A stretch of DNA of 64,000 nucleotides from Thalia democratica. Its lineage: Eukaryota. A program made the position numbers and the translations under genes. The notes under the pieces were generated by a model that worked only from the letters and a program-made list of their open reading frames with translations, searched no databases and was not told where the DNA came from. The stretch covers positions 6,572,001-6,636,000 of the forward strand of contig OZ241829.1 in the NCBI GenBank assembly GCA_965202585.1. The letters are read 5' to 3'. The number at the start of each line of letters is the position of its first letter. Position 1 is the stretch's first letter. Shown here piece after piece: positions 1 to 64,000 of the stretch.

Positions 1-1002
1 TTATCCGATTAAAATATTGTTTTACCATGTATGTTAGAGATGGATATCAACTTAAAGCATTCCTAAAATGTGCATTTTGAAGTAAAGTTTTTATTGTTTA
101 AATTTTAGTAAATTCTGTTGAGTTGTAGAAAAATTAAAAGTTTTTCTGTTGTCAATAAATTGTTTAAATTGTGTGATATGTAATGTATTTCTACTTTTAC
201 TTGGTGTGTCCAACGTTTTATTAAAAATACCATCATTCAATTTTTTACACAAGTGCGCTTAATTATAGTTCTCAATTTTTTCAGGAAGTGTATAAACAAA
301 TTTGAGGGTCGCTTAGCCTTTGAAGTAAAATAAAGTAAAGCATTTAGGATCAATAACAACTTTAAAATAAAGATAAGGGTTAAATTTGCTTTTTACGTCA
401 TTTATACCTTGAAAATTAGTGATGAATTGTATAAATGTTAAAACTGAAATGTTAGGTGTTGGGCAAGTTTTGAAACAATCTACTTACATTCTATGATATA
501 ATAACCTCTCAAAAAATATTAACAATGTCTGGCAAAACTGTTACATCGGTGCTATCAATCTGTGAACAGTAGAGTGATCTGTTTCCCTAAAAAAATCATG
601 TAGTAGAGCTTAGTTAAACTTTTTGTGCATAATCACATAAAAAGACAACACAAAAAAAAAACTTTTACCACTACCGTGCTACTTACATTTTTTTATAGGA
701 TCAAACCCCCATGTAATCTATATGGGACCTTGAAAATTTGACCTTTAAAGCTGAATATTTTTGTACATGTAGCAATCATCACAAAAACACAGTTTACGCG
801 TTTTCACTAAAGTTTCACGGAAGCACTTCTTGATTTTCTCAAAAAAAAAGAACGATAAAATGTACAGAAAGTTTAAAAATGTCTTGAAATATATAATTCA
901 AGTTTTACAACTCCCCTTAAAATATGCGTGGGTCCTTTTTTGCTCTTTATCATACACTCCGTAAGATCTAGTGTAAGTTTCAAAATTTGCCAGAATATCT
1001 AC

Positions 1003-1350
1003 AGGGTTGCAAATAAACTTGAAAGTTGACATTGTATTTTAAAAAAACCTGGAAATTAGCAATTTTGAAAAAAAAAACTGGAGTTTTGAACAAAATAGCT
1101 ACAATTTTAAACGACATTAACATTTAAGTAATGAAGTTTTGTTTTTTATAGATTAGAAAATTTATCATGTAGATAGTTTTTTATCGTTATTAAAATTTTT
1201 ATTTAAAACACATTAAAAGTAGCTCTACAGTGTTTTCTCATTGTTTTTATACAATTTAAAACATTTTTGCATTAAACTTAATTTTGTACTAATAAACCCA
1301 AAAACTTGTACTTTAAAAATTCTGAAAGAAATATCTCTACCTTTTGCCAA
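1003..1350. mobile_element. Possible degenerate MITE-like insertion
   Basis: Begins cagggttgc..aaaaaacctggaaa..aaaaactggagttttgaacaaa and is flanked by imperfect direct repeats ctagtgtaa..ccagaatatctac (968-1002 and 1355-1381). No clear right TIR. Confidence 0.25.
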
Positions 1351-3642
1351 GTACCTAGTGTAAACTTACCAGAATATCTACTATAAGTTTCACAAGTTTG
1401 CTACAATACTTAGTAATAATAATAAGTAAAATAACACCAAACAAATGATGTTTAAATAGTAGATAATAACACTTTGGTAAGTATAATAAGTTTAGGCGTA
1501 TCAACTTATTCTAAAATAATCAGAAAACTATAAAATTTGGAATTCATTTACACCAAGAATAAAGAATATTTTCTACCTATTTTGAGCCATTGTTTTTGTA
1601 CTGTTATACACATATTATTAATAAACACATATTTATAAATTTTGCTATAGCGAAATAATCCTTGTAAACAGACATAAAAAAATTGTGCATTGATTGTTCG
1701 AAAACAAACAAAAAGGTCTCAACTTCTAGAGACGATAATAACATACACTATTTTACTATTTCAAGACTTTATTATGCAAACTAAGTTTCGGTAAAAGTTT
1801 TTTTTTTGATTATTTCCATACTGTACAAACACGTATTTTAACATAACAGTTAATCTTACTTTAATTTACAATGAGTTTTACAAAAACTTACAAAAGAGTC
1901 TCATACTAAATCAGTGAAGTTAGTGCTTATCATTTTAAAGAGGACCGTAGCCTTCATTGACATTTTGTATTATTAATAATACTATCAAAAAAGATATTTT
2001 TTTTTAAAGTGACATGTACAAAATAAAAAAATGAAATACAGCATCTATGAAATTTTAGTTCAAATAGTAAAATTAGTATACTAAGAGTTTTACTTTTCAT
2101 AAAATGTGCATGGTTTGTAACTTTAGTATTTAAGTAATTATGTTATTTTTTAATATCTTTTAACAGTATTAAGTAAATTTTAATAATCTCAAATACTTTA
2201 TTTCTTAAAATATTTGATGTATAGTTATTAATACATGTAGTACACTGTAGAGAGGCTTTAAAATTCTAAAAACCTATGATTTAAGTAAGCCATAAAAAAA
2301 CAATAAAAACTTTTAAGTCTAAACACCAAACCAAAAAATCTAAAATACTTATTTTAACAAAAGTAGTTTAACTGTTGTGAATTTTAAACATAAGTAATAG
2401 TATCAAGCAAATAAAACTATTTTGATAAATAAAAACTTAGTAAAGCATTTGGCAAAATTATACTAACAGTATGCTCAAAAAAAAGTCAAACTAATTTAAA
2501 ATCTAAACCTAAGGTGAACACCGTGGATTTGTTAAAAAGGTTGTTGCTTTGAATACACTTTGACAGAGCATAATGCAGGGGCGTGTCTAGAGTTTTTTCA
2601 GTGAGTTAACACAAAATTTTTCTTCAATAAATAGAGTAGTTTCCGTAGTAACTTTTAGTAATACGTTTTGGAAAACTACGTAACATAACTGTCTCAAATT
2701 TTTTCTCTGGTACATAAAAGTATACAAACTTTAAACAACTTGAAAACACTAGTAAAACATAATGAAAAGTGTTGTTATGTAGTCCAGTTCTTTATTTTTA
2801 TTATTTAATAATCAAAATACAAACCTAAGTTCAGTTAATATTGAATTTGTAAAAGTATTGCCTTACATTGTTGAGCTAAAATGTATTTTTAAACCCTTTA
2901 TATATAAGAAACTAAAAACAAAGTGCTAATCAAAACTAGCTATTAACTTGTATTAATAATAAAACAACATATTTAATGTTATGTAAGTAAATTAATTAGT
3001 CAAAAAAAAAACGTATAAATTATATAAAAATGTTATAACTACGAACGTTGCGAATCTTTAAAAGGAAATCCTTTTAGCTGTATAGTAATTTAAAAACAGT
3101 TACTTAGAACACTTTGATTGGCTTATTTTGAATGAAAAGTTTCATTTTTAAAATGTGAAGCTTTCGCTGCTACAAAATTTTTACAAAGCGTACACATTAT
3201 TTTCTAATAAAAACATTTTAAAACTACTTGATTAGTTAATTTTGGTTTTCTGAAAAAAAAACTTATAAAACTACGTATTTTTTATTAAAAACACTATTTA
3301 ACTAAACTTTATTTGACAGAAAAAAGCTAACAGCTGGATATGAACTTTTAGTCGGTGTTGAAAATTAAAACCACATTAAATCGCCTTTTTGTTACGTTTT
3401 CTTACAGTTTTAGTTTTTCAGTTGTCGCCCAGGACAACAGTCAAAGCACGCTATAATGCTTTGAGTCTAATTAATGCTACTGAAGTATAATTCTATACTT
3501 AAACTAAAAACAACTTTGTGTTTTTGATAGACTGTTTTTAAAACAACTCATCTGCACAATATTTAAATGAGTGGTCAATACTAGTAATAGTAATTGTCAT
3601 GAAGTTTAATACAAATTTTAAAGCCAGTAGTTAACTTTTAGT

Positions 3643-6600
3643 TAAGTTTATCTATTATTCATCATAAACATAAAACAATTACAACTGTATTAAATTACTA
3701 GGTTATAACATTACACAAGGGAGGCATTTTTGTACAGATATTTTTAATATCTTTTTATTTAAAAATTAATTTTTATCAAATTTTTTTTAAACATTTAATC
3801 ACTTTTTAAGCTATGTTAGATTTGATTTCAAATTAGTTTTAAATAAACGTTTTGTTTTTGTAGAGCGTTAAACAAAGTTTTTTCGTACACATAGTACCAA
3901 TTACTTTGAACAAACAATATCTACCTGAAAATTAAAACTACAATAAAACAACTTTTTTTTATAATCCAAATTACAGTTTATTAGTGTTTAAGCGAATTAG
4001 TATAAAAATAAAATGTTAATAAATGTTTTATCAGTATTTCTTTTGTATTTTCCAAGCTTGGCCCTTTATAGCGTACATTGATTTTTTTAAAGTTTTGTTT
4101 TATTTCAAGCTTGTCCGGCTTCTGCAGCTGCCGGGGAGTAACTTCCTTGCCTGTAAAAATAAAACATTATTTAAAAAAATTAAACTGAAAAACTAGAGTT
4201 TTTAAGAACTTCGTTTATGTGCAAACCCTTGCTGAAAACTTCAGATACAAGTAGTTACACAAGGATATAGTTGTATAAATAGATGGAGAATACTTTGTAA
4301 GCCACATTTACCATCATGAAAGCCTTTAGCTAAAACAATGATAACAGTTTGCTTTGAAAGATTTTAAAACTTTAAGCTTTTTTTATTCGACAAATACTCT
4401 TATATGCACATTTATAAATACTACTTACAACGTCTTATTGGTTATAAACCATTCAATTTGTAGCTTTTACGTATGACGTCAGAGACAAAACAAAATAAAC
4501 AATTGTAAACAAAAATAACAAACGTATATAACTCACTATGTAGCTTTGATATGTGACACTACAGATATGAAACAATAAATAGTTATTAATAACAAACATG
4601 TAAATATATTTACATACAAATAAACTCACTTTGTAGCTTTTATGTATGACATCACAGACAACGCGACAATGGCGACCAATAGGGCGACGGCAAGCGCAAT
4701 CAGCAACCAGCCACTAGGTGGACCAACTGTTGACGGCTCCCTAAATCCTGTGAATTTGTTTGATTGTTACTTTTTGTAATTATAAATTGTCAAACATTAC
4801 CTAAAAAAATTGTAGTAATAGTTTAACTAACTTTTCTTTTTTGTTAATAATAACTGGTTGTTATTTGATTAACTTTAAAGGGAAAAACTAAAAGTTGTTT
4901 TCTATTTGTTTAGTAGAAAAGTTGTTTTAAATTGCTTTTTTTCATTCTAACTATTTCCTTCTGACAGAAAAATTAAGGTTCTTATACTCTCTACTATTTA
5001 AAATAAAGAAAAAAATCGTTAACTAACTCATCACTTTTCTTCAATGGCAAAAAAAAAAAGAGTTTAACGTAAATTAGCAACCATTAAACGAAACAAAACA
5101 AACAGTTATTTTTTTCATAACTTTTAACTACATTGTGTACGAACCAACAAATTAGTTTACTGCTTTACTTTTGCACGTATCTGCTGTAAAAAAAACACAC
5201 GAAACGTATTAAACAGTAATTGTTTTAAATAAAACAAACTCACTAGTAGTGACGTCAGCTGTCGTGTTCAACTGTTGAGTGGTCATTTCAGGAACTGTGG
5301 TGGCCTCAGGTGTCGTGGTGTAACTGGTACGGTTGGTTCGACTTCAGTCCAAGGTGGTAGGACTGTCGGAAAAACAAGCAATTAGAAAAAGTTAAACAAG
5401 GCGTTTGTACAGAGAGAAACTTAAATTAAACAAATTTTTGTTATATATTTTTGAATAAATCTATAAGCTTAGTATACTTCCAAAAATTGTTCCACAAATT
5501 CTAAGTTGTACCAAAAAGTGTAAAACCAATCGTTTTAAAATTATGTTTTTCTGATAAATAACTAAAACTTTATTTTAAATACGACAATAATTAATTGTTC
5601 TTTGTGTTATTTCGTTCAAACAACTCACCGTATATCTGAGTGTCGCACAGTTCGATCGTGTCACCGATTTCCGCGCCCGCCGCCGCCGCCGCCACCTTCA
5701 CTTTCCGCATGAGCGACCTCGCCTCCTGGTGGTGGTTCCTCCTCGTCACAATCTTCAGCAACACTTCCTCGCTCGACCTCAAAGCCGTTCTGTAGCTCAC
5801 GAGCGATCTCATCGATCCGGATCCCTCGCCGGATCCCTCCCCGGATCCTGGTGGAATGTCGAATGTTATTAGTTTAAACGACGTTGTAAACATAACTATG
5901 TTTTAGATAGTAGATGTTATGAAAGGAAAATTGTTTGCAGGCTGTTGCTTGTACTATTAGTTTTATCACAGTTTTGTTATTAAGCTGCAGGAGTATTTTT
6001 TATTTGACGAAAGCGAGACTTGTGAATACTCTTAAGTTTTCGCTGTATATTAAACAACTTTAAAATAAAATTAAATATTATACTTGTTTAAATTTTTTCA
6101 TGTTTAAACAACCACGTTTATTGGAATAAAATCGAGCTTCGAATTTTTGTAGAAAATATGGAAAAAAAACCTCCTCCGTCGACGTATTCGCACGAACTCA
6201 TAGTGAGATCGCAGTAGAGCTTGATGAAACCCGCCCACTCGTCGTAATGATGATCGTGCACTTCGACGCTCTCAACGTCCAACACCAATCTCAACTCCTC
6301 CAACGATTCCAGCAAGTCCGTTTCTGTGGAAAGTAATTAAATATAGCTTGAAAGTTTTTGAAAAAAATGCAACAAACATGCTGAAATTTGCATAGCTTAT
6401 AAACGTTCTCGAAAGTTTTTTTACTAAAAAATTCTTTTACACATCAATCGGCGACATTTTGATCTGAATGACGAAGTACTTCGAAATAGTTGAAAAGATT
6501 TTGTGTGATCGCCGATTTAAAACATACTCATAGTTTTATCAACAACGCAAATCAAGTATGAACTCCAACTCGTAGTTTCAAAATCAAACCGTTCTTGTAT

Positions 6601-7280
6601 CTGACGTTGATCTTCGAGTACAGGACCCTCTTTTCTCCAAGTGTCAGGTTGGGGAAGGTTTCGTTCTCAGGTGTGACGTCACCGGAACCCTCTCCTGATC
6701 CTGAATATTCTGAAAACACTTCGGATGATCCCTGCAGTTTCGACACGATCTCATTCGCAGTGTCTTCCAATGCGGCCGATACTGGAATAAAAATATTTTC
6801 TGCAACTGTAATCTGATTTTGTTGTTTAAACAAAAGAATAGTTTTTGAGTTATTTTTTTTAAGTCAAACTAAATTTTTGAAATTTTCATGTACGTTTTGT
6901 TAGTTGTTTACTCTGTTAACAGTTTAAAAGTTTACATTTGTCAATTTTGAATTATACATCATTTTTCTAATACTACGTTAGAGTTAATACAAATACTTGA
7001 ATATATTTTAAAATTTTCAATTAGTTAAAAGTTTAGTTTTTTATCTGGTGTACGAATTTTTTAAGTTTTAGTCTCATACTGGAATAGTCGTAACGTAACA
7101 TTTGTTTGAAAAATATTGAGTAAAAACTTCTAATCTAATTAAACCTTTCAAGTTGAAGTGAATTTTGCTGGAAGTTCTCGTGAATGGCTCGTTGTAAGCG
7201 TACTCAATTACCATTCCTTTGTGCTGAAGAAAATTAAAGATTATTAAAAAGTTCAATACGTTCTTTACTTTTATGTTAAA
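3643..7280. repeat. Segmental duplication, downstream copy (direct orientation, about 17.8 kb offset)
   Basis: Roughly 90% identical by eye to 21475-25127, with sharp boundaries at both ends. Confidence 0.95.
4105..7223 (-). pseudogene. 5'-truncated duplicate of the 3' end of the giant gene (pseudogene or alternative terminal cassette)
   Basis: Exons 7145-7223, 6590-6781, 6171-6323, 5629-5847, 5244-5362, 5169-5183, 4630-4747 and 4105-4150 (counting the micro-exon), all with intact splice sites. There is no start codon or upstream exons. Exon 5244-5362 is 119 nt versus 114 nt in the source copy, causing a frameshift and TGA at 5283-5285. Confidence 0.75.
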
Positions 7281-7509
7281 TGTGCTTAATGCATTTTGAA
7301 TGAATCTCGTTTTTAATTTAACTTATATTTTTTTGGTGCTTGATTGTTGTCTTTTTGTTAAGTGTTAAAGGGGTGTTGCAGATTGACATCAATCAAAAAA
7401 GTAGTATAAATAAAGAAGCTAATTTTTCAGAAAAAAATTATTTTGAATCAAACATATAATATATTTTTACATATTTAAAACATATTATAATAATATATTT
7501 TTGATCGTT

Positions 7510-7738
7510 GAGCTTCTCGTAATTCGTTTAAGTTGAGGTTTAAATTCAACTTTTTATTTATCATGATTAGTTTATTTTTATCAAAAAATGTAATTTATAC
7601 AATTTAGATGAATCCCCTTTGTAATTTGATTTTAATTTCAAGTATATTTTGTGACACTTGATTATGGAGCATCTCGTAATTCGTTTAAGTTGAGGTTTAA
7701 ATTAAACTTTATATTTATAATGATTAGCTTATTTTATG
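7510..7738. repeat. Two diverged copies of a ~70-bp sequence (about 7510-7580 and 7667-7738)
   Basis: tctcgtaattcgtttaagttgaggtttaaatt occurs twice with about 157 bp period. Confidence 0.85.
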
Positions 7739-9029
7739 AATTTTTTTATTTTTCTATCATTAATTGTTCTTAAAATAAAGTTTAAAGTTTAAATTCTTTA
7801 TATTGAATAGAACAACTTTTTGAGAAGCATGATACTATTGCTTGCTTTCATAAAACTTACTCATTACAAAAAAATAAATAAGTCCTGAAAATTTTATTGT
7901 TTTCGCTTCGGTAGTCCAAAAGTCAAGTTAGTCTATAAATAAATTAATTTTTTAACTATTTACGCTTAATAATAATTAAAAGAAAACAATTTGGTTTCGA
8001 ACAAATAATAACAATCGCTAGTCACGCTAGTTGACGCACTTTTCTTAATGCTATGTAGAGTTAACTATTCACGCCGGGTATCATGCTTCTATCAGCATGT
8101 TATAATTAGAACCATGCTTTGATCATGCGGAACTGTTTTGCAAACGAGGTGTACATAAGCAGCCGAGTTAATGAGAGAGCAAGTTTTACCGACTTCATGT
8201 CAATAAGAAAGCAGCTCCACGTCACTTGGCGCATTGATCGTAATCTTGGAAAAGCTAGATGATCTCCGGCAAAACCTTCTTATTCAAGTATTTGTTTGTT
8301 TATCTAAAACATTTACTTTGTACTTTACTTCACAACTTTACTACTACATAACGTATTTTTTATATCTTGTTCTATATACATTTTGCATACCTACTTTAGC
8401 AATGTCGACGGGCGTACAACTCGATTTGAGTTATACGCATACTGTAGCAGACAAGCTGTCCTCAAGCAACAAACTTCCATTTTTGGTCATTTTGAACATT
8501 GAACTCAACGTATAAGCCTACACATTCGGTGGCATAAACTTATTACTTCTATCTTTCCTTTCTTTATTTCAATATTGTATCTTTTTATCTCGCGCGCTCT
8601 ACATCCGGTGTCAACGAGGAAGTATAAGTCCCTACGTTCTGAACCAGTAAACTGTACGAGCAAACATTCGTTACAGCACAATTAGAATCGTGAACTGCAA
8701 GGAGACTTCTAAAGTAGTAAACCTTTCTTATTGTGTCTTTTATTTTTATGTATAATATAGATACTTGTTAGTCTATGTTGAAACTAATCTTATAAGTAAA
8801 ACGAAGAGGTTATTAGCTCTTAAACCTTCCCGCACTCACAGGCCGAGGTAGCGACTTAAGATAAAGATGGCCCCGAAGCTTTTGCGAATCTGGCTCCTGT
8901 CGAAACTGCCGAATCTGTAACAGAGGTGGTTTAACATAAAGCTAGAGACCCAAGTAGCTCGGAGTACATCAAGCTCAGTTGATACATATGCCTAAAAACA
9001 CTTTTAACTATAATTCATAATTAATTTTT

Positions 9030-12000
9030 CTTTAAGAGCTAAAGTTATAGTTAGCTTAAATATTTTAAAAATGTACTAGTTAGTCATTCATAAAAACTAT
9101 TGTTTGAAAACTCATAAGTGACTCTTAACTTTATAAAAACTAATAGGAGTATATTAGTTAAATATAATCATTAAAAACAGAAACTGCTGAATTACAAACA
9201 CTTCAGGCGTGCTACAATTGCAGTTATAGAAAACTGAATGGCTGTTAGACTTTTCACATTGATTCACGGTATCCTAAGATTCGTAAGAACTAGCTCTCCT
9301 TATCGGAAATAAAATTTTGTCAAAGATACAAACGAAAAAAAAAATCCAATAAAAAAGAAAATAACTTTTAACTTTCTTGACAAATATAAATAAAAATACA
9401 ACTCGACTACTGTTTTTTATAAAGCTTCACATAGCCAACAAGTGAGACAAATCTAAGTTTAATATTAACGATAAAATAATCATATTATAAGCACTGAAAA
9501 ACTACCGAGAGCAAGTTTATAAACATTAGTTTAAAGAAACTTTTATTGTAGAGAGAAAAAGATAAAAAGTTATGGTCGATTGGCAACACAACACATTGTA
9601 AAAAGTATATCGAGCGTATTGAGTATTAGCCTCACTCAACAATCAAATGAGATATTCTACGTATTTTTGAAAGATTAAAAAGTAACAGTTTGTACAAATA
9701 CAACGTTTATACTGACTTTAAAAAGTTACTCAGCTGATGACAGTAGTTCAACTAAACTTTTTAGCAAACACAAAGTAAACTGAAATCTAAACGGTTACAA
9801 AATTCCTTAAATAGTGTATTTGAACTTGGTAAATTTTAGGCAAAAAACTAATGCAACAACTAAATAACACAAAATAAAAAAAGTTTTAGACATGGAATTT
9901 TAACAGGCGACGATACATCGTTCAAACAAGATTAGTTCAAGAAAACCATAGCAACAACACAAAACAACAATGTATATCTGAACTAGTTCTATAAAATTGT
10001 TGAACTTGATTTAGAGTATAATATATGGATTATTTACTACAAATATACATAATTTGTAATAAACATCCAGCTTATAATACTAAAAACCACAGTATGAATA
10101 TGAAACTTTGTATGTTACTTTTGTGTTTAAAATATTTGCTCATTATATGATGGTAGTAATTAAATATACTAAAAACTTAAAGTTGAAAACAATTTAAAAG
10201 CAAAAATCTATAGAAAGCACAACAAACTAATTACTGATTTATCACAGGTATGACCTCTACTTAATGAGATTGAAAACCTAAAAAATTCAGAATATTGATT
10301 AATTTCAGAATTTAAGTTCAAACTTAAGAGTATCTAAAATCATGGACTGGTACAAAAAAGTTTAAAAAATGGCTTTAAGATGTACGAAAAATTAACTTAA
10401 GCTTAATGTACAACGTATCTCCGACAACAACTGATATATTGTTAACGCAAGACATAAAGTTTTCAAAAACATACAATTAAATCTGAGAAAGATATAAAAA
10501 TAATAATGAATGTAAATAAAAATAAAACAAAGGTAAGAACAAAATTAACTGCACATTTAAAATGATTGTTTTAAGAAAAAAATATGTCATTCATGTAGTA
10601 AAAAAAACAGGTAACCAACATAGTTATTGTGTGAAACAAAATCAACATCATATGGCAATAAATTAAAGCAAGAAACCCAGAAAAAAAACTATCAAAAGTT
10701 CGTTCACGCAACTCAAAAAAGGAAATTTGTGGTGAGAAAATTATTATTCAGATATAATTTAAAGTTTAAGCAGATTTTTTATTGTCGTGGAAACTAAAAT
10801 ATTTACTCATTTTAAAGATAGAATCAAAACAGTTTATTGAAAATATAAAAAGAGAACTAATAATGTTTTAACATTACAAACGAAAATAAGAAAATCTAAA
10901 ATCAGATATCTTGATTGTTACGTCATTTCAACAATTAAGAACATTTAAAAGACTTTGGGTTAAATTAAAAAAAAAATTTGAATTAAAGTAACTAATAACA
11001 TGGAAAGTTTAATAATTTACGAACATTACAACATGATATCTTCTTTAAACTTTGGACTACAAACCATAAAAGTTTAAACATAGAAAACAAACATGAATTA
11101 ACCCTTACTACTTACTTTAAGACTGAACCAAATTCAACTGATTTAAAGTAAGAATTAAAATAAATTGAGTCAGTCTATTAAACAAACTCTTAATGAATAT
11201 TGTAATCATTTATAAACTACTACCTTAAGTCAATCTATTGATTTACAAATATTTTTTAACGGTGATTCGTAATTATAAAACGCTTTTTAGCAGGTAAAGT
11301 TATAGCTTACTTAAATATATAAAACTTTAGTTTAATACTCAAAAATGACTCTTAATATTGTATAAATTAAGAACATTTAATAGGATCATGAATAGGTAAA
11401 TTAAATCAATAAAAATACAAACTGTTGAGTTACACGCTCATCAGGTGTAGTTCAACTGCAATTATAGAAACTGAATGGCTTTAAAATGTTCACATTTATT
11501 CACAATATTCTAAGATTTGTAAGAACTAGCTCTCTGGAAATACGTACAACTTTTCTAAAATAATAAAGATTCAAATAAAGCAATTTCAGCTGATGACAAT
11601 AAACAACTTAGCTTTAGAAAAGTAAAAAAGCTATGAAAGTCCTTAAGTGGGTTGTTTGAAGTTGCTTTATTTTATTTTAGGCAAAAAACTAATTCAAAGT
11701 GTTTTTAATAATGACAATTTACAAATTAACAATGTTTTAGACATGGAATTTTAACAGGCGACAATACAACAAACAAGATTAGTTCAAGAAAGCCATATCA
11801 ACAACATAAAACAACAATGTCACTCTTAATTAGTACCATAAAATGTTGAACTTGATTTAGAGTATAATATATGGATTATTTAATACAAATATACAAAATT
11901 TGTAATAAATATCCATCTTACAATACTAAAAACCACAGTTTAAATATGATCTTTGTACGTTACTTTTGTACTTTTAATATTTGCTCATTAAATGATGGCA

Positions 12001-12505
12001 GAAATTGTATAAAAAATTAAATTGAGAACAAAAATCTTAAGACAGCACAACAAATAACTTACTGATTTATCACAAATATGATTTCAATATTTAACGAGAT
12101 TGAAAACCTAAAAAGCTCAGAAGTTATTAAAACAAAACTACGTATCAAAACTACATAACTACAAAAAAAGTATCCAAAATAATTTACTGGTATAAAATAG
12201 ATTGAATGGTTTTAAGATGTACAAAAAAATTCAAAGCTTAATGTACAACGTATCTCCGACAACAATTGATACATTGTTAAAACAAGACATAAAGTTTTCA
12301 AAAACAAAAAATAAACCCTTAAAGATATAGTAATGAATGCAAACAAAAATAAAACAAAGGTAGGAATAAAACTTGTAACTGCAGAAATAAAAAATATTGA
12401 TTTAAGAAAAAAATTCATTCATGTAACTAAAATAAAATAGATAACCAACAAATTTGTTATGTGAAACAAAATCAACATAAATACGGCAACACATATAAAG
12501 CAATT
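9030..12505. repeat. Diverged tandem duplication (about 9030-10680 versus 11285-12505)
   Basis: Colinear shared blocks, e.g. ttttagacatggaattttaacaggcgac (about 9883 and 11735), gaacttgatttagagtataatatatggattatt, aatgtacaacgtatctccgacaac and gtgaaacaaaatcaacat. Confidence 0.85.
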
Positions 12506-13176
12506 GAGAAATCAGTTTGTCAAAAATTACAATTAACGCTACTTCTTAAATAGTTACAACTTTTAGGCAAATAAAAAGAAAAACTAATGATTTTCCTTTG
12601 ATCCATTGAATTTTACTTTAGTTAAGAAATAGTTAGAAATGTTAAAAGAAGATCAGCGATAAAAACCTTTCAGTGCATTATGGAGATAAATAATAAATTT
12701 CAAGACTTTATCATTTTTGATTTAATAAAACTCAAAGGTTTTTTACTACACCAATTACATTTTGCTTTAATTTCAGCAAGGATTTTTGGACAAAATTTAC
12801 AAAGCCTAAACATAGCTGTACCTTACAGTTTTGAAACAAGTTTACCCTTGTGTTTACATAGATTAAAAGAGCAAGGAAAAAAATTGAATAATTACAAAAA
12901 GTGTAAAATAAATATACACGCATTAAAAACATACGAATTTGAGGATATGTGGACAAACTAAGACGTTTATTATAAGATATTTGAGCTTAATTGGTAGTTA
13001 AGTGGAAAATATTTGCGCTTTAGAGAACATGCTTAATTACTTGCACTTAAAATAACTTAACTTATTTACAAACATTATTAACTAAAGAGAACCCGTGGAA
13101 AAGTTTTTAAATAAGCCTTAAAATTATTTTACAGTAACAACAACAAAACAATGAAGTGTCTAACTAAAAATACATC

Positions 13177-13725
13177 TAAATCATGAGTAAAACATACTTT
13201 TCAATCTAAAAATCACTTTTAAACCGAAGTAGAATCCTTTTATCGAAGTAGAATTGAATTAAGAAAAAATAAGTTTAAAGTATAATAACGAATTTGACTA
13301 ATAAACAAACTTTAGAATAAATTAAACCATCAATAAATTCAAGTAGATAAAACCATAAAAATGTTTAAACAAACTCAAATAATTCTACAGTAATAACAAT
13401 GAAACAGTAACTAAAACATGATCCTTTTTTGGTTGGTTCTTTGATTGACCCATAAATAAATTAAAACTAAAGAGTATGAGGCTAAATAAATCATTGAGTA
13501 AAACATATTTTTCAAACCAGGAACCACTTTTAAACCGAGATTTATCAAAGTATGTAGATTTAAATTATGAAATAATAAATTTAAAGTATAATAACAAATC
13601 AGACTTATAGATAAACATTAGTATAAATTCATAAGAAACCATACTAACATTTTTATACACAAACTTTTAAAAACTTCCACAGTAATATCAATGAAACATT
13701 AACTAAAATATGATCCAATTTTGTT
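13177..13725. repeat. Diverged ~310-bp tandem repeat (2 units, with a partial third upstream)
   Basis: taaatcat(t)gagtaaaacata..cacttttaaaccga..tttaaagtataataac..cagtaata.caatgaaaca.taactaaaa.atgatcc, starting at about 13177 and 13488. Confidence 0.75.
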
Positions 13726-13974
13726 GAGAGGGTGGAAATAAAGCACTTTTTGAACTAATTCCGAGTTTTCAATACTTATCCAATGGAAAACGACTCCATA
13801 GCATTAGAAAAAAACTACATTGTTTAAAATGAACGCTACAACGAAGTAACTTATTTTAATGTTATCAACTTTATTGACATATTTTCCAAAAATACAACTT
13901 AGACAAAACCATTATGCATGAAATACAAAAGTACGTCAATTGAACGCTAAATGCTTATTAAAATTTGGTTCATT

Positions 13975-16900
13975 TAAAACTGAAATCTCTAGTAAATAAT
14001 TTGTTAGGTAAGCAATTCGTTTAAACAAATATGTTGCAGACATTTAAAAATTAGATTTAGGGAACATTTGTCTAATTCAATTGAACTTTATATTGGTAAT
14101 AAACAGACTTTTTTAGTAAAATTATATGTAGAGTAAATAGTCTAAGTAGATAAGGTCAAAGTAGGATTATTTGTAGTTATGAAGTAAAATTAAAGAAAAC
14201 AATATAAACTCGTAAACAACTGCTTCGCTTAAATTAAGTATAAACACATGCATAGATTTATAATAACCTAGCGTTTAATTGCATCCAAAATCAAATAGTT
14301 CTACAGATCATTAATAATAAACAAAAATAAGTGTAACAATTAAAATACAAATAACAATGCAATAACTAAGAAAAAACTAAAACGTGAATGGTTTATAATA
14401 ATACATTAAAGCATATACTATTAAATTTTAGAGAGAAATACCATACTTAATGAGGCTATATGATGACTTGATATTAATGTAAATGACAAGAAGAATAACC
14501 AATTGAAACTTTCAAACTTAATTAAGAAAACAATGTTTCACCCGTTTGAACGAATCAGGCAATAAAATATTACTAGTTTAACATATATGTTAAAATACAA
14601 GAACTTTATTAAAAAACATGGTATCCATTATTTATTATGCATATGTTAGTAATGCCTGCATTATGTGATACGTATATACTTCGCTAGTTAAGTACAAAAC
14701 ATTTAAAAATTAAACAATATCTGATATTTACTATGTGTCTATAACTTGTGTTAACATAAAAATGTAATTTATAATAAATGAGACTACCCAAAATGATGAC
14801 ATAATAATTATGAATAATTAAAACTACCAAAATTTCATGAAAAAAACAGTAATTTGTTTGTTAGACTTTTAAAAGTGGCCTCGTTTTATGAATACAAATT
14901 AAGGTGTATATATACATTTTTATGAAGGAGACCAAAAAAGCTATTTGGAAAATTTTAGCTCAGTGTCTATTTATGTAACAATTAAAATTTCCAACGATGC
15001 ATTATGCTTGATAATAATAACGACTACAGTGAACAACTTAAATATTTTGTGGCTTGGATACTGGTTGTAAAAAACTAGCAAAAAAATATGAGTAATTTGT
15101 ACGGGCTTAATCTCTTTTATACAAAGTTAGAGTGAAATTAGTCTGCCATATCTTATAACTTAACTTCTAGGTAATTATAAAATCTAAACTTAGCTGATTA
15201 AAATTTAAACATAAATTCACTTTGTGCATAGTTATTGTAATAAATTAATATTGTAATGTATCATAAATGTTAGCACAACTATGTTAGTATGGTTCCATAG
15301 TAAGAGCAAGCTATACAACAAATTAGTTAGTACTTCAGTCGGAAAGCAATTTTAATCTAATAACTTAATTGTAATACTTAAAAAGTATTTTGACCAGTAG
15401 GATGTAGCTAAAATTTAAGGCTTTTACCTACTTCAAAAGAATTAAACAAGAAAATTCATAAAATACTTTTAAATTCCACACTTGAGAAGAAACAAAAAGT
15501 TTGTAAAAAAACATAAAAGAATCGCCACGAAGCTTACTCAGAAAACAAAATTGAATGATCTAATGTCAAACTTAGCCAAAGAAGTAAAAATTTAAAGAAA
15601 AAACATAAAATCCAAATTAAGAATTTAAAGTAATACTTCGCAAGCATAAATAACAAACAAGGCAACTACAACAGACTAAAAACAAAAAAAAAATTAAAGC
15701 ATTAAAACTAGTTTTGAAACACGTTATGAAGTTAAATTATTGGAAAAATACTGTTACATCCGTTATCATCTGGTTTGATAAAATTAAATATAAGCACAGA
15801 TCAATAAAAATCTAACTTATGTTCTTGCCTGAACAAAGAAAAACATGACACATAGAATTTTTTGAGGTGTATTCGAATAGTTTAGGGTTTGCCTACACTG
15901 AATGAAGCAGAAAATGACTGAGTTAGTTTCGTAAACCGGTGAAACAACAGTATTAAATAAAACGTAAAGTTAGAAGCCCATTAAAATTTGAACTGTTTTT
16001 GCTTATTTTATAGCAGATTGAAAACTGAGAATACAATTACTCTAATGAAGTCAATCTTCAAGCCTTGTGGTCTGAAAAACTAGTAGAGAATAAACTAAGA
16101 CAAAAAAATGTATATGAAAATCTATTCAGCTTTTTCTAAACTTTAATCTACTCACTTTAGAAGTAGAATTGAATAAGAAACAGCAAAACAGAAATGCAAT
16201 AACGTTTTAGACTTATAAACAAATGCTATTGATTTAAAAGAGAAACCGTAGAAAATGTTATTTAAACTAACCTTTAATTGACGAAGTTGGGTCTAATCTT
16301 AATCTTGTTGAGAATAGGGTATGTTCTATCACGAATAAGACATAATTTACAACAATACCAGAAGTTTTGTTATATTCTAAACCAATATATAATAATTATA
16401 TTAATTGTAATGATGCTACAGCGTAAATAGTGACAAAGTTGGAGAAAATTTACGAACCAGTGTTGCCATAACTGAATACTTTTTAAACGGCACAATAAAG
16501 GAATGTATAATTTTTATTTATTTTTTACTTATCAAAAACTGAAATCTCATGTTCGTGCAATTAATTGGTAAATTAAGCAGTTTGTTTAAACACGTATGTT
16601 GCAAGTGTATTTTCAAAATTCGCGAACCAATGAACGTGTGCCTAAATTAAATTTTATACTGGTGACAAACAGAAAAAATATCAATAGTCGGAAAAGCAAA
16701 GAAAAATAATGGAGAAATTTAGTTAACTTTCATAAGTGTGAAGATAAATACAGAATTTAAGAAATTGCCTAATTCAACAGTTTTGATTTCAAATTCAAAT
16801 TCTCAAAGAACTTTATCGATCGTAATCAGCAATGAGTAGAATGTTATATAAACTATTACTGGAAAAGGTAGTTTAAAAAACACAGCTTACTTTGTTCTAT

Positions 16901-17962
16901 TTGATAATTACTATGCATGGATATCTCTATAATACTACTAATAAGTTTCAAGTAAAATGTATATTTTGATTTAAACTGAACTAGAGCACTAAAACAGAGA
17001 ATACAATCAATTAAATAAAGTCATGATTTTCTAAAATACAAATACATAGCCTTTAGCTCCACTAGCTCAAGAGATATCATAGAAAAGGTTTTTTAAACAA
17101 ACTGTTGAAAATCTTAAGCGTCTAAGTAAAATATTTTTAAATGAAATATAAACAAAATATATAACTGCGTGATATATAAACAAAAGAGTAAAAAAACAAT
17201 ACTAGCTTTAAAATATAAGAAATACACGATTTTACTTCACGTTTTAACTTTGTAAACTATGCTACCGGTCGATTGAAGGCTAAAAAATATTTTAAAAATT
17301 TATATTAAAGGAAACTATATTTCTAAACAGATTAATTGTTTAGAAATATATATGCTTTGATATTGGATGATGGTCAAAATTGACTGAAATACCGTGCATT
17401 GGACAATATTCAAATTTTTTAGAGAGAAAGATAAAATAAGTTATAAGTTAAATAAACTTTTTTGTTAGTTAAGAGAGTATCACTTAAAATATGGTTGATT
17501 TAATAACAGTAAAAGATAATATTTTCTACTTTAAGGACTAACTTTTGGGTAAAACATTTTCGTCCACTTCTAAACCAATACTTGTCTAATGAAAATGACT
17601 TTTACAATCAAAAAAAATGAAATGTAATTAAACTACGGTTACATGACCATATTTTACCTTTTACGCACTAATTTTAAGTTTAGAATAGTCGTAGAAAGAA
17701 GTATACCGGTTAAGTATAAACTATAAAATCTTAGCTTAGCAGATTACAATTTAAGTTCACCTTGTGCATGTTTATTGTAATGTATCATAAGTGTTAGCAC
17801 AACTGTGTTTGTATAGTTCATTAGTAAGAGCAATCTATTCAACAAATTAGACAATACTTCAGTCGGAAAGCAAGCTTAATCTTGAAACTATCTTTATTGT
17901 AAAACTAAGTAAGTATTTTTACCAATAGGATGTAGCTTATGTTTAAGGCTTTTACCTACTTT
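13975..17962. repeat. Older ~2.55-kb-period duplication (13975-15435 versus about 16535-17962)
   Basis: Matching blocks: actgaaatctc..gtttaaaca..tatgttgca (13979 / 16539) and ttgtaatgtatcataa.tgttagcacaact..tacttcagtcggaaagcaa..taggatgtagct..tttaaggcttttacctact (about 15250-15430 / 17775-17960). Confidence 0.7.
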
Positions 17963-18491
17963 AAACGGGTTGTGCAAGTTGTGTGAACGGACTAATACTT
18001 TAAAAAGAAGAATATACACAAAGGTTGATCAACTACAAGAAGTGTGAAGTACAAGAAGTTATTTGCTTTGAAAGATAGTTTATAAATATAGCTTGCATGT
18101 ATTTTAAAAAAATTGCAAAAACCTAAAAAATTAAAGAAAAAAAAGGAGAATAGTGGATTAGGACGCAACAATATGGTATATAAAAAAAAAAAAAATTCAA
18201 GGATTTAATGTGGGAAAAAGCAAAAAAAGAAAAGTAAATTATTAAAATTCCTTAAAACTATGTGGACAAACTAAGACGTAAGTATTTTGTAGAAGTATTT
18301 AAAACAAGTGGCCCATGAGTAAGTTATATTTGTTGTCTTTCATACAACTTAAATACTAAAATTAGTATGTTATATCTAAAACTTCTAACGAAAATAAAGT
18401 TTAGTTGCGACTTAGAAGTACTAGCACATTATCTCGTACATCAAAGTCATAACTCAAAAAGGTGCCGACCAGCAGAGTAACCGGGCCTAAA

Positions 18492-18595
18492 GGACAAGAA
18501 TTAAAAAAAAACTAAGGGCAGGCCGGGAGATGACAGGTGCGAAGCACCGTGTCATCGACTGGCCGTAGCCCTTAGTTTTTTTTTAATTCTTGTCC
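18492..18595. repeat. 104-nt palindrome/hairpin: perfect 28-bp arms, imperfect inner stem, GCGAAGC cap
   Basis: ggacaagaattaaaaaaaaactaagggc (18492-18519) pairs with gcccttagtttttttttaattcttgtcc (18568-18595). Inner pairs are ggcc/ggcc, gatgac/gtcatc and ggtgc-GAA-gcacc. Confidence 0.95.
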
Positions 18596-19005
18596 GCTAC
18601 CTTAACACTTACTAATCAAACTCATCAATATAAAACCACTCAGTCATAATTGAAAAACTATAACTGATATTACCGTCAGGCCCAGACATGTTAAAAAGCT
18701 ATGCTTTGTTTACTCAAGCGTGAAATTACTAACTTAAAACAAACCAAAGTTTATACGCTTCATTGCTGAATTACCATAGTAACTATTAGCATTTTACCAA
18801 CTCTGGTCAGGCCTTTAATGGTTACACATCAATAAGTTAGATCATATAAGCTCAAGGTTGGTAAAAGATAACAGATAAAGACCGTACAAATATAAAAACA
18901 TATACTTGTTTGGCAGTTACGCTACTCACGGTCCATTTGACAGAAAAAGGTGGCCTTCAAGAAAAAGGCCGTGAAGAAAAAGGAAGAAGGAAAAAATGAA
19001 AATTT

Positions 19006-19028
19006 TTTCGCCGGCGGAGCCGGCGAAA
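19006..19028. repeat. Perfect 10-bp stem hairpin with GGA triloop (GCGGAGC core)
   Basis: tttcgccggc-gga-gccggcgaaa. Confidence 0.9.
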
Positions 19029-19130
19029 TGCCTTAGAAAAAATAATTTTAATTAATCTTCATTTAAAATTCCCCAACAATTTTCGGTTTCGGGGATTCCC
19101 CATTTATGGAAAAATGGGTGGCGGGTCCGT

Positions 19131-19620
19131 AAAAATTCAGTGCGTACCTTACGCGGGTGCGTACTTCATAAAAAACCTCTTTAATGACTAAAAAAAATGT
19201 GTTATTAAAAATTTAGTGCGTACTTTACGCGGATGCGTACTTCTTAAATAATGCCTTTAGTTGCAACAGAAAATTTGCTGTTAAAATATAGTGCGTACCT
19301 TATGCGGGTGCGTACTTCTTAAATAATACCTTTAGTTGCAACAGAAAATGTGCTGTTAAAATATAGTGCATACCTTATGTGGGTGCGTACTTCTTAAATA
19401 ATACCTTTAGTTGCAACAGAAAATGTGCTGTTAAAAATTTAGTGCGTACCTTACGCGGATGCGTACTTCTTAAATAATACCTTTAGTTGCAACAGAAAAT
19501 GTGCTGTTAAAAATTAGTGCGTACCTTATGCGGGTGCGTACTTCTTAAATAATACCTTTAGTTGCAACAGAAAATGTGCTGTTAAAAATTAGTGCGTACC
19601 TTATGCGGGTGCGTACTTCT
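19131..19620. repeat. 75-76 bp tandem minisatellite, about 6.5 units
   Basis: agtgc unit starts at 19139, 19215, 19290, 19365, 19441, 19516 and 19591. Consensus AGTGCGTACCTTAYGCGGGTGCGTACTTCTTAAATAATACCTTTAGTTGCAACAGAAAATGTGCTGTTAAAAATT. Confidence 0.95.
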
Positions 19621-21835
19621 TAGAATGCGCACCTTGTAGATTTTTGATAAAATAACATTTTTAAGTTATGATTTAAATCCTAAATTAAATGAAATATAGT
19701 TTCAGACATTACACCACCCTAGTTTATTACCTAATGTTTTACAAATACATAGAAGACAGTTCATCAGTAGATAAATGTACTTTTTAATGACAGAAAATGT
19801 ACCAAATAAAAATAGAAAGTTTAATATGAGTCTAAATATGTACCTTGACAAATCTATTTATATGATTGAATTGCTTTCTATGTATATTCAAACAATAGTC
19901 ACTTAACTTGCTTATGTAAATTGATCTTAATTAGTAACCTTTTCAAAACAGTATAAACTTAAATTATTCAAAAGTTAATCAACACTTGAAATGAAAAAAA
20001 TGTTTGATCTATATATTTTTGTCAAATATTATATTTAAATTGTCACACAGTGTTTATAGCTTTATTTAAATTCAATTTTATACTGTTCCTACTACAAGTT
20101 ATCATTTTACTTTTCATGTAACTTTACTTATTAATAATCAATCTATTAAAAACATATGCTTTTCATTAACTGTTACTACCATTACTGACTGGTGTATTTT
20201 GATTAACTTTATATTTTACTACTAGACTTAAAATTAGACTACATTAATAGTTGAATTCAGACAGCTTAATAAGTGTACATATAAACTAAAAGTGTTTGCT
20301 GTTTTCAATTTATCAATACATTGTTACAAACTAAAACAATTAAACCATACTACTCTATGTGACTGATTTTCCTGTTAATCATTTCAAAATTTGTCAATAT
20401 TGCATCTTAAATACTCATCATTTAAAACCTTTATGTCTGTATTAACCTGATATAACAAAAAAAAGTTATACTATTCCCAAAATTTTGTCTTAACAAAAGT
20501 ACATTGAGTTTTTAACTATATTTAGTGTTGTTCCATTAGCATTAAACCTTTTTATCTTTAAAGAAATGATCTATCTTTGACACTCACAGAAAACAGTACA
20601 GCAAGTTGTTGATAAAAGCTTGTTAGTGCATTCATATGAACAAAAGAAATTGTTGATAGATAAAAGATTAGAAAGAAGTAAGTAATAGAAGAACAGAAAA
20701 ACTTAAAACAAAAGTAAACCTCATACACATATGCACTAACAACCTTCAAACTTTGCTTGCTGTTAACTGCTTTGTAAATGTATGAATGCAAACTTAAAAT
20801 TTGGAACATTTTTCCATTTTGTTAACTAAAAAACCTAATCCTGATATGGTTTAATTCTATTAATTTGTAAAAAATTTAATTATCTTTTGAAACTAATACA
20901 AGTATAGTACTACAATTTTGTTTTAAATGCTACTTATCTTGCATGCACAGTTTAAGAAGTACTTCTTACTAAATATATCATTAATCTAAGAATATTTAAA
21001 CTACATTAATACAATTTATTCAACTTTATTATATATAAACTTCTACACTTAGCTTGCTGTCTGTTTGGGCTTCATTTTGAATATAATACATCTTTAAACA
21101 ACCTTATAAAATTTACCACAATGTTTTTAATGATTTTATTTATGTTTGAGTCTTATTTAAGTTTTCTTTAAAGGTAGCTTAGAAATCTTAGCAGAATGAA
21201 GCCCAACAAGACAAATATATGTTAATGGTATAAAACAAAGTTACAGTTCTATGAGTAGAAAGTGCTAGTCTGAACTTGTGCAAAATTCAATTAATATCTA
21301 AAGCTTAATGTTGTTCAAGTATTCAAAATTTTAATAGTAACAAAAGGGCTCAACAATTAATAAGTAGAAAATATAGAATCAAAAGACAAAACATCATGGT
21401 TTATTTAAAATATCTAAAAAAACTTAATTTTCTTATATTCAACTAGTCTGACTGGTTACCCTGGCAAAAAATACTAAGTTTATCTATTATTCATCATACA
21501 CATAAAACAATTACAACTGTATTAAAAACTAAATTACTAGGTTATAACATTACACTAGAGAGGCATTTTTGTACAGATATTTTTAATATCTTTTTATTTA
21601 AAAATTAATTTTTCACTAACTTTTTTTTATACATTTAATCACTTTTTAAGCTATGTTACGATTTGATTTCAAATTAGTTTTGAATAAACGTCTTGTTTTT
21701 GTATAGCGTTAAAGAAAGTTTCTTCGTACACATGGTCGTAGTACCAATTATTTGAACGCTGTTTTAGTCTATAAACAAACAATATCTACCTGAAAACTAC
21801 ATTTAAATAACTTGAGTTTATAATCCATATTACAG

Positions 21836-21841
21836 TTTATT
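21836..21841 (-). terminator. Candidate polyadenylation signal AATAAA
   Basis: About 125 nt downstream of the stop codon and conserved in the duplicate (3977-3982). Specificity is low in AT-rich DNA. Confidence 0.35.
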
Positions 21842-21964
21842 AGTGTTTAAGCGAATTAGTATAAAAATAAAATCTTAAAAAATGTTTTATCAGTATTTCT
21901 TTTGTATTTTCCAAGCTTGGCCCTTTATAGCGTACATTGAATTTTTTTAAAGTTTTGTTTTTTT

Positions 21965-22010
21965 TCAAGCTTGTCCGGCTTCTGCAGCTGCCGGAGAGTA
22001 ACTTCCTTGC
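21965..22010 (-). CDS. Terminal coding exon: cytoplasmic tail KQGSYSPAAAEAGQA*
   Basis: TTACAG acceptor at 22011-22012, phase 2 match to the TM exon, TGA at 21965-21967. Confidence 0.88.
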
Positions 22011-25000
22011 CTGTAAAAGTAAAACGTTATTGAAAAAAATTAAAATGAAAAACTAGAGTTTTTAAGAACTTTGTTTATGTGCAAACACTAGCTAAAAACT
22101 TCAATACAAAAAAATGCACAAAGATATAGTTGTATAAATAGATAGAAAATACGTTGTAAGCCACATTTACCATCATGAAAGCCTTTAGCTAAAACAATGA
22201 TAACAGTTTGCTTTAAAAGATTTTAAAACTTTAAGCTTCTTTTATTCGACAAATGTTCTTGTATGCACATTTATAAATACTACTTACAACGTCTTATTGA
22301 TTACAAACAACTCAATTTGTAGCTTTTACGTATGACGTCACAAACAAAACAAAATAAACAATTGTAAACAAAAATAATAAAAGTGTATAACTCACTATAT
22401 AGATTTGATATGTGACATAACATATATGAAACAATAAATAGTTATTAATATCAAACGTGTATATATTTATATACAAATAAACTCACTTTGTAGCTTTTAT
22501 GTATGACATCACAGACAACGCGACAATGGCGACCAATAGGGCGACAGCAAGCGCGATCAGCAACCAGCCACTAGGTGGACCTACTGTTGACGGCTCCTTA
22601 AATCCTGTGAATTTGTTTGGATGTTACTTTTTGTAATTATAAATTATCAAACAAAAAAATTGTAGTACTAGTTTAGCTAACTTTTCTTTTTTGTTGATAA
22701 TAACAAGTTGTTATTCGATTAACTTTAAAGGGAAAAACTAAAATTTATTTTCTATATGTTTAGTAGAAAAGTTGTTTTACATTGTTTATTTCATTCTAAC
22801 TATTTCCTTATCACAGAAAAGTTAAGGTCCGTATACTCACTATCATTTAAAATAAAGAAAAAAATAGTATACTAGTACACTAATTTTCTTCTATGGCAAA
22901 AAAAAAAGAGTTTTACGTAAATTAGTAACCATTAAATGAAACAAAACAAATAATTTTATTCATAACTTTTAACTACATTGTATACGAACCAACAAATTAG
23001 TTTACTGTTTTACTTTTGCACGTATCTGCTGCAAAAAAAAAAAACACACGAAACGTATTAAACAGTAATTTTTTTTCAAATAAAACAAACTCACTAGTAG
23101 TGACGTCAGCTGTCGTGTTCAACTGCTGAGTGGTTATTTCAGGAACTGTGGTGGCCTCAGGTATCGTAACTGGTACGGTTGGTTCGACTTCAGTCCAAGG
23201 TGGTAGGACTGTTGGAAAAACAAGCAATTAGAAAAAGTTAAACAAAGCTTTTGTACAGAGAGAAACTTAAATTAAACAGTTTTTTGTCATATATTTTTGA
23301 ATAAATCTATAAGCTTAGTACTTCCAAAAACTGTTTTCACAAGTTTTAAGTTGAACCAAAAAGTGTAAAACCAATCGTTTTAAAATTATGTTTTTCTGAT
23401 AAATAACTAAAACTTTATTTCAAATACGACAATAATTAATTGTTTTTTATGTTGTTTTGTTCACAACTCACCGTATATCTGAGTGTCGCACAGTTCGATC
23501 GTGTCACCGATTTCCGCGCCCGCCGCCGCCGCCGCCTTCACTTTCCGCATGATCGCCCTCGCCTCCTGGTGGTGGTTCCTCCTCGTCACGATCTTCAGCA
23601 ACACTTCCTCGCTCGACCTCAAAGCCGTTCTGTAGCTCACGAGCGATCTCATCGATCCGGATCCCTCGCCGGATCCCTCCCCGGATCCTGGTTGAATGTC
23701 GAATGTTATTAATTTAAACGACGTTGTAAACATAATTATGTTTTAGATAGTAGATGTTATGGAAGGAAAATTGTTTACAGGCTGTTGCTTGTACTATTAG
23801 TTTTATCACAGTTTTGTTATTAAGCTGTAGGAGTATTTTTTATTTGACGAAAGTGAGACTTGTGAATACTCTTAAGTTTTTGCAGTATGTTAAACAACTT
23901 TAAAATAAAGTTAAAGAAAATACTTGTTTAAATTTTTTCACGTTTAAACAACCACGTTTATTGGAATAAAAATGAACTTGGAATTTTTGCAGGAAATATG
24001 GAAAACAAACCTCCTTTGTCGACGTATTCGCACGAACTCATAGTGAGATCGCAGTAGAGCTTGATGAAGCCCGCCCACTCGTCGTAATGATGATCGTGCA
24101 CTTCGACGCTCTCAACGTCCAATATCAATCTCAACTCTTCCAACGATTCCAGCAAGTCCGTTTCTGTGGAAAGTAATTAAATGTAGCTCGAAAGTTTTGA
24201 AAAAATATGTGACAAACATGCTCAAGTTCGCATGGCTTATAAACGTTCTCTAAAGTTTTTTTACTAAAAAAGTCTTTTACACAGTTCACATCGGTGATAT
24301 TTTGATCTGAATGACGAAGTATTTCGAAATAATTGAAAAGATTTTGTGCAATCACCGATTTAAAACATATTCATAGCTTTATCAACAACGCAAGTTAAGT
24401 GTGAACTCCAACTCGTAGTTTCAAAGTCAAACCGTTCTTGTATCTGATGTTGATCTTCGAGTACAGGACCCTCTTTTCTCCCAGCGTCAGGTTAGGGAAG
24501 GTTTCGTTCCCAGGTATGACGTCACCGGAACCTTCACCTGATCCTGAATATCCTGAAAACACTTCGGATGATCCCTGCAGCTTCGACACGATCTCATCGG
24601 CAGTATCTTCCAATGCGGCCGATACTGGAATAAAAAAATATATTTTCTGCAACTTTAATCTGATTTCGTTGTTTAAACAAAAGAATAGTTTTTGAGTTAT
24701 TTTTTTTAAGTCAAACTAAATTTTTGAAACTTTTCATGTACGTTTTGTTAGTTGTTTACACTGTTAATAGTTAAAAAGTTTCCATCTGTGAATTTTAAAT
24801 TATATATCATTTTTCTAATACTACGTTAGAGTTAATACAAATACTTGAATATATTTAAAAATTTTAAATTAGTTAAGAGTTTAGTTTTTATCTGGTGTAC
24901 GAATTTTTAAAGTTTTAGTCTCATACTGAAATAGTCGTAATGTAACTTTTGTTTGAAAAATATTGAGTCAAAACTTCTAATCTAATCAAACCTTTCAAGT

Positions 25001-28000
25001 TGAAGTGAATTTTGCTGGAAGTTCTCGTAAATGGCTCGTTGTAAGCGTACTCAATTACCATTCCTTTGTGCTGAAGAAATTCAAAGATTATTAAAAAGTT
25101 CAATACGTTCTTTACTTTTATGTTAAACAGTATACATAAATGACGGTCCTACTCAAGTAGTACTGATGTAGTCAAGTTATATTTTTATGTAATTATTGAA
25201 ATAATTCCTTAAAGTTTAAATTTAATTTTACAACTATGAACTAACCGAAGGCAAAGTTTCAGTTTTGTTTCCACCGAAATCAATAAAATCGTCACTGATC
25301 CATTTGTCAATGACGTCCTTTGTATTTTCCTCTTCGCTTATAAAGTACCCATCATACACTGAAAATTTTAGTAGGTTGATTATTTGTAGTCTATATTTTC
25401 TAAATTATGCAATTAAAACGTAAGAGTTTATATATAAAACTAAGCCACTAGGAACCAGCACATACAGATATTCATACAACTATAAACAATAACAAATAAA
25501 ACAAAACTCACTTTTATCAGGAATGAAAGGTCCAGGAACTGCAAAAAATAAAAACATCAAAAACTTGTTCAAAGCTTTAAAAAACAAAACAAAAAATCAA
25601 CACTAGTTTAATAACAAGTTTACAAAAGCAACGTTAAAGTAGCAATTATAGTATTTTAATTTGGATTGAAATGTTAACAATATTTATATATATATTTGCT
25701 TCATATTCTAACTATGATGTCACACTCACCTCTGACGTGCACCGGTGACGTGATGTCGTCAAAACCCCCTGTGACGTCATCATCCTCGTCCTCCGTGATC
25801 AGCCACAGGTTGATGTTCTGCTCTATGACGTCATCGTTCGCAGCGTCGCCGGTGGAAACTCTGTACGTCACGCTTGGCTTGTCGGCGTCGATTTCGAGAG
25901 AGTCGATGACGTAATGCGAGAGACCCGATCTCTCGTCCAACAGCTTCTTGCCCTGAAAGTGAAATTAATGTTTTAGCTTATAGTATGATTATACATTGAA
26001 TTTAGAGAGAAACTTTTTTACTTTTGGTTGATTTTAAATTTTTAGGAACTTTAATATTGTGTTCTTTTTAAGTATTTTACTCATACTTCATTTTGTTAGA
26101 CAACTAAATTGTTAATTAGTTTGTACTTTTTGTACAGCAGCTTAAGAACTTTGTTTATGGCTTAGTTTTATTTGTCAGTGAACCAAAAATATTTTAATAA
26201 AATTTATTATTTAATTTAGCAAGGTTCCAAAAAAGAAAAACCCGGTAAAAAAAGTTTTTACGAACTATAACTTACAGTTTCTATTGAAGCATATTTCTCA
26301 ATAGCTGATGGCTCAAACCGAATTTCAATATCAAACCTCCTAAGTGCTGTAAAAATATATATGTTTTCAGTAAAAGTAAAGTTAGTTCAACTTTTTACTA
26401 AGAACACATTGATTGGCTGTAGGATAATAACAAAGCAAAATTTTACTTTTGTGTAATAAGTTATAAAAAAAGTATACTCCTTTTAAAGCTTGTATGAAAA
26501 GCTTCAAAACATAACTCGTTGTTTTGAAAACAAGTATCATTGTTTACTTTGCTAATGATAATACATCTACCATTTTATTTAAAACTTATACAAGAAAAAA
26601 ACAGTTTCAATCTTTATTTTGTCACATTACAAACCTTGCACGGTAGAATCCGGGTACTTTTCGTTTACTTCAACCGGATCGAATCCGGGAAGAACGTTCA
26701 AATGAGCAAGCAGTTGATCTTCTTCTGTGTGTTCGAAGTAAATCACTCCGTTGTTGATCGCAGGGTCCATCAGCAAATACTTGTCGATCTGAGCAATTTA
26801 TTTCGTTATTTTGTTGTTTAAATCGCACTACTGATGAGAGAGTACCACGATAATTTAACAGTTGTAATGTTGTTGTTGTTAAAACTTTTATCATTTAACA
26901 ACATACGCTTATGAGACTTAAGGTATCAAGACATGTTGTCTTGGAAATTTGTTTAACCAATGTAACTAAAGATGCACGAAAATAATAAAGTAAAAGTCTC
27001 AGCTTGAGTTGTATATATAAATCTAAAACTTAAACATGACTAAACAGTTTTAAATTACAACATTCATCCTAAAACACTAGAATAAATTTTACAACAAACA
27101 AACCTTTTCAACGTATTCGGCAAGCACAAGCGGGTCTTCGGGCTCGTACAGTTTCTGAAGATCAGAATACTCGAATTCGGGGATTACCGCGGATATGATC
27201 TTCTCCTTGACTATCTTCTTGGGAGTCGTGACTTCTTGTGTTGTAATTTCGACCGTGGTCGTTGGCTCAGGTGTAGTTGCTTTCTAAAATTTAGAAATTT
27301 TATAAACTTCAGCTGAATAGAAGTATTTTAGTTTTACTTAGATACATTCGGTCTGAAAAACACACAATTAATTAAAAACTTAAACAATAGGTTTTTATTA
27401 GGTAAAAACGACTTACAAATTTTCTTGTTATACTAACCTGCGTTAAAACACTTAAACTATCAAAAACACAAAACATAAACCTAACAAAAAGCTTAACAAC
27501 TTGTACTTTATACTTAGTACAAGGTCAGCCCTATGGGAAAAAATAGATAAATTAGTCACTAAAAAAGTTCAATTAAACTATAGTTATACATTTTAATCAA
27601 ACAAAACTAACAGTAGTTATTTCCACAGTTGTCTCTTCCACAGTAGTAATTTCAGGGGTTGTGGGCTCAGGAGTGGTTGTCGTGGTAGCTTCAGGAGTCG
27701 TTGTTGGTTCAGGTGTTGTTTCAGGTTTTGTGGTAACCTCAGGCGTTGTTGTTATGGGTTCCGTGGTAACCTCAGACGTTGTTGTCATGGGTTCCGTGGT
27801 AACCTCAGGCGTTGTTGTCATGGGTTCCGTGGTAACCTCAGGCGTGGTTGTCATGGTTTCAGTGGTAACCATGGTAGTTGTTGGTACGGGTTCAGGAGTT
27901 GGTGGTGTTGGCTCCTCAGTGGTTACCTGTGAATGAAAAAATAAACAGTATTACTTATTTAAAAAAATTAGATAACAAAACTATTAAAACTTCGTTGTAT

Positions 28001-31000
28001 ATGGAAAAACAAGTACTTAAAAAAGTTTTCAAGTTTTCAATTTAAAATATCGATTTAAGACTTTTACAAAATACTTACCTCCTTTGTTGTTATTTCAGGA
28101 GTTGTTTCCGGTTGAGTGGTTTCCACAAAGGTTGTCGTAGCAACATGAGTGGTTTCCATGGTAGTGTCAACGAAGGTGGTTTCCTTCTGGGTTGTCATGG
28201 CAATTGTGGTGACCAGGTCCAATCTCCAATCATGAGGTCGTCCTGTGTTAATTTTTAATACAATTGCAATAAAAAACAAATTAATAAAGTTCTTGAACCT
28301 TTGGTAGATTTTTAAGCAAAAAACTAATAAACTATTTAGCACAATAAAATAAATTGTCTTTAACATTCTTCTAAAACTTTTTTACACTAAAGAAACATTT
28401 TTAACGACGAACCGATGATGCGGTATCCCCTTGTCTTGTCCGTGCTGTTGGGGCCGAAAGGAGGGTCGAAATCGTACATGAAGTTCATCGTCTGCGCCAG
28501 GATACCCGTCCACCAGGGGTGCGGAATCGATGGGGATCCCTTGGGCGCGTCCAGGTATATCTGAAATGAAAAAAAGAAAAATAAATTTCACGTTGTTGTG
28601 TGGTCTCAATGGCGTCTGCGTGCGGTTTCAAGTGTTTGAAGTATTAATCATGTTTTGAACTATAATAGGAACAAAAGTAATCTTTAAAGAGTATATCAAT
28701 TGTTCATTGTTCAAACATTATTAGCCTAAAAACTAACTAATAAAAACGAACAATGTTCAACAGGTATATTTATGACGGTATAAAATAAAAAAATAAATAG
28801 ATAAAATATTTAGGTTAAAATTTTACAATTACGCTAATAAACTTACTTCGACAGTAACAGTGTCGTTGTCTTGCTCTGGCTTTTTATACACTCTGTTGAA
28901 GTGAATACTTTCAACTTCACCGTCTGGATAGTAGACTTTTGGATCTTTCAAATACTTCGTGTACTGTTAGTATTGCAAAACAAATGTTACAGGGTCAGTT
29001 TATACTATTTATTTTGCAAGGTTAAAAGCTAAAGTTGAGTATTACTTTCAGGCGACGTGGAAGACATTAAGCTAACTTATTAATTAGTTTTTATGCGTAC
29101 TTTTATTTACTTGCTACTTTTAATTAATTTCAGATTGCTCTTTGACGACTTTTCAGAAAACGTACCACCTTGGTTAAGTTAGAAAGCAGTTTGCTCACAT
29201 TGATAAGCAACTCGTATTTAAGTTATTTGTGTAATTTTTTTATTTTCAAGCCTCGCTACCGTCCTAGAAAATTTGTTCAATTTTTAACGCGCAGAAAAAA
29301 TATTATTTTTTTCTCATTGATGTACAAAATTCTTGAAATATCTTAAAAACATTTTAAATTCTGTTTGATTAAGAACTTTACTGTCGCTAAAAATCTCACT
29401 AGAACCATAGACTAACATAGTAAAGTATTTTTTTTATGAATATATCCGTGAACTAATAAACTAATCAACTTAATATAAACTTAACAAACTCTAAATTATT
29501 CAATCACAATTTCAGACTCACCGCATCCACCAGCTCCTTGACTGCTCCTTCCGGCAACTCCGTTTCGTTTTGGGGGATTACCATTTCGAACTCGGCGGTG
29601 AACAGCCTCCTCTCGTCGGGGGTAGTCCCGGCGGACGTCACTTCGTTCACGAACTCGGGTTTCCTGCCGCGGTACGGTTCCTTCATCTCGATCTCTTTGA
29701 ACTTTTCAGGATCGTAGTTACGCTCTTTGATGTCCAGCTGTTAAAAGTTAGTTATGTTATTGTTGGTTATGTGATTTCTGGTATATTTTTTGAAACTTTA
29801 AGAGTTTGTTTCGGGGTCTTATTGTGTTTTTTTTTCTACCAGACTGAAATAAAAATAGTTTCGTTCAGTTATTTAAATCAAACTTTTTAACTTTTTTTGT
29901 TTAAGATGCTCAAAATTTAAAAAATATCATTATCAAGTAAATAATTTTTCTTCAAAAAGGCAGAATTAAGAATATAATTTTACTTTTTACAAAGTAAAAC
30001 ATTTAATTTTTGTATAGTTTTTTACATTTTTTGTATAATTACTATTAATTTGAGCTTTTCAACCATATAAACTAGCTGAAAATTTAGCAATTCTGCCATA
30101 TTAAACCCGCAAACTTCATTTTTCTCACAATTCACATCAAACCTTGAAATGAGCGGTGACAACGTCCCCTGGCCCGTCCTGCAAGTACTGCACCTCCAAG
30201 CCGTCCACTCCTTCCGTGCCCTCCAACAGAACGTTTTCCAGGTACCCCTTCAGCTGGTGCTCCTTGTCCGTATCCCACTTGTACATCCTCATCCGGTCCT
30301 CGTGGTCCCTCATCACTTCCAGCTTGGCTTCGGGGTCCAACGAGACGTCCATCTTGCCGATGACTGCGACCGTTTTGGCTGCAAAGCGAAAGTGACAAGT
30401 TGTTAACTGAGTTAACTATTGTTTTGGATGAACAACTTTTTAAAATTGTTTACCATGCAATTTTTGTGTTTAGTCTATAAACAGTCTATAAATGTAAATA
30501 CTTTAATAAAAGGGTTTTGTCTACAACGACAATAAAAGTGTAATGCTCAAAGTTTAGTTTTGCTTTTCTTCTTGTATTTTACATATTGTCTTACAGTACT
30601 ACTACTTTGTTTTTAAGTTGAAATAAAAAAAAAACGAATAACAGACGGTATTACCGCATAAATGTTGATGAAAGAAAAATAAATTAAAAACTATTTTACC
30701 TTCTTCGTTGTCTTCTACATAATTGCTGTAGGGGTATGTGGTTATGTTCGCGTTGCTATTGTTAAGGGTAAGCACGTCTGGTACGTTGCCGTAGTAACCG
30801 CTTCCTTCGGGGTCCGAAGAACCTGACCCCTCGAATCCCGATCCTTCCATACCACTTCCTGAATTTCCGCTTCCGAGGAACATTGGGTCGTAGAAATCTA
30901 AAAATAAAAATGAAAATAATCTTCTGTGACTGGGAAAATTAGAAAAGTTTAAAGCTCAAGCGTGAGGAATTTATAATAAAAATGCTTTTGTACTTTACGT

Positions 31001-34000
31001 ACTTAATAAATTCATTTCTTTCTTTATTACTTATATTTTATCGTAACATATCTATTTCAGTTTTACATACAGAATACTTTCAACTTTGTATAAGTAGTTG
31101 TTTCCTATCATTGTTTACAACAAATTCGTATTAATTGGAGCTGTGGCTTACTGTAAAGTGTGTAGTTCATCTTGTTGTTCAATTCAAAATGTCTTCTGAG
31201 CTCCTCAGTCAATTCAAACGGAGTGAAATGATGTTTTTTATCCACCACAACCTTTCCAATCATCTTATTGAGTTTGTGGTCGAACCTTTCAATTGATTAT
31301 AAGAAACTTTTTTAATTGATACAAAAATAAAAGATACAAAAACGTTAGTTGAAGAATTGCTTTATTAACGTGTCAAATATTTGTATAAAATTACTAAAGA
31401 TCACAAGGTACTATATGTTTCACCTCAGGAACTCAACACTCTTGAACAGTCCGGATTTGAACGTTTTGAGCAAGTCGTTAAGTTGTTCGCTCAACTCGTT
31501 CTTGGAGCTCTTTGAGAGCTTGATCTTTTTGATGTCTTCAAGAAGATCAGTTTCAAAGAAAAACTCGCGATCCACATCGATTCTAACTGTGCTTTGTATG
31601 TACCTGCAACACGTTGAGAAACTAAGTCTCAGGCACTTTATAACAAAAGTTCTTTAACTTAAACTTCTACTACTTTAGAACAACCATAATAAAAAGTATA
31701 ACTTAGCCTCAAAATTGAGCTATTTGTTGTTAATTGATATTTGTTTGTTTCATTTTGATCAACCGAAAAAATGTAAATGATGTTATACTTTTTGAAAGCA
31801 CGTTTAGCTATTAAAAGTTTTCAAGTAGGTTTACAATTGATAACGAAAATACAAAGCTACAACATGTTTTAGTTTGTAATTTTTTCAACCGGATCAAATT
31901 AATAAAATGTGAAACTTCAAACGCACTGTGGACGATTTTTCTTGTAGTTGTCCAGCAAAAAAACGTCCACGAGCACCCGAGGGTCTTCCAAGTCCGTCTC
32001 CACATCGAAATACTTCATGACCGTTCTTCCGTTGTAAGGCCCGAAGTATTCGGGTTTCGGCGCCACGAAGTAATGGCTGAGAAGGTACGGAACAATGTGA
32101 TGCTCCACCTGACAAAAAAAACGTTATTTTGTTGTTTTCATAAAACAACACTCTTGAGCGTCTTGTTGTTGAAAAATAACGTTCTCACACTACAAAAGCG
32201 TTGTGTCAGGTTAAACTTTTTGATCAACAGTTTACCAGTTTGGTATTTTTGATCGTCGCCGGTCAACTAGCATCAACTTGATAAAGAAAAAATTTACCTT
32301 TAAATACTTTGTAACACTCACTTCATATTTAGCGTTTCTGTAAGTTGCGTTGTAAACTTGAGAAGTTTCGTTGTTGGAAACTTGGTACATTTGGTCGTTA
32401 TCCAACGTTACATCGCTCGTCACAAACTCCCCATTGTACACGCCTTTTAAAAAAACGAACATTGTTTACACATAACATGCAGTTTAATAACGAAAAAGAT
32501 TGTTATATATATATATATATACATAGTATACTTTTGTGGCTGAGAGCAGTTATTTTAAGTTTTTAATAATAAGACGTTGTGTACTACGCGTTTAAAAAAC
32601 ATGTATTTGATTAGTTGTTTTCGAATGCTTTTAGTGTATTGTACAATATGACACCATCGGCCATAAAACCTTGTAATTATACTTGGTCGAAAAAACAAGA
32701 GTAACTCTGTACGAAACGTATGTTATTGTTTTACGAAAAATTTTAAAACTAACTTGTGACAAACGGGTAAGTCCCGACCATTGTGGAGATCTTGAAGGTT
32801 CCCGGTATTATCTTCATCGTTGTGTCTTAAAATATTACATATACATTTTTTTATGCTTATGGTATACTGTTAGCGATACGGGCATAACTTTCAAGATGTA
32901 GTACAACAAAATGTTAAAGCTTTATAAAAAATAAGTTGGTTTAAATGTGCTTGTAACAAAGCTCACAAAATTTGAAATTTCAAAGAAAGTGTTGATTAAG
33001 TGCGCAAACGGCGTTTATAGTGAACTGATATGAAGCTCACTTTCATCTTTGACTTGTTCCAGCAGTTCGTTGATGACAGGCGCCAGGTTGGTGTAAGTCG
33101 AGGCGTCGTCGAACGCGCATTCCACTGCGAAGAAAAACAACTTCTGCTCGTCGAAATCTTTCCCTGGGATCGGCAGTGGAGTCCTGTTAGCAGTTAACAT
33201 TCTTGTTGCATTTAAAGTCTTTTAACTAAAATATACAGGAACTGTGTCAGTTGGATAATATAAAACAATATTATTACTTGTGCTGTTTCAAGCCGCTTAT
33301 AAGCTTTCATTTACTGTATATCTTATATCAAAAACTAGACTATACAGTCTATACGTTCTTACCTTTTATAACTAACAAACTTAAATATCATTCCATATGG
33401 AATCAAACCGTGTTTAGAAAAGTTACCAGCTTAAGTTATACTCAAACAGCGAAAACATGTAAGCAGCAAAACAAACTGGAAATGGTCGATCCATCTGACC
33501 GTGATGCCGTCTCTTCCGTCCATCCCAAGCTCCTGGTACCTTCTGACGAGGCGTTCCGTGTAATCGAAGAACTCCCTCCTGTCTTCGTAACCCGTCACCG
33601 CTCCTTCTCCCACAAACATTCTTTCCACGTTGGAAGCTTGCACTCTCGAGACGCTGCAACGACGTCAGAGTTTTATAACTTTAAGTTTTCAAGTTAAAGT
33701 AAGGTTACGTTTACGACTGAACGCGCTAAGTCTTGGATGCAGTACAAGACGCGTCTTGTAAGCAACTTTTATGACTTTTAACCCGCGCGTTTAACACGTT
33801 GTCGTATGTTGTGGGTGAAAGTTTAAAGAAATTTAATTTATTGTTTATTCATCATATTACCTCACGTTAAGATCGGTATCGTTGAGTTTCGTTTCCGCGA
33901 ACTCCATCAGTTTCTCCTCCACAATCGCCCTCGACTGCACGAGCGGTGCATCTGTGTGAATTTTTACCTGGGCGCTGAAATCTTTCATGTTTTCTTTCTT

Positions 34001-37000
34001 AACCTTCAAGTGGTCACGGACCGGCTCGAAGTAGTCGATTTGCACCGTCGATTGGCTCAAAAATTCTTCGCCCAGCGCCATCCTTATCTGCGACGTTAAC
34101 AAATAAATTAAAATTTTTGTAAAACTGTAAAAAAAAATCTGTTAAAACGGTTATTGTTGTATGGATCAAAATTACTAGTTTGGATTGAGTTTAGTTGAAT
34201 AATTAAACAATTTACTCTACTTTTTTAATAAAACTAAACATAAGCAAAAATATAGATCTAAAAACATTAAGGTTCAAAAACATTACCATGTGTTGCTCTA
34301 GTAAGATTTGTTTAAAAACTCATAGTAATATTTACTGCTTGTTTTGAAAAGACAAAATATTCAGGTTGGATGCGTATACAACTGTAAAATGCACAGACTC
34401 ACCATTTGTTCAATGTCTTCTTTTTGCTGTTTGAAGTATTCGCTGTCTGGATCCTTGAACAAATCAATCATGTCTCCACCTTCAGGTAGCTTTCCATCGT
34501 CAAAAGTGAACTCTATCTTCACATTGAAGTTGTTGGTCAGGTTCTCAGGTCTCAGGATTTCAGGTTTTGTGACTGTGAAAAAATTCAAGACCGCATTGAG
34601 TACTATATTTTTAATTAAGTTCACAGTTTATACTAATAGACTTTAGTTAGGTTATTAAATAAGGTTAACCCCAATTCTCTAAGTAAAAATTGTTGAAAAA
34701 AAAATCTCAAAGTTTCAGTTAATGTGACTGAATGAAAAATACTAGTTTAAAAAGAAAAATTAAAACAAGTATGCCTATAAAATATAGTTTTTTTAAGACT
34801 AAATATTTTTTTTTGTACACTCACAGTATATCTCGATATTTTCGAGCTTGTTTTCCTCATTTCCATCTTGTTGTGATGTCATAATCTCGTTCAATTCTTC
34901 CTCCAACAACCTTGGCGTGACGTCATCGTACTGATCCAGTTGCACGTCGAAAGTGATGACGTCATTAACAATCGGATGACCTGCGAAGTTGCTGACGTCG
35001 CCGATCAAATCTCGTGCGTCAAATATTGATGACATCTAAAAAAAGTTGGTTTTGGAAAAAGCTATAAACTAAATTTTCAAAGTATTCTGTTTTCAGGTTT
35101 AAACGATTTCTACTTAAACTTTACAGATAACTGTTGGAATATAAAAATTTAAATGAAGTCGTGCAACAAAAACTTTAAAGACTACTGACTTTTTGCTTAA
35201 CATCTTCAATATCTCCATTGAAATCTCCGACTAATACTTTTCCGAGATACTTTCTTGAAATTCCGACATCTAGTGTTTCTTTTACCATTGGTACTAAAAA
35301 TATAGATACAAAATGTCTATTATTTTTATTGTGATATTTTGCAGAAAATTTTGATTTAAATAAAAGATCAAATAAAGTAAAAAGAAATCTGTTAACTTAA
35401 TTTGTTAGTTCATAAGTTTCGTATATGTGACTTATATATAAATCAAGCAAACTTTTAAAGTAGTCTCTTATTTCATCTTCAATCTGTTGCCTCTGCACTC
35501 TCAGCGGGTGCACATCGTCTTTCACACCGATGGTCATGTGCGCCATCAACGTAGAAGTCCAGTTTCGACTCGATTCGTAGTATTCTACTTGACTGTCGTC
35601 TGTAAAAAAGTTGGTATACTCAAATATTTGCATTGAAAGTTGTTTGCACGCAAAGTATTTTTAGAACAATTTTCGACTGTATTTGTAATAATAATACATT
35701 TTTTAATTTATTTGCAATGTTTAGTTTGACAGTATTGTAAAACTAAAAAGTAAATTTTTTAAATTTAAAAAACAAAAACCTATTTATACAATTGGAAAAT
35801 CGGATTGGAGAAATATAAAAATTAAATACTTATTGGTGTTTTTCACATTTAAAGGTATATATTTTAATATATTCTATTGACTGTCGTCTGTAGATAAATA
35901 TCATTATACCTAAGTATGAACTACTAGTAAGAATTTAACTTTTTTTTGTTTACAATTTTCAATTTAGATTAATTTGCTTGAAAATGATTCGTTTTACTTA
36001 ACTTGAAAGTTGTCCTTTAGAAGAAGAACAGAAAAATAACATTAACGATTAGAATAACAATTACCATATTTGTGAGATTTAGATTGATTTAGATATGTAT
36101 CAGTACACTTTATGAGTGAAAAAATTATTAAAGCAAATTGATACAGTCGTGCATTAATAAATAATCAACAATATTTTTCTAAGAAACCGATATTAAGTAA
36201 TTCATGATCGGTGGTGGACAACAAAGCTTCTTTCAAGGTAGCGCTGCTGAGCAGTAAATCTTCTGAATTGTCCTTCTTCATTATCGATCTGATCTGTTGA
36301 GGTGTGAATCCCATCATCTTTATGGAGGCTGTTTGAAAATAATGACCTTAAGATTTCTGCACACTGTTTGTGCATGTAGCTACGTTAAGATTTAAATGTA
36401 GCTTCGGAAAAAATATTATAAATACATTGTTTTGTTATCGTTTTATTTTTTTAATGAAACTATACTTAACAACTACCAAAAACTTGATAAATTTATTTAC
36501 AAAAATAGTACAATATCATTAAGCTTTTAGCACAAGCTAAAAACGAAACAATTTTTAGAACGGAATTAAAGTTTATTATTACCTTGCACGGGCAACCCTT
36601 TCACCACATTGAAAGGTTTGACGTCAACCACATCGAATTTCAGTTTGAAGGAGTTTCTCTTCAGAGTCCTGATTATGTTGGTTGGCGAAGTGTCGAACTC
36701 AGACTCGGAAGACTCCAGTATCAGGTTGATCATGTCAGTGTCGTTTTCCTGAATTTAAAATATAAAGTTTAGATGGATATGTTAATGGTTTAAATAAATT
36801 TAAAGTTTTAAATTTACTATATATTTCAGTGTACTTACAATGTGTAGAATTAAAACATCGTACTAAATTGACAAACAAGAACACATAAAACTGCACAAAA
36901 GTTTGTTTAATTAAGTCTTACTATTCTATTAAAGTTATTCTTTTCAAAATAAGTTACCATAATTTAATTGTGTAAAGTTAAACTCAGCATCTTTGTTAAG

Positions 37001-40000
37001 TAGCAATTGCATGTGAAAAACTCTTTGATAATTGTTTTAGCGATCACATAACAACTTACTATTCACCAAAAATTAAATTATAATTATGTTCAGAACCTGC
37101 ATTTAAAAATACTTGATAAATTCAAAACTAATTATGTACCAGATAGCAGTTTTATGTAAGAAGAAACTATTTTGGTTAATAAAAAAAGTTCAGTATCTCA
37201 CCGTTCTGTCGTCAAATGTAACTTTCATGTCGTATAGGGAGCTGTCCAGCTGAGACTCGACTTCCTCGATCGCCTGCTTGATCTTATCTTCTTCTTCTTT
37301 CTCCGGGTGCTTATCACTTAGTTGCACTCTGAGCTTTCTCTTTTCTGTATAAAAAAGAAAAAAAGTTTAGTTAAAGTTTTATTAGTATAATACAGTATTT
37401 GCTTGATGAACTTAACTTAATAACAAGACAACTATTATAAATAAGTGTAAGAAACTAGTTCTTATATAAACATGTATGTTTAAAACTATTAAAAAAATAT
37501 TTACAATTTAAAGCTAACCTGATTTTTCAACTGCGGCATCCTTCAACGAGTCAGTATCCAAGTTTTCAAGAACTTCTTTCAGAATGTCGTCTAGTCGGTC
37601 CTTATTTGTGTTTTTGTCGAAGTTCTTCACGTCAAAGTGTATTCTTACTCTGTAAAGATATGTTTTGTGTAAAGTTGAAAACAGTTTGTTTAAATAAGCT
37701 ATCATCATAGTATTTAACTTAGAGTGTTTATGACGTACAAAATTTTTAAAAGTTTGAGTTTAAATCTAAAAAATCAGAACTAGGAAAGGTTTTAAGTACA
37801 GTTACATTTTCACGCAGTGAAGAAGAAACAAATACTAACTACTGTTTTATAAAAAAACAAGTTTCATTGTACAAAAGTATCAGAATCTTTTTACCTCGAA
37901 GACATTTCTTCATCGGGCTCAAAATACAAGAACTTCAACTTGACTCCGTTCAGTTTCTCCTTCAACTGTTCTTCCGCGTCATCGAAACTCTTTGTGACGT
38001 CATTCTCTAGCTCCTTCCTCTTACTTGACTCCTTCTCGTTGACGATACTGAACACGTGTTCGGGGTCTACCCTGACGACCATGACGTAGTTGGTGGTGGT
38101 TGCCAGGCGACGCGGGGGCGGAAGGGGTGGCGATATGGGGGGAGGCACGGGCGGGGGGAACCTCGTTGAGATGTGGGGAGGGGTGGTGGGTTGAGGGGTC
38201 ATGGTGGGGATGGGAGGTGGAGGGCTGATGGTGGGGGGTGGCGGTGGCAGTGTGGGGAAAGTACCTGAATCGAAAAAAAATTACAAAAAACGTGTACAAG
38301 CATGTATCTGTGTTGGTAAAAAAGTTAGTACAATGTTCGATGGCAGTTGTTGTAAAAAAGCATTGGTATATTTTCTATCAAAATTAGTTTTGAATATTTT
38401 TCTTATTGTATCAGAGTAAGTGCGGAAACAAAATAAACCAAGTTCATGATTCATGAAATGTTTAAGTTGAGTAAAACTATAAAAAAGAACTTCGTTGTAG
38501 AAGTCTACAGTACATATTTTTTGTATATTCTTACCAGTTGCGTTTAGTGCGAAAGGTTCAGATCTGGCAGTCATGTTGTTGGAATGCGTGGTGAAATACA
38601 CAATAAATTTGTCACTCTTCTTTATCTTATTTATTTCTGATAATTCAACTTCTATCTCCATATTCTCTTCTTCTCTGTCTCTGTTAAAACATTAAAACAT
38701 TTTTAGTATGGTCATACCACTTTATGATTATTTTCTAAAGTTATAGTTTTAAGATCAATGTTTGAGAATTTAGTTGTAGGAACTATTATTTCATTAAATA
38801 TTTTTTTTTGCACTAACACAACAAAGTCTTTGAACATCAAATCTTCCTGATCTGCTTCTGTGGTGTTGTACAACTCCACGGTGTAGTAATCTTTGTCGCC
38901 AGCTGCCGGATAAATTGTAAAGTTTATGCTCGTTTCGCCTCGCTTGAACTCGGCGTTTGTCACCGGTCTAGGTTCTGTAAAGATACATTTTTTAATTTTC
39001 AAAGGTCGAAAAAAGTTTAAAGTTTGAAGCTAGTACAATTTTTTGCTACGTTAAATAATGATGAATTTTTTTTTTTGAACTTTCTGCAATGAGGTGTTCC
39101 AAAAACTAAAACTTTGTATGTTTGTTATGATAAATGATAGTTGTTAGCTTATCGTCTAAAACGACAGTAAAATGCAACGAAAACAGTTTTAAGTTATTGA
39201 AGATAATTATATTAACACTACTTACTGTTATTGTCATCACACACATTTCTATTACAGTGCAGTTAAAACAAGCTGTTTTTGAGTTTAATGAGCTAAATAT
39301 TTAAAGTTTATCTCACTGGTAGTGACGTGGTCTTCGTACTTATCGGTCATTCCATTGTAGTAGGTTGGAGTGTAAATGACGTAATATTTTCTGCCGGGAA
39401 TCGCAATCTCATCAAACGTAAATTCGCTGACGTCAGAATCGGTTATTGTCGTTTTTTCCAACGTTATATTCCTGTTTTATTATTGTTATATACAATAATT
39501 CGTTAAAGTTATACGAATTACATTATTATCTTTAATTGTTTTCTATCCTTAGTTCAAACTAACTTTGGTTTTTGTTTGTGATTTTATTTAAGTTATACAT
39601 GTTTGTTGTTTGCTTGAAAACGATTTGTTTTGTTATTAAACTGAGAAATGCAATACATTTCAAAGCAATTTTTATAACTAAAAATTTTTTTGTTGATAAA
39701 ACATTGTTCATAAAATAAACCTAATACTATAAAATATATTCTTAAAATTTTAAAGGTAAAAAATCAGCAAACTCTTCATAAGACAGCAGTTGGAATCTTG
39801 AAGATTCAACGTTTTTGTTCGGATTCCAAGTTACGTTGAGAAGTGATTTGTCCGCTTCTTTCACATTTAGTTTAATTGCTGCGAAGAAATACAAGTGTTT
39901 AAATAATAATATTATTTAAATTGAAGTACTTAACACCTAACCCGCAACTTTTAAAATATAACAAGTACACAAAACATTTTCAGTTATGAGAAAAGTATAA

Positions 40001-43000
40001 CATTTAAAAACACAATTGAAATAGTCTGATATGTTTACCTTCATACACAGGGAATGTAGATTGTGCATTATTACCACTGCTGTGCACAGTGACAATCTTA
40101 ACTTGGAAATCGCTGGCGTTCAGTTTCTTGTCAAAATTGTTAGATAGACCGTCGAAGTTAAAGTTGTAGGAAGGCGAACTGTAGAAGAAAATAAGTTTGA
40201 TTGGATAGTTGTAACTATGTTTGAAAAATAAACTAGTTAGAATCTTAAGTTAGTACATTGAACAACTCTAAGGCTAAAATTTTTAAAACAAAAGTTTTAG
40301 CAAGCATAAACACGTAATAAAAAGTTGTACTTTATCATATAAAAACTATTTAGGAAAACGGTTATAACACTATCCAACATAAAAAAACACACAAATATTT
40401 TTGTAGTGATGTTTTACAAAACTTAAACTATAGCTAATATAAAAGCGACACTTTTACAAAATTAAAAAAAAAGCTTTTCTTAATAAATCTTATAAACATT
40501 TCAAAAAGCAATTTAAAGCCTAAAAACAAAACTAAACTTGAATAGTAATTACGTCAATAACTAATATCAGAGTTAAATAATAATAAAACAGACTCTGCAG
40601 TGATGGTTTGCGTCTTCATGATGGAATCGCTTGATTTTGACGTCAACATCACCTCGTAGTAAGACTTGATTCCTGGAGCGTCTTCGAATCTAACGCTGAT
40701 GTGGTCGCCTTTCACGATGGCCACTGCCTTCTCCACTGGTGCTGTCACTGTTTGAAGACAGAACCAGTTTAACAAATACTCGATTAAAACAAAAGATAGT
40801 TTTTAATGTATGCAGAAAGTTAAGTTATTGAGTTAGTTTAAACTTAATTTTTTCTATTTTTTTAAACTTTACTGCTTAACAGCGGATGTTAGTAAAATAC
40901 TTGGGGCTTTTGAGAACTGTAATTATATCAATTGTTATGTGATAACATTTAATTTATTTTTATTTTGGTTCACATACACAGCTTTGTAAGAATATATGTT
41001 TTAATACCTTACAAGTCATTAAAAACAACTTTTGACACACCAATACAAACTTTTTTATAATATGTACTAAAATTAAAGTTATGTGATAAAAAAATATATG
41101 AAATATGTGAAAAACAAATATTTGTTTTGAACAAACGTGTTGATTGGAACAGTTCAGCTGCAGTGAACACGTCATCGGCGTCATCTCCGGTCAACAAATC
41201 AATTTTAATTTTGTACGTGTTCCCGGGGTACAGTCCTTTTATTCTTTGAGTGCTGAAACGTATGTTAGCATGTTTAAAAAGTGTTTGATTTTGTATATGG
41301 GATGTGTTTTGTTCTTAAAAGTTTTTAAAATAATGATACAAGTAGTTTTAACTGATTGTTTAAAATAAAAAACATACACATTACTGTACTGTAAGTTATA
41401 AATGCACATTTTGACAATTACTATCGAGTTGAACTTTCGATTAAAAAGTTTACTTATAAGTAGCTGAGTTTAATTAAACGAACAATCAAAATCACTGTTT
41501 ACTGTATATGACAAATGTTATATTATCAATCAAAAAAAATATATAAAATATATATCTCCATCAAACTCACACAGCATCCTGATAATCGCTTCCTCTCACC
41601 ACGACCTCCTTGAAGTTGGAAGATTTCACGTTGAAAGTCCTGATCCTGTAGTCCACGTCCGTACCCGGTACCTGTTTCCATGACAACAGGAACCCGTAAG
41701 TGGATACGTCGCTCACCGTCACTGTGACGTTGTCTGTTTGGAGTAATGTTTAAATTTAATCTTACCAAAATACAAAAAAATGTTTCTTGAAATATAAACA
41801 TGCAGGTTTTACTGAATTTTTTACGCTAAGAAAAACGTCAGTATTACAAACATAAAGTTTAGTTTTGTAGTAATGTAACAAGCTGTTCGAAAAACTTTCA
41901 CTCAAACTTATTCTTTTACTATAATTACTTATAAATAATTTTTTTCAACGAACCGGTTCTGACGTCACGAGTTATTTTCCTTCCGACCCTTCCGCCTTCG
42001 AACAGCGCGTTCAGTTGCACCACATACGTCATGCCCGGAAGGGCGCCATCTAGCGAAACTTCTGTCACTGCTCCGTTGGGTTGCGGGGCCACGGTTGTCG
42101 TGGTAACCAGCGACACCGGGAAGGCTTTGCTGTTATTGGAGATATACGAAATGTTTTATTTTACGTTAAAAAGCGTTTTGTAAAAAACATAAAACTTGTT
42201 TACTTTTTGGAGTTTTATAAACTTTTTATTGTAAACTCTTTTGAGAAATCAGTCTATAAAATAGTGTTCTTTTTTTAAAAGTTTAAAAAGAAGAATTTGT
42301 ATTATTAACAAAAAAGAAGTTTTTATTTGCCTTGTATATAGGACTTTGAAATTTTATATACACTAAAATGAAATAAACTATACGTCATTGTAAGCTAAAA
42401 CGAAAGCGTTTTTGTTGAAACAGCTTGAAAAAACTTACTGTACAAACAGTTGAACATTGTACTCTACCGCTCCCTTTATGTTGATGTACGAAACATCAAT
42501 TTTGTTTGTTTCCTTGTTCAGCTTGGCGTTCATTATCGTGTTTCCGTCTGTGAAAATAAGAAATTATTTTTTTTATTAAAAAAAATTTAATCACTAAAAT
42601 TGTTTATTTAAAACTAGAATTCTTGAAAAAATTAATCTAATACTGTTGGTACCTCAAATTAAAATCTTGAAAATTTTGACACATATATACTCATGTGTAT
42701 AATAAAACATGATTCCAAAACATTCCAGACATCAGTAAACAAAAAAACAAACAAAAAATGTACTATTAAAAAATGAATATAATTTAAAACCTGATTTTAC
42801 GGGAAACTCTTCACTCTTTGTTACCAAATCACCGGCGATCGTATCAAACTGAATGAAATACTCATGGAAAGGAGAATAGTCATCGAGATCTATTCCCCAG
42901 CCCTTGAACTTCCACCTGATAATAAAATATACAATGATTTTTTTGATTTTTAGTAGCATGAAAAAAAAAACTAATAAAATATTTTTTTGTAGTTGAAACC

Positions 43001-46000
43001 GAAGTAAACTCATATTAGTTATGCTTAAGCCGCTTGTCAAACAACACAGTCTGAAAGATTTTTGAAAAAAAGAAAAATGAAAGAATTTAGTGCTCACATA
43101 ACTGCTTTCGATGTGATTCCTTTTCACTAATAATACTTACATACTCTTTTTTAATACCAGAACATGCAACTAACGAGTCCCAGGGCCAGTCTTCGAATAC
43201 CATCCGCTCCTCCACCGTGCTGATGACGTCACCGTCCTCGTTCTTCAAGCTCACTGTGACGTTGAAAGCGTCCACCTTGCCGCGAGCGTCCGGATCGGAG
43301 TAGATGTTGATCTCTCCCCGGTGGTTCATCACGGCGTCAACTGACTTAATCGCGTCGGGGTCTGTGACGTCATTGACGATTAAAACGAACAAAGTTGTTT
43401 AGTATTGTTATAAATACTTTTATGTTTTTATTAGTAAATATGTTAGACTTTACAAAATTTAGTTTTTAATTTTTCGCGCATTAATAAATTAAAGGAAAAA
43501 ATAAATCTGTATTTTTTTGTTTTAACGAAATATTTTTTATACAATACAACTAACAAGTTCTTATTTTAAATTTGGTTCCGTGTTCCAAAAGACTGTTCCA
43601 CGTGTTGTCTCCTCGAAACTCGTTGATCTTGATATAGTACTCGTGTCCCGGTCTCAGTCCTGTCAGCACCACGCCGGTCCTGCGAGAAAAAAGTGTACAC
43701 TTTGGAGGAGCATTAAAAGGTAAAAATATGACGTCATAATCAAGTATCTTTTTATCTAAACTATGCTAGAGTTGGGCATTCCAACATTCAAAATAAAAAT
43801 CATTTATACATTCACTTGATAATTAGCAAAGTTAGCATTGGAAATCATATACTGTTGAAAAGAGTATTAGTTAGGTTAATATTCTTTTAACCTAAAATAC
43901 TTTAAGTAGTAATTATTTAAAGAGCGTGTTTTTTATAGACATTGCTTAGACATAACTACACAATAAAAATGTTTATTAGTTAACAAAACTTTAAAAAAGC
44001 TATTTTCTTGCACACTTAGGAAAAACTCTTAACAGTTTTTTATGATTAAAAAACCTTTATTTTTTAAACTCACTGATCAGCATCAACTTCAACTTCCTCT
44101 CTTTCATCTTGATCAGTATACGTCACCATGTGGTTCCTGCTGGCGTTTATCGGTTGCCATGACAACTTAATAGTTCTGCTGGTGACGTCATCGACTGAAG
44201 CTTTCAGTTTTTCTATTCAAGTTAAGTTTAGTCAACAAAAGTTTTCTACTTTAATTATTTTTTTTTTGTGTTGTGTTTATACCACAAAAGGTCTTGAGGA
44301 ACGTTTTAAGTTGATAACTGTCGTTTGTATTGGTCAAAACTATTCTAATTTTTTACATCTATTTGAATTACTTATATCATCATACTTCTATTGTACTAAC
44401 ATATAAGAAAAAAATATTTGCAGAAAACTACTGATATACATTTTTCAAAGTAAAATTATTTAAAGTTTCAACAGTCTTTTAAACTTTCTCACAGACTATA
44501 CACCAAAGTATATAGAAGATAAACGAAAATGATAACACAAATAGATGTTTATTAAAAAATCTTAATTTTTAAAATAAAATAAACAGAAAAATTATACTTT
44601 AAAGTTTCAAATTATACACAGTAATCCAACTAAGGAAAACGGTAATATTAGCAAAAATTTTAAAGTTTTTAGTGTAAAAATAAAAGAGTAGATATATAGA
44701 ATATACAAAATAATAAAAATATTAAATAAAATAATAAATCTATACAATAAACAAACCGAGGAAAACTGTAGTGTTAGCAGAAACTTTGAAGTTCTCCGTG
44801 TAGAAAGCGTCAACCTTCAGCTTGTACGTGTCACCAAGGTACATTCCCCTCTCAATATACTCCATCGGGTCGCCAGGGTACTTGGTGGCAGACCACATCC
44901 CGTACTCGTGGTCGCCCTCCACGACGTATGACGTCACTCCGGGAATTTCCCGCCACGTGACAATGAGATCGTAGATTTCGGTGACGTCAGTAGACAATTC
45001 AACTTCGCCCACTATAAAGAAAAACACTTTTCATAACATGTTATTAAGCATTGTTGCTACATTAGTTTATACTAGGATTGGTAAAATGCTTTTTAAACTA
45101 AGTACTTACTATGTGTAATGCTTTCTAAAGAGTTATCAGTTTTTAGAATACGTTAAAACGCTATGAAGCTTTTGTTAATTTTAAACTAAGTAAAATCAAT
45201 TGAGCAGCTTAGAAATAGAGAAGCCAAAGTAAGTGGAGATAAAATGCAGTTGTTGATAATTTCTACATAAATGTTATGATGGTAATTATTTATTTATGTA
45301 AATACTAACGTGGGTACACAGGGAAAACTTTAGAAGTTTCAATCAAGTTTCCGGCAACGGTCAGAACCGAAATTGTGAGGTTTTTATTTTCCAGGTCTTC
45401 AATGCCACTCAGCGGATATTTCAGTTCGTAGTCGTTTTCAGGTCTGTTCAACGAAACAAGTTAACAACTAATGAATTAATTTGATGTGCAGCAAAAATTT
45501 AGACGAATCTCGAGGTTGGTAAATTAAAAAAAGGTCTCGGCTAAATTTCAAAACTTAACAAAAAAGCAGAACAAATTGTATCAGTCAAGGCTCAAAATAT
45601 TTTATTTACTTTATATTGAAAAAAATAAAGCAATATCTAAATAAAAACTTTTTGCACAATAACTTGCACATTTAGTCACTGACAACAAACCAAACATATT
45701 CTTGATTGATTTTCACATGTAAAATAGTTTATTAAACAAAAACAAAAAAAAAAACTTGCTCAAAATTTTTTGGTTCAATGACCTGGATAGCAAAAAGTCA
45801 TCGAGTTGCATAACTTAATCAAAATTATAATGAGCTAAAAATTAAAAAGAATAATAATGTAATATAAATGTATGTAATATGTATGTAAATGTATGAAATG
45901 AATGTAATACACATACAAGTTATAGAAATAAAAAAATCAAAAAAATAAAAACCTGATAGATTCAGGGTTGACGGTGAACCTCCTCACTTCCTGACCGTCC

Positions 46001-49000
46001 ACCATCAAACTGATGACGTAGAAGTCCTTCCTACCCGTCTTTTTGACGTCATCAGTGTCGATGAACAGCCTGACTGATAATTGTGACGTCACAGGGTTCA
46101 GGAGAGCGAGCGCGTTTTCCACAACAACCGGCACTGTGTGGGGAAAATATTGATTATTTTTTTTTTAAATCTAAACTGTTGTTTTGAAATTGCTATGTTT
46201 GTATCTGTTTGTAGTTAAATTTTGTAAAAATTTTTAATTGTTATCTACTTTATTGATATTTTTATTTTCAATTATGATGTTTTGATCTTATTATTGTGAT
46301 AATTTTTTTTGAGTTTTTATAATAAGTAATGATCTAGCGATAAGGTAAAATTTTGACTTAAAATAAGTTTTTTATAAAGTCAGTTTGATTTGAAAAACAG
46401 ACAACAAGGTAATTTGATAACATATGTTTACTTCGCTAACACATAATTAAAATGAAATATGACTAACGTGTTTGAGTGTTTATTTCGAAAGGTTTCAATT
46501 TTTCACCACTTAATTCGTTGATGGGTTGTACCACTATTTGATACTGTTCACCGGGTGTTAGTGACTTGATAGACAAGAAGACTCTGCAAATGTAACGGGA
46601 TAAATTATTATAATATTTACAAATATAATAAAGTTGGCAATTAAAACAGTTCACAAAAGAATTGGTAAAATTAATGCTAGTATAAATACTTACTAAAAAT
46701 AGATAATCTAACGTATTTATAGGACAATACATTTATGACGAATTTAAAGCATGTTTGACCTTTATATCGAGGGTGTTGTTTATTTTACTTTTCAAAAGTC
46801 ATATACATTATCAGTATATTTTCTCAACAAACCTCTCAGTAGTGGGGAGGATCTTCTTGTCTTGCAACACGTCACCGTTCTGGTTGATGACGGTTACCAT
46901 GTAGTGATGATTCTTACTCACTGGTTCATACGTCATCTGTATCGACGTCGTGTCCACCTCAACCACCGTTACTAAGAAGTTTTCTGAAAAAAAAAGATTA
47001 ACAGAATACAATTTTAATTGAGCGTTTTAATGATATCAATGTGATAACAATTTTTTTCTTAAAGTATTGTAGTAAGTAAAATAACTACTAGAAAAATATT
47101 TTCTGTAAGTTTTAACAGTCTCTATCACCCACACTTTTTACTTATTTTTACAGTTTGAGAATTTAACAAAACGCTATACTTAAAAATAAAGGTTCACATC
47201 AAAAAGAAAAACAAAAGAATTACTGAGTAAACATAAAAAAACACTAAAATACCTGTAGTGACGTTGACGGTCTCTTTTATTCTCATCAATCCGTCGTATT
47301 GTGACGTCATAGTAATGACGTAATCGGTTCCGACCTGCAAATTGTCGAATATGACGTCACTATTGTTTTGTGGGAATCTGTTGGCAGAATTCAACGGTGT
47401 TTCCAAGTCGTCACTGTGGAAATGTATTAGTCTATTTATATTTGACAAATAAAAAAAATAGTTATTTACGTTTTCTGTGTTTGACTTTTTTTTGTTAGTT
47501 GTTGAAGTGAGTCACAGTGTAAAAAAAACATATATTTTTTTCTAAGTGATAAAGTTATTTTTAGCTTTATTATAATGTTTACTGTCTCACATGGTCTACG
47601 TAAAACTATCATCTCTCAATATAAAAAATAGTTTCACCAATTAACCTCTTGTATATGTCAAAGTTGTACAGTTCGTACAATACTTCTTGGTTGTTGAATC
47701 TAACTCGCACTTGGGTTTGGTTTTCTACGGTTGCAGTCAGGTTAACTATTTCCTCCACTGTGACAATAATATTTGTAAGTTTTTGCGTTACAGATGAAAG
47801 TCTAAACTTAATTTCGTGTTTCACATTTATATATAGTTTTTTTTTGAACACAAAAAAGCTTTACATAAGCCTAAAAAATTAATTTTAATAATTAAGTTCT
47901 CTAGTTTTTATATCGATTGCGCACTTTAATTCATATAATTTATTAACTTTTGTAAATCTAAAGCAGTTTAAAGAGTTATAAACTAAAACTGCTTAAATTA
48001 TTTAACATCATAATAAACAAATCAGTAAACAAATGAACAAACGTGTTTTAACAGGGAATAATGGGCTTGGTTCCGAATAAACTCTGTCATCCGCCCTCGT
48101 TCTTATCACAACCGTCTCAGGAACAAAAGTTTCATTTCCGACAACATCGTAATGGTAAAAAGAACTGAAAAAATATATAGAAAATTTAAATGTAATTTTT
48201 TTTTTCGTTAATCAACAGTTAGATTTAACTAAAAGTCAGACAAACAAGATTAAATGATTGAAACTTTTGTAAAACATAAAAAGTCTTGTTTTATCAATAA
48301 CACATAATAAAAGCTTAGTTGCTATTGCAAAAACAATAAATTGAGTTCTTTTGTGAAAAACAGACATATATTAACTGTAAAAAAAACCTGAAACAAATTA
48401 AATATAAAATTTAAAAAATAAAAAAAAAACTCATTTTTCACTCACGCGGCGGTGCTTCCCCTGTCGAGGACTCCCTCAACCTCATTGGCGGAGGTAACTT
48501 CGAAACTCGAGTATCCGCTGGAGGGCGCTACGTACAAAACGAGCATTGTGACGTCACTGTTGTCGCTGATGAGGTTCTCCTGCTTGTTGAGGAGCATCGC
48601 CACTCCCTGCTGCACCGCGGTTGGTACTAACACAATAAAATAAATAAATATAATAATTAGAATAAAATAAATAAATATAATAGAATAAAATAAATGTTAG
48701 TTGGTTGTTCGTTGTGCACATAAAAGTTTCAAATAAAAGTTTTGTTAATATTATTTTACAATGAAAAAAACTAACAGCTTTTTTTTTTTTTTTTTGGAAG
48801 AAGATATTTGGTTAACAGTGTAACACTATGTAAGAAAACATAAATCATAAAGCTGTTCGGTGATAAATTTGCTTTATTTAACTTAATAAATTTCCAGTCG
48901 AAAAAAGAGCGTTGTATTTTGTTGCTAAAAATAAGTAAATTTAAATTATATCTTTAAAAATCATTATATTTTTTTGTACTCACAAGTCTTAAGAGTTATG

Positions 49001-52000
49001 CTGCTAGTTGCGAGATTCTTGATTCCATCAGAAGGAGTTACTTCTATCAGATATTCAACGTTCGGATCCAGGTTTTTGAATGTTACTTGGGCTCTGTTTG
49101 AAATGTACATTCGTTAAACAACAGTTATAATGTTAAGAAATCGACTAAACTATAACACACAAGTACAAAGGTAATAAAAGTAAATTTCAAACTTTTTGCG
49201 TTATATAAAGATGCAAGAAAGTATAGAATGTTATACTTCTGTATATGTTAAAAATGGAGATATAACAAAAAAAAATTATAGTGAGTCAAAAACAGCAGAA
49301 AGGACATAAAAAATTTCCGGTGTGAGTAAAATTTGCAATAAATCTTTTCCTAAAAAAACTCAACAAAACAAACTTGTCAGCATCGACAGCGTCCGTCCAT
49401 GTGGTTGATTCTGGCGTGAGTAAAGTTTCCGTTTTAAATTGCCACCCCGTGATTGACACGCCCCCTTCCTGGAATACTTGTGCCAGGTAGATATGGTCCC
49501 GGTCCAGCACGTCCCAGCCAACCGTGATTGAAGTGTCCGTCGTTTCCAGCTCCCTCAGTTTCAGCTTTTCTATAAAAAAGTGTATTGTTGTAAAAGAATT
49601 CCAATTTTAAAAGGACTTGACAGAAACATTAAGCGCGTAAAATTTTTAAAAGTTGAGTATAAAAAATTTCCTACCGAGATAGATGCTTTCAGTGTTTTCA
49701 TAGCTGACGGTCTTCCTGTAAACAGCCATGATTGTGACGTCATAATCCCGATCAAGATCGAGATTAGTGAACTGGAACGAGTTCTTTTCTCCCACCAGTT
49801 TCTGTTTCACCACCGCTGAATCTCCAGGTGCGGAATCTCTGTGGAGGTAAAAAGTTTGTGTAAGGAAAATATAAATAAAAGATTATGGGTATAGATTTTA
49901 AAGCTGTGATAAGTAATACAAGTTATGGATTTATATTTTTAAAGTTAACTATACACATTTAAACAAACAAAAGTTTATAATACAGTTTATTATTAATTAG
50001 ACAAAAAAAAAACTAAGATGAAAAACTGCAATAAAAACAGTATTTATTAAAAATTAGTTTTATTAGTTAACCCAGTTGAACTCTTATTTAGTTGTACATT
50101 AGGTGGACTAATAAATTTAAATAAAATTACCCCTTAGAAATTGTGAGGTCGTATTGAATTGCGTTCTTCACGTCTGTCCATTCGACATTTACTGAAGTTC
50201 CAACTTGTGACAACTCAATATCAACTTGTGGTGCTGTAATGTTTTACGTAAAAATAAAAATAAATATGAAAAGTTGTTAACTGTTTAGAACAGTTAAGAT
50301 AATTTTTTTTTCTTAATTACACTGATAAGTTTAAAAAACCCATCGTATAGTTAATTTCTGTGTTGTTTACAAATCTAAAAGAAAAAATTCTTAGTTATAA
50401 GAAAACTTCTAAGACATATTTTATTAAACACTTACTTCTGGAAACTTTAAATTCTTTGGAATCCGTCCTGATTCCGTTAGAGACGCTGGTAACCACAATC
50501 TTGTACTGCTTCTGGTAAGGCTCGGTGAAGTAGAACGTGGTACCCTGGTTTTCGCGCCTGTCAATATTTTGTAAGTGTAAAAAGTAATACTAAAATAGTT
50601 TTAACTGTTTAACATATATAGCGATGTACTGGACCAAGCTTTATTTTATAAGACCCAGGTCCGGCCAATTTGATATTAAAAAATCTTGATTCTTTTTATA
50701 ATATGTAGGTCGGGTAGATAAGAAGTTGTAAATCAATATTTGAAAACCAAAAATATACTTGTTAAAGTTTACAGAGATCGAAAAGATATTTACGTAAACC
50801 AACCCTGCTTCGACCCTGTTGACCTGTTGAACTCCGTCAATATAATAGTTGATTGTGACGTCATAGTAGCTGACTTTTCCCTCCGCGGGAGGTTGGAACC
50901 TCACTCTCAAATTGTTGTCTTGCGTGATTCTCACATTTGCTCTCTCGATTGCGTGAGGTACTAAAAATAGATGATAATATAAGTTGAACTGATGAATATG
51001 AATTAGGAGACATTACTTGTTTTGATCAACTTACCCCAGCTTGCACGTATTTTGTTTTGCTTTTCATATTATTTTAAAGTATAAACCACGTTTATACTAA
51101 GTATTTAATTTGGTTGTAAACACAAAGGTACAACAGCTTTATTAAATAAAAAACAACTCACCAGTGGAGAACCTGAAATCTTTTTCGGGACCCTCCTCAC
51201 CCCTGATGTAACCATTGACAACCATCAAATAATTTTCGCCCGGGGAAAGTTTATCGAACGAAGTTGCAACTTCTGCAGTCTCGTTTGTCACTTGTACTCG
51301 TTGCTGAATTATTATGATTGTTTCAATTTTATAATTTAAGATTTTATATAAAATATAGTAGACACTTTTACTCACTATAAGATAACTAAACTGGTTTAAA
51401 AGTAAAATTTGACGTATGTTTTGTTATGATATAAAAAAAGAAACTTTTTATTATTATTTACTACAAAGGTTTTAAAATCTCTGATTACATCTTTTTTTTT
51501 CAACCAACTAACCCTCCTGACAAGACCATTTCCTTCCACTAGTGCAAACTTGACCTCGTCAAAAGTGAAATTCTCATTAATAGGAACTTCTACGTCAACT
51601 GTGACGTCAGTGGCGTTTATTATGACGTCAACAACAGAAGGAGTGGGTTCTGTGAGAAGTATAAGTTAGCTCCTGCTTTTTGTTTTACACGAAAACCTTT
51701 GCTTTAAACTTGTGTACTTTGTGCTTGTCTGATGCTATCAGTTACTATTTTATTATATATTTCTTTCTTTTCAAAAGTTTGAAGTAGTCATTTTGATAAT
51801 ATTATCAATTTTAACTTGCAACGACTTGTAAAGAACGATATAACCAATAAAATAAAACAAAAAGAGGTTAGTGGTTAAATAATAAACGAACTCATAGTGA
51901 ATGGGAATTCGAAGCTCTTGGCGTTTCTCTGTTTAAAGCTGATTGCATCAAACTTGGCAATGTAATCTCCTCCAGGGATCAGCATGGGATCGTCGAAAGA

Positions 52001-55000
52001 CACTCTCAATACTTCGTCATCAGTTGTCGGTTTGAGGGTCTAAAGGAAAGTAGTTGAATAGATAATGCAAATAATTGTAATATTTTAGAAACAATAGTAT
52101 AAAACTTTGTTACTAAAAAAGAAGTCAAAAAAGTTTTATTGCTAAATTCATAAAAAGTTTCCAAAGCTTTTGGTAAAAATATACTTTTTGTCAAAATAAT
52201 GAAACTAGTTTATAAAACAATGGTATGGTTATATTTAGAAAGTTAAATTAAAAAAGTTAAAAGTTAAAATTAAAGTATACAAACTCACAAAAATATTAAC
52301 TTCAAAACACTACATCTACAAAACTCGATTCAACTTTTGTTTCAAGTTTCTATGACAGACTTAATATAACAATTTTAGTACTTCTAAATTTGTTTTTTTA
52401 TAGATATGTACATATACTGTTGAGTTACAAACAGTAAGGACAGAAAACGACAACTAACTATTACTCCAACCTTACAGACACATTTCTGCTTCCATGTAAT
52501 GTAGGCAAAGTAGTATAAAAAGTTATTAATACATGTACTTAAGTTTTTATAAATACTCAATTATTGTTTTAATTGTTAAGGTGTATACACAAACCTTTTT
52601 TGTATCTACTTTTTTTAAGAATCAGTTTTTAACTAACAAATAGGATATTTTTGGCTATAGTTTTTAAAACGTAGTTATACTATAAATTATATTCTTAATA
52701 AAAGCTTTAGTTATATATACTTCTTATAGTGTAACAAATTATTAAAATATGTACTTAGCTCATGTACTTAAGATATTTTTAAACATTTGAATATTGTTTA
52801 AAATATTGAAATGTGTACATAAACTTTTTTGTGTACCAACTTTGCTTAAGAACTAATTTTCAACTATAAAGTTGTATACTTTTTTCCTGAACTTTAAAAA
52901 CGTTTTTATACCAGAAATTATACTTTTGATAAAAGGTTTAGTTGTTTATACTTCTTATGATATAAAAAACAATTTTTTTTATTCAAATATACAGATTTGA
53001 TATATATATTTCAAAACCTTGGAATCGAAGGCGACATCCGAGTTGTTCATCTTCACCACTACCTTCAGCGTGTCAACCAGCCCCTCCGGTTTCCTGAACT
53101 CCATGGCAACCGAGGTCGCCGTGGTAACCACCTCGGACAGGTCCGTAACCGGGCGGGGCGCCACCACGCCCAGGTAGCTGATCTTGTCGCTGCTGACGTC
53201 ACCGATGTATGACGTCACGCTTGCCTGGTAACGCTCGCCGGGCACCAGTCCCCCCACCTTGATGGTCGTCATGGTTTCCATGGCGGTGATGTTGAACCTG
53301 AACGTCTTTGTTTCGAAGTCAGCTGAAAATAAATAAAGTTTTAAAATAATTAGTTCTTAACAATGTATTGTGATTTGATTTTTATTAAATAATTGTGAAA
53401 ATAATTTTTATTGTGAAAATTTATTTTTAAATATGTTGACATTTGGATTTAAGTTACTCTTTGACCTTTCAAAATGAGTTGATTTTTTTCATTTAATGAT
53501 AAATTACCCTGGTACTAAAAATTAAAATAATAACAAATGTTATTCAGGGTATGTTTTTTAATTATAAGAAACACACAGTTAGATTGCGGATTGAGTATCA
53601 TCTCGTACGCGACAACAAAAATTATCACTAGATATTATCAAGCAAGTTTTTATGACAATATACTGCCGATGAGTTGTTTACAATAAACGTGTCTGTGATG
53701 CCCGAAAATAAAGTTTTTTTATTATAATGTACGCAAACAACTCACAATTAGATTGCGGTTCCAAAATCATCTCGTATCCGTCAACATCTTCCTCGACCCT
53801 GCCTACGTCAGCTATCATTTCTCCTATGACGTCAGAAGCCGTCAGTTCCAAAAACTTTGGCTTCGGTGGCAACTCTGTGACGGAAATGAATATAAAACTT
53901 GCTTTTTTAATAAAAAAAAAGCTTTTTTTTTATTGAAGGTTTGTTTCGAATCAGTTTATGATTAGTTGAAGATATAAAAACAGCATTAACAGTTTAAGTA
54001 AAACTTACGTTTTAATGATTTTTTAAAACTCAAAAAGAACTTTACGAGTTTTATAACCACAAATTAAAGCTTAAAAGTATTTCTCATGACTAAACAACAT
54101 TATACACCAAATTTATCAGCCTGCAATATACTATAATTGAGATAGTAAAACTTGAGGAAAACATTAAAAACTAATATAAGTAAACAAACTGAGTCTCGCG
54201 TTGAAGGTGGCCGGTTCGCTGTTCCTTCCGTTGCTGGAAGTTTCTATTGTGACGTAATAGAGTTTTCCCGGTGACAACCCCTCGTCGAAATTCACTCGTA
54301 TTTTAGTGACGTCATCACCGGATGACGGAATGATGTCTTTTGATTGGATGGGGTCGTCGCGTGATTCGCTCCACACATAACATCTTAAACAAAATTACGT
54401 CATGAGGATTATTATTATAATTGCTTTTCAGTTTTATTTGATAGTAAACTTACAGAAAATGCTTATTACTGTAATTTAACACTAACCCACGCATAGCATC
54501 ATTGGTAAATGTACTTACCTAAAACACTGTATTACTTTTTTCAAGCATTAATTTTGTAGTTAAAGCTTGTTATGTACTAATAAATATGTTTGTTAAAGTT
54601 GGAATATTTTAATTAAGTTTATAACTGCTGGTCTAAAGTTTTTAAAAATATTTAAAAGGTGATTAAACAACACAATAAAAGTTTTAAAAACAAAAAGATC
54701 TATTAAAAATGTCTGATGACCATGAATTAAAAGTTACTTTAAAGTGAACTTAGTTTCCAACCAAAATGTATTTTAATAGAACAAACCGAAAATATTTTAG
54801 TTAAAATATTCATTCCATAGATTACATTGTAAGCGAATTAAATTTGTTTATTCAATGATACACTTACTTGTAAAATTCTACAACTCCTTCGTCTACGGGT
54901 GTGAATTCAACTTGTATTTCCCTCAATGTAGTTTTCAGTGTTGCTTTTTCAACTGCTGTTGGTTCTGTTTGAAAAAAAGAAGACAGTTTATACTTGTGCT

Positions 55001-58000
55001 TTTCAACACACAAGTATTTCAAACTAAGTTAGATTCAATAGACTAATGAAAACTTTAGGTGTTTACTTAAATATACATTAACTAAGTTATCTTTTTTTTT
55101 TCTTTTTTAGTTATTGCTTAGAGTATATTTAAAAATTGGTTCACCTTAAAAATTTAGAAACTATTGGAATAAACTAAACATATTTGTTATTTATCTGATA
55201 TTTACTATCTCCTTGTTACAGGTCACTAACTAATTGTATCAACGAAATCGTTAGATTCTCCTGCTTTTTCGTCAACAAAAGGAACAACTTCTGCTCTGTA
55301 GATTTCTCCTGACACGTAAGGACGATCGAAAGATGTCTGCAGTGTGGATCTGGAATTTAAATAAGGCTATAAGGCTCATACCAGTATCATAAAAATAAAT
55401 ATAGGTACGAGTTAAATGCGCACATATATTTTAAATTATTTAGAGTAGTTATTACTTTTATAATAAATTATAACACAAAATGATTTATCAAAAAAATTAA
55501 AGATTTTGTTATTATATATCCCTATAAGGTAAACTAAGTATTTAAAACCAAAACATTGTTTCTTTTCAGAAAATTATTTCTTTTACCTATAATTGAGAAA
55601 CAAGCTCGTATCAGAATTAAACACAACTTTATAATGCATTACAATCAATTTATTCTTACAAAGTCTTAAATTAGTATTTTTTATTTCCACAAGACAATTA
55701 TTATTTGAAGCTAAAATGTTAAAAAAAACCTATAAGAGTTTACGTTTTTTTTACGTACTTGTACAAACTAAATCAGCATACTGATAACAAAATTCATGTA
55801 AAAATTACCTTGATGAGTTGAGTGTTTGGACTTCTTGTTCGACCTGCTGATCCGACGAATACAGCGTCACTCTGTATGACGTCACAGCGAAAGTCGGCGA
55901 GGGTTGGAAGAAAAGTCGAATGAAGTTCCTAGTGGCAGTCAGTTTTCCAGATGGGACCGGTTTCGATGAGTAGAAGTCTGTAGAATTTATGGAGTAAGAA
56001 ATTAACTTAATAAGTAGTTTTTAAACTTTTTTTTTTATTAAATAAAAGGTAAAGATATAATGTTTTTCAGTAAAAGTCGACTTTAATCCTGAAATCACGA
56101 AAAATACGTTAGAAATTTACTTTTAGTATAGTATATATAAGTTGTATATTTTCATTTGAATTTTAAAAACTCTTATACAATTGAAATACAACAACTAATG
56201 GCTAAAAAATATTTTTGTTAACCCACCGTGTTTAGCTTTGAATTTCTCCGAAACCACCGACTTGTTGCCAACCGAAACAGTTTCTACTGTGACGTAATAA
56301 TCATCTTCCTCTGGATTTAATTTCAACCCGTCTATTTGGAATACAAACATCCGAGTCCGCTGCTCGAAATCGTCCATGTCCACAATCAGGGATTTCCCCT
56401 CGCTTGAAACCACAAAGTGCTTGTACTTGGACTGGGAAGGAGGGAAGAATTTTCCGTGTATTTTGGTAAAGTCGGCCTTCGCCATCATTATCGACACTGC
56501 TTTTGGTTCTACAATCGAAGAAAAAATGTTTGTAAAGGAAGAGCAGGTTATAGATATTTGTTCAATGTTTTTTTTGCAATTTCAATATTTCAATCAATAC
56601 ATTTTGACCGTTTAAGAAAAAAAAAATCACAGCGGGAAAATTATGCTCTAAGCAACTCAAAACCAAGTGTAGCTACAATAAGAAAAACTTGAGTACTTTA
56701 AGAGTAACGACGAAAAAACACAAAACGAATCAAACCGAGATCGAAGCTGATGGTTGCAGGTTTGCTCTTCGCTTCATTGACCACGGTTGTGACTGTGACG
56801 TCATAACTTTCTCCTTGCACCAAATTATCAACCGTCACGCTTGACTGATCACCCGGAACGTCGATTCTCCTCGCTTCCCCGTCACTAGGTGTCAGTGTGA
56901 CTCGGAAAGAGTCACGTGGGAGGTCGGGAGAAAGGTTCCAACTGATTTTGGCTGTAGTCTTGCCAAGCTCCACCTTCAGATCATCCACTTTTGTTGGAAT
57001 GGCTGCAGAAGAAAAACATTGTAAAAGATAAATCACTTACAAATAGATATTAATTATATGTTTTATGAAATTGTACATGTTCAATAAAGGTTTTTATATA
57101 GTTAAATAATTTCATTATTAAGTAGTATGCATTTAGAAAAAAAAATATATATACATTGATTAAAACATATATGATGAATTTTAATGAAGAAAAAAAGTTT
57201 TGCGAACTCGAGAACAAAAACGAAGTTTAAAACCTTTACCTCAGAGATAAAGCAAAACAAACTAAACGCGTGTCTTCTTAATAGTTAAATCGAAGGTGTA
57301 AAACTTTAACCTGATTTGTGTACATACACTTAAAACAACAAACTATTAAAATCAAAACTGCCCAACTCACCGGATTCGACCTGCAAGTCGGTGGAAACGA
57401 ACTCTGAGAACTTTCCGTCGCATCCGAGACCCCTTATTTCGACGTTGTACACCTTGGAGGGTGTGAGTGGGGTTTTGAAGGTGACGTCATAATTGGCTGG
57501 TTCCGACGCGGCAACTTCAATCTGTTCGTATATATCAAGTTAATTACATTGTTCAAATACAAGGTAAAATCCGTGTTTTAATTTCTTAAAAGTATATTAG
57601 ATGAACCTGTTTGTGAATTTTATTTTTTAAATGAATTCACTAAGCGTTCGCAAAATGTTCTTTATTTTAGGTGTAAATTCAAATAAAAATTTCACATAAA
57701 TTTAAAGATGTTTGCTTTGTAATAAAAAATGTAAAAATTATCATTATTTTCAGTGAGTTTTTATCAAACACGTGTTAGAATGTAAACTGGTTGCTTCTTT
57801 ACTTATTCCTCAAAAAATTTATCAACGTTAATAAACATAAATACACACCTCTTCAACAGTGTTGCCTTCCAGCACGAGTCTCGCCTGATGAGGTTGTTTC
57901 GATGCTGACGTGAACCTGATGTTTAGTCTGTTCGAACCCGTGAAGCTGTGATCCACCATCTCCGCTAAGTGAGGATCTACACATTGTAGTTTGTAAGGTT

Positions 58001-61000
58001 TCGTATAAAAACCAAAACTATATTAGTTAAAAATGATTTATTTTAATGCGTAAAATTATAATTGTTGGTTAGCAGAAAGCTTAAAAAAGCTTTTAAAACT
58101 CTGAAAAAAGATACATGTGGTGTGACCTAATTTCAACATATAAGCTTAAAACAATCTTTTTTAGTTTTTTTAACAGTGAAGTACAAAAATTTATAACTAA
58201 ATGTTAAAAAAAAACTAACAAGTGCAGAATTCTCTGGTCATTTTTATGTTTCTGTCGTCTATTTTGAAGTACATGTTCAGTATGAACACCTGAGCAGGTT
58301 TCAGAAGATCAGACGGGCAGAATACAGTTTCTGTGTCCTCGTCAACTTGGAAAACCTGAAAAAAAATAAACTTCTAGTTTAGCTGACCGTATCATAAAAC
58401 CACTCTATTAGTAAGAATTAAAAGAATTTATACTTTAAAAGTTTAGAAATCCCTGAGAAAAAACTTTAACAAAAAACTTTTTATACTAATGTACACCATT
58501 TCAAAAGTATCATTTACAAACGTTCTCTTATTTCAAAAAGTCAAACGATTGTTTTCACGTTGAAATTGTTTCGAATATCAACTGCGTTCTATAAACATAG
58601 TTTGATGACCAAATATTCAGCATTGCAACGTACGCTTTGACTGTTTTAGCTTGTCAAAAGTTTTAATCTTTTTAAACTGTAAAACTGTTTTATTGATGTT
58701 AATCTTTTCATTACAGCTGTAAAGTACTTTTTCTTTTATTTGCGTATCTGAACACCAACACAAAATAAATAACGTGTTAAAGTACAACCAATGATTTTTT
58801 TACTTAAACAAAAATTCGGAAAACTGCTTGGAAACTGCTTCTACCTTTTTCAAATAGTAAAATAAAAGCATTTTAAGAAACAAACCTTTACGACGTCACC
58901 ATCTTCTGTTGTCACTTCAACTGTGACGTCAGTAGCATCGGTTGGCATGGTAACCTCAATGGAAGCTGACCCGTTGCTATGCGGGGTTGCTACGATGTCA
59001 GCAGGTGCTGATGGGGCTGAAAATGAGGAAGATGATTATTTATTCAATAAATATTTCAAAACATTCTAAAGTCAAGGTAAAAATAAAAATTAAAAAATAA
59101 AAAAGTTTAGTTGTTTATTCTATTTCAATATCTAAGTTTTCAGAAAATAGTATTTTTTTAATAACCAAATTTAACTATTTTAAAATTTGTGACATAATAA
59201 ACTTAAAGGAACGCAAATAAAATACTTTATCTATACTATTATTTTCGATAAAAAAACTAATTAGTCAAACTAACTGGGTTCGACGAGGAATGTAACGGGG
59301 TCGCTGCTGACGTAGTAGTCGACGTAGTCGTTGTCCCTGGTCGTCACCGTGGTAACCCTGTATGTGACGTCAGGATCCGCCCTGAAGTCCTTCAGTGTCG
59401 CTTTAAATTCCCTCCTGTTTTCTACGTCATCTGTGGTTTCTGTTGGATATATTATTTAATACATTCGTTGAATTAAAACTATTTACTTACTTTTCTTGCT
59501 AACTTTAACAAAGTTGAATGCCAAAAGTGTTTAGAACTTACTTTATTTACAATGAATTAAATTTTTTTTTTATTATTTGTCATTATAAGTACATTTTTAA
59601 TAACTTAATTTTTTTTTAGCTAACTAAAAGATGATAATGTTTTTGATATTTACAGTTTAGGTTTTTAAAGTATTTACACTACTAGATAACTAAAGTTTTC
59701 ACAAGTATACTAGAAATAACTTAAATGCTTAACAAGTAACTGTAAGAGTACGTTTGTAAAAAAAGTTCTCAATTTATTTAGCTTATGTTGTATTTTTATG
59801 TTAAACATATCAATGTTACTATATTAGTATTTGTTTTATATTGTTAAAATTGTAAAACTATTTTTTTTTGTTTGAAATAACTTTTAATTCAAACAAGTGT
59901 TTAAAAAAGACTAATTACTTAACAAATATATGAAAATTAAAAAATGGCTTTGAAAAATTTTTGTGCACAACTAAACTTAAACAGTATCTTAATTCTATTT
60001 ACTTGACTATTTAAACTATTCTTTTAAACTAAGTTATTATCAAAAAAAAAAAAAACAAAGCTTTTGTTTTAATTTATTTTCTAAAAAGAAACGTTTTCAA
60101 AAAGCTAAAAATAAAAAATAAAAAAATTAAGTCTTTTTTAAAACACTCTGTAAGTTTCAATTCTAAACAACAATGAGAACATTTAATTATAAAATATTAA
60201 ATAATCTATGCTCAACTTTTTATATAACACAAACTCATAGATATAAGTTGCTTTAATATCCGTTAAATATTTTTTTTACATTGACTGTTATAACAAACCA
60301 ATAGTATTCAAAAATAAGTTTAGTTAAACTTTTACGAAAAAAGAAAATCAATTACAACCAACTAACCTTGACCGTAACAACTTAAAAATTCGAAATGTAA
60401 CAAACACAACAGAACAAGTTTAAACATTTGAATCTGCACTCAACATGTAAAGTCGAGAATCAAATGCAATTGAGGTGTTAGCTCACAACAAGTAGTATAT
60501 TGCCGCGGGGAACAACATAACAATAACAGTAAGGCGGCAAAAATGCGCGGTGCCATTGTTTTCACATCTTTTGTTTTTGTGTATACTTAAAAAATTGTAG
60601 TTCATAACAGCTAAGATGAGTAATTTTAATTAATATCTACTGCCATTGTAAAAAGGTGTTAAAAAAAACTTAAAGTTCATATTAGCTTATTGTAAGAAAT
60701 TATAATTAATATACTATGCCTTTGTACACACACATTTTGTTATTTTATGTCAAATTTTTCAAATTGCAGTTAATATAGGCATGATGTGCTAAGATTTTAT
60801 AAAAAAATGCTATTATATCCAGATCTTTTGTTTTAAAAACATTTTTTTTTCAATTTAAACTTGAATTAAACTCAATTGATAAAATTTTAACTAGTATTTT
60901 TTAGCTTCGATATGTAATTGAATTCAGATGTTTTGCTTTTGTGTATACTTAAGCAAATGTAGTTCATTTAAGCTTATCGAGCTCATACTATTAATTAATA

Positions 61001-63780
61001 ATTTCAAGCCTTTGTATGGTTTAAACCCAAGTAAGAAATGTCGAATTGCTTATATATTACCATTGTGTTTAGATGTTTTGTTTAATAAAAATTTGTTTAA
61101 TTTCAGTTCAACTAAGCTGTGTGGGTCACATTTTAATTAACGCTCTGTGTCTTGGTTTAACTTGCATGCAAATAAGATGTCGTTGTATTCAGTTGTTTTT
61201 TGGTTTTTCAATAGTTTTGCAACTTGCAGTTCATTAAAGCTCATTCTAATTGATATTTTCGACCTTGGTGTAATGTACACACAAGTAAAAAAAAATCCTA
61301 ATTGGTTTTCAGTATCATTACTGCATGTTATTTTGCTCAATTAAATTTTTCTTAATACAATTTCGATCAAACATACTGAGAATTTTTTACTAGATTATTG
61401 TTTTTTTTTTTTCGTTTTTATTGTGTCTTCATAAACTTACAGTTTTAACAAAACTAAGTATTGGTTTCTGTTCTTTTTATGTTGTACTTTTAGTATAATT
61501 CAGTTCATCATAGTTTAAAGTAACAATGTTGGCAAAATTTAGTTTAGTTAAAATTACTATGACGGTATACATTCTTAGAAATTGTGAAGGTTGTTTAGGT
61601 GATATGTGTATTTATTTTTTAGTCTAATGAAAAACTCTGTAGCAAACATAATATTGTGACGTAGTCACACAAACTGCAACATTTTTGTTTAATATTCAGA
61701 AAAAAATGTATATTTTCCTAAAATTAGTCTTTTTTTTATTAAAAAGTATCAGATAAAGATTTTGTAAATAATCTTTAAGTACTTTTTTGTTGACATCTTA
61801 AGCAATGCGAGCAAGACTCACATAAACTGTTTAGTATTTGCAAGTGCTTATAACCTTATGCATAATTGATTTTTACTGTGTTAAAAAAGATTTATTTTCT
61901 GAACACAAAATTCAGCTGATCGTAGTTGATAATTTAAAACAGAGAATGAAAATTTAAACAAGAGATTTTCAGGCATAGAAAGAGAACAAAACTAACTAGT
62001 TTTTACATTAAAAACTTATAAGTTATTTACTTGGATTTTCTAAACATAGTTAAGTCTGACTGTTTTTTGCTTTTACTATAACAATTTAATTTGCAAATTT
62101 AGTCTACATAAGTCTACAAACGTTTTAATGTGCGAACTAATAACTTACTGTGTTAAAAAAACTTCTTAAATATAAAAACTTTATTTTTTGTATAAGTCTG
62201 TTAAGTATTGCATATAAAACACTTTATTCGTAACACTCCTTAAAGTATGCTTTGTAATTTTCTGATTTTGAACATGCATGAAAGTAATTTGCTACATAAT
62301 GGCACCAATTTTAATGTGAATATACATTTGCAGATTTATATTCTCCTATGTTTTTAATGTTAAAGTATGTGGAATATTTTTAAACTATGAGATGAAGTTT
62401 TAAGGAAAGTCGTTTTTAAGTGTTTTCCAAGGTTATAAATTACTATAAGTTTTGGCAAAGATTGAAAAATAACTTTGGCAATTATGCAAATTTTTACGGT
62501 TTTTAATTCGTGATTTGAACACCTTTTATCAATTTTGCCGATCTTTCAAATTGTTGCGAAGGCAATTTTGGGTTTACAAGAATTTTCTTTCACTTTAAGA
62601 CCAAATTTGAAAGTTAAAATTTGATCATATTAATACCAAGTCACGGTAAAAATTATGAAAAGAAAATACTAATGCAACTTCTAACTTTTAACTTGAAAAT
62701 TCATAATAATACTTTATAAATTATTCGTAAACTAATATTATAGTGTTGTTAGATAATTTGCCACATATATGCAATGTTTTAAGTGTTTAAATTTCGAAGT
62801 TGCATGAATTTTTGTTGTTTTCACATTTTGATTAAATTGAAAGTGATAATTTCTATAGTTAAAACGTTTTTTTATTTTTCATATACTACTGAAAACTTAA
62901 ACTACACCACACGAACAAATATAAACAAGACCGTAGAAACAGTTTCAAAGCATTAACTACGCGATTTAACTACAGTTTTGCATTAACACTGTTTATTAAT
63001 TTAAAAAAAAAGTAAAGTTAAAATTTGTAAAATAAAACAACAATTCACTACTAATTCACCCACCTAAATTAAAAAGGTTGTAGAACGTAGATTCTCCAGT
63101 GTTCGTGTCTTCGATTGTGCAGTTGAAACCGTCGACGAAACCCTTGTCAACTGTAAACGTCACGAACGTTTCGTTCAACGTGACGTCATAATGCGGTTGG
63201 AGAGAAACTGAACTTGCTTCGAGCGGTCCTGTTAATAATAGATTTTTTTTACTGCTGAAATTATAAGAATATTTCATTTAGAAAACAATGGTGTACCAAA
63301 GTGCGTAATTAACAAATTTATACTTAATTGGAAAAGCACAGGCTTTTATGTATAAAGACTAACTGTTTTGAGTATGAACTTTTAAAGTTTTCATACTTTA
63401 TGATAAAAGTAAATAAATAACTTAAATATAATAAATAAATATTTGTATACATATAACTCAAATGGGTGTGAACAACATAAGGTTCTTCGCTGTACAATAG
63501 CTATGTACAGCAAAATATTTAAAAATGCATAAATTCCAAAAACTAACTGAGGTGGGTGTGAATTACTAGAGGTTCTTCACTGTATGTCTTTCCAATGGCG
63601 TATTTAACTTGGAACACCAGTTTGTTGCCGGGAAGATCCGGAAGTGATTCCTCGAAGAACCGGTAGTTTGCGTGTCCACGGATGAGCGAGGAATCGATCA
63701 GGTAAAATCCGTATTGTTTGTGCGCAGCGTGCAATGTGAACCTGCGAGAAAGATTGTCCGTTAGTAAATAGTTGTTATTT
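21965..63780 (-). CDS. Giant multi-exon single-pass membrane protein, 5'-partial: >=25 FN3-like repeats, Pro-rich hinge, SEA-like modules, Ser-Gly clusters, mucin segment, TM helix, short cytoplasmic tail (about 4,400 aa in window)
   Basis: 85 GC-elevated exons with GT-AG boundaries and matching phases, open frame to TGA at 21965-21967. Exons 5'->3': 63548-63741 (or -63780), 63064-63228, 59275-59439, 58886-59016, 58220-58355, 57849-57976, 57371-57521, 56736-57002, 56227-56508, 55809-55977, 55231-55349, 54868-54964, 54190-54383, 53746-53874, 53018-53322, 51892-52039, 51513-51649, 51162-51303, 50804-50960, 50436-50557, 50131-50233, 49675-49838, 49374-49569, 48984-49093, 48446-48626, 48043-48164, 47646-47757, 47253-47413, 46833-46983, 46468-46583, 45953-46133, 45310-45443, 44757-45011, 44074-44212, 43555-43679, 43145-43361, 42791-42915, 42439-42547, 41954-42129, 41571-41733, 41137-41252, 40594-40747, 40039-40178, 39773-39878, 39317-39471, 38818-38974, 38535-38680, 37895-38264, 37519-37649, 37202-37344, 36583-36748, 36188-36328, 35453-35599, 35190-35293, 34825-35035, 34403-34572, 33861-34087, 33477-33653, 33041-33183, 32754-32825, 32322 (or 32298)-32443, 31927-32108, 31424-31603, 31152-31285, 30700-30897, 30143-30378, 29522-29737, 28847-28963, 28413-28560, 28079-28242, 27612-27926, 27104-27283, 26635-26788, 26276-26346, 25730-25952, 25512-25538, 25246-25358, 24992-25070, 24433-24624, 24011-24163, 23472-23687, 23095-23208, 23014-23028, 22487-22604, 21965-22010. 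Confidence 0.92.
22487..22604 (-). CDS. Transmembrane exon
   Basis: RFKEPSTVGPPSGWLLIALAVALLVAIVALSVMSYIKAT: about 23-aa hydrophobic helix followed by basic residues. ACAG acceptor, GTGAGT donor. Confidence 0.9.
23014..23208 (-). CDS. Thr-rich juxtamembrane stalk exon (23095-23208) and 15-nt micro-exon (23014-23028, TDTCK)
   Basis: VLPPWTEVEPTVPVTIPEATTVPEITTQQLNTTADVTT. The micro-exon sequence and splice sites are conserved in the duplicate (5169-5183). Confidence 0.75.
23472..26788 (-). CDS. Membrane-proximal SEA-like modules with two more Ser-Gly clusters; includes 27-nt micro-exon 25512-25538
   Basis: In-frame exon chain with FSGYSGSGEGSGD (24433-24624) and GSGEGSGEGSGS (23472-23687). 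The micro-exon VPGPFIPDK has TTGCAG acceptor and GTGAGT donor, phase 1-1. Confidence 0.8.
27104..28242 (-). CDS. Thr/Pro/Glu-rich mucin-like segment (3 exons)
   Basis: TTIAMTTQKETTFVDTTMETTHVATTT.., VTTEEPTPPTPEPVPTTTMVTTETMTTTPEVTTEP.., KATTPEPTTTVEITTQEVTTP. Confidence 0.88.
27730..27870. repeat. Coding 33-bp tandem repeat (11-aa MTTTPEVTTEP), 4 full units plus a partial unit
   Basis: Units beginning gtggtaacc at 27730, 27763, 27796, 27829 and 27862. Confidence 0.9.
28413..30378 (-). CDS. Further SEA-like modules (4 exons)
   Basis: Exons 30143-30378, 29522-29737, 28847-28963 and 28413-28560 join in frame (e.g. TVAVIGKMDVSLDP..GDVVTAHFKLDIK; RLFTAEFEMVIP..VESIHFNRV). The fold assignment is inference. 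Confidence 0.6.
30700..30897 (-). CDS. Exon with Ser-Gly cluster (putative glycosaminoglycan attachment sites)
   Basis: FLGSGNSGSGMEGSGFEGSGSSDPEGSGYYG: SG dipeptides with acidic neighbours, as in perlecan, agrin and syndecan GAG sites. Confidence 0.8.
31152..37649 (-). CDS. Region of several SEA-like / ferredoxin-fold modules (16 exons)
   Basis: Alternating beta and helical patterns, including the SEA-typical FNVKIEFTF..DLFKDPDSEYFKQQKEDIEQM (34403-34572) and VRIDVDREFFFE..SKNELSEQLNDLLKTFKSGLFKSVEFLRF (31424-31603). The domain identity of several modules is inferred, and no canonical GSVVV cleavage motif was seen. Confidence 0.65.
37895..38264 (-). CDS. Exon encoding polyproline hinge followed by first SEA-like module
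   Basis: GTFPTLPPPPPTISPPPPIPTMTPQPTTPPHISTRFPPPVPPPISPPLPPPRR, then NYVMVVRV..NEKESSKRKELENDVTKSF. Acceptor TTCAG at 38265, donor GTAAAA at 37894. Confidence 0.85.
38535..63780 (-). CDS. FN3 array portion of the giant gene (47 exons; about 25 complete fibronectin type III-like domains plus one partial at the window edge)
   Basis: Repeated units of about 85-100 aa with phase-1 introns at domain borders, usually two exons per domain. FN3 hallmarks are visible, e.g. AIPTKVDDLKVELGKTTAKISWNLSP..DNLVQGESYDVTVTTV (56736-57002), GGLVPGERYQASVTSY (53018-53322), TGLRPGHEYYIKI (43555-43679), GLYPGNTYKIKI (41137-41252). The style resembles PTPRB/PTPRJ or tenascin ectodomain FN3 repeats (family knowledge, not a search result). 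Confidence 0.88.
60367..60427 (-). CDS. Candidate internal alternative first coding exon B encoding signal peptide MFKLVLLCLLHFEFLSCYGQ
   Basis: ATG at 60427, hydrophobic core, small-residue cleavage context (CYG-Q), strong donor AAG|GTTAGT at 60366. Phase 1 splices in frame to exon 59275-59439 (G+AA = Glu). A CAG acceptor lies 6 nt upstream of the ATG. Confidence 0.6.
60440..60556 (-). CDS. 38-aa uORF, or alternative signal-peptide exon A (MAPRIFAALLLLLCCSPRQYTTC|CELTPQLHLILDFTC*)
   Basis: ATG in strong context (aaaacaATGG) at 60556, Leu-rich h-region, internal donor T|GTGAGC at 60486 (phase 1). If unspliced, TGA at 60440-60442 falls 12 nt before ATG-B. Confidence 0.4.
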   Translation of the reverse strand: MAPRIFAALLLLLCCSPRQYTTCCELTPQLHLILDFTC

Positions 63781-64000
63781 CTAAAAAAACACATTTCTAT
63801 TTTTCAGGTATTTTGTAATTTTTGTTTAAAGTTAAGCTAAAGTTGAGTTTAAAGAATAAAAAAGTTTCTAGTATGTGTATAAGTGTTAGCTGTAACTATT
63901 AACTTTTAAAAGTTTTGAACATATATCCATGTTTGTGAATCTATGTACGTACTTATTTTTATCCAGGTCTTACTGTTTTGTCTAGTAAACACGAAGTCAC

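Follow-up and report, generated by a model that had tools for sequence, protein, structure and literature searches.

A probable giant type I membrane glycoprotein gene combining long FN3 rods, a stalk of unassigned small modules and Ser-Gly clusters

SEA-type transmembrane mucins such as MUC16, MUC1, and MUC3/12/17 are very large type I proteins with Thr/Pro mucin segments, juxtamembrane modules, and a short tail. In perlecan domain I and agrin, Ser-Gly glycosaminoglycan sites lie beside a SEA domain, and syndecans carry Ser-Gly sites, a transmembrane (TM) span, and a short tail with cytoplasmic C1/C2 regions that ends in E-F-Y-A. In C. elegans, MUA-3 and MUP-4 combine EGF, VWA, SEA, and TM parts, LET-805 (myotactin) has about 32 FN3 domains and a TM, and these three proteins have long filament-binding tails; DIG-1 (13,100 aa) has FN3, Sushi, VWA, and EGF domains without a TM. 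No named family with the part order described below was found in Pfam for the stalk, in a comparison of a stalk exon with 1.84 billion proteins (no match), or in the literature, and within the scope of these searches the first-pass annotation was right to place the combination in no named family. By itself, the locus combines mostly familiar modules in a new way.

A splice-aware dynamic-programming gene model was built from DNA sequence alone on the minus strand of the window (the whole 64,000-nucleotide stretch of DNA analyzed). It comprises 83 internal exons and a terminal exon, running from 63741 to a TGA at 21965-21963, and its 84 exons join into a coding chain of 13,149 nt (4,383 aa) with no in-frame stops and compatible phases throughout, close to the continuous 85-exon frame of about 4,400 aa proposed before. 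The 83 introns have a median length of 285 nt, the longest being 3,624 nt and the second longest 978 nt. Along the chain, FN3 units are followed by a proline hinge, small modules, Ser-Gly clusters, a mucin segment, a TM, and a tail (Table 1). The parts and order of the architecture described from the first reading are thus present, but the chain to which they belong is ~12,000 aa long and they cover just its C-terminal third, and the "SEA-like" label for the stalk was not confirmed.

Table 1. Features of the locus, with positions counted from the first letter of the window.
Feature	Position	Strand	Basis or remark
Exon 1, C-terminal part of an FN3	63548..63741	-	Gene model; first part lies beyond the window (ext 64185-64086)
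Exon 2, N-terminal half (strands A-C') of an FN3	63064..63228	-	Gene model
Largest intron (3,624 nt), splitting one FN3	59440..63063	-	FN3 HMM in register across the junction
Candidate alternative first exon	60366..60426	-	Met and hydrophobic signal-like peptide, GT donor, phase 1
Exons 3-47, C-terminal half of the split FN3 and 24 FN3 units	38535..59439	-	Gene model, HMM, Pfam, PDB
Exon 48, proline hinge and start of stalk module 1	37895..38264	-	Gene model; kept in contig L029
Exons 49-64, stalk of small alpha/beta-looking modules, no family assignment	31152..37649	-	Gene model
Exon 65, Ser-Gly cluster 1 with acidic neighbors, candidate glycosaminoglycan sites	30700..30897	-	Sequence
Exons 66-69, more stalk modules	28413..30378	-	Local alignment and iterative HMM
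Exons 70-72, Thr/Pro/Glu mucin segment	27104..28242	-	Composition
Exons 73-77, last single-copy stalk modules	25246..26788	-	Exon 77 is the first half of the exon-78 module
3' cassette, exons 78-84, edge copy of tandem array	21475..25127	-	Gene model and array homology
Next copy of the 3' cassette	3643..7280	-	91.8% identity

Two comparisons bear on whether this frame is maintained. Against a second collinear copy carried on one contig (C584, which ends before 25127), exons differ by 4.7% and introns by 10.2%, mismatches fall at the three codon positions as 127/69/383, and the only exon indels are of 6 and 12 nt, both multiples of three. The ratio dN/dS lies between 0.10 and 0.16, with values of 0.13 for upstream FN3 exons, 0.156 for FN3 exons in the window, and 0.10 for the hinge and stalk (38264-31927); exon 1 has mismatches of 2/1/5, and exons 1 and 2 together give 0.12. 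In an ENA metagenome contig from a related organism (L029), the hinge, module 1, donor and acceptor positions, and exon 49 are all kept while the intron has diverged (dS 0.48, dN 0.08, dN/dS ~0.17). The substitution patterns indicate that the coding frame in the window is under purifying selection and is not a product of chance.

The FN3 array accounts for the first part of the chain: 25 FN3-sized units are complete and another is truncated at the window edge, and 19 units are significant with an HMM grown from the gene's own sequence. Each domain is mostly encoded by two exons, with domain borders at phase 1, and most half-domain exons were too short for Pfam. Exon 57002-56736 matched fn3 (PF00041) at 3.8e-11, above the cut-off, and Fn3_Dep-1_3rd at 7.3e-8; in the PDB, it matched fibronectin and tenascin chains at 8e-20 (fibronectin, 8.4e-20). 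The number of units agrees with the earlier count of at least 25 FN3 domains, which are of the fibronectin/tenascin/DEP-1 kind.

Beyond the rod, the proline segment that had been noted is a hinge of 58 aa (45% Pro) encoded in the same exon as the first of ~12-14 small alpha/beta-looking stalk modules, a number counted by length. The module in exon 66 is homologous to module 1 (local alignment z 5.4, a score reached by 0 of 300 shuffles; iterative HMM match), and exons 77 and 78 together encode a complete module that is also homologous to module 1 (z 4.4, with the alignment crossing the junction). Because every stalk module is split between exons, only module fragments could be scanned; in these 44 stalk-exon scans, the Pfam SEA model (PF01390) had 0 matches. 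Across the whole genome, a SEA HMM matched one contig (C9) only and nothing at this locus. The autoproteolysis motif G-S-[VI]-V-V is absent from the part of the chain in the window, with A-S-V-V-V occurring once far upstream, at residue 511 of the full chain; many genuine SEA domains also lack this motif. The stalk had no match to any Pfam model in the exon scans and none in the PDB, and AlphaFold2, run without an alignment on exon 66 (at 78 aa the largest fragment within one exon), gave an unusable model with a mean pLDDT of 47. The resemblance to SEA that was first suggested is one of sequence appearance.

The membrane-proximal features of that first description were confirmed. Three Ser-Gly clusters (exons 30897-30700, 24624-24433, and 23687-23472) are of the acidic S-G-x-G form, which presumably fits the consensus for glycosaminoglycan attachment and makes them putative sites. 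The mucin segment in the window is 172 aa long with 44% Thr and 14% Pro. A single hydrophobic span (Kyte-Doolittle mean, 3.09) forms the TM, after which a tail of ~18-21 aa with no catalytic domain, containing G-S-Y-S and ending in A-G-Q-A, leads to the TGA at 21965-21963 and an AATAAA at 21841. The Thr-rich mucin segment, single TM, and short tail that characterize transmembrane mucins are thus all present.

As the first reading anticipated, the frame runs past the window end: the chain extends 82 kb upstream to a signal peptide at ext 145756, the only one found at a chain start, giving a modeled gene of ~124 kb (C5:6593963-6717756) with ~209 exons and ~12,089 aa. This upstream part contains Sushi (8e-6), EGF_CA (7e-9), and VWA (1e-6, 1e-4, and 2e-3) domains, ~50 more FN3 domains (~75 domain-sized units in the full chain), and a 1,423-aa Thr-rich mucin exon, and no TM-like span other than the C-terminal one occurs in 11,915 aa. 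The length of 12,000 aa and the unity of the chain are approximate, since the gene finder has no model of gene ends and the upstream part includes about eight low-scoring micro-exon bridges. On balance, we consider it fairly probable that the window holds the C-terminal 4,383 aa of a genuine gene for a type I membrane glycoprotein under purifying selection, most likely a single gene of ~12,089 aa. As a separate observation, TGACGTCA occurs in excess in another piece of this genome, where the excess is confined to exons.

Read as a single gene, the protein would begin with a signal peptide and a head with EGF, Sushi, and three VWA domains, followed by FN3 rods and the large mucin exon, then another long FN3 rod (the final 25 domains of which are those in the window), the hinge, and the stalk modules; close to the membrane would come the three Ser-Gly clusters and a short mucin, before one TM helix and the tail. 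We speculate that, at the cell surface, it probably forms a filament of great length coated with sugars. Its distal head of VWA, EGF, and Sushi domains might bind matrix, the FN3 rods and mucins might act as spacers hundreds of nanometers long, and the Ser-Gly sites, to judge from their motifs, could carry glycosaminoglycans near the membrane. A tail this short leaves no room for catalysis and gives the cytoskeleton little to couple to, which suggests a glycocalyx component or passive tether rather than a signaling receptor.

An alternative hypothesis, which we consider unlikely, is that the chain represents two genes: a secreted giant with a signal peptide, VWA, mucin, and FN3 super-repeats that ends at a stop (63056-63058) two codons past the exon 2 donor if the largest intron is read through, and a membrane gene of ~4,280 aa that starts at a candidate first exon (60426-60366) within that intron. 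In a milder form, an internal alternative promoter would yield long and short products. The intron is 3.7 times as long as any other in the window, and the candidate exon encodes a Met and a hydrophobic core, has a GT donor, and joins exon 3 in a phase that yields GAA. In C584, it has lost a net 9 nt but retains its ATG, donor, and frame, two of its changes are synonymous, and a conserved block covers the 170 nt directly upstream (60430-60600); the region is also single-copy in the genome, and hence is not a transposon. With an in-phase signal-peptide-like exon, a frame kept in C584, and a stop after exon 2, both forms have to be reckoned with. However, Met plus hydrophobic peptides arise readily in AT-rich introns, rough arithmetic puts the chance survival of frame, ATG, and donor at ~1 in 6, and a neighboring "twin" (60554-60490) has solely non-synonymous changes and would make TAA with exon 3. 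Moreover, the exons on either side of the intron are complementary halves of one FN3, in register in the gene's own FN3 HMM, so that a split would leave half an FN3 on both products, and these halves are constrained like whole domains (codon-position mismatches of 1/2/8 and 1/1/7; dN/dS of 0.12 and 0.06).

A second challenge to the single-gene reading comes from its 3' end. The last seven exons (78-84) are the edge copy of a tandem array with units of 26-30 kb and at least 16 copies, a multi-copy nature of the TM-bearing cassette that was absent from the first-pass annotation. The cassette contains the second half-module, Ser-Gly clusters 2 and 3, a P/T linker (23208-23095), the TM (22604-22487), and the tail with its TGA (22010-21963), followed by the AATAAA. 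Homology to the array begins at 25127, just 57 nt before exon 78, and at least 28 cassette copies occur genome-wide. At this same position, contig word depth jumps 10-25 fold in three runs and one contig, from runs X1 and X2, departs from the window sequence exactly. Together with the end of C584 short of 25127 and the finding that none of the contigs searched independently confirmed the join, this might mean that the cassette is foreign to the gene, the stalk gene being secreted or ending elsewhere and the array unit joined to it by chance or by assembly. We regard this as quite improbable: exons 77 and 78 (25246 to 25070) agree in phase (0 to 0) over an ordinary 175-nt intron and jointly encode a single module whose alignment with module 1 spans the array boundary, past exon 77 there is no alternative terminal exon or stop, the chain otherwise has no membrane anchor or end, and the array spacers yielded no conserved first exon. 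Since exons 77 and 78 build one module across the boundary, the array copies start mid-domain. These copies keep splice sites and frames, with dN/dS of ~0.15 among them; in the next copy, all splice sites are kept and a 5-nt insertion breaks the frame in its exon 82 (5362-5244). From these sequence patterns, the array copies, too, look selected. It is a doubtful conjecture that they are working coding units rather than debris, providing either alternative 3' ends for the giant gene or the bodies of as yet unseen small membrane proteoglycan genes, and that the stalk modules are a domain family without described relatives; if the copies do work in this way, a membrane anchor would have been multiplied by an unusual route.

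Finally, an R3 receptor tyrosine phosphatase of the PTPRB/PTPRJ type, now without its catalytic domain or with the catalytic exons located further downstream, is barely credible: one FN3 matches the third DEP-1 FN3 model and an FN3 rod is joined to a single TM as in R3 phosphatases, but the reading is contradicted by a tail that reaches its stop codon and AATAAA within ~18-21 residues, by 70 kb of downstream sequence with array copies only and no other open reading frame of at least 130 aa, by the better fit of the exon 57002-56736 FN3 to generic fn3 and fibronectin than to the DEP-1 model, and by an ectodomain in which hinge, stalk, mucin, and Ser-Gly segments, which R3 phosphatases lack, take up ~1,900 aa between FN3 rod and TM.

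If the single-gene model holds, few membrane-anchored proteins predicted for a chordate relative would be larger (~12,000 aa), and the protein would be a candidate physical link between epithelium and external matrix; if the host is a free-swimming tunicate, the matrix in question would be the tunic, the house, or the mucous net. Giant matrix proteins confined to one lineage are frequent among marine invertebrates, and the surprise to a specialist is therefore moderate. The less expected part of the locus is the apparently selected multi-copy 3' cassette array. The gene offers as handles its membrane-proximal putative glycosaminoglycan zone, stalk modules unplaced by sequence search, and the VWA/EGF/Sushi head.

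Each known system shares only part of this arrangement. PTPRB, PTPRJ/DEP-1, and PTPRQ have the FN3 rod and single TM, whereas the phosphatase domain is missing here. Collagen XII/XIV NC3 arms (interleaved VWA and FN3 runs, in collagen XII) and usherin (a long FN3 array, then TM and short tail) are similar in part, but here there is no triple helix, laminin-type/LamG domain, or PDZ-binding end, with mucin, hinge, stalk, and Ser-Gly parts instead. Syndecans likewise have Ser-Gly sites near the membrane and a short tail; in the tail here, G-S-Y-S is what we take to be the sole overlap with the syndecan C1 region, the E-F-Y-A end is missing, and the TM is not syndecan-like. Like perlecan and agrin, the locus places acidic S-G-x-G clusters beside small alpha/beta modules, but no LDL-A, Ig, or laminin-type domains were seen and SEA identity is unproven. 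Transmembrane mucins are similar in being large type I proteins with mucin segments, a small juxtamembrane module run, one TM, a short tail, and a presumed role as an extended glycocalyx element; unlike them, the protein here is mostly FN3 with VWA, EGF, and Sushi domains, has no Pfam SEA match or cleavage motif in the window, and carries acidic Ser-Gly clusters. MUA-3/MUP-4, LET-805, and DIG-1, likened by parts list alone, differ in domain order, the first three also in their long tails against ~18-21 aa here and DIG-1 in the lack of a TM, but they match in parts list and size class and plausibly do the same job of tying epithelium to an overlying or underlying matrix.

The window DNA is AT-rich and eukaryotic (24-38% GC), and its minus strand carries short open frames flanked by AG and GT. 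A gene finder that combines codon log-odds with trained splice-site matrices, chains exons by phase and holds no model of gene ends converged on 83 internal exons, which are followed by a terminal exon, a TGA stop and an AATAAA. The resulting coding sequence of 13,149 nt (4,383 aa) has zero in-frame stops, in near-exact agreement with the 85 exons and roughly 4,400 aa counted in a first-pass annotation made from the sequence. The 83 introns have a median length of 285 nt, and since only one reaches 1 kb, neither a promoter nor a terminator fits between the FN3 region and the stalk and membrane-spanning part. Splice donors follow an unusual consensus with T at +3: among all 84 in the window, GTTAGT (13) and GTTTGT (11) are about as common as GTGAGT (16) and commoner than GTAAGT (6). 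The exons are also rich in the palindrome TGACGTCA, which mostly codes for Asp-Val-Thr; 34 copies are found in the exons (13,149 nt) against 0.19 expected, compared with zero or one occurrence for each of nine control palindromes in the same exons and just three occurrences of TGACGTCA in 28.6 kb of the same gene's introns.

Split at phase-1 borders, the chain yields 25 complete FN3 units of 85-105 aa within the window, mostly of two exons apiece, and a further one truncated at the window edge. One exon is a textbook FN3 (Pfam fn3, 3.8e-11; DEP-1 third FN3, 7.3e-8) and retrieved fibronectin and tenascin chains from the PDB (8e-20 to 3e-9). Self-BLAST of the protein found no internal repeats because the FN3 domains are too diverged, and an iterated HMM was therefore required; started from this exon and run over the whole chain, it recovered 55 significant FN3 units, 19 of them in the window. 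A proline hinge of 58 aa (45% Pro) shares an exon (exon 48) with the start of the first stalk module, tying the FN3 rod physically to the stalk.

Evidence that the chain is coding comes from a second copy and from a related organism. C584, a 43-kb contig from the assembly that includes the window, runs collinear with it from 31927 to 7 kb past the window end at 84-94% identity, and is either a second haplotype, which would then be extremely diverged, or a young segmental duplicate that stayed on a contig of its own. Synonymous divergence between the two is 0.12-0.17. Mismatches amount to 10.2% in introns and 4.7% in exons, and gaps to 786 positions in introns compared with just one 6-nt and one 12-nt indel in exons; exon mismatches are distributed 127/69/383 over codon positions 1/2/3. 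By the Nei-Gojobori method, dN/dS comes to 0.16 for FN3 exons in the window, 0.13 for those immediately upstream of it and 0.10 for the proline hinge and stalk exons; on these values (0.10-0.16) a pseudogene or a chance chain of open frames was rejected. A word-index search with exon 48 gave a single match, an open frame on a 595-nt contig of an environmental metagenome assembly (ENA ERZ17174914) that codes for the latter half of the hinge and the beginning of stalk module 1 at 81% protein identity. Its donor GT stands where the window's does; then come a diverged intron of about the same length, an AG and the start of exon 49, whose first 23 residues are identical in protein to those of the window. 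Over 125 codons, dS is 0.48 and dN 0.08. The hinge and stalk exon pair is thus conserved in a related species and, judged from the sequence, spliced alike there, and such an orthologous fragment implies that a related organism was present in that sample at low coverage. Exon 77 had no match in other organisms.

Coordinates of the features discussed. Positions are those of the window unless a contig or a distance past the window end (the gene's upstream side) is given; C5 is the contig that carries the window.
Feature	Position	Strand	Remark
Full gene model	C5:6593963-6717756		
First exon	81.8 kb past window end		
Upstream mucin exon	27.1-31.4 kb past window end		
Three-FN3 super-repeat zone	8-17.5 kb past window end		
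Internal exons in window	63741 to 22487	minus	
Largest intron	63063-59440	minus	3,624 nt; weak point of one-gene model
Region of candidate internal promoter	60366-60600		
Candidate twin exon	60554-60490		discounted
Signal-peptide-like exon	60426-60366		
Textbook FN3 exon	57002-56736		
Stretch collinear with C584:1-43003	31927 to 7 kb past window end		
Last seven exons (cassette, 78-84)	25127-21475		
Terminal exon	starts 22010		
TGA stop	21965-21963		
AATAAA	21841		
Cassette copy in window	3643-7280		
Tandem array	C5:6193115-6596161	gene's strand	at least 17 units on contig

The one-gene chain is at its weakest at the largest intron. Strands A-C' of an FN3 are coded by the exon preceding it and strands E-G by the next exon, with the FN3 profile aligned in register across the junction. 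Both halves are constrained to the same degree as whole domains (codon-position mismatches against C584 of 1/2/8 and 1/1/7), and dN/dS around the intron, with exons numbered along the whole chain, is 0.12 (exons 126-127) and 0.06 (exons 128-130). We consider it likely that the long splice exists. An internal start may exist as well, which we put forward tentatively: the intron contains an exon with a Met, a signal-peptide-like hydrophobic stretch and a GT donor in the right phase, and in C584 its ATG, donor and frame are kept despite a net 9-nt deletion. The 170 nt upstream of this exon are unusually conserved, the region is single-copy in the genome and, on sequence grounds, could hold an internal promoter. 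The same features, together with a stop two codons after read-through past the preceding exon's donor, would also suit strictly two genes that break at this intron, but that arrangement is unlikely given that the flanking exons are complementary halves of one FN3, in register and both under constraint. A candidate "twin" of the signal-peptide-like exon was discounted, as its changes are all non-synonymous and a TAA would form with the next exon.

When 90 kb upstream were run through the same gene-finder model, the chain continued past the window in an unbroken style, first through young three-FN3 super-repeats and then through more FN3 domains. The super-repeats are very young tandem duplications of a three-FN3 unit, in which exons of 261-279, 100 + 200 and 279 nt recur four to five times and code for almost identical protein. 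The FN3 rod would appear to be still growing via unequal crossing-over. Further upstream, a single exon of 4,269 nt codes for 1,423 aa of Thr-rich repeats of 9-10 residues each, flanked by a VWA domain and FN3 domains. Other upstream domains include VWA (1e-6, 1e-4 and 2e-3), EGF_CA (7e-9) and Sushi (8e-6). At the start of the chain stand a Met and a signal peptide of 26 residues, upstream of which only noise-level exons were found. The full model comprises 12,089 aa in 209 exons, its upstream part being approximate because it includes about eight tiny, low-scoring bridge exons. With a single signal peptide at its beginning and a single membrane span at its end, it is predicted to have a coherent type I topology.

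The stalk extends over ~1,600 aa, and its segments resemble short strand-helix-strand-strand-helix modules of roughly 100-130 aa; its length suggests about 12-14 modules, an estimate that does not come from counting them individually. Three of them (exons 48b-49, 66-67 and 77-79) are mutually homologous by iterated HMM, with local alignments at z of 5.4 and 4.4, scores reached by 0/300 and 1/300 shuffles. The "SEA-like" label of the first-pass annotation was not confirmed. Every stalk module is split by an intron, and Pfam scans of single stalk exons gave no SEA or other family above noise; a SEA HMM run over the whole genome matched another contig and nothing at the gene locus, and no cleavage motif of the G-S-V-V-V type occurs in the window part of the protein. 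Sequence searches of the PDB with the stalk gave no match, phmmer with exon 66 against 1.84 billion representative proteins gave 0 matches at E <= 0.001, and ESM Atlas feature searches of the stalk returned low recognition and phage baseplate noise. A single-sequence AlphaFold2 fold of exon 66 alone was unusable (pLDDT 47). The strand-helix pattern would be compatible with either a SEA or a ferredoxin-like fold. Our literature search found no paper joining tunicates or ascidians with SEA and FN3.

The last seven exons of the gene are also the edge copy of a tandem array. They recur within the window at 91.8% identity with every splice site retained and a 5-nt insertion that disrupts the exon 82 copy. 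A genome search with exon 80 gave 28 matches, 17 of them on the gene's own contig and strand, at intervals of 18-34 kb (26-30 kb in most cases) along 400 kb downstream; stalk exons 57 and 66 each occur once in the genome. From end to end, array units are 92-98% alike, and no further ORF of >= 130 aa lies in them. Contig word depth rises 10-25 fold at ~25150 in three DNA runs from two studies, and one contig departs from the window sequence exactly at 25127, which together indicate that the copy number is real. Among the runs that contain the window sequence, none is on record as RNA. This boundary lies within intron 77 and mid-module: exon 77 codes for its first strand and helix and exon 78 for the two strands that follow, and the joined module aligns with module 1. 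This makes the giant gene the apparent source, with array copies that begin mid-domain. The copies retain splice sites and frames; between them, dN/dS is 0.15-0.17 and mismatch is 2.6-3.7% in exons compared with 7.4-8.7% in cassette introns. A search of three array spacers for a conserved first exon with a Met, a hydrophobic stretch and a phase-0 donor found none. Copies that look selected might reflect concerted evolution with the functional copy, serve as alternative 3' ends or belong to unseen genes.

Towards the membrane, three Ser-Gly clusters with acidic neighbours all lie within the last 1,030 residues, and the mucin segment in the window spans 172 aa (44% Thr, 14% Pro, 16% Glu). The only hydrophobic span in the whole chain has a Kyte-Doolittle mean of 3.09, and beyond it lies a tail of about 18-21 residues. 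The window part of the protein has 48 N-glycosylation sequons and 8 Cys. The probable role of the protein is that of a passive, extended filament at the surface. At an assumed length of about 3.5-4 nm per FN3 domain, the 25 domains in the window alone would reach roughly 90-100 nm; with its two mucin segments and about 75 units of FN3 size, the complete chain would extend several hundred nanometres. Its distal VWA/EGF/Sushi head would be the likely matrix-binding end, and putative glycosaminoglycans on the Ser-Gly clusters would sit no more than about 1,000 residues from the membrane. So short a tail rules out catalysis and offers little scope for cytoskeletal linkage.

Among known families, a receptor phosphatase was rejected for lack of a catalytic domain, the phosphatase domain of R3 phosphatases being absent from this gene, and a syndecan for lack of the C2 motif and the E-F-Y-A tail. 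For SEA mucins and perlecan/agrin, scans of single stalk exons and the genome-wide SEA HMM gave no SEA profile match at this gene; unlike collagen XII and usherin, it has no collagen or laminin-type domains. Judged by its domains, it appears to be a lineage-restricted mosaic of familiar extracellular modules and a stalk that no sequence search has placed. It is closest in design to MUC16-type transmembrane mucins and to the invertebrate matrix anchors MUA-3/MUP-4, LET-805 and DIG-1.

Follow-up and report, generated by a model that had tools for sequence, protein, structure and literature searches.

The host gene and its duplicated 3' end

The window, meaning the whole 64,000-nucleotide stretch of Thalia democratica DNA that was analysed, contains most of one large gene, here called the host gene, and a partial duplicate of it:

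21966-63741, minus strand: host gene, from a dynamic-programming (DP) gene model with the last exon read from the sequence; its 5' end is outside the window
3643-7280, minus strand: segmental duplicate of the 3' end of the host gene (paralogue of 21475-25127); identity is 91.9% across 3.68 kb, counting the introns

The host gene has about 84 exons encoding ~4,340 aa, and a splice-aware model gives a spliced CDS of 13,017 nt across 83 exons. The product is a giant FN3-repeat, mucin-like membrane protein. Its parts are ~25 FN3 repeats, a Pro-rich stretch, unassigned repeats, a Thr/Pro mucin-like exon, SG-rich stretches, a TM helix and a short tail. The exon at 56737-57000 matches Pfam fn3 at 43.5 bits (cut-off 25, E=3.8e-11) and also matches Dep-1-type Fn3 at 32.6 bits. 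The remaining FN3 exons fall below the Pfam threshold because one domain is split across two exons. An Rfam scan of the window, split around 44707-44744, matched no known RNA families.

Copies of an eight-letter palindrome

The window holds 40 perfect copies of TGACGTCA, against 0.58 +/- 0.68, and never more than 2, after dinucleotide shuffling of its sequence. All 40 coordinates in the preliminary description were verified. They are listed below with no strand assigned and, unless a line says otherwise, are placed by the sequence and the gene model. L031-L039 are orthologous contigs of related salps, compared by local BLAST with 44707-44744 masked.

63181-63188, exon 2, D-V frame (YDVT)
59365-59372, exon 3, D-V frame (PDVT)
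58924-58931, exon 4, D-V frame (TDVT)
57482-57489, exon 7, D-V frame (YDVT)
56796-56803, exon 8, D-V frame (YDVT, FN3 F strand); also by Pfam
55877-55884, exon 10, T-S frame (VTS)
54307-54314, exon 13, D-V frame (DDVT); retained in L031
53827-53834, exon 14, D-V frame (SDVI); retained in L031
53210-53217, exon 15, T-S frame (VTS); retained in L031
53194-53201, exon 15, D-V frame (GDVS); retained in L031
51623-51630, exon 17, D-V frame (VDVI); retained in L031
51602-51609, exon 17, D-V frame (TDVT); retained in L031
50856-50863, exon 19, D-V frame (YDVT)
49735-49742, exon 22, D-V frame (YDVT)
48549-48556, exon 25, D-V frame (SDVT)
47352-47359, exon 28, D-V frame (SDVI)
47302-47309, exon 28, T-S frame (MTS)
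46084-46091, exon 31, T-S frame (VTS); retained in L032
46044-46051, exon 31, D-V frame (DDVK); retained in L032
44982-44989, exon 33, D-V frame (TDVT); retained in L032 and L033-L036
44929-44936, exon 33, T-S frame (VTS); retained in L032 and L033-L036
44183-44190, exon 34, D-V frame (DDVT); L033 has TGATGTCA, the sole difference seen
43729-43736, intron, 49 nt upstream of the exon 35 acceptor
43365-43372, intron, 3 nt upstream of the exon 36 acceptor
43224-43231, exon 36, D-V frame (GDVI)
41960-41967, exon 39, D-V frame (RDVR), donor 6 nt away
40638-40645, exon 42, T-S frame (LTS)
39428-39435, exon 45, D-V frame (SDVS)
37995-38002, exon 48, D-V frame (NDVT)
36619-36626, exon 51, D-V frame (VDVK)
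34957-34964, exon 55, D-V frame (NDVI)
34918-34925, exon 55, D-V frame (DDVT)
25826-25833, exon 75, D-V frame (DDVI); retained in L037, L038 and L039
25772-25779, exon 75, D-V frame (DDVT); retained in L037, L038 and L039
24517-24524, exon 79, D-V frame (GDVI)
23101-23108, exon 82, D-V frame (ADVT), donor 6 nt away
22333-22340, last intron, in a decayed copy of the exon 83 end, the live exon having TGATGTCA; by sequence
6674-6681, duplicated cassette, paralogue of 24517; by sequence and duplicate alignment
5250-5257, duplicated cassette, paralogue of 23101; by sequence and duplicate alignment
4474-4481, duplicated cassette, paralogue of 22333 (exon-end copy, intronic); by sequence and duplicate alignment

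The distribution agrees with the preliminary description. It had put 34 copies in CDS, and the splice-aware model likewise finds 34 in the spliced CDS of the host gene on the minus strand. It had allowed about four outside exons, which are those at 43365, 43729, 22333 and 4474. The copies at 5250 and 6674 do lie in exons of the duplicated cassette, and the 14-kb spacer is indeed empty. Counting the two in the cassette, 36 of the 40 are in coding exons, distributed along 40 kb of a single gene. Most motif exons (20 of 27) carry a single copy. Perfect copies in introns near exons number 2-3, with 0.17 expected. Both of the frames said to be permitted are in use: 28 copies read xxT-GAC-GTC-Axx, six read xTG-ACG-TCA and none occupies the frame with the stop. 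The window has 47 GACGTC cores, 40 of them flanked by both T and A.

Enrichment over protein- and codon-preserving expectations

Codon permutation or dinucleotide shuffling of the CDS predicts 0.47 copies against the 34 observed. When synonymous codons are permuted so that the protein and codon usage are both kept, 1.73 are expected (maximum 8 in 2000 permutations), an enrichment of about 20-fold. Even under a very strict null, in which the bases next to each codon are preserved as well, the figure is 6.7. Since the excess passes the null that keeps protein and codon usage, codon choice is shaped by a signal at the level of nucleic acid. Where the protein permits the word, it is present at 28 of 34 sites in the D-V frame (1.4 expected) and at 6 of 13 in the T-S frame (0.31 expected), or 34 of the 47 positions that the protein permits in the two frames. 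Among all 8-mers it ranks first by a wide margin (z=24.8). The codon pair GAC-GTC is used at 29 of 34 places where the whole 8-mer is possible and at 3 of 25 where it is not. The claim of a second signal constraining codon choice, independent of frame, is thus borne out by the nulls and the GAC-GTC contexts, together with the conservation of synonymous sites described below.

The preliminary description also held that the copies do not reflect one conserved peptide, and this stands in part. Most of them (28 of 34) encode x-D-V-(T/I/S/K/R), but the sites are independent, since their flanks resemble one another no more than those of random in-frame positions do. The D-V dipeptide is 1.8-fold above expectation in the host protein; a choice of amino acids driven by the word does not follow from this excess, because the FN3 consensus includes DVT and the protein is mostly FN3.

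Exactness and flanks of the word

The word is all-or-none, in that only the perfect 8-mer is favoured, here and genome-wide. Its one-mismatch variants occur 16 times in the CDS against 17.3 under the null and four times in introns against 4.3, with no depletion, and the same comparison finds no TRE or PAR sites. The half site TGACGT occurs 47 times (null 11.7); 34 of these are within TGACGTCA, and the remainder are at the null level. A general process that makes palindromes was considered and rejected, as the null predicts 38.8 other palindromic 8-mers and 23 are present. Decay products of CpG deamination were rejected as well, TGATGTCA being enriched neither in CDS nor genome-wide. The prior for any 8-mer to be a palindrome is 1/256, and this one is palindromic with both frames in use.

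The preference extends beyond the eight letters. Of the 34 copies, 71% are preceded by R (-1) and 82% followed by Y (+1); further out, 50% have T at -3 and 47% have A at +3. The +/-2 flanks are lopsided (T 29% vs A 68%), a figure confounded by codon position at these 34 sites. At synonymous flank sites, T at -3 is found in 16 of 28 (7.4 expected) and A at +2 in 17 of 28 (7.5 expected). The longer word is approximately T-N-R-TGACGTCA-Y-A-N. No correlation between -1 and +1 within sites, of the kind that would extend the duplex, was seen.

Conservation in related salps

Host exons are 80-95% and introns 78-90% identical to the related-salp contigs. In this comparison, third codon positions have changed at 1 of 57 inside TGACGTCA and at 184 of 988 elsewhere (p=2.5e-4), so that synonymous positions within the word are constrained across these salps. 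Codon positions 1-2 have changed at 0 of 95 inside it and at 105 of 1998 elsewhere. One of the contigs, L039, has a perfect copy at a donor site. The duplicated cassette was tried as a further conservation test; all three paralogous copies are kept, but at 92% identity that is uninformative. Over the coding exons of host genes, TGACGTCA is an exact nucleic-acid word maintained by selection. That it is a real, selected signal other than a protein one is, in our judgement, very probable.

The genome-wide picture

The genome is 25% GC and 80% repeats. It contains 56,755 perfect TGACGTCA against 9,487 for the control, while the AT-richer neighbour TGATGTCA stands at ~13,400 per strand against ~17,300 for its own control. 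Reverse transcriptase ORFs of transposons have no copy in 35 kb, a sample of about two families offering just three permissive peptides. The CpG observed/expected ratio is 1.07 in host exons and 0.17-0.5 in the transposon RT ORFs. The genome holds DNMT1-like ORFs and about 11 bZIP matches, which is no expansion of bZIP genes. Our search of the literature, including salp and tunicate genome papers, found no mention of TGACGTCA in exons.

What may read the word

The optimal site of CREB/ATF-class bZIP dimers is exactly TGACGTCA, and these dimers require its central CpG to be unmethylated. The purine at -1 and pyrimidine at +1 presumably resemble the flanks of ATF/CREB sites. We tentatively propose that the selected exonic copies are read as double-stranded DNA by a CREB/ATF-type dimer and mark host exons, an explanation to which we give somewhat less than even credence as a whole. 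A two-fold symmetric dimer would read the palindrome as double-stranded DNA; the best candidate is a CREB/ATF-type dimeric factor on unmethylated exon DNA, which by binding within genes would label host exons, perhaps holding their chromatin active and unmethylated or modulating elongation. The part of this that concerns the reader, recognition as DNA by a bZIP-type dimer, is likewise plausible at a little under an even chance. The excess of intronic copies near exons fits a signal in DNA or pre-mRNA better than a translational one. Since the word is palindromic, the strand being read is not deducible, and an RNA reader is possible. Several points count against the bZIP proposal. Permissive sites are nearly saturated, beyond what a single mark in each exon requires, and the bZIP genes are not expanded. 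The lopsided +/-2 flanks, the basis of the mirror symmetry in 34 sites and the small transposon sample weigh on the same side. CREs normally act near promoters, and we know of no precedent for ~50,000 intragenic CRE sites.

The chief alternative, which we consider rather unlikely, is that the word acts in RNA, as UGACGUCA in pre-mRNA or mRNA. Its reader would be an RNA-binding protein (splicing enhancer, export or 'self' licence), or else copies would pair with each other, any two of these self-complementary words being able to form an 8-bp duplex. This alternative would account for copies being nearly restricted to the exons of a spliced gene. The donor sites of this gene are unusual, 39 of the 83 exons having T at +3, which makes additional exon cues plausible, and the few intronic copies sit near splice sites, including the donor in L039. 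Classical splicing enhancers cluster near splice sites, whereas the copies avoid exon edges (3, 11, 8, 10 and 2 by quintile; chi-square p=0.044). Just two come as near as 36 nt to a donor, and the first 19 nt after an acceptor are free of them. Compensation for weak splice sites found no support, acceptor and donor scores being equal with and without TGACGTCA (p=0.53 and 0.81, with PWMs from our own gene model). The predictions of exon definition, which the preliminary description had offered as one reading, therefore failed. Enhancers are also short and degenerate, while this word is favoured solely as the complete 8 nt, and a reader of single strands leaves the perfect palindrome and its mirror-like flanks unexplained. 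As for pairing, a hairpin between copies in the same exon is predicted for 4 of the 7 exons that have two (P>=0.72), but self-complementarity makes this trivial, most motif exons hold one copy, and the flanks lack the -1/+1 correlation that would lengthen the duplex. Molecular drive without function seems improbable. By this account a bias of repair or gene conversion favours the perfect word, and purifying selection on the protein merely limits where it is placed; the spread of bacterial uptake sequences and conversion at CRE-dependent recombination hotspots are analogues. Near-saturation of the D-V sites is easier to reach by drive than by weak selection at ~50,000 sites, introns too exceed expectation, and GC3 is higher in motif exons (0.60 vs 0.52). 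Yet GC3 is flat with distance from the word and the GC of flanking introns is unchanged (0.232 vs 0.244). No trace of local GC-biased conversion is therefore seen, and a recombination hotspot acting in that way found no support. One-mismatch neighbours are undepleted, the transposon ORFs and the 14-kb spacer have no copies, and conversion normally erases hotspot motifs and does not create them, the established 'hotspot paradox'.

Two further accounts would place the cause in translation or in the protein. A translation-level effect, whether from preferred codon pairs (GAC-GTC, ACG-TCA) or from an off-frame TGA 'ambush' stop, is very improbable. Confinement of the word to CDS in two stop-free frames, with a third-frame TGA on both strands, is what it has in its favour. 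However, the same 8-mer arises from two unrelated codon pairs in two frames, the synonymous preferences reach -3 and +2, and an off-frame stop requires three letters and not eight. Codon-pair or C|G-boundary bias was rejected, because GAC-GTC is favoured only where a flanking T and A complete the word and a general preference for C|G at codon boundaries is absent. That the copies are a by-product of a repetitive protein, descending from one repeat unit with biased codons through FN3 repeats that share D-V-T and Y-D-V-T-V, is scarcely credible. FN3 is confirmed, D-V is in excess and prevails among the encoded peptides, and FN3 repetition does explain the wealth of permissive sites in the host gene. 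Against this, a null that holds the protein and its codon usage fixed yields 1.7 copies and not 34, six copies use the other frame, and the same excess is found genome-wide. Descent from one unit was rejected, as the 60-nt flanks of the copies are 28.4% identical and those at random in-frame positions 28.0%.

Returning to a DNA reader, a broader version is a long shot. TGACGTCA could be a genome-wide 'self' mark, by which a methylation-sensitive dimer (bZIP-type or new) would license the bodies of host genes against the system of CpG methylation and silencing that left the transposon ORFs CpG-depleted, with selection strong enough to fix synonymous codons at the majority of permissive sites and, in other genes, perhaps amino acids.

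Comparison with known systems

The word shares with the CRE of CREB/ATF bZIP factors the 8-bp palindrome and the central CpG, and the full site alone is favoured here, not half, TRE or PAR sites. Known CREs are in promoters and enhancers near transcription starts, a few per regulated gene, whereas the copies in the host gene lie overwhelmingly in coding exons and the salp genome would have ~50,000 there, at 70-80% of permissive positions. Vertebrate 'duons' and exonic splicing enhancers are likewise cis-signals over coding sequence that constrain synonymous sites. They consist of many degenerate, weakly enriched motifs; the salp signal is one exact 8-mer, enriched ~20-fold, off exon edges and independent of splice strength. 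Another likeness is to Neisseria DUS, Haemophilus USS and E. coli Chi, which are exact words of 8-12 letters with a genome-wide excess, placed in permissive frames, all-or-none and visible against codon-aware nulls, and TGACGTCA has each of these properties. Those words are bacterial and tied to DNA uptake or RecBCD, while TGACGTCA is palindromic and nearly confined to exons, and we know of no machinery of the uptake or RecBCD type in an animal. The M26/CRE hotspots of fission yeast, bound by Atf1-Pcr1, are a CRE-like word in coding DNA at which a bZIP dimer acts on chromatin and not on transcription initiation. They are hotspot alleles in a yeast, whereas the salp word is enriched genome-wide and has no local GC-conversion footprint.

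Meaning for salp genomes

In practice, TGACGTCA is near-diagnostic for true host exons in annotating salp genomes, and studies of dN/dS and codon usage in thaliaceans must model it. If the interpretation is true, an animal genome would carry a second exact code in its coding exons, with tens of thousands of selected sites filling most of the places that the proteins allow. No eukaryotic example of synonymous codon choice dictated by a signal other than the protein would be clearer, the neutrality of 'silent' sites would face a strong counter-example, and what reads TGACGTCA would become a tractable question.

Distribution of the Word in the Window and Host Gene

The 8-letter CRE palindrome TGACGTCA, here called the word, occurs perfectly 40 times in the window, against 0.58 expected from dinucleotide shuffles. 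These are the sites listed in the preliminary description, and no others were found. There are 47 GACGTC cores in the window, and since the flanking T and A are both present in 40 of them, the unit is the whole 8-mer and no shorter core. The spliced coding sequence of the host gene holds 34 copies, the exons of a duplicate of its 3' end hold two, and four are non-exonic, the same four in our gene model as in the preliminary description. In introns, two to three perfect copies compare with 0.17 expected, while one-mismatch copies are at expectation (4 vs. 4.3); the perfect ones all lie close to exons or inside an exon-end copy. Genome-wide, perfect copies outnumber their control six to one, with 56,755 sites in 801.8 Mb compared to 9,487 for the reversed word. 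The genome in hand resembles the published Thalia democratica assembly of 790.7 Mb and 25.3% G+C, in which coding sequence is about 17 points richer (PMC13746493).

The gene model was built by our own splice-aware dynamic programming (codon log-odds, AG/GT sites and phase continuity, with splice-site matrices added in a second pass); some exon borders are possibly off, and one spurious 24-nt exon was taken out. The window (C5:6572001-6636000) is free of N and matches no Rfam family on either side of the intronic stretch 44707-44744, which was also masked in the comparison with related contigs. The features are as follows.

Beyond 63741 to about 21966, minus strand: host gene, 83 modelled exons plus a last exon at about 22011-21966; CDS about 13.0 kb, about 4,340 residues
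56737-57000, minus strand: host exon matching Pfam fn3 (E=3.8e-11) and also Dep-1-type Fn3
About 34572-26276, minus strand: exons 56-74, about 3.2 kb of CDS without the word and with hardly any permissive peptide (a single T-S-D-V-T-L, left unused)
27612-27926, minus strand: mucin-like exon, Thr/Pro-rich tandem PEVTTEP(M/I)TTT units, no TGACGTCA inside
21475-25127: last ~3.7 kb of the host gene (about six exons with introns), duplicated at 91.9% identity
3643-7280: the duplicate, about 18 kb downstream of the original across a 14-kb AT-rich spacer
22306-22342 (paralogue near 4450-4485): decayed copy, in the last intron, of the 3' end and donor of exon 83 (...TGTGACGTCATACGTAAAAGCTACAAATTGAGTT)

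About 25 FN3 repeats are followed in the protein by a proline-rich stretch, repeats without a Pfam name, the Thr/Pro mucin-like exon and Ser-Gly-rich stretches; the chain closes with a transmembrane helix and a tail of 15 residues. G+C is 47.7% in the exons and 24% in the introns. The live exon 83 ends in TGTGATGTCATACATAAAAGCTACAAA/GTGAGTT (the slash marks the splice site), and has TpG/CpA (Thr to Met, in the transmembrane helix) where the decayed copy retains the word and two CpGs.

Excess over Protein Sequence and Codon Usage

The enrichment claimed in the preliminary description survives a null that holds both the protein and its codon usage.

Copies of the word in the host CDS under three nulls
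Null; expected; observed
Codon permutation or dinucleotide shuffle; 0.47; 34
Synonymous codons permuted, with the protein and its codon usage unchanged; 1.73 +/- 1.28 (maximum 8 in 2000); 34
Swaps limited to synonymous codons with identical neighbouring bases; 6.7; 34

Under the synonymous null the word is by far the top 8-mer (z=24.8). Behind it, the first genuine 8-mer is GGTTACCA (10 vs. 0.5), a product of the tandem Thr/Pro repeat of the mucin-like exon. Where the protein permits the word, it is used at 28 of 34 places in the D-V frame (xxT-GAC-GTC-Axx; 1.4 expected) and at 6 of 13 in the T-S frame (xTG-ACG-TCA; 0.31 expected). The codon pair GAC-GTC appears in 29 of 34 permissive contexts but in only 3 of 25 where a flanking residue rules out the 8-mer, which is under the 17% expected from single-codon frequencies. 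The pair is favoured just where the 8-mer can be completed, so it is the word that creates the dicodon bias, not the reverse. With that, and with no general preference for C/G codon boundaries in the CDS, an explanation at the level of translation is effectively excluded. D-V peptides are in 1.8-fold excess (59 vs. 32.6; V-D, 35), but the FN3 consensus supplies many D-V-T opportunities, and so an FN3 protein cannot show whether the word affects amino-acid choice.

Exactness and Flanks

In the CDS, all 24 one-mismatch variants together reach 16 copies, where the null predicts 17.3, and other palindromic 8-mers together total 23 against 38.8. TRE (TGAGTCA) and PAR (TTACGTAA) sites are absent from the CDS. 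The AT-richer neighbour TGATGTCA, the CpG-deamination product, numbers about 13,400 per strand genome-wide, fewer than its control at about 17,300. The 60-nt flanks of the copies share 28.4% identity, against 28.0% at random in-frame positions; therefore, the copies did not arise by recent duplication of a single repeat unit, and descent from such a unit is effectively excluded.

Bases flanking the 34 CDS copies
-1 and +1; purine at -1 in 24/34; pyrimidine at +1 in 28/34
-3 and +3; T at -3 in 17/34; A at +3 in 16/34

When only those flank sites are counted that can vary silently in the D-V frame, T occurs at -3 in 16 of 28 (expected 7.4, p=4e-4) and A at +2 in 17 of 28 (expected 7.5, p=9e-5); the six T-S-frame sites follow the same trend at -2 and +3, and synonymous sites farther out have no preference. 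GC3 drops from 0.62-0.64 farther off in the same exons to 0.52 at distances up to 9 nt from the word. The word extends past eight letters. The flanks hint at two-fold symmetry without establishing it, the sample being small and the +/-2 comparison confounded by codon position.

Conservation in Related Salps

Using three exon peptides, we found orthologues on marine-metagenome contigs (L031-L039; ENA, including TARA) of related salp lineages, with exons 79-95% and introns 78-90% identical to the window. The word is perfect in 18 of 19 word-by-lineage comparisons, the sole difference being TGACGTCA to TGATGTCA in L033, at window position 44183. The preliminary description had allowed that synonymous positions of the motif might prove unconstrained, and they do not: third-codon positions are changed at 1 of 57 inside the word and 184 of 988 elsewhere (Fisher p=2.5e-4). 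Codon positions 1-2 are changed at 0 of 95 and 105 of 1998, respectively (p=0.013); these p-values are approximate because the lineages share ancestry. In L039 (440-447), a perfect TGACGTCA lies on the 5' splice site of the exon 75 orthologue (GAG/GTGACGTCAT), where the window reads GAG/GTGAGTGTGA.

Transposons, CpG and Candidate Machinery

The word is absent from the 35 kb of ORF in thirty reverse-transcriptase loci of roughly two families, a comparison that is weak at the level of opportunities since these ORFs offer only three permissive peptides. They are 28% G+C (24-35%), with CpG observed/expected of 0.17-0.5 and, across the thirty loci, mostly 0.1-0.5. Set against host exons at 1.07 and introns at 0.85, their CpG poverty suggests that germline CpG methylation targets transposons rather than gene bodies. 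Three apparently intronless DNMT1-like frames of 873-878 aa, each with BAH and a complete C5 DNA-methylase domain, stand in tandem at C1:49968705-49998371. A frame of 1360 aa is on a small contig (C467:13520-23257), and a copy at C5:39683794-39685530 is full of stops. DNMT1-like copies that lack introns are unexpected here, where exons average about 150 nt. The genome has about 11 bZIP matches and no expansion of bZIP genes.

What Might Read the Word

The word is real, exact, frame-independent and under purifying constraint. We tentatively favour, as the most economical candidate reader, a dimeric factor acting on double-stranded, unmethylated DNA. This reading draws on the perfect palindrome with its mirror-like flanks, the all-or-none character of the sites, host exons that are not CpG-depleted, and an identity to the optimum site of CREB/ATF dimers. 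Reading at the RNA level is rather unlikely and ranks after it. In exons with two copies, the copies are predicted to pair in four of seven, but self-complementarity makes such pairing trivial, and the majority of motif exons have just one copy. A splicing enhancer fits poorly with copies that favour exon middles (position quintiles 3, 11, 8, 10, 2; p=0.044), and the word is unrelated to acceptor score, donor score or the frequent T at donor +3. That T is present in 39 of the 83 modelled donors (GTTAGT, GTTTGT), with G in 26 and A in 15; a purine there is the usual animal consensus. Functionless molecular drive is improbable. Motif exons are richer in GC3 than exons without the word (0.60 vs. 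0.52), but nothing at the word points to a recombination hotspot and its GC-biased conversion: GC3 has no gradient with distance, and the GC of flanking introns is the same.

Full-text literature searches and the salp and tunicate genome papers PMC5174732, PMC10686999 and PMC13746493 contain no mention of the word in exons. In the host gene, it determines synonymous codon choice in the exons, and the dimeric factor would bind it within gene bodies, on unmethylated double-stranded DNA.
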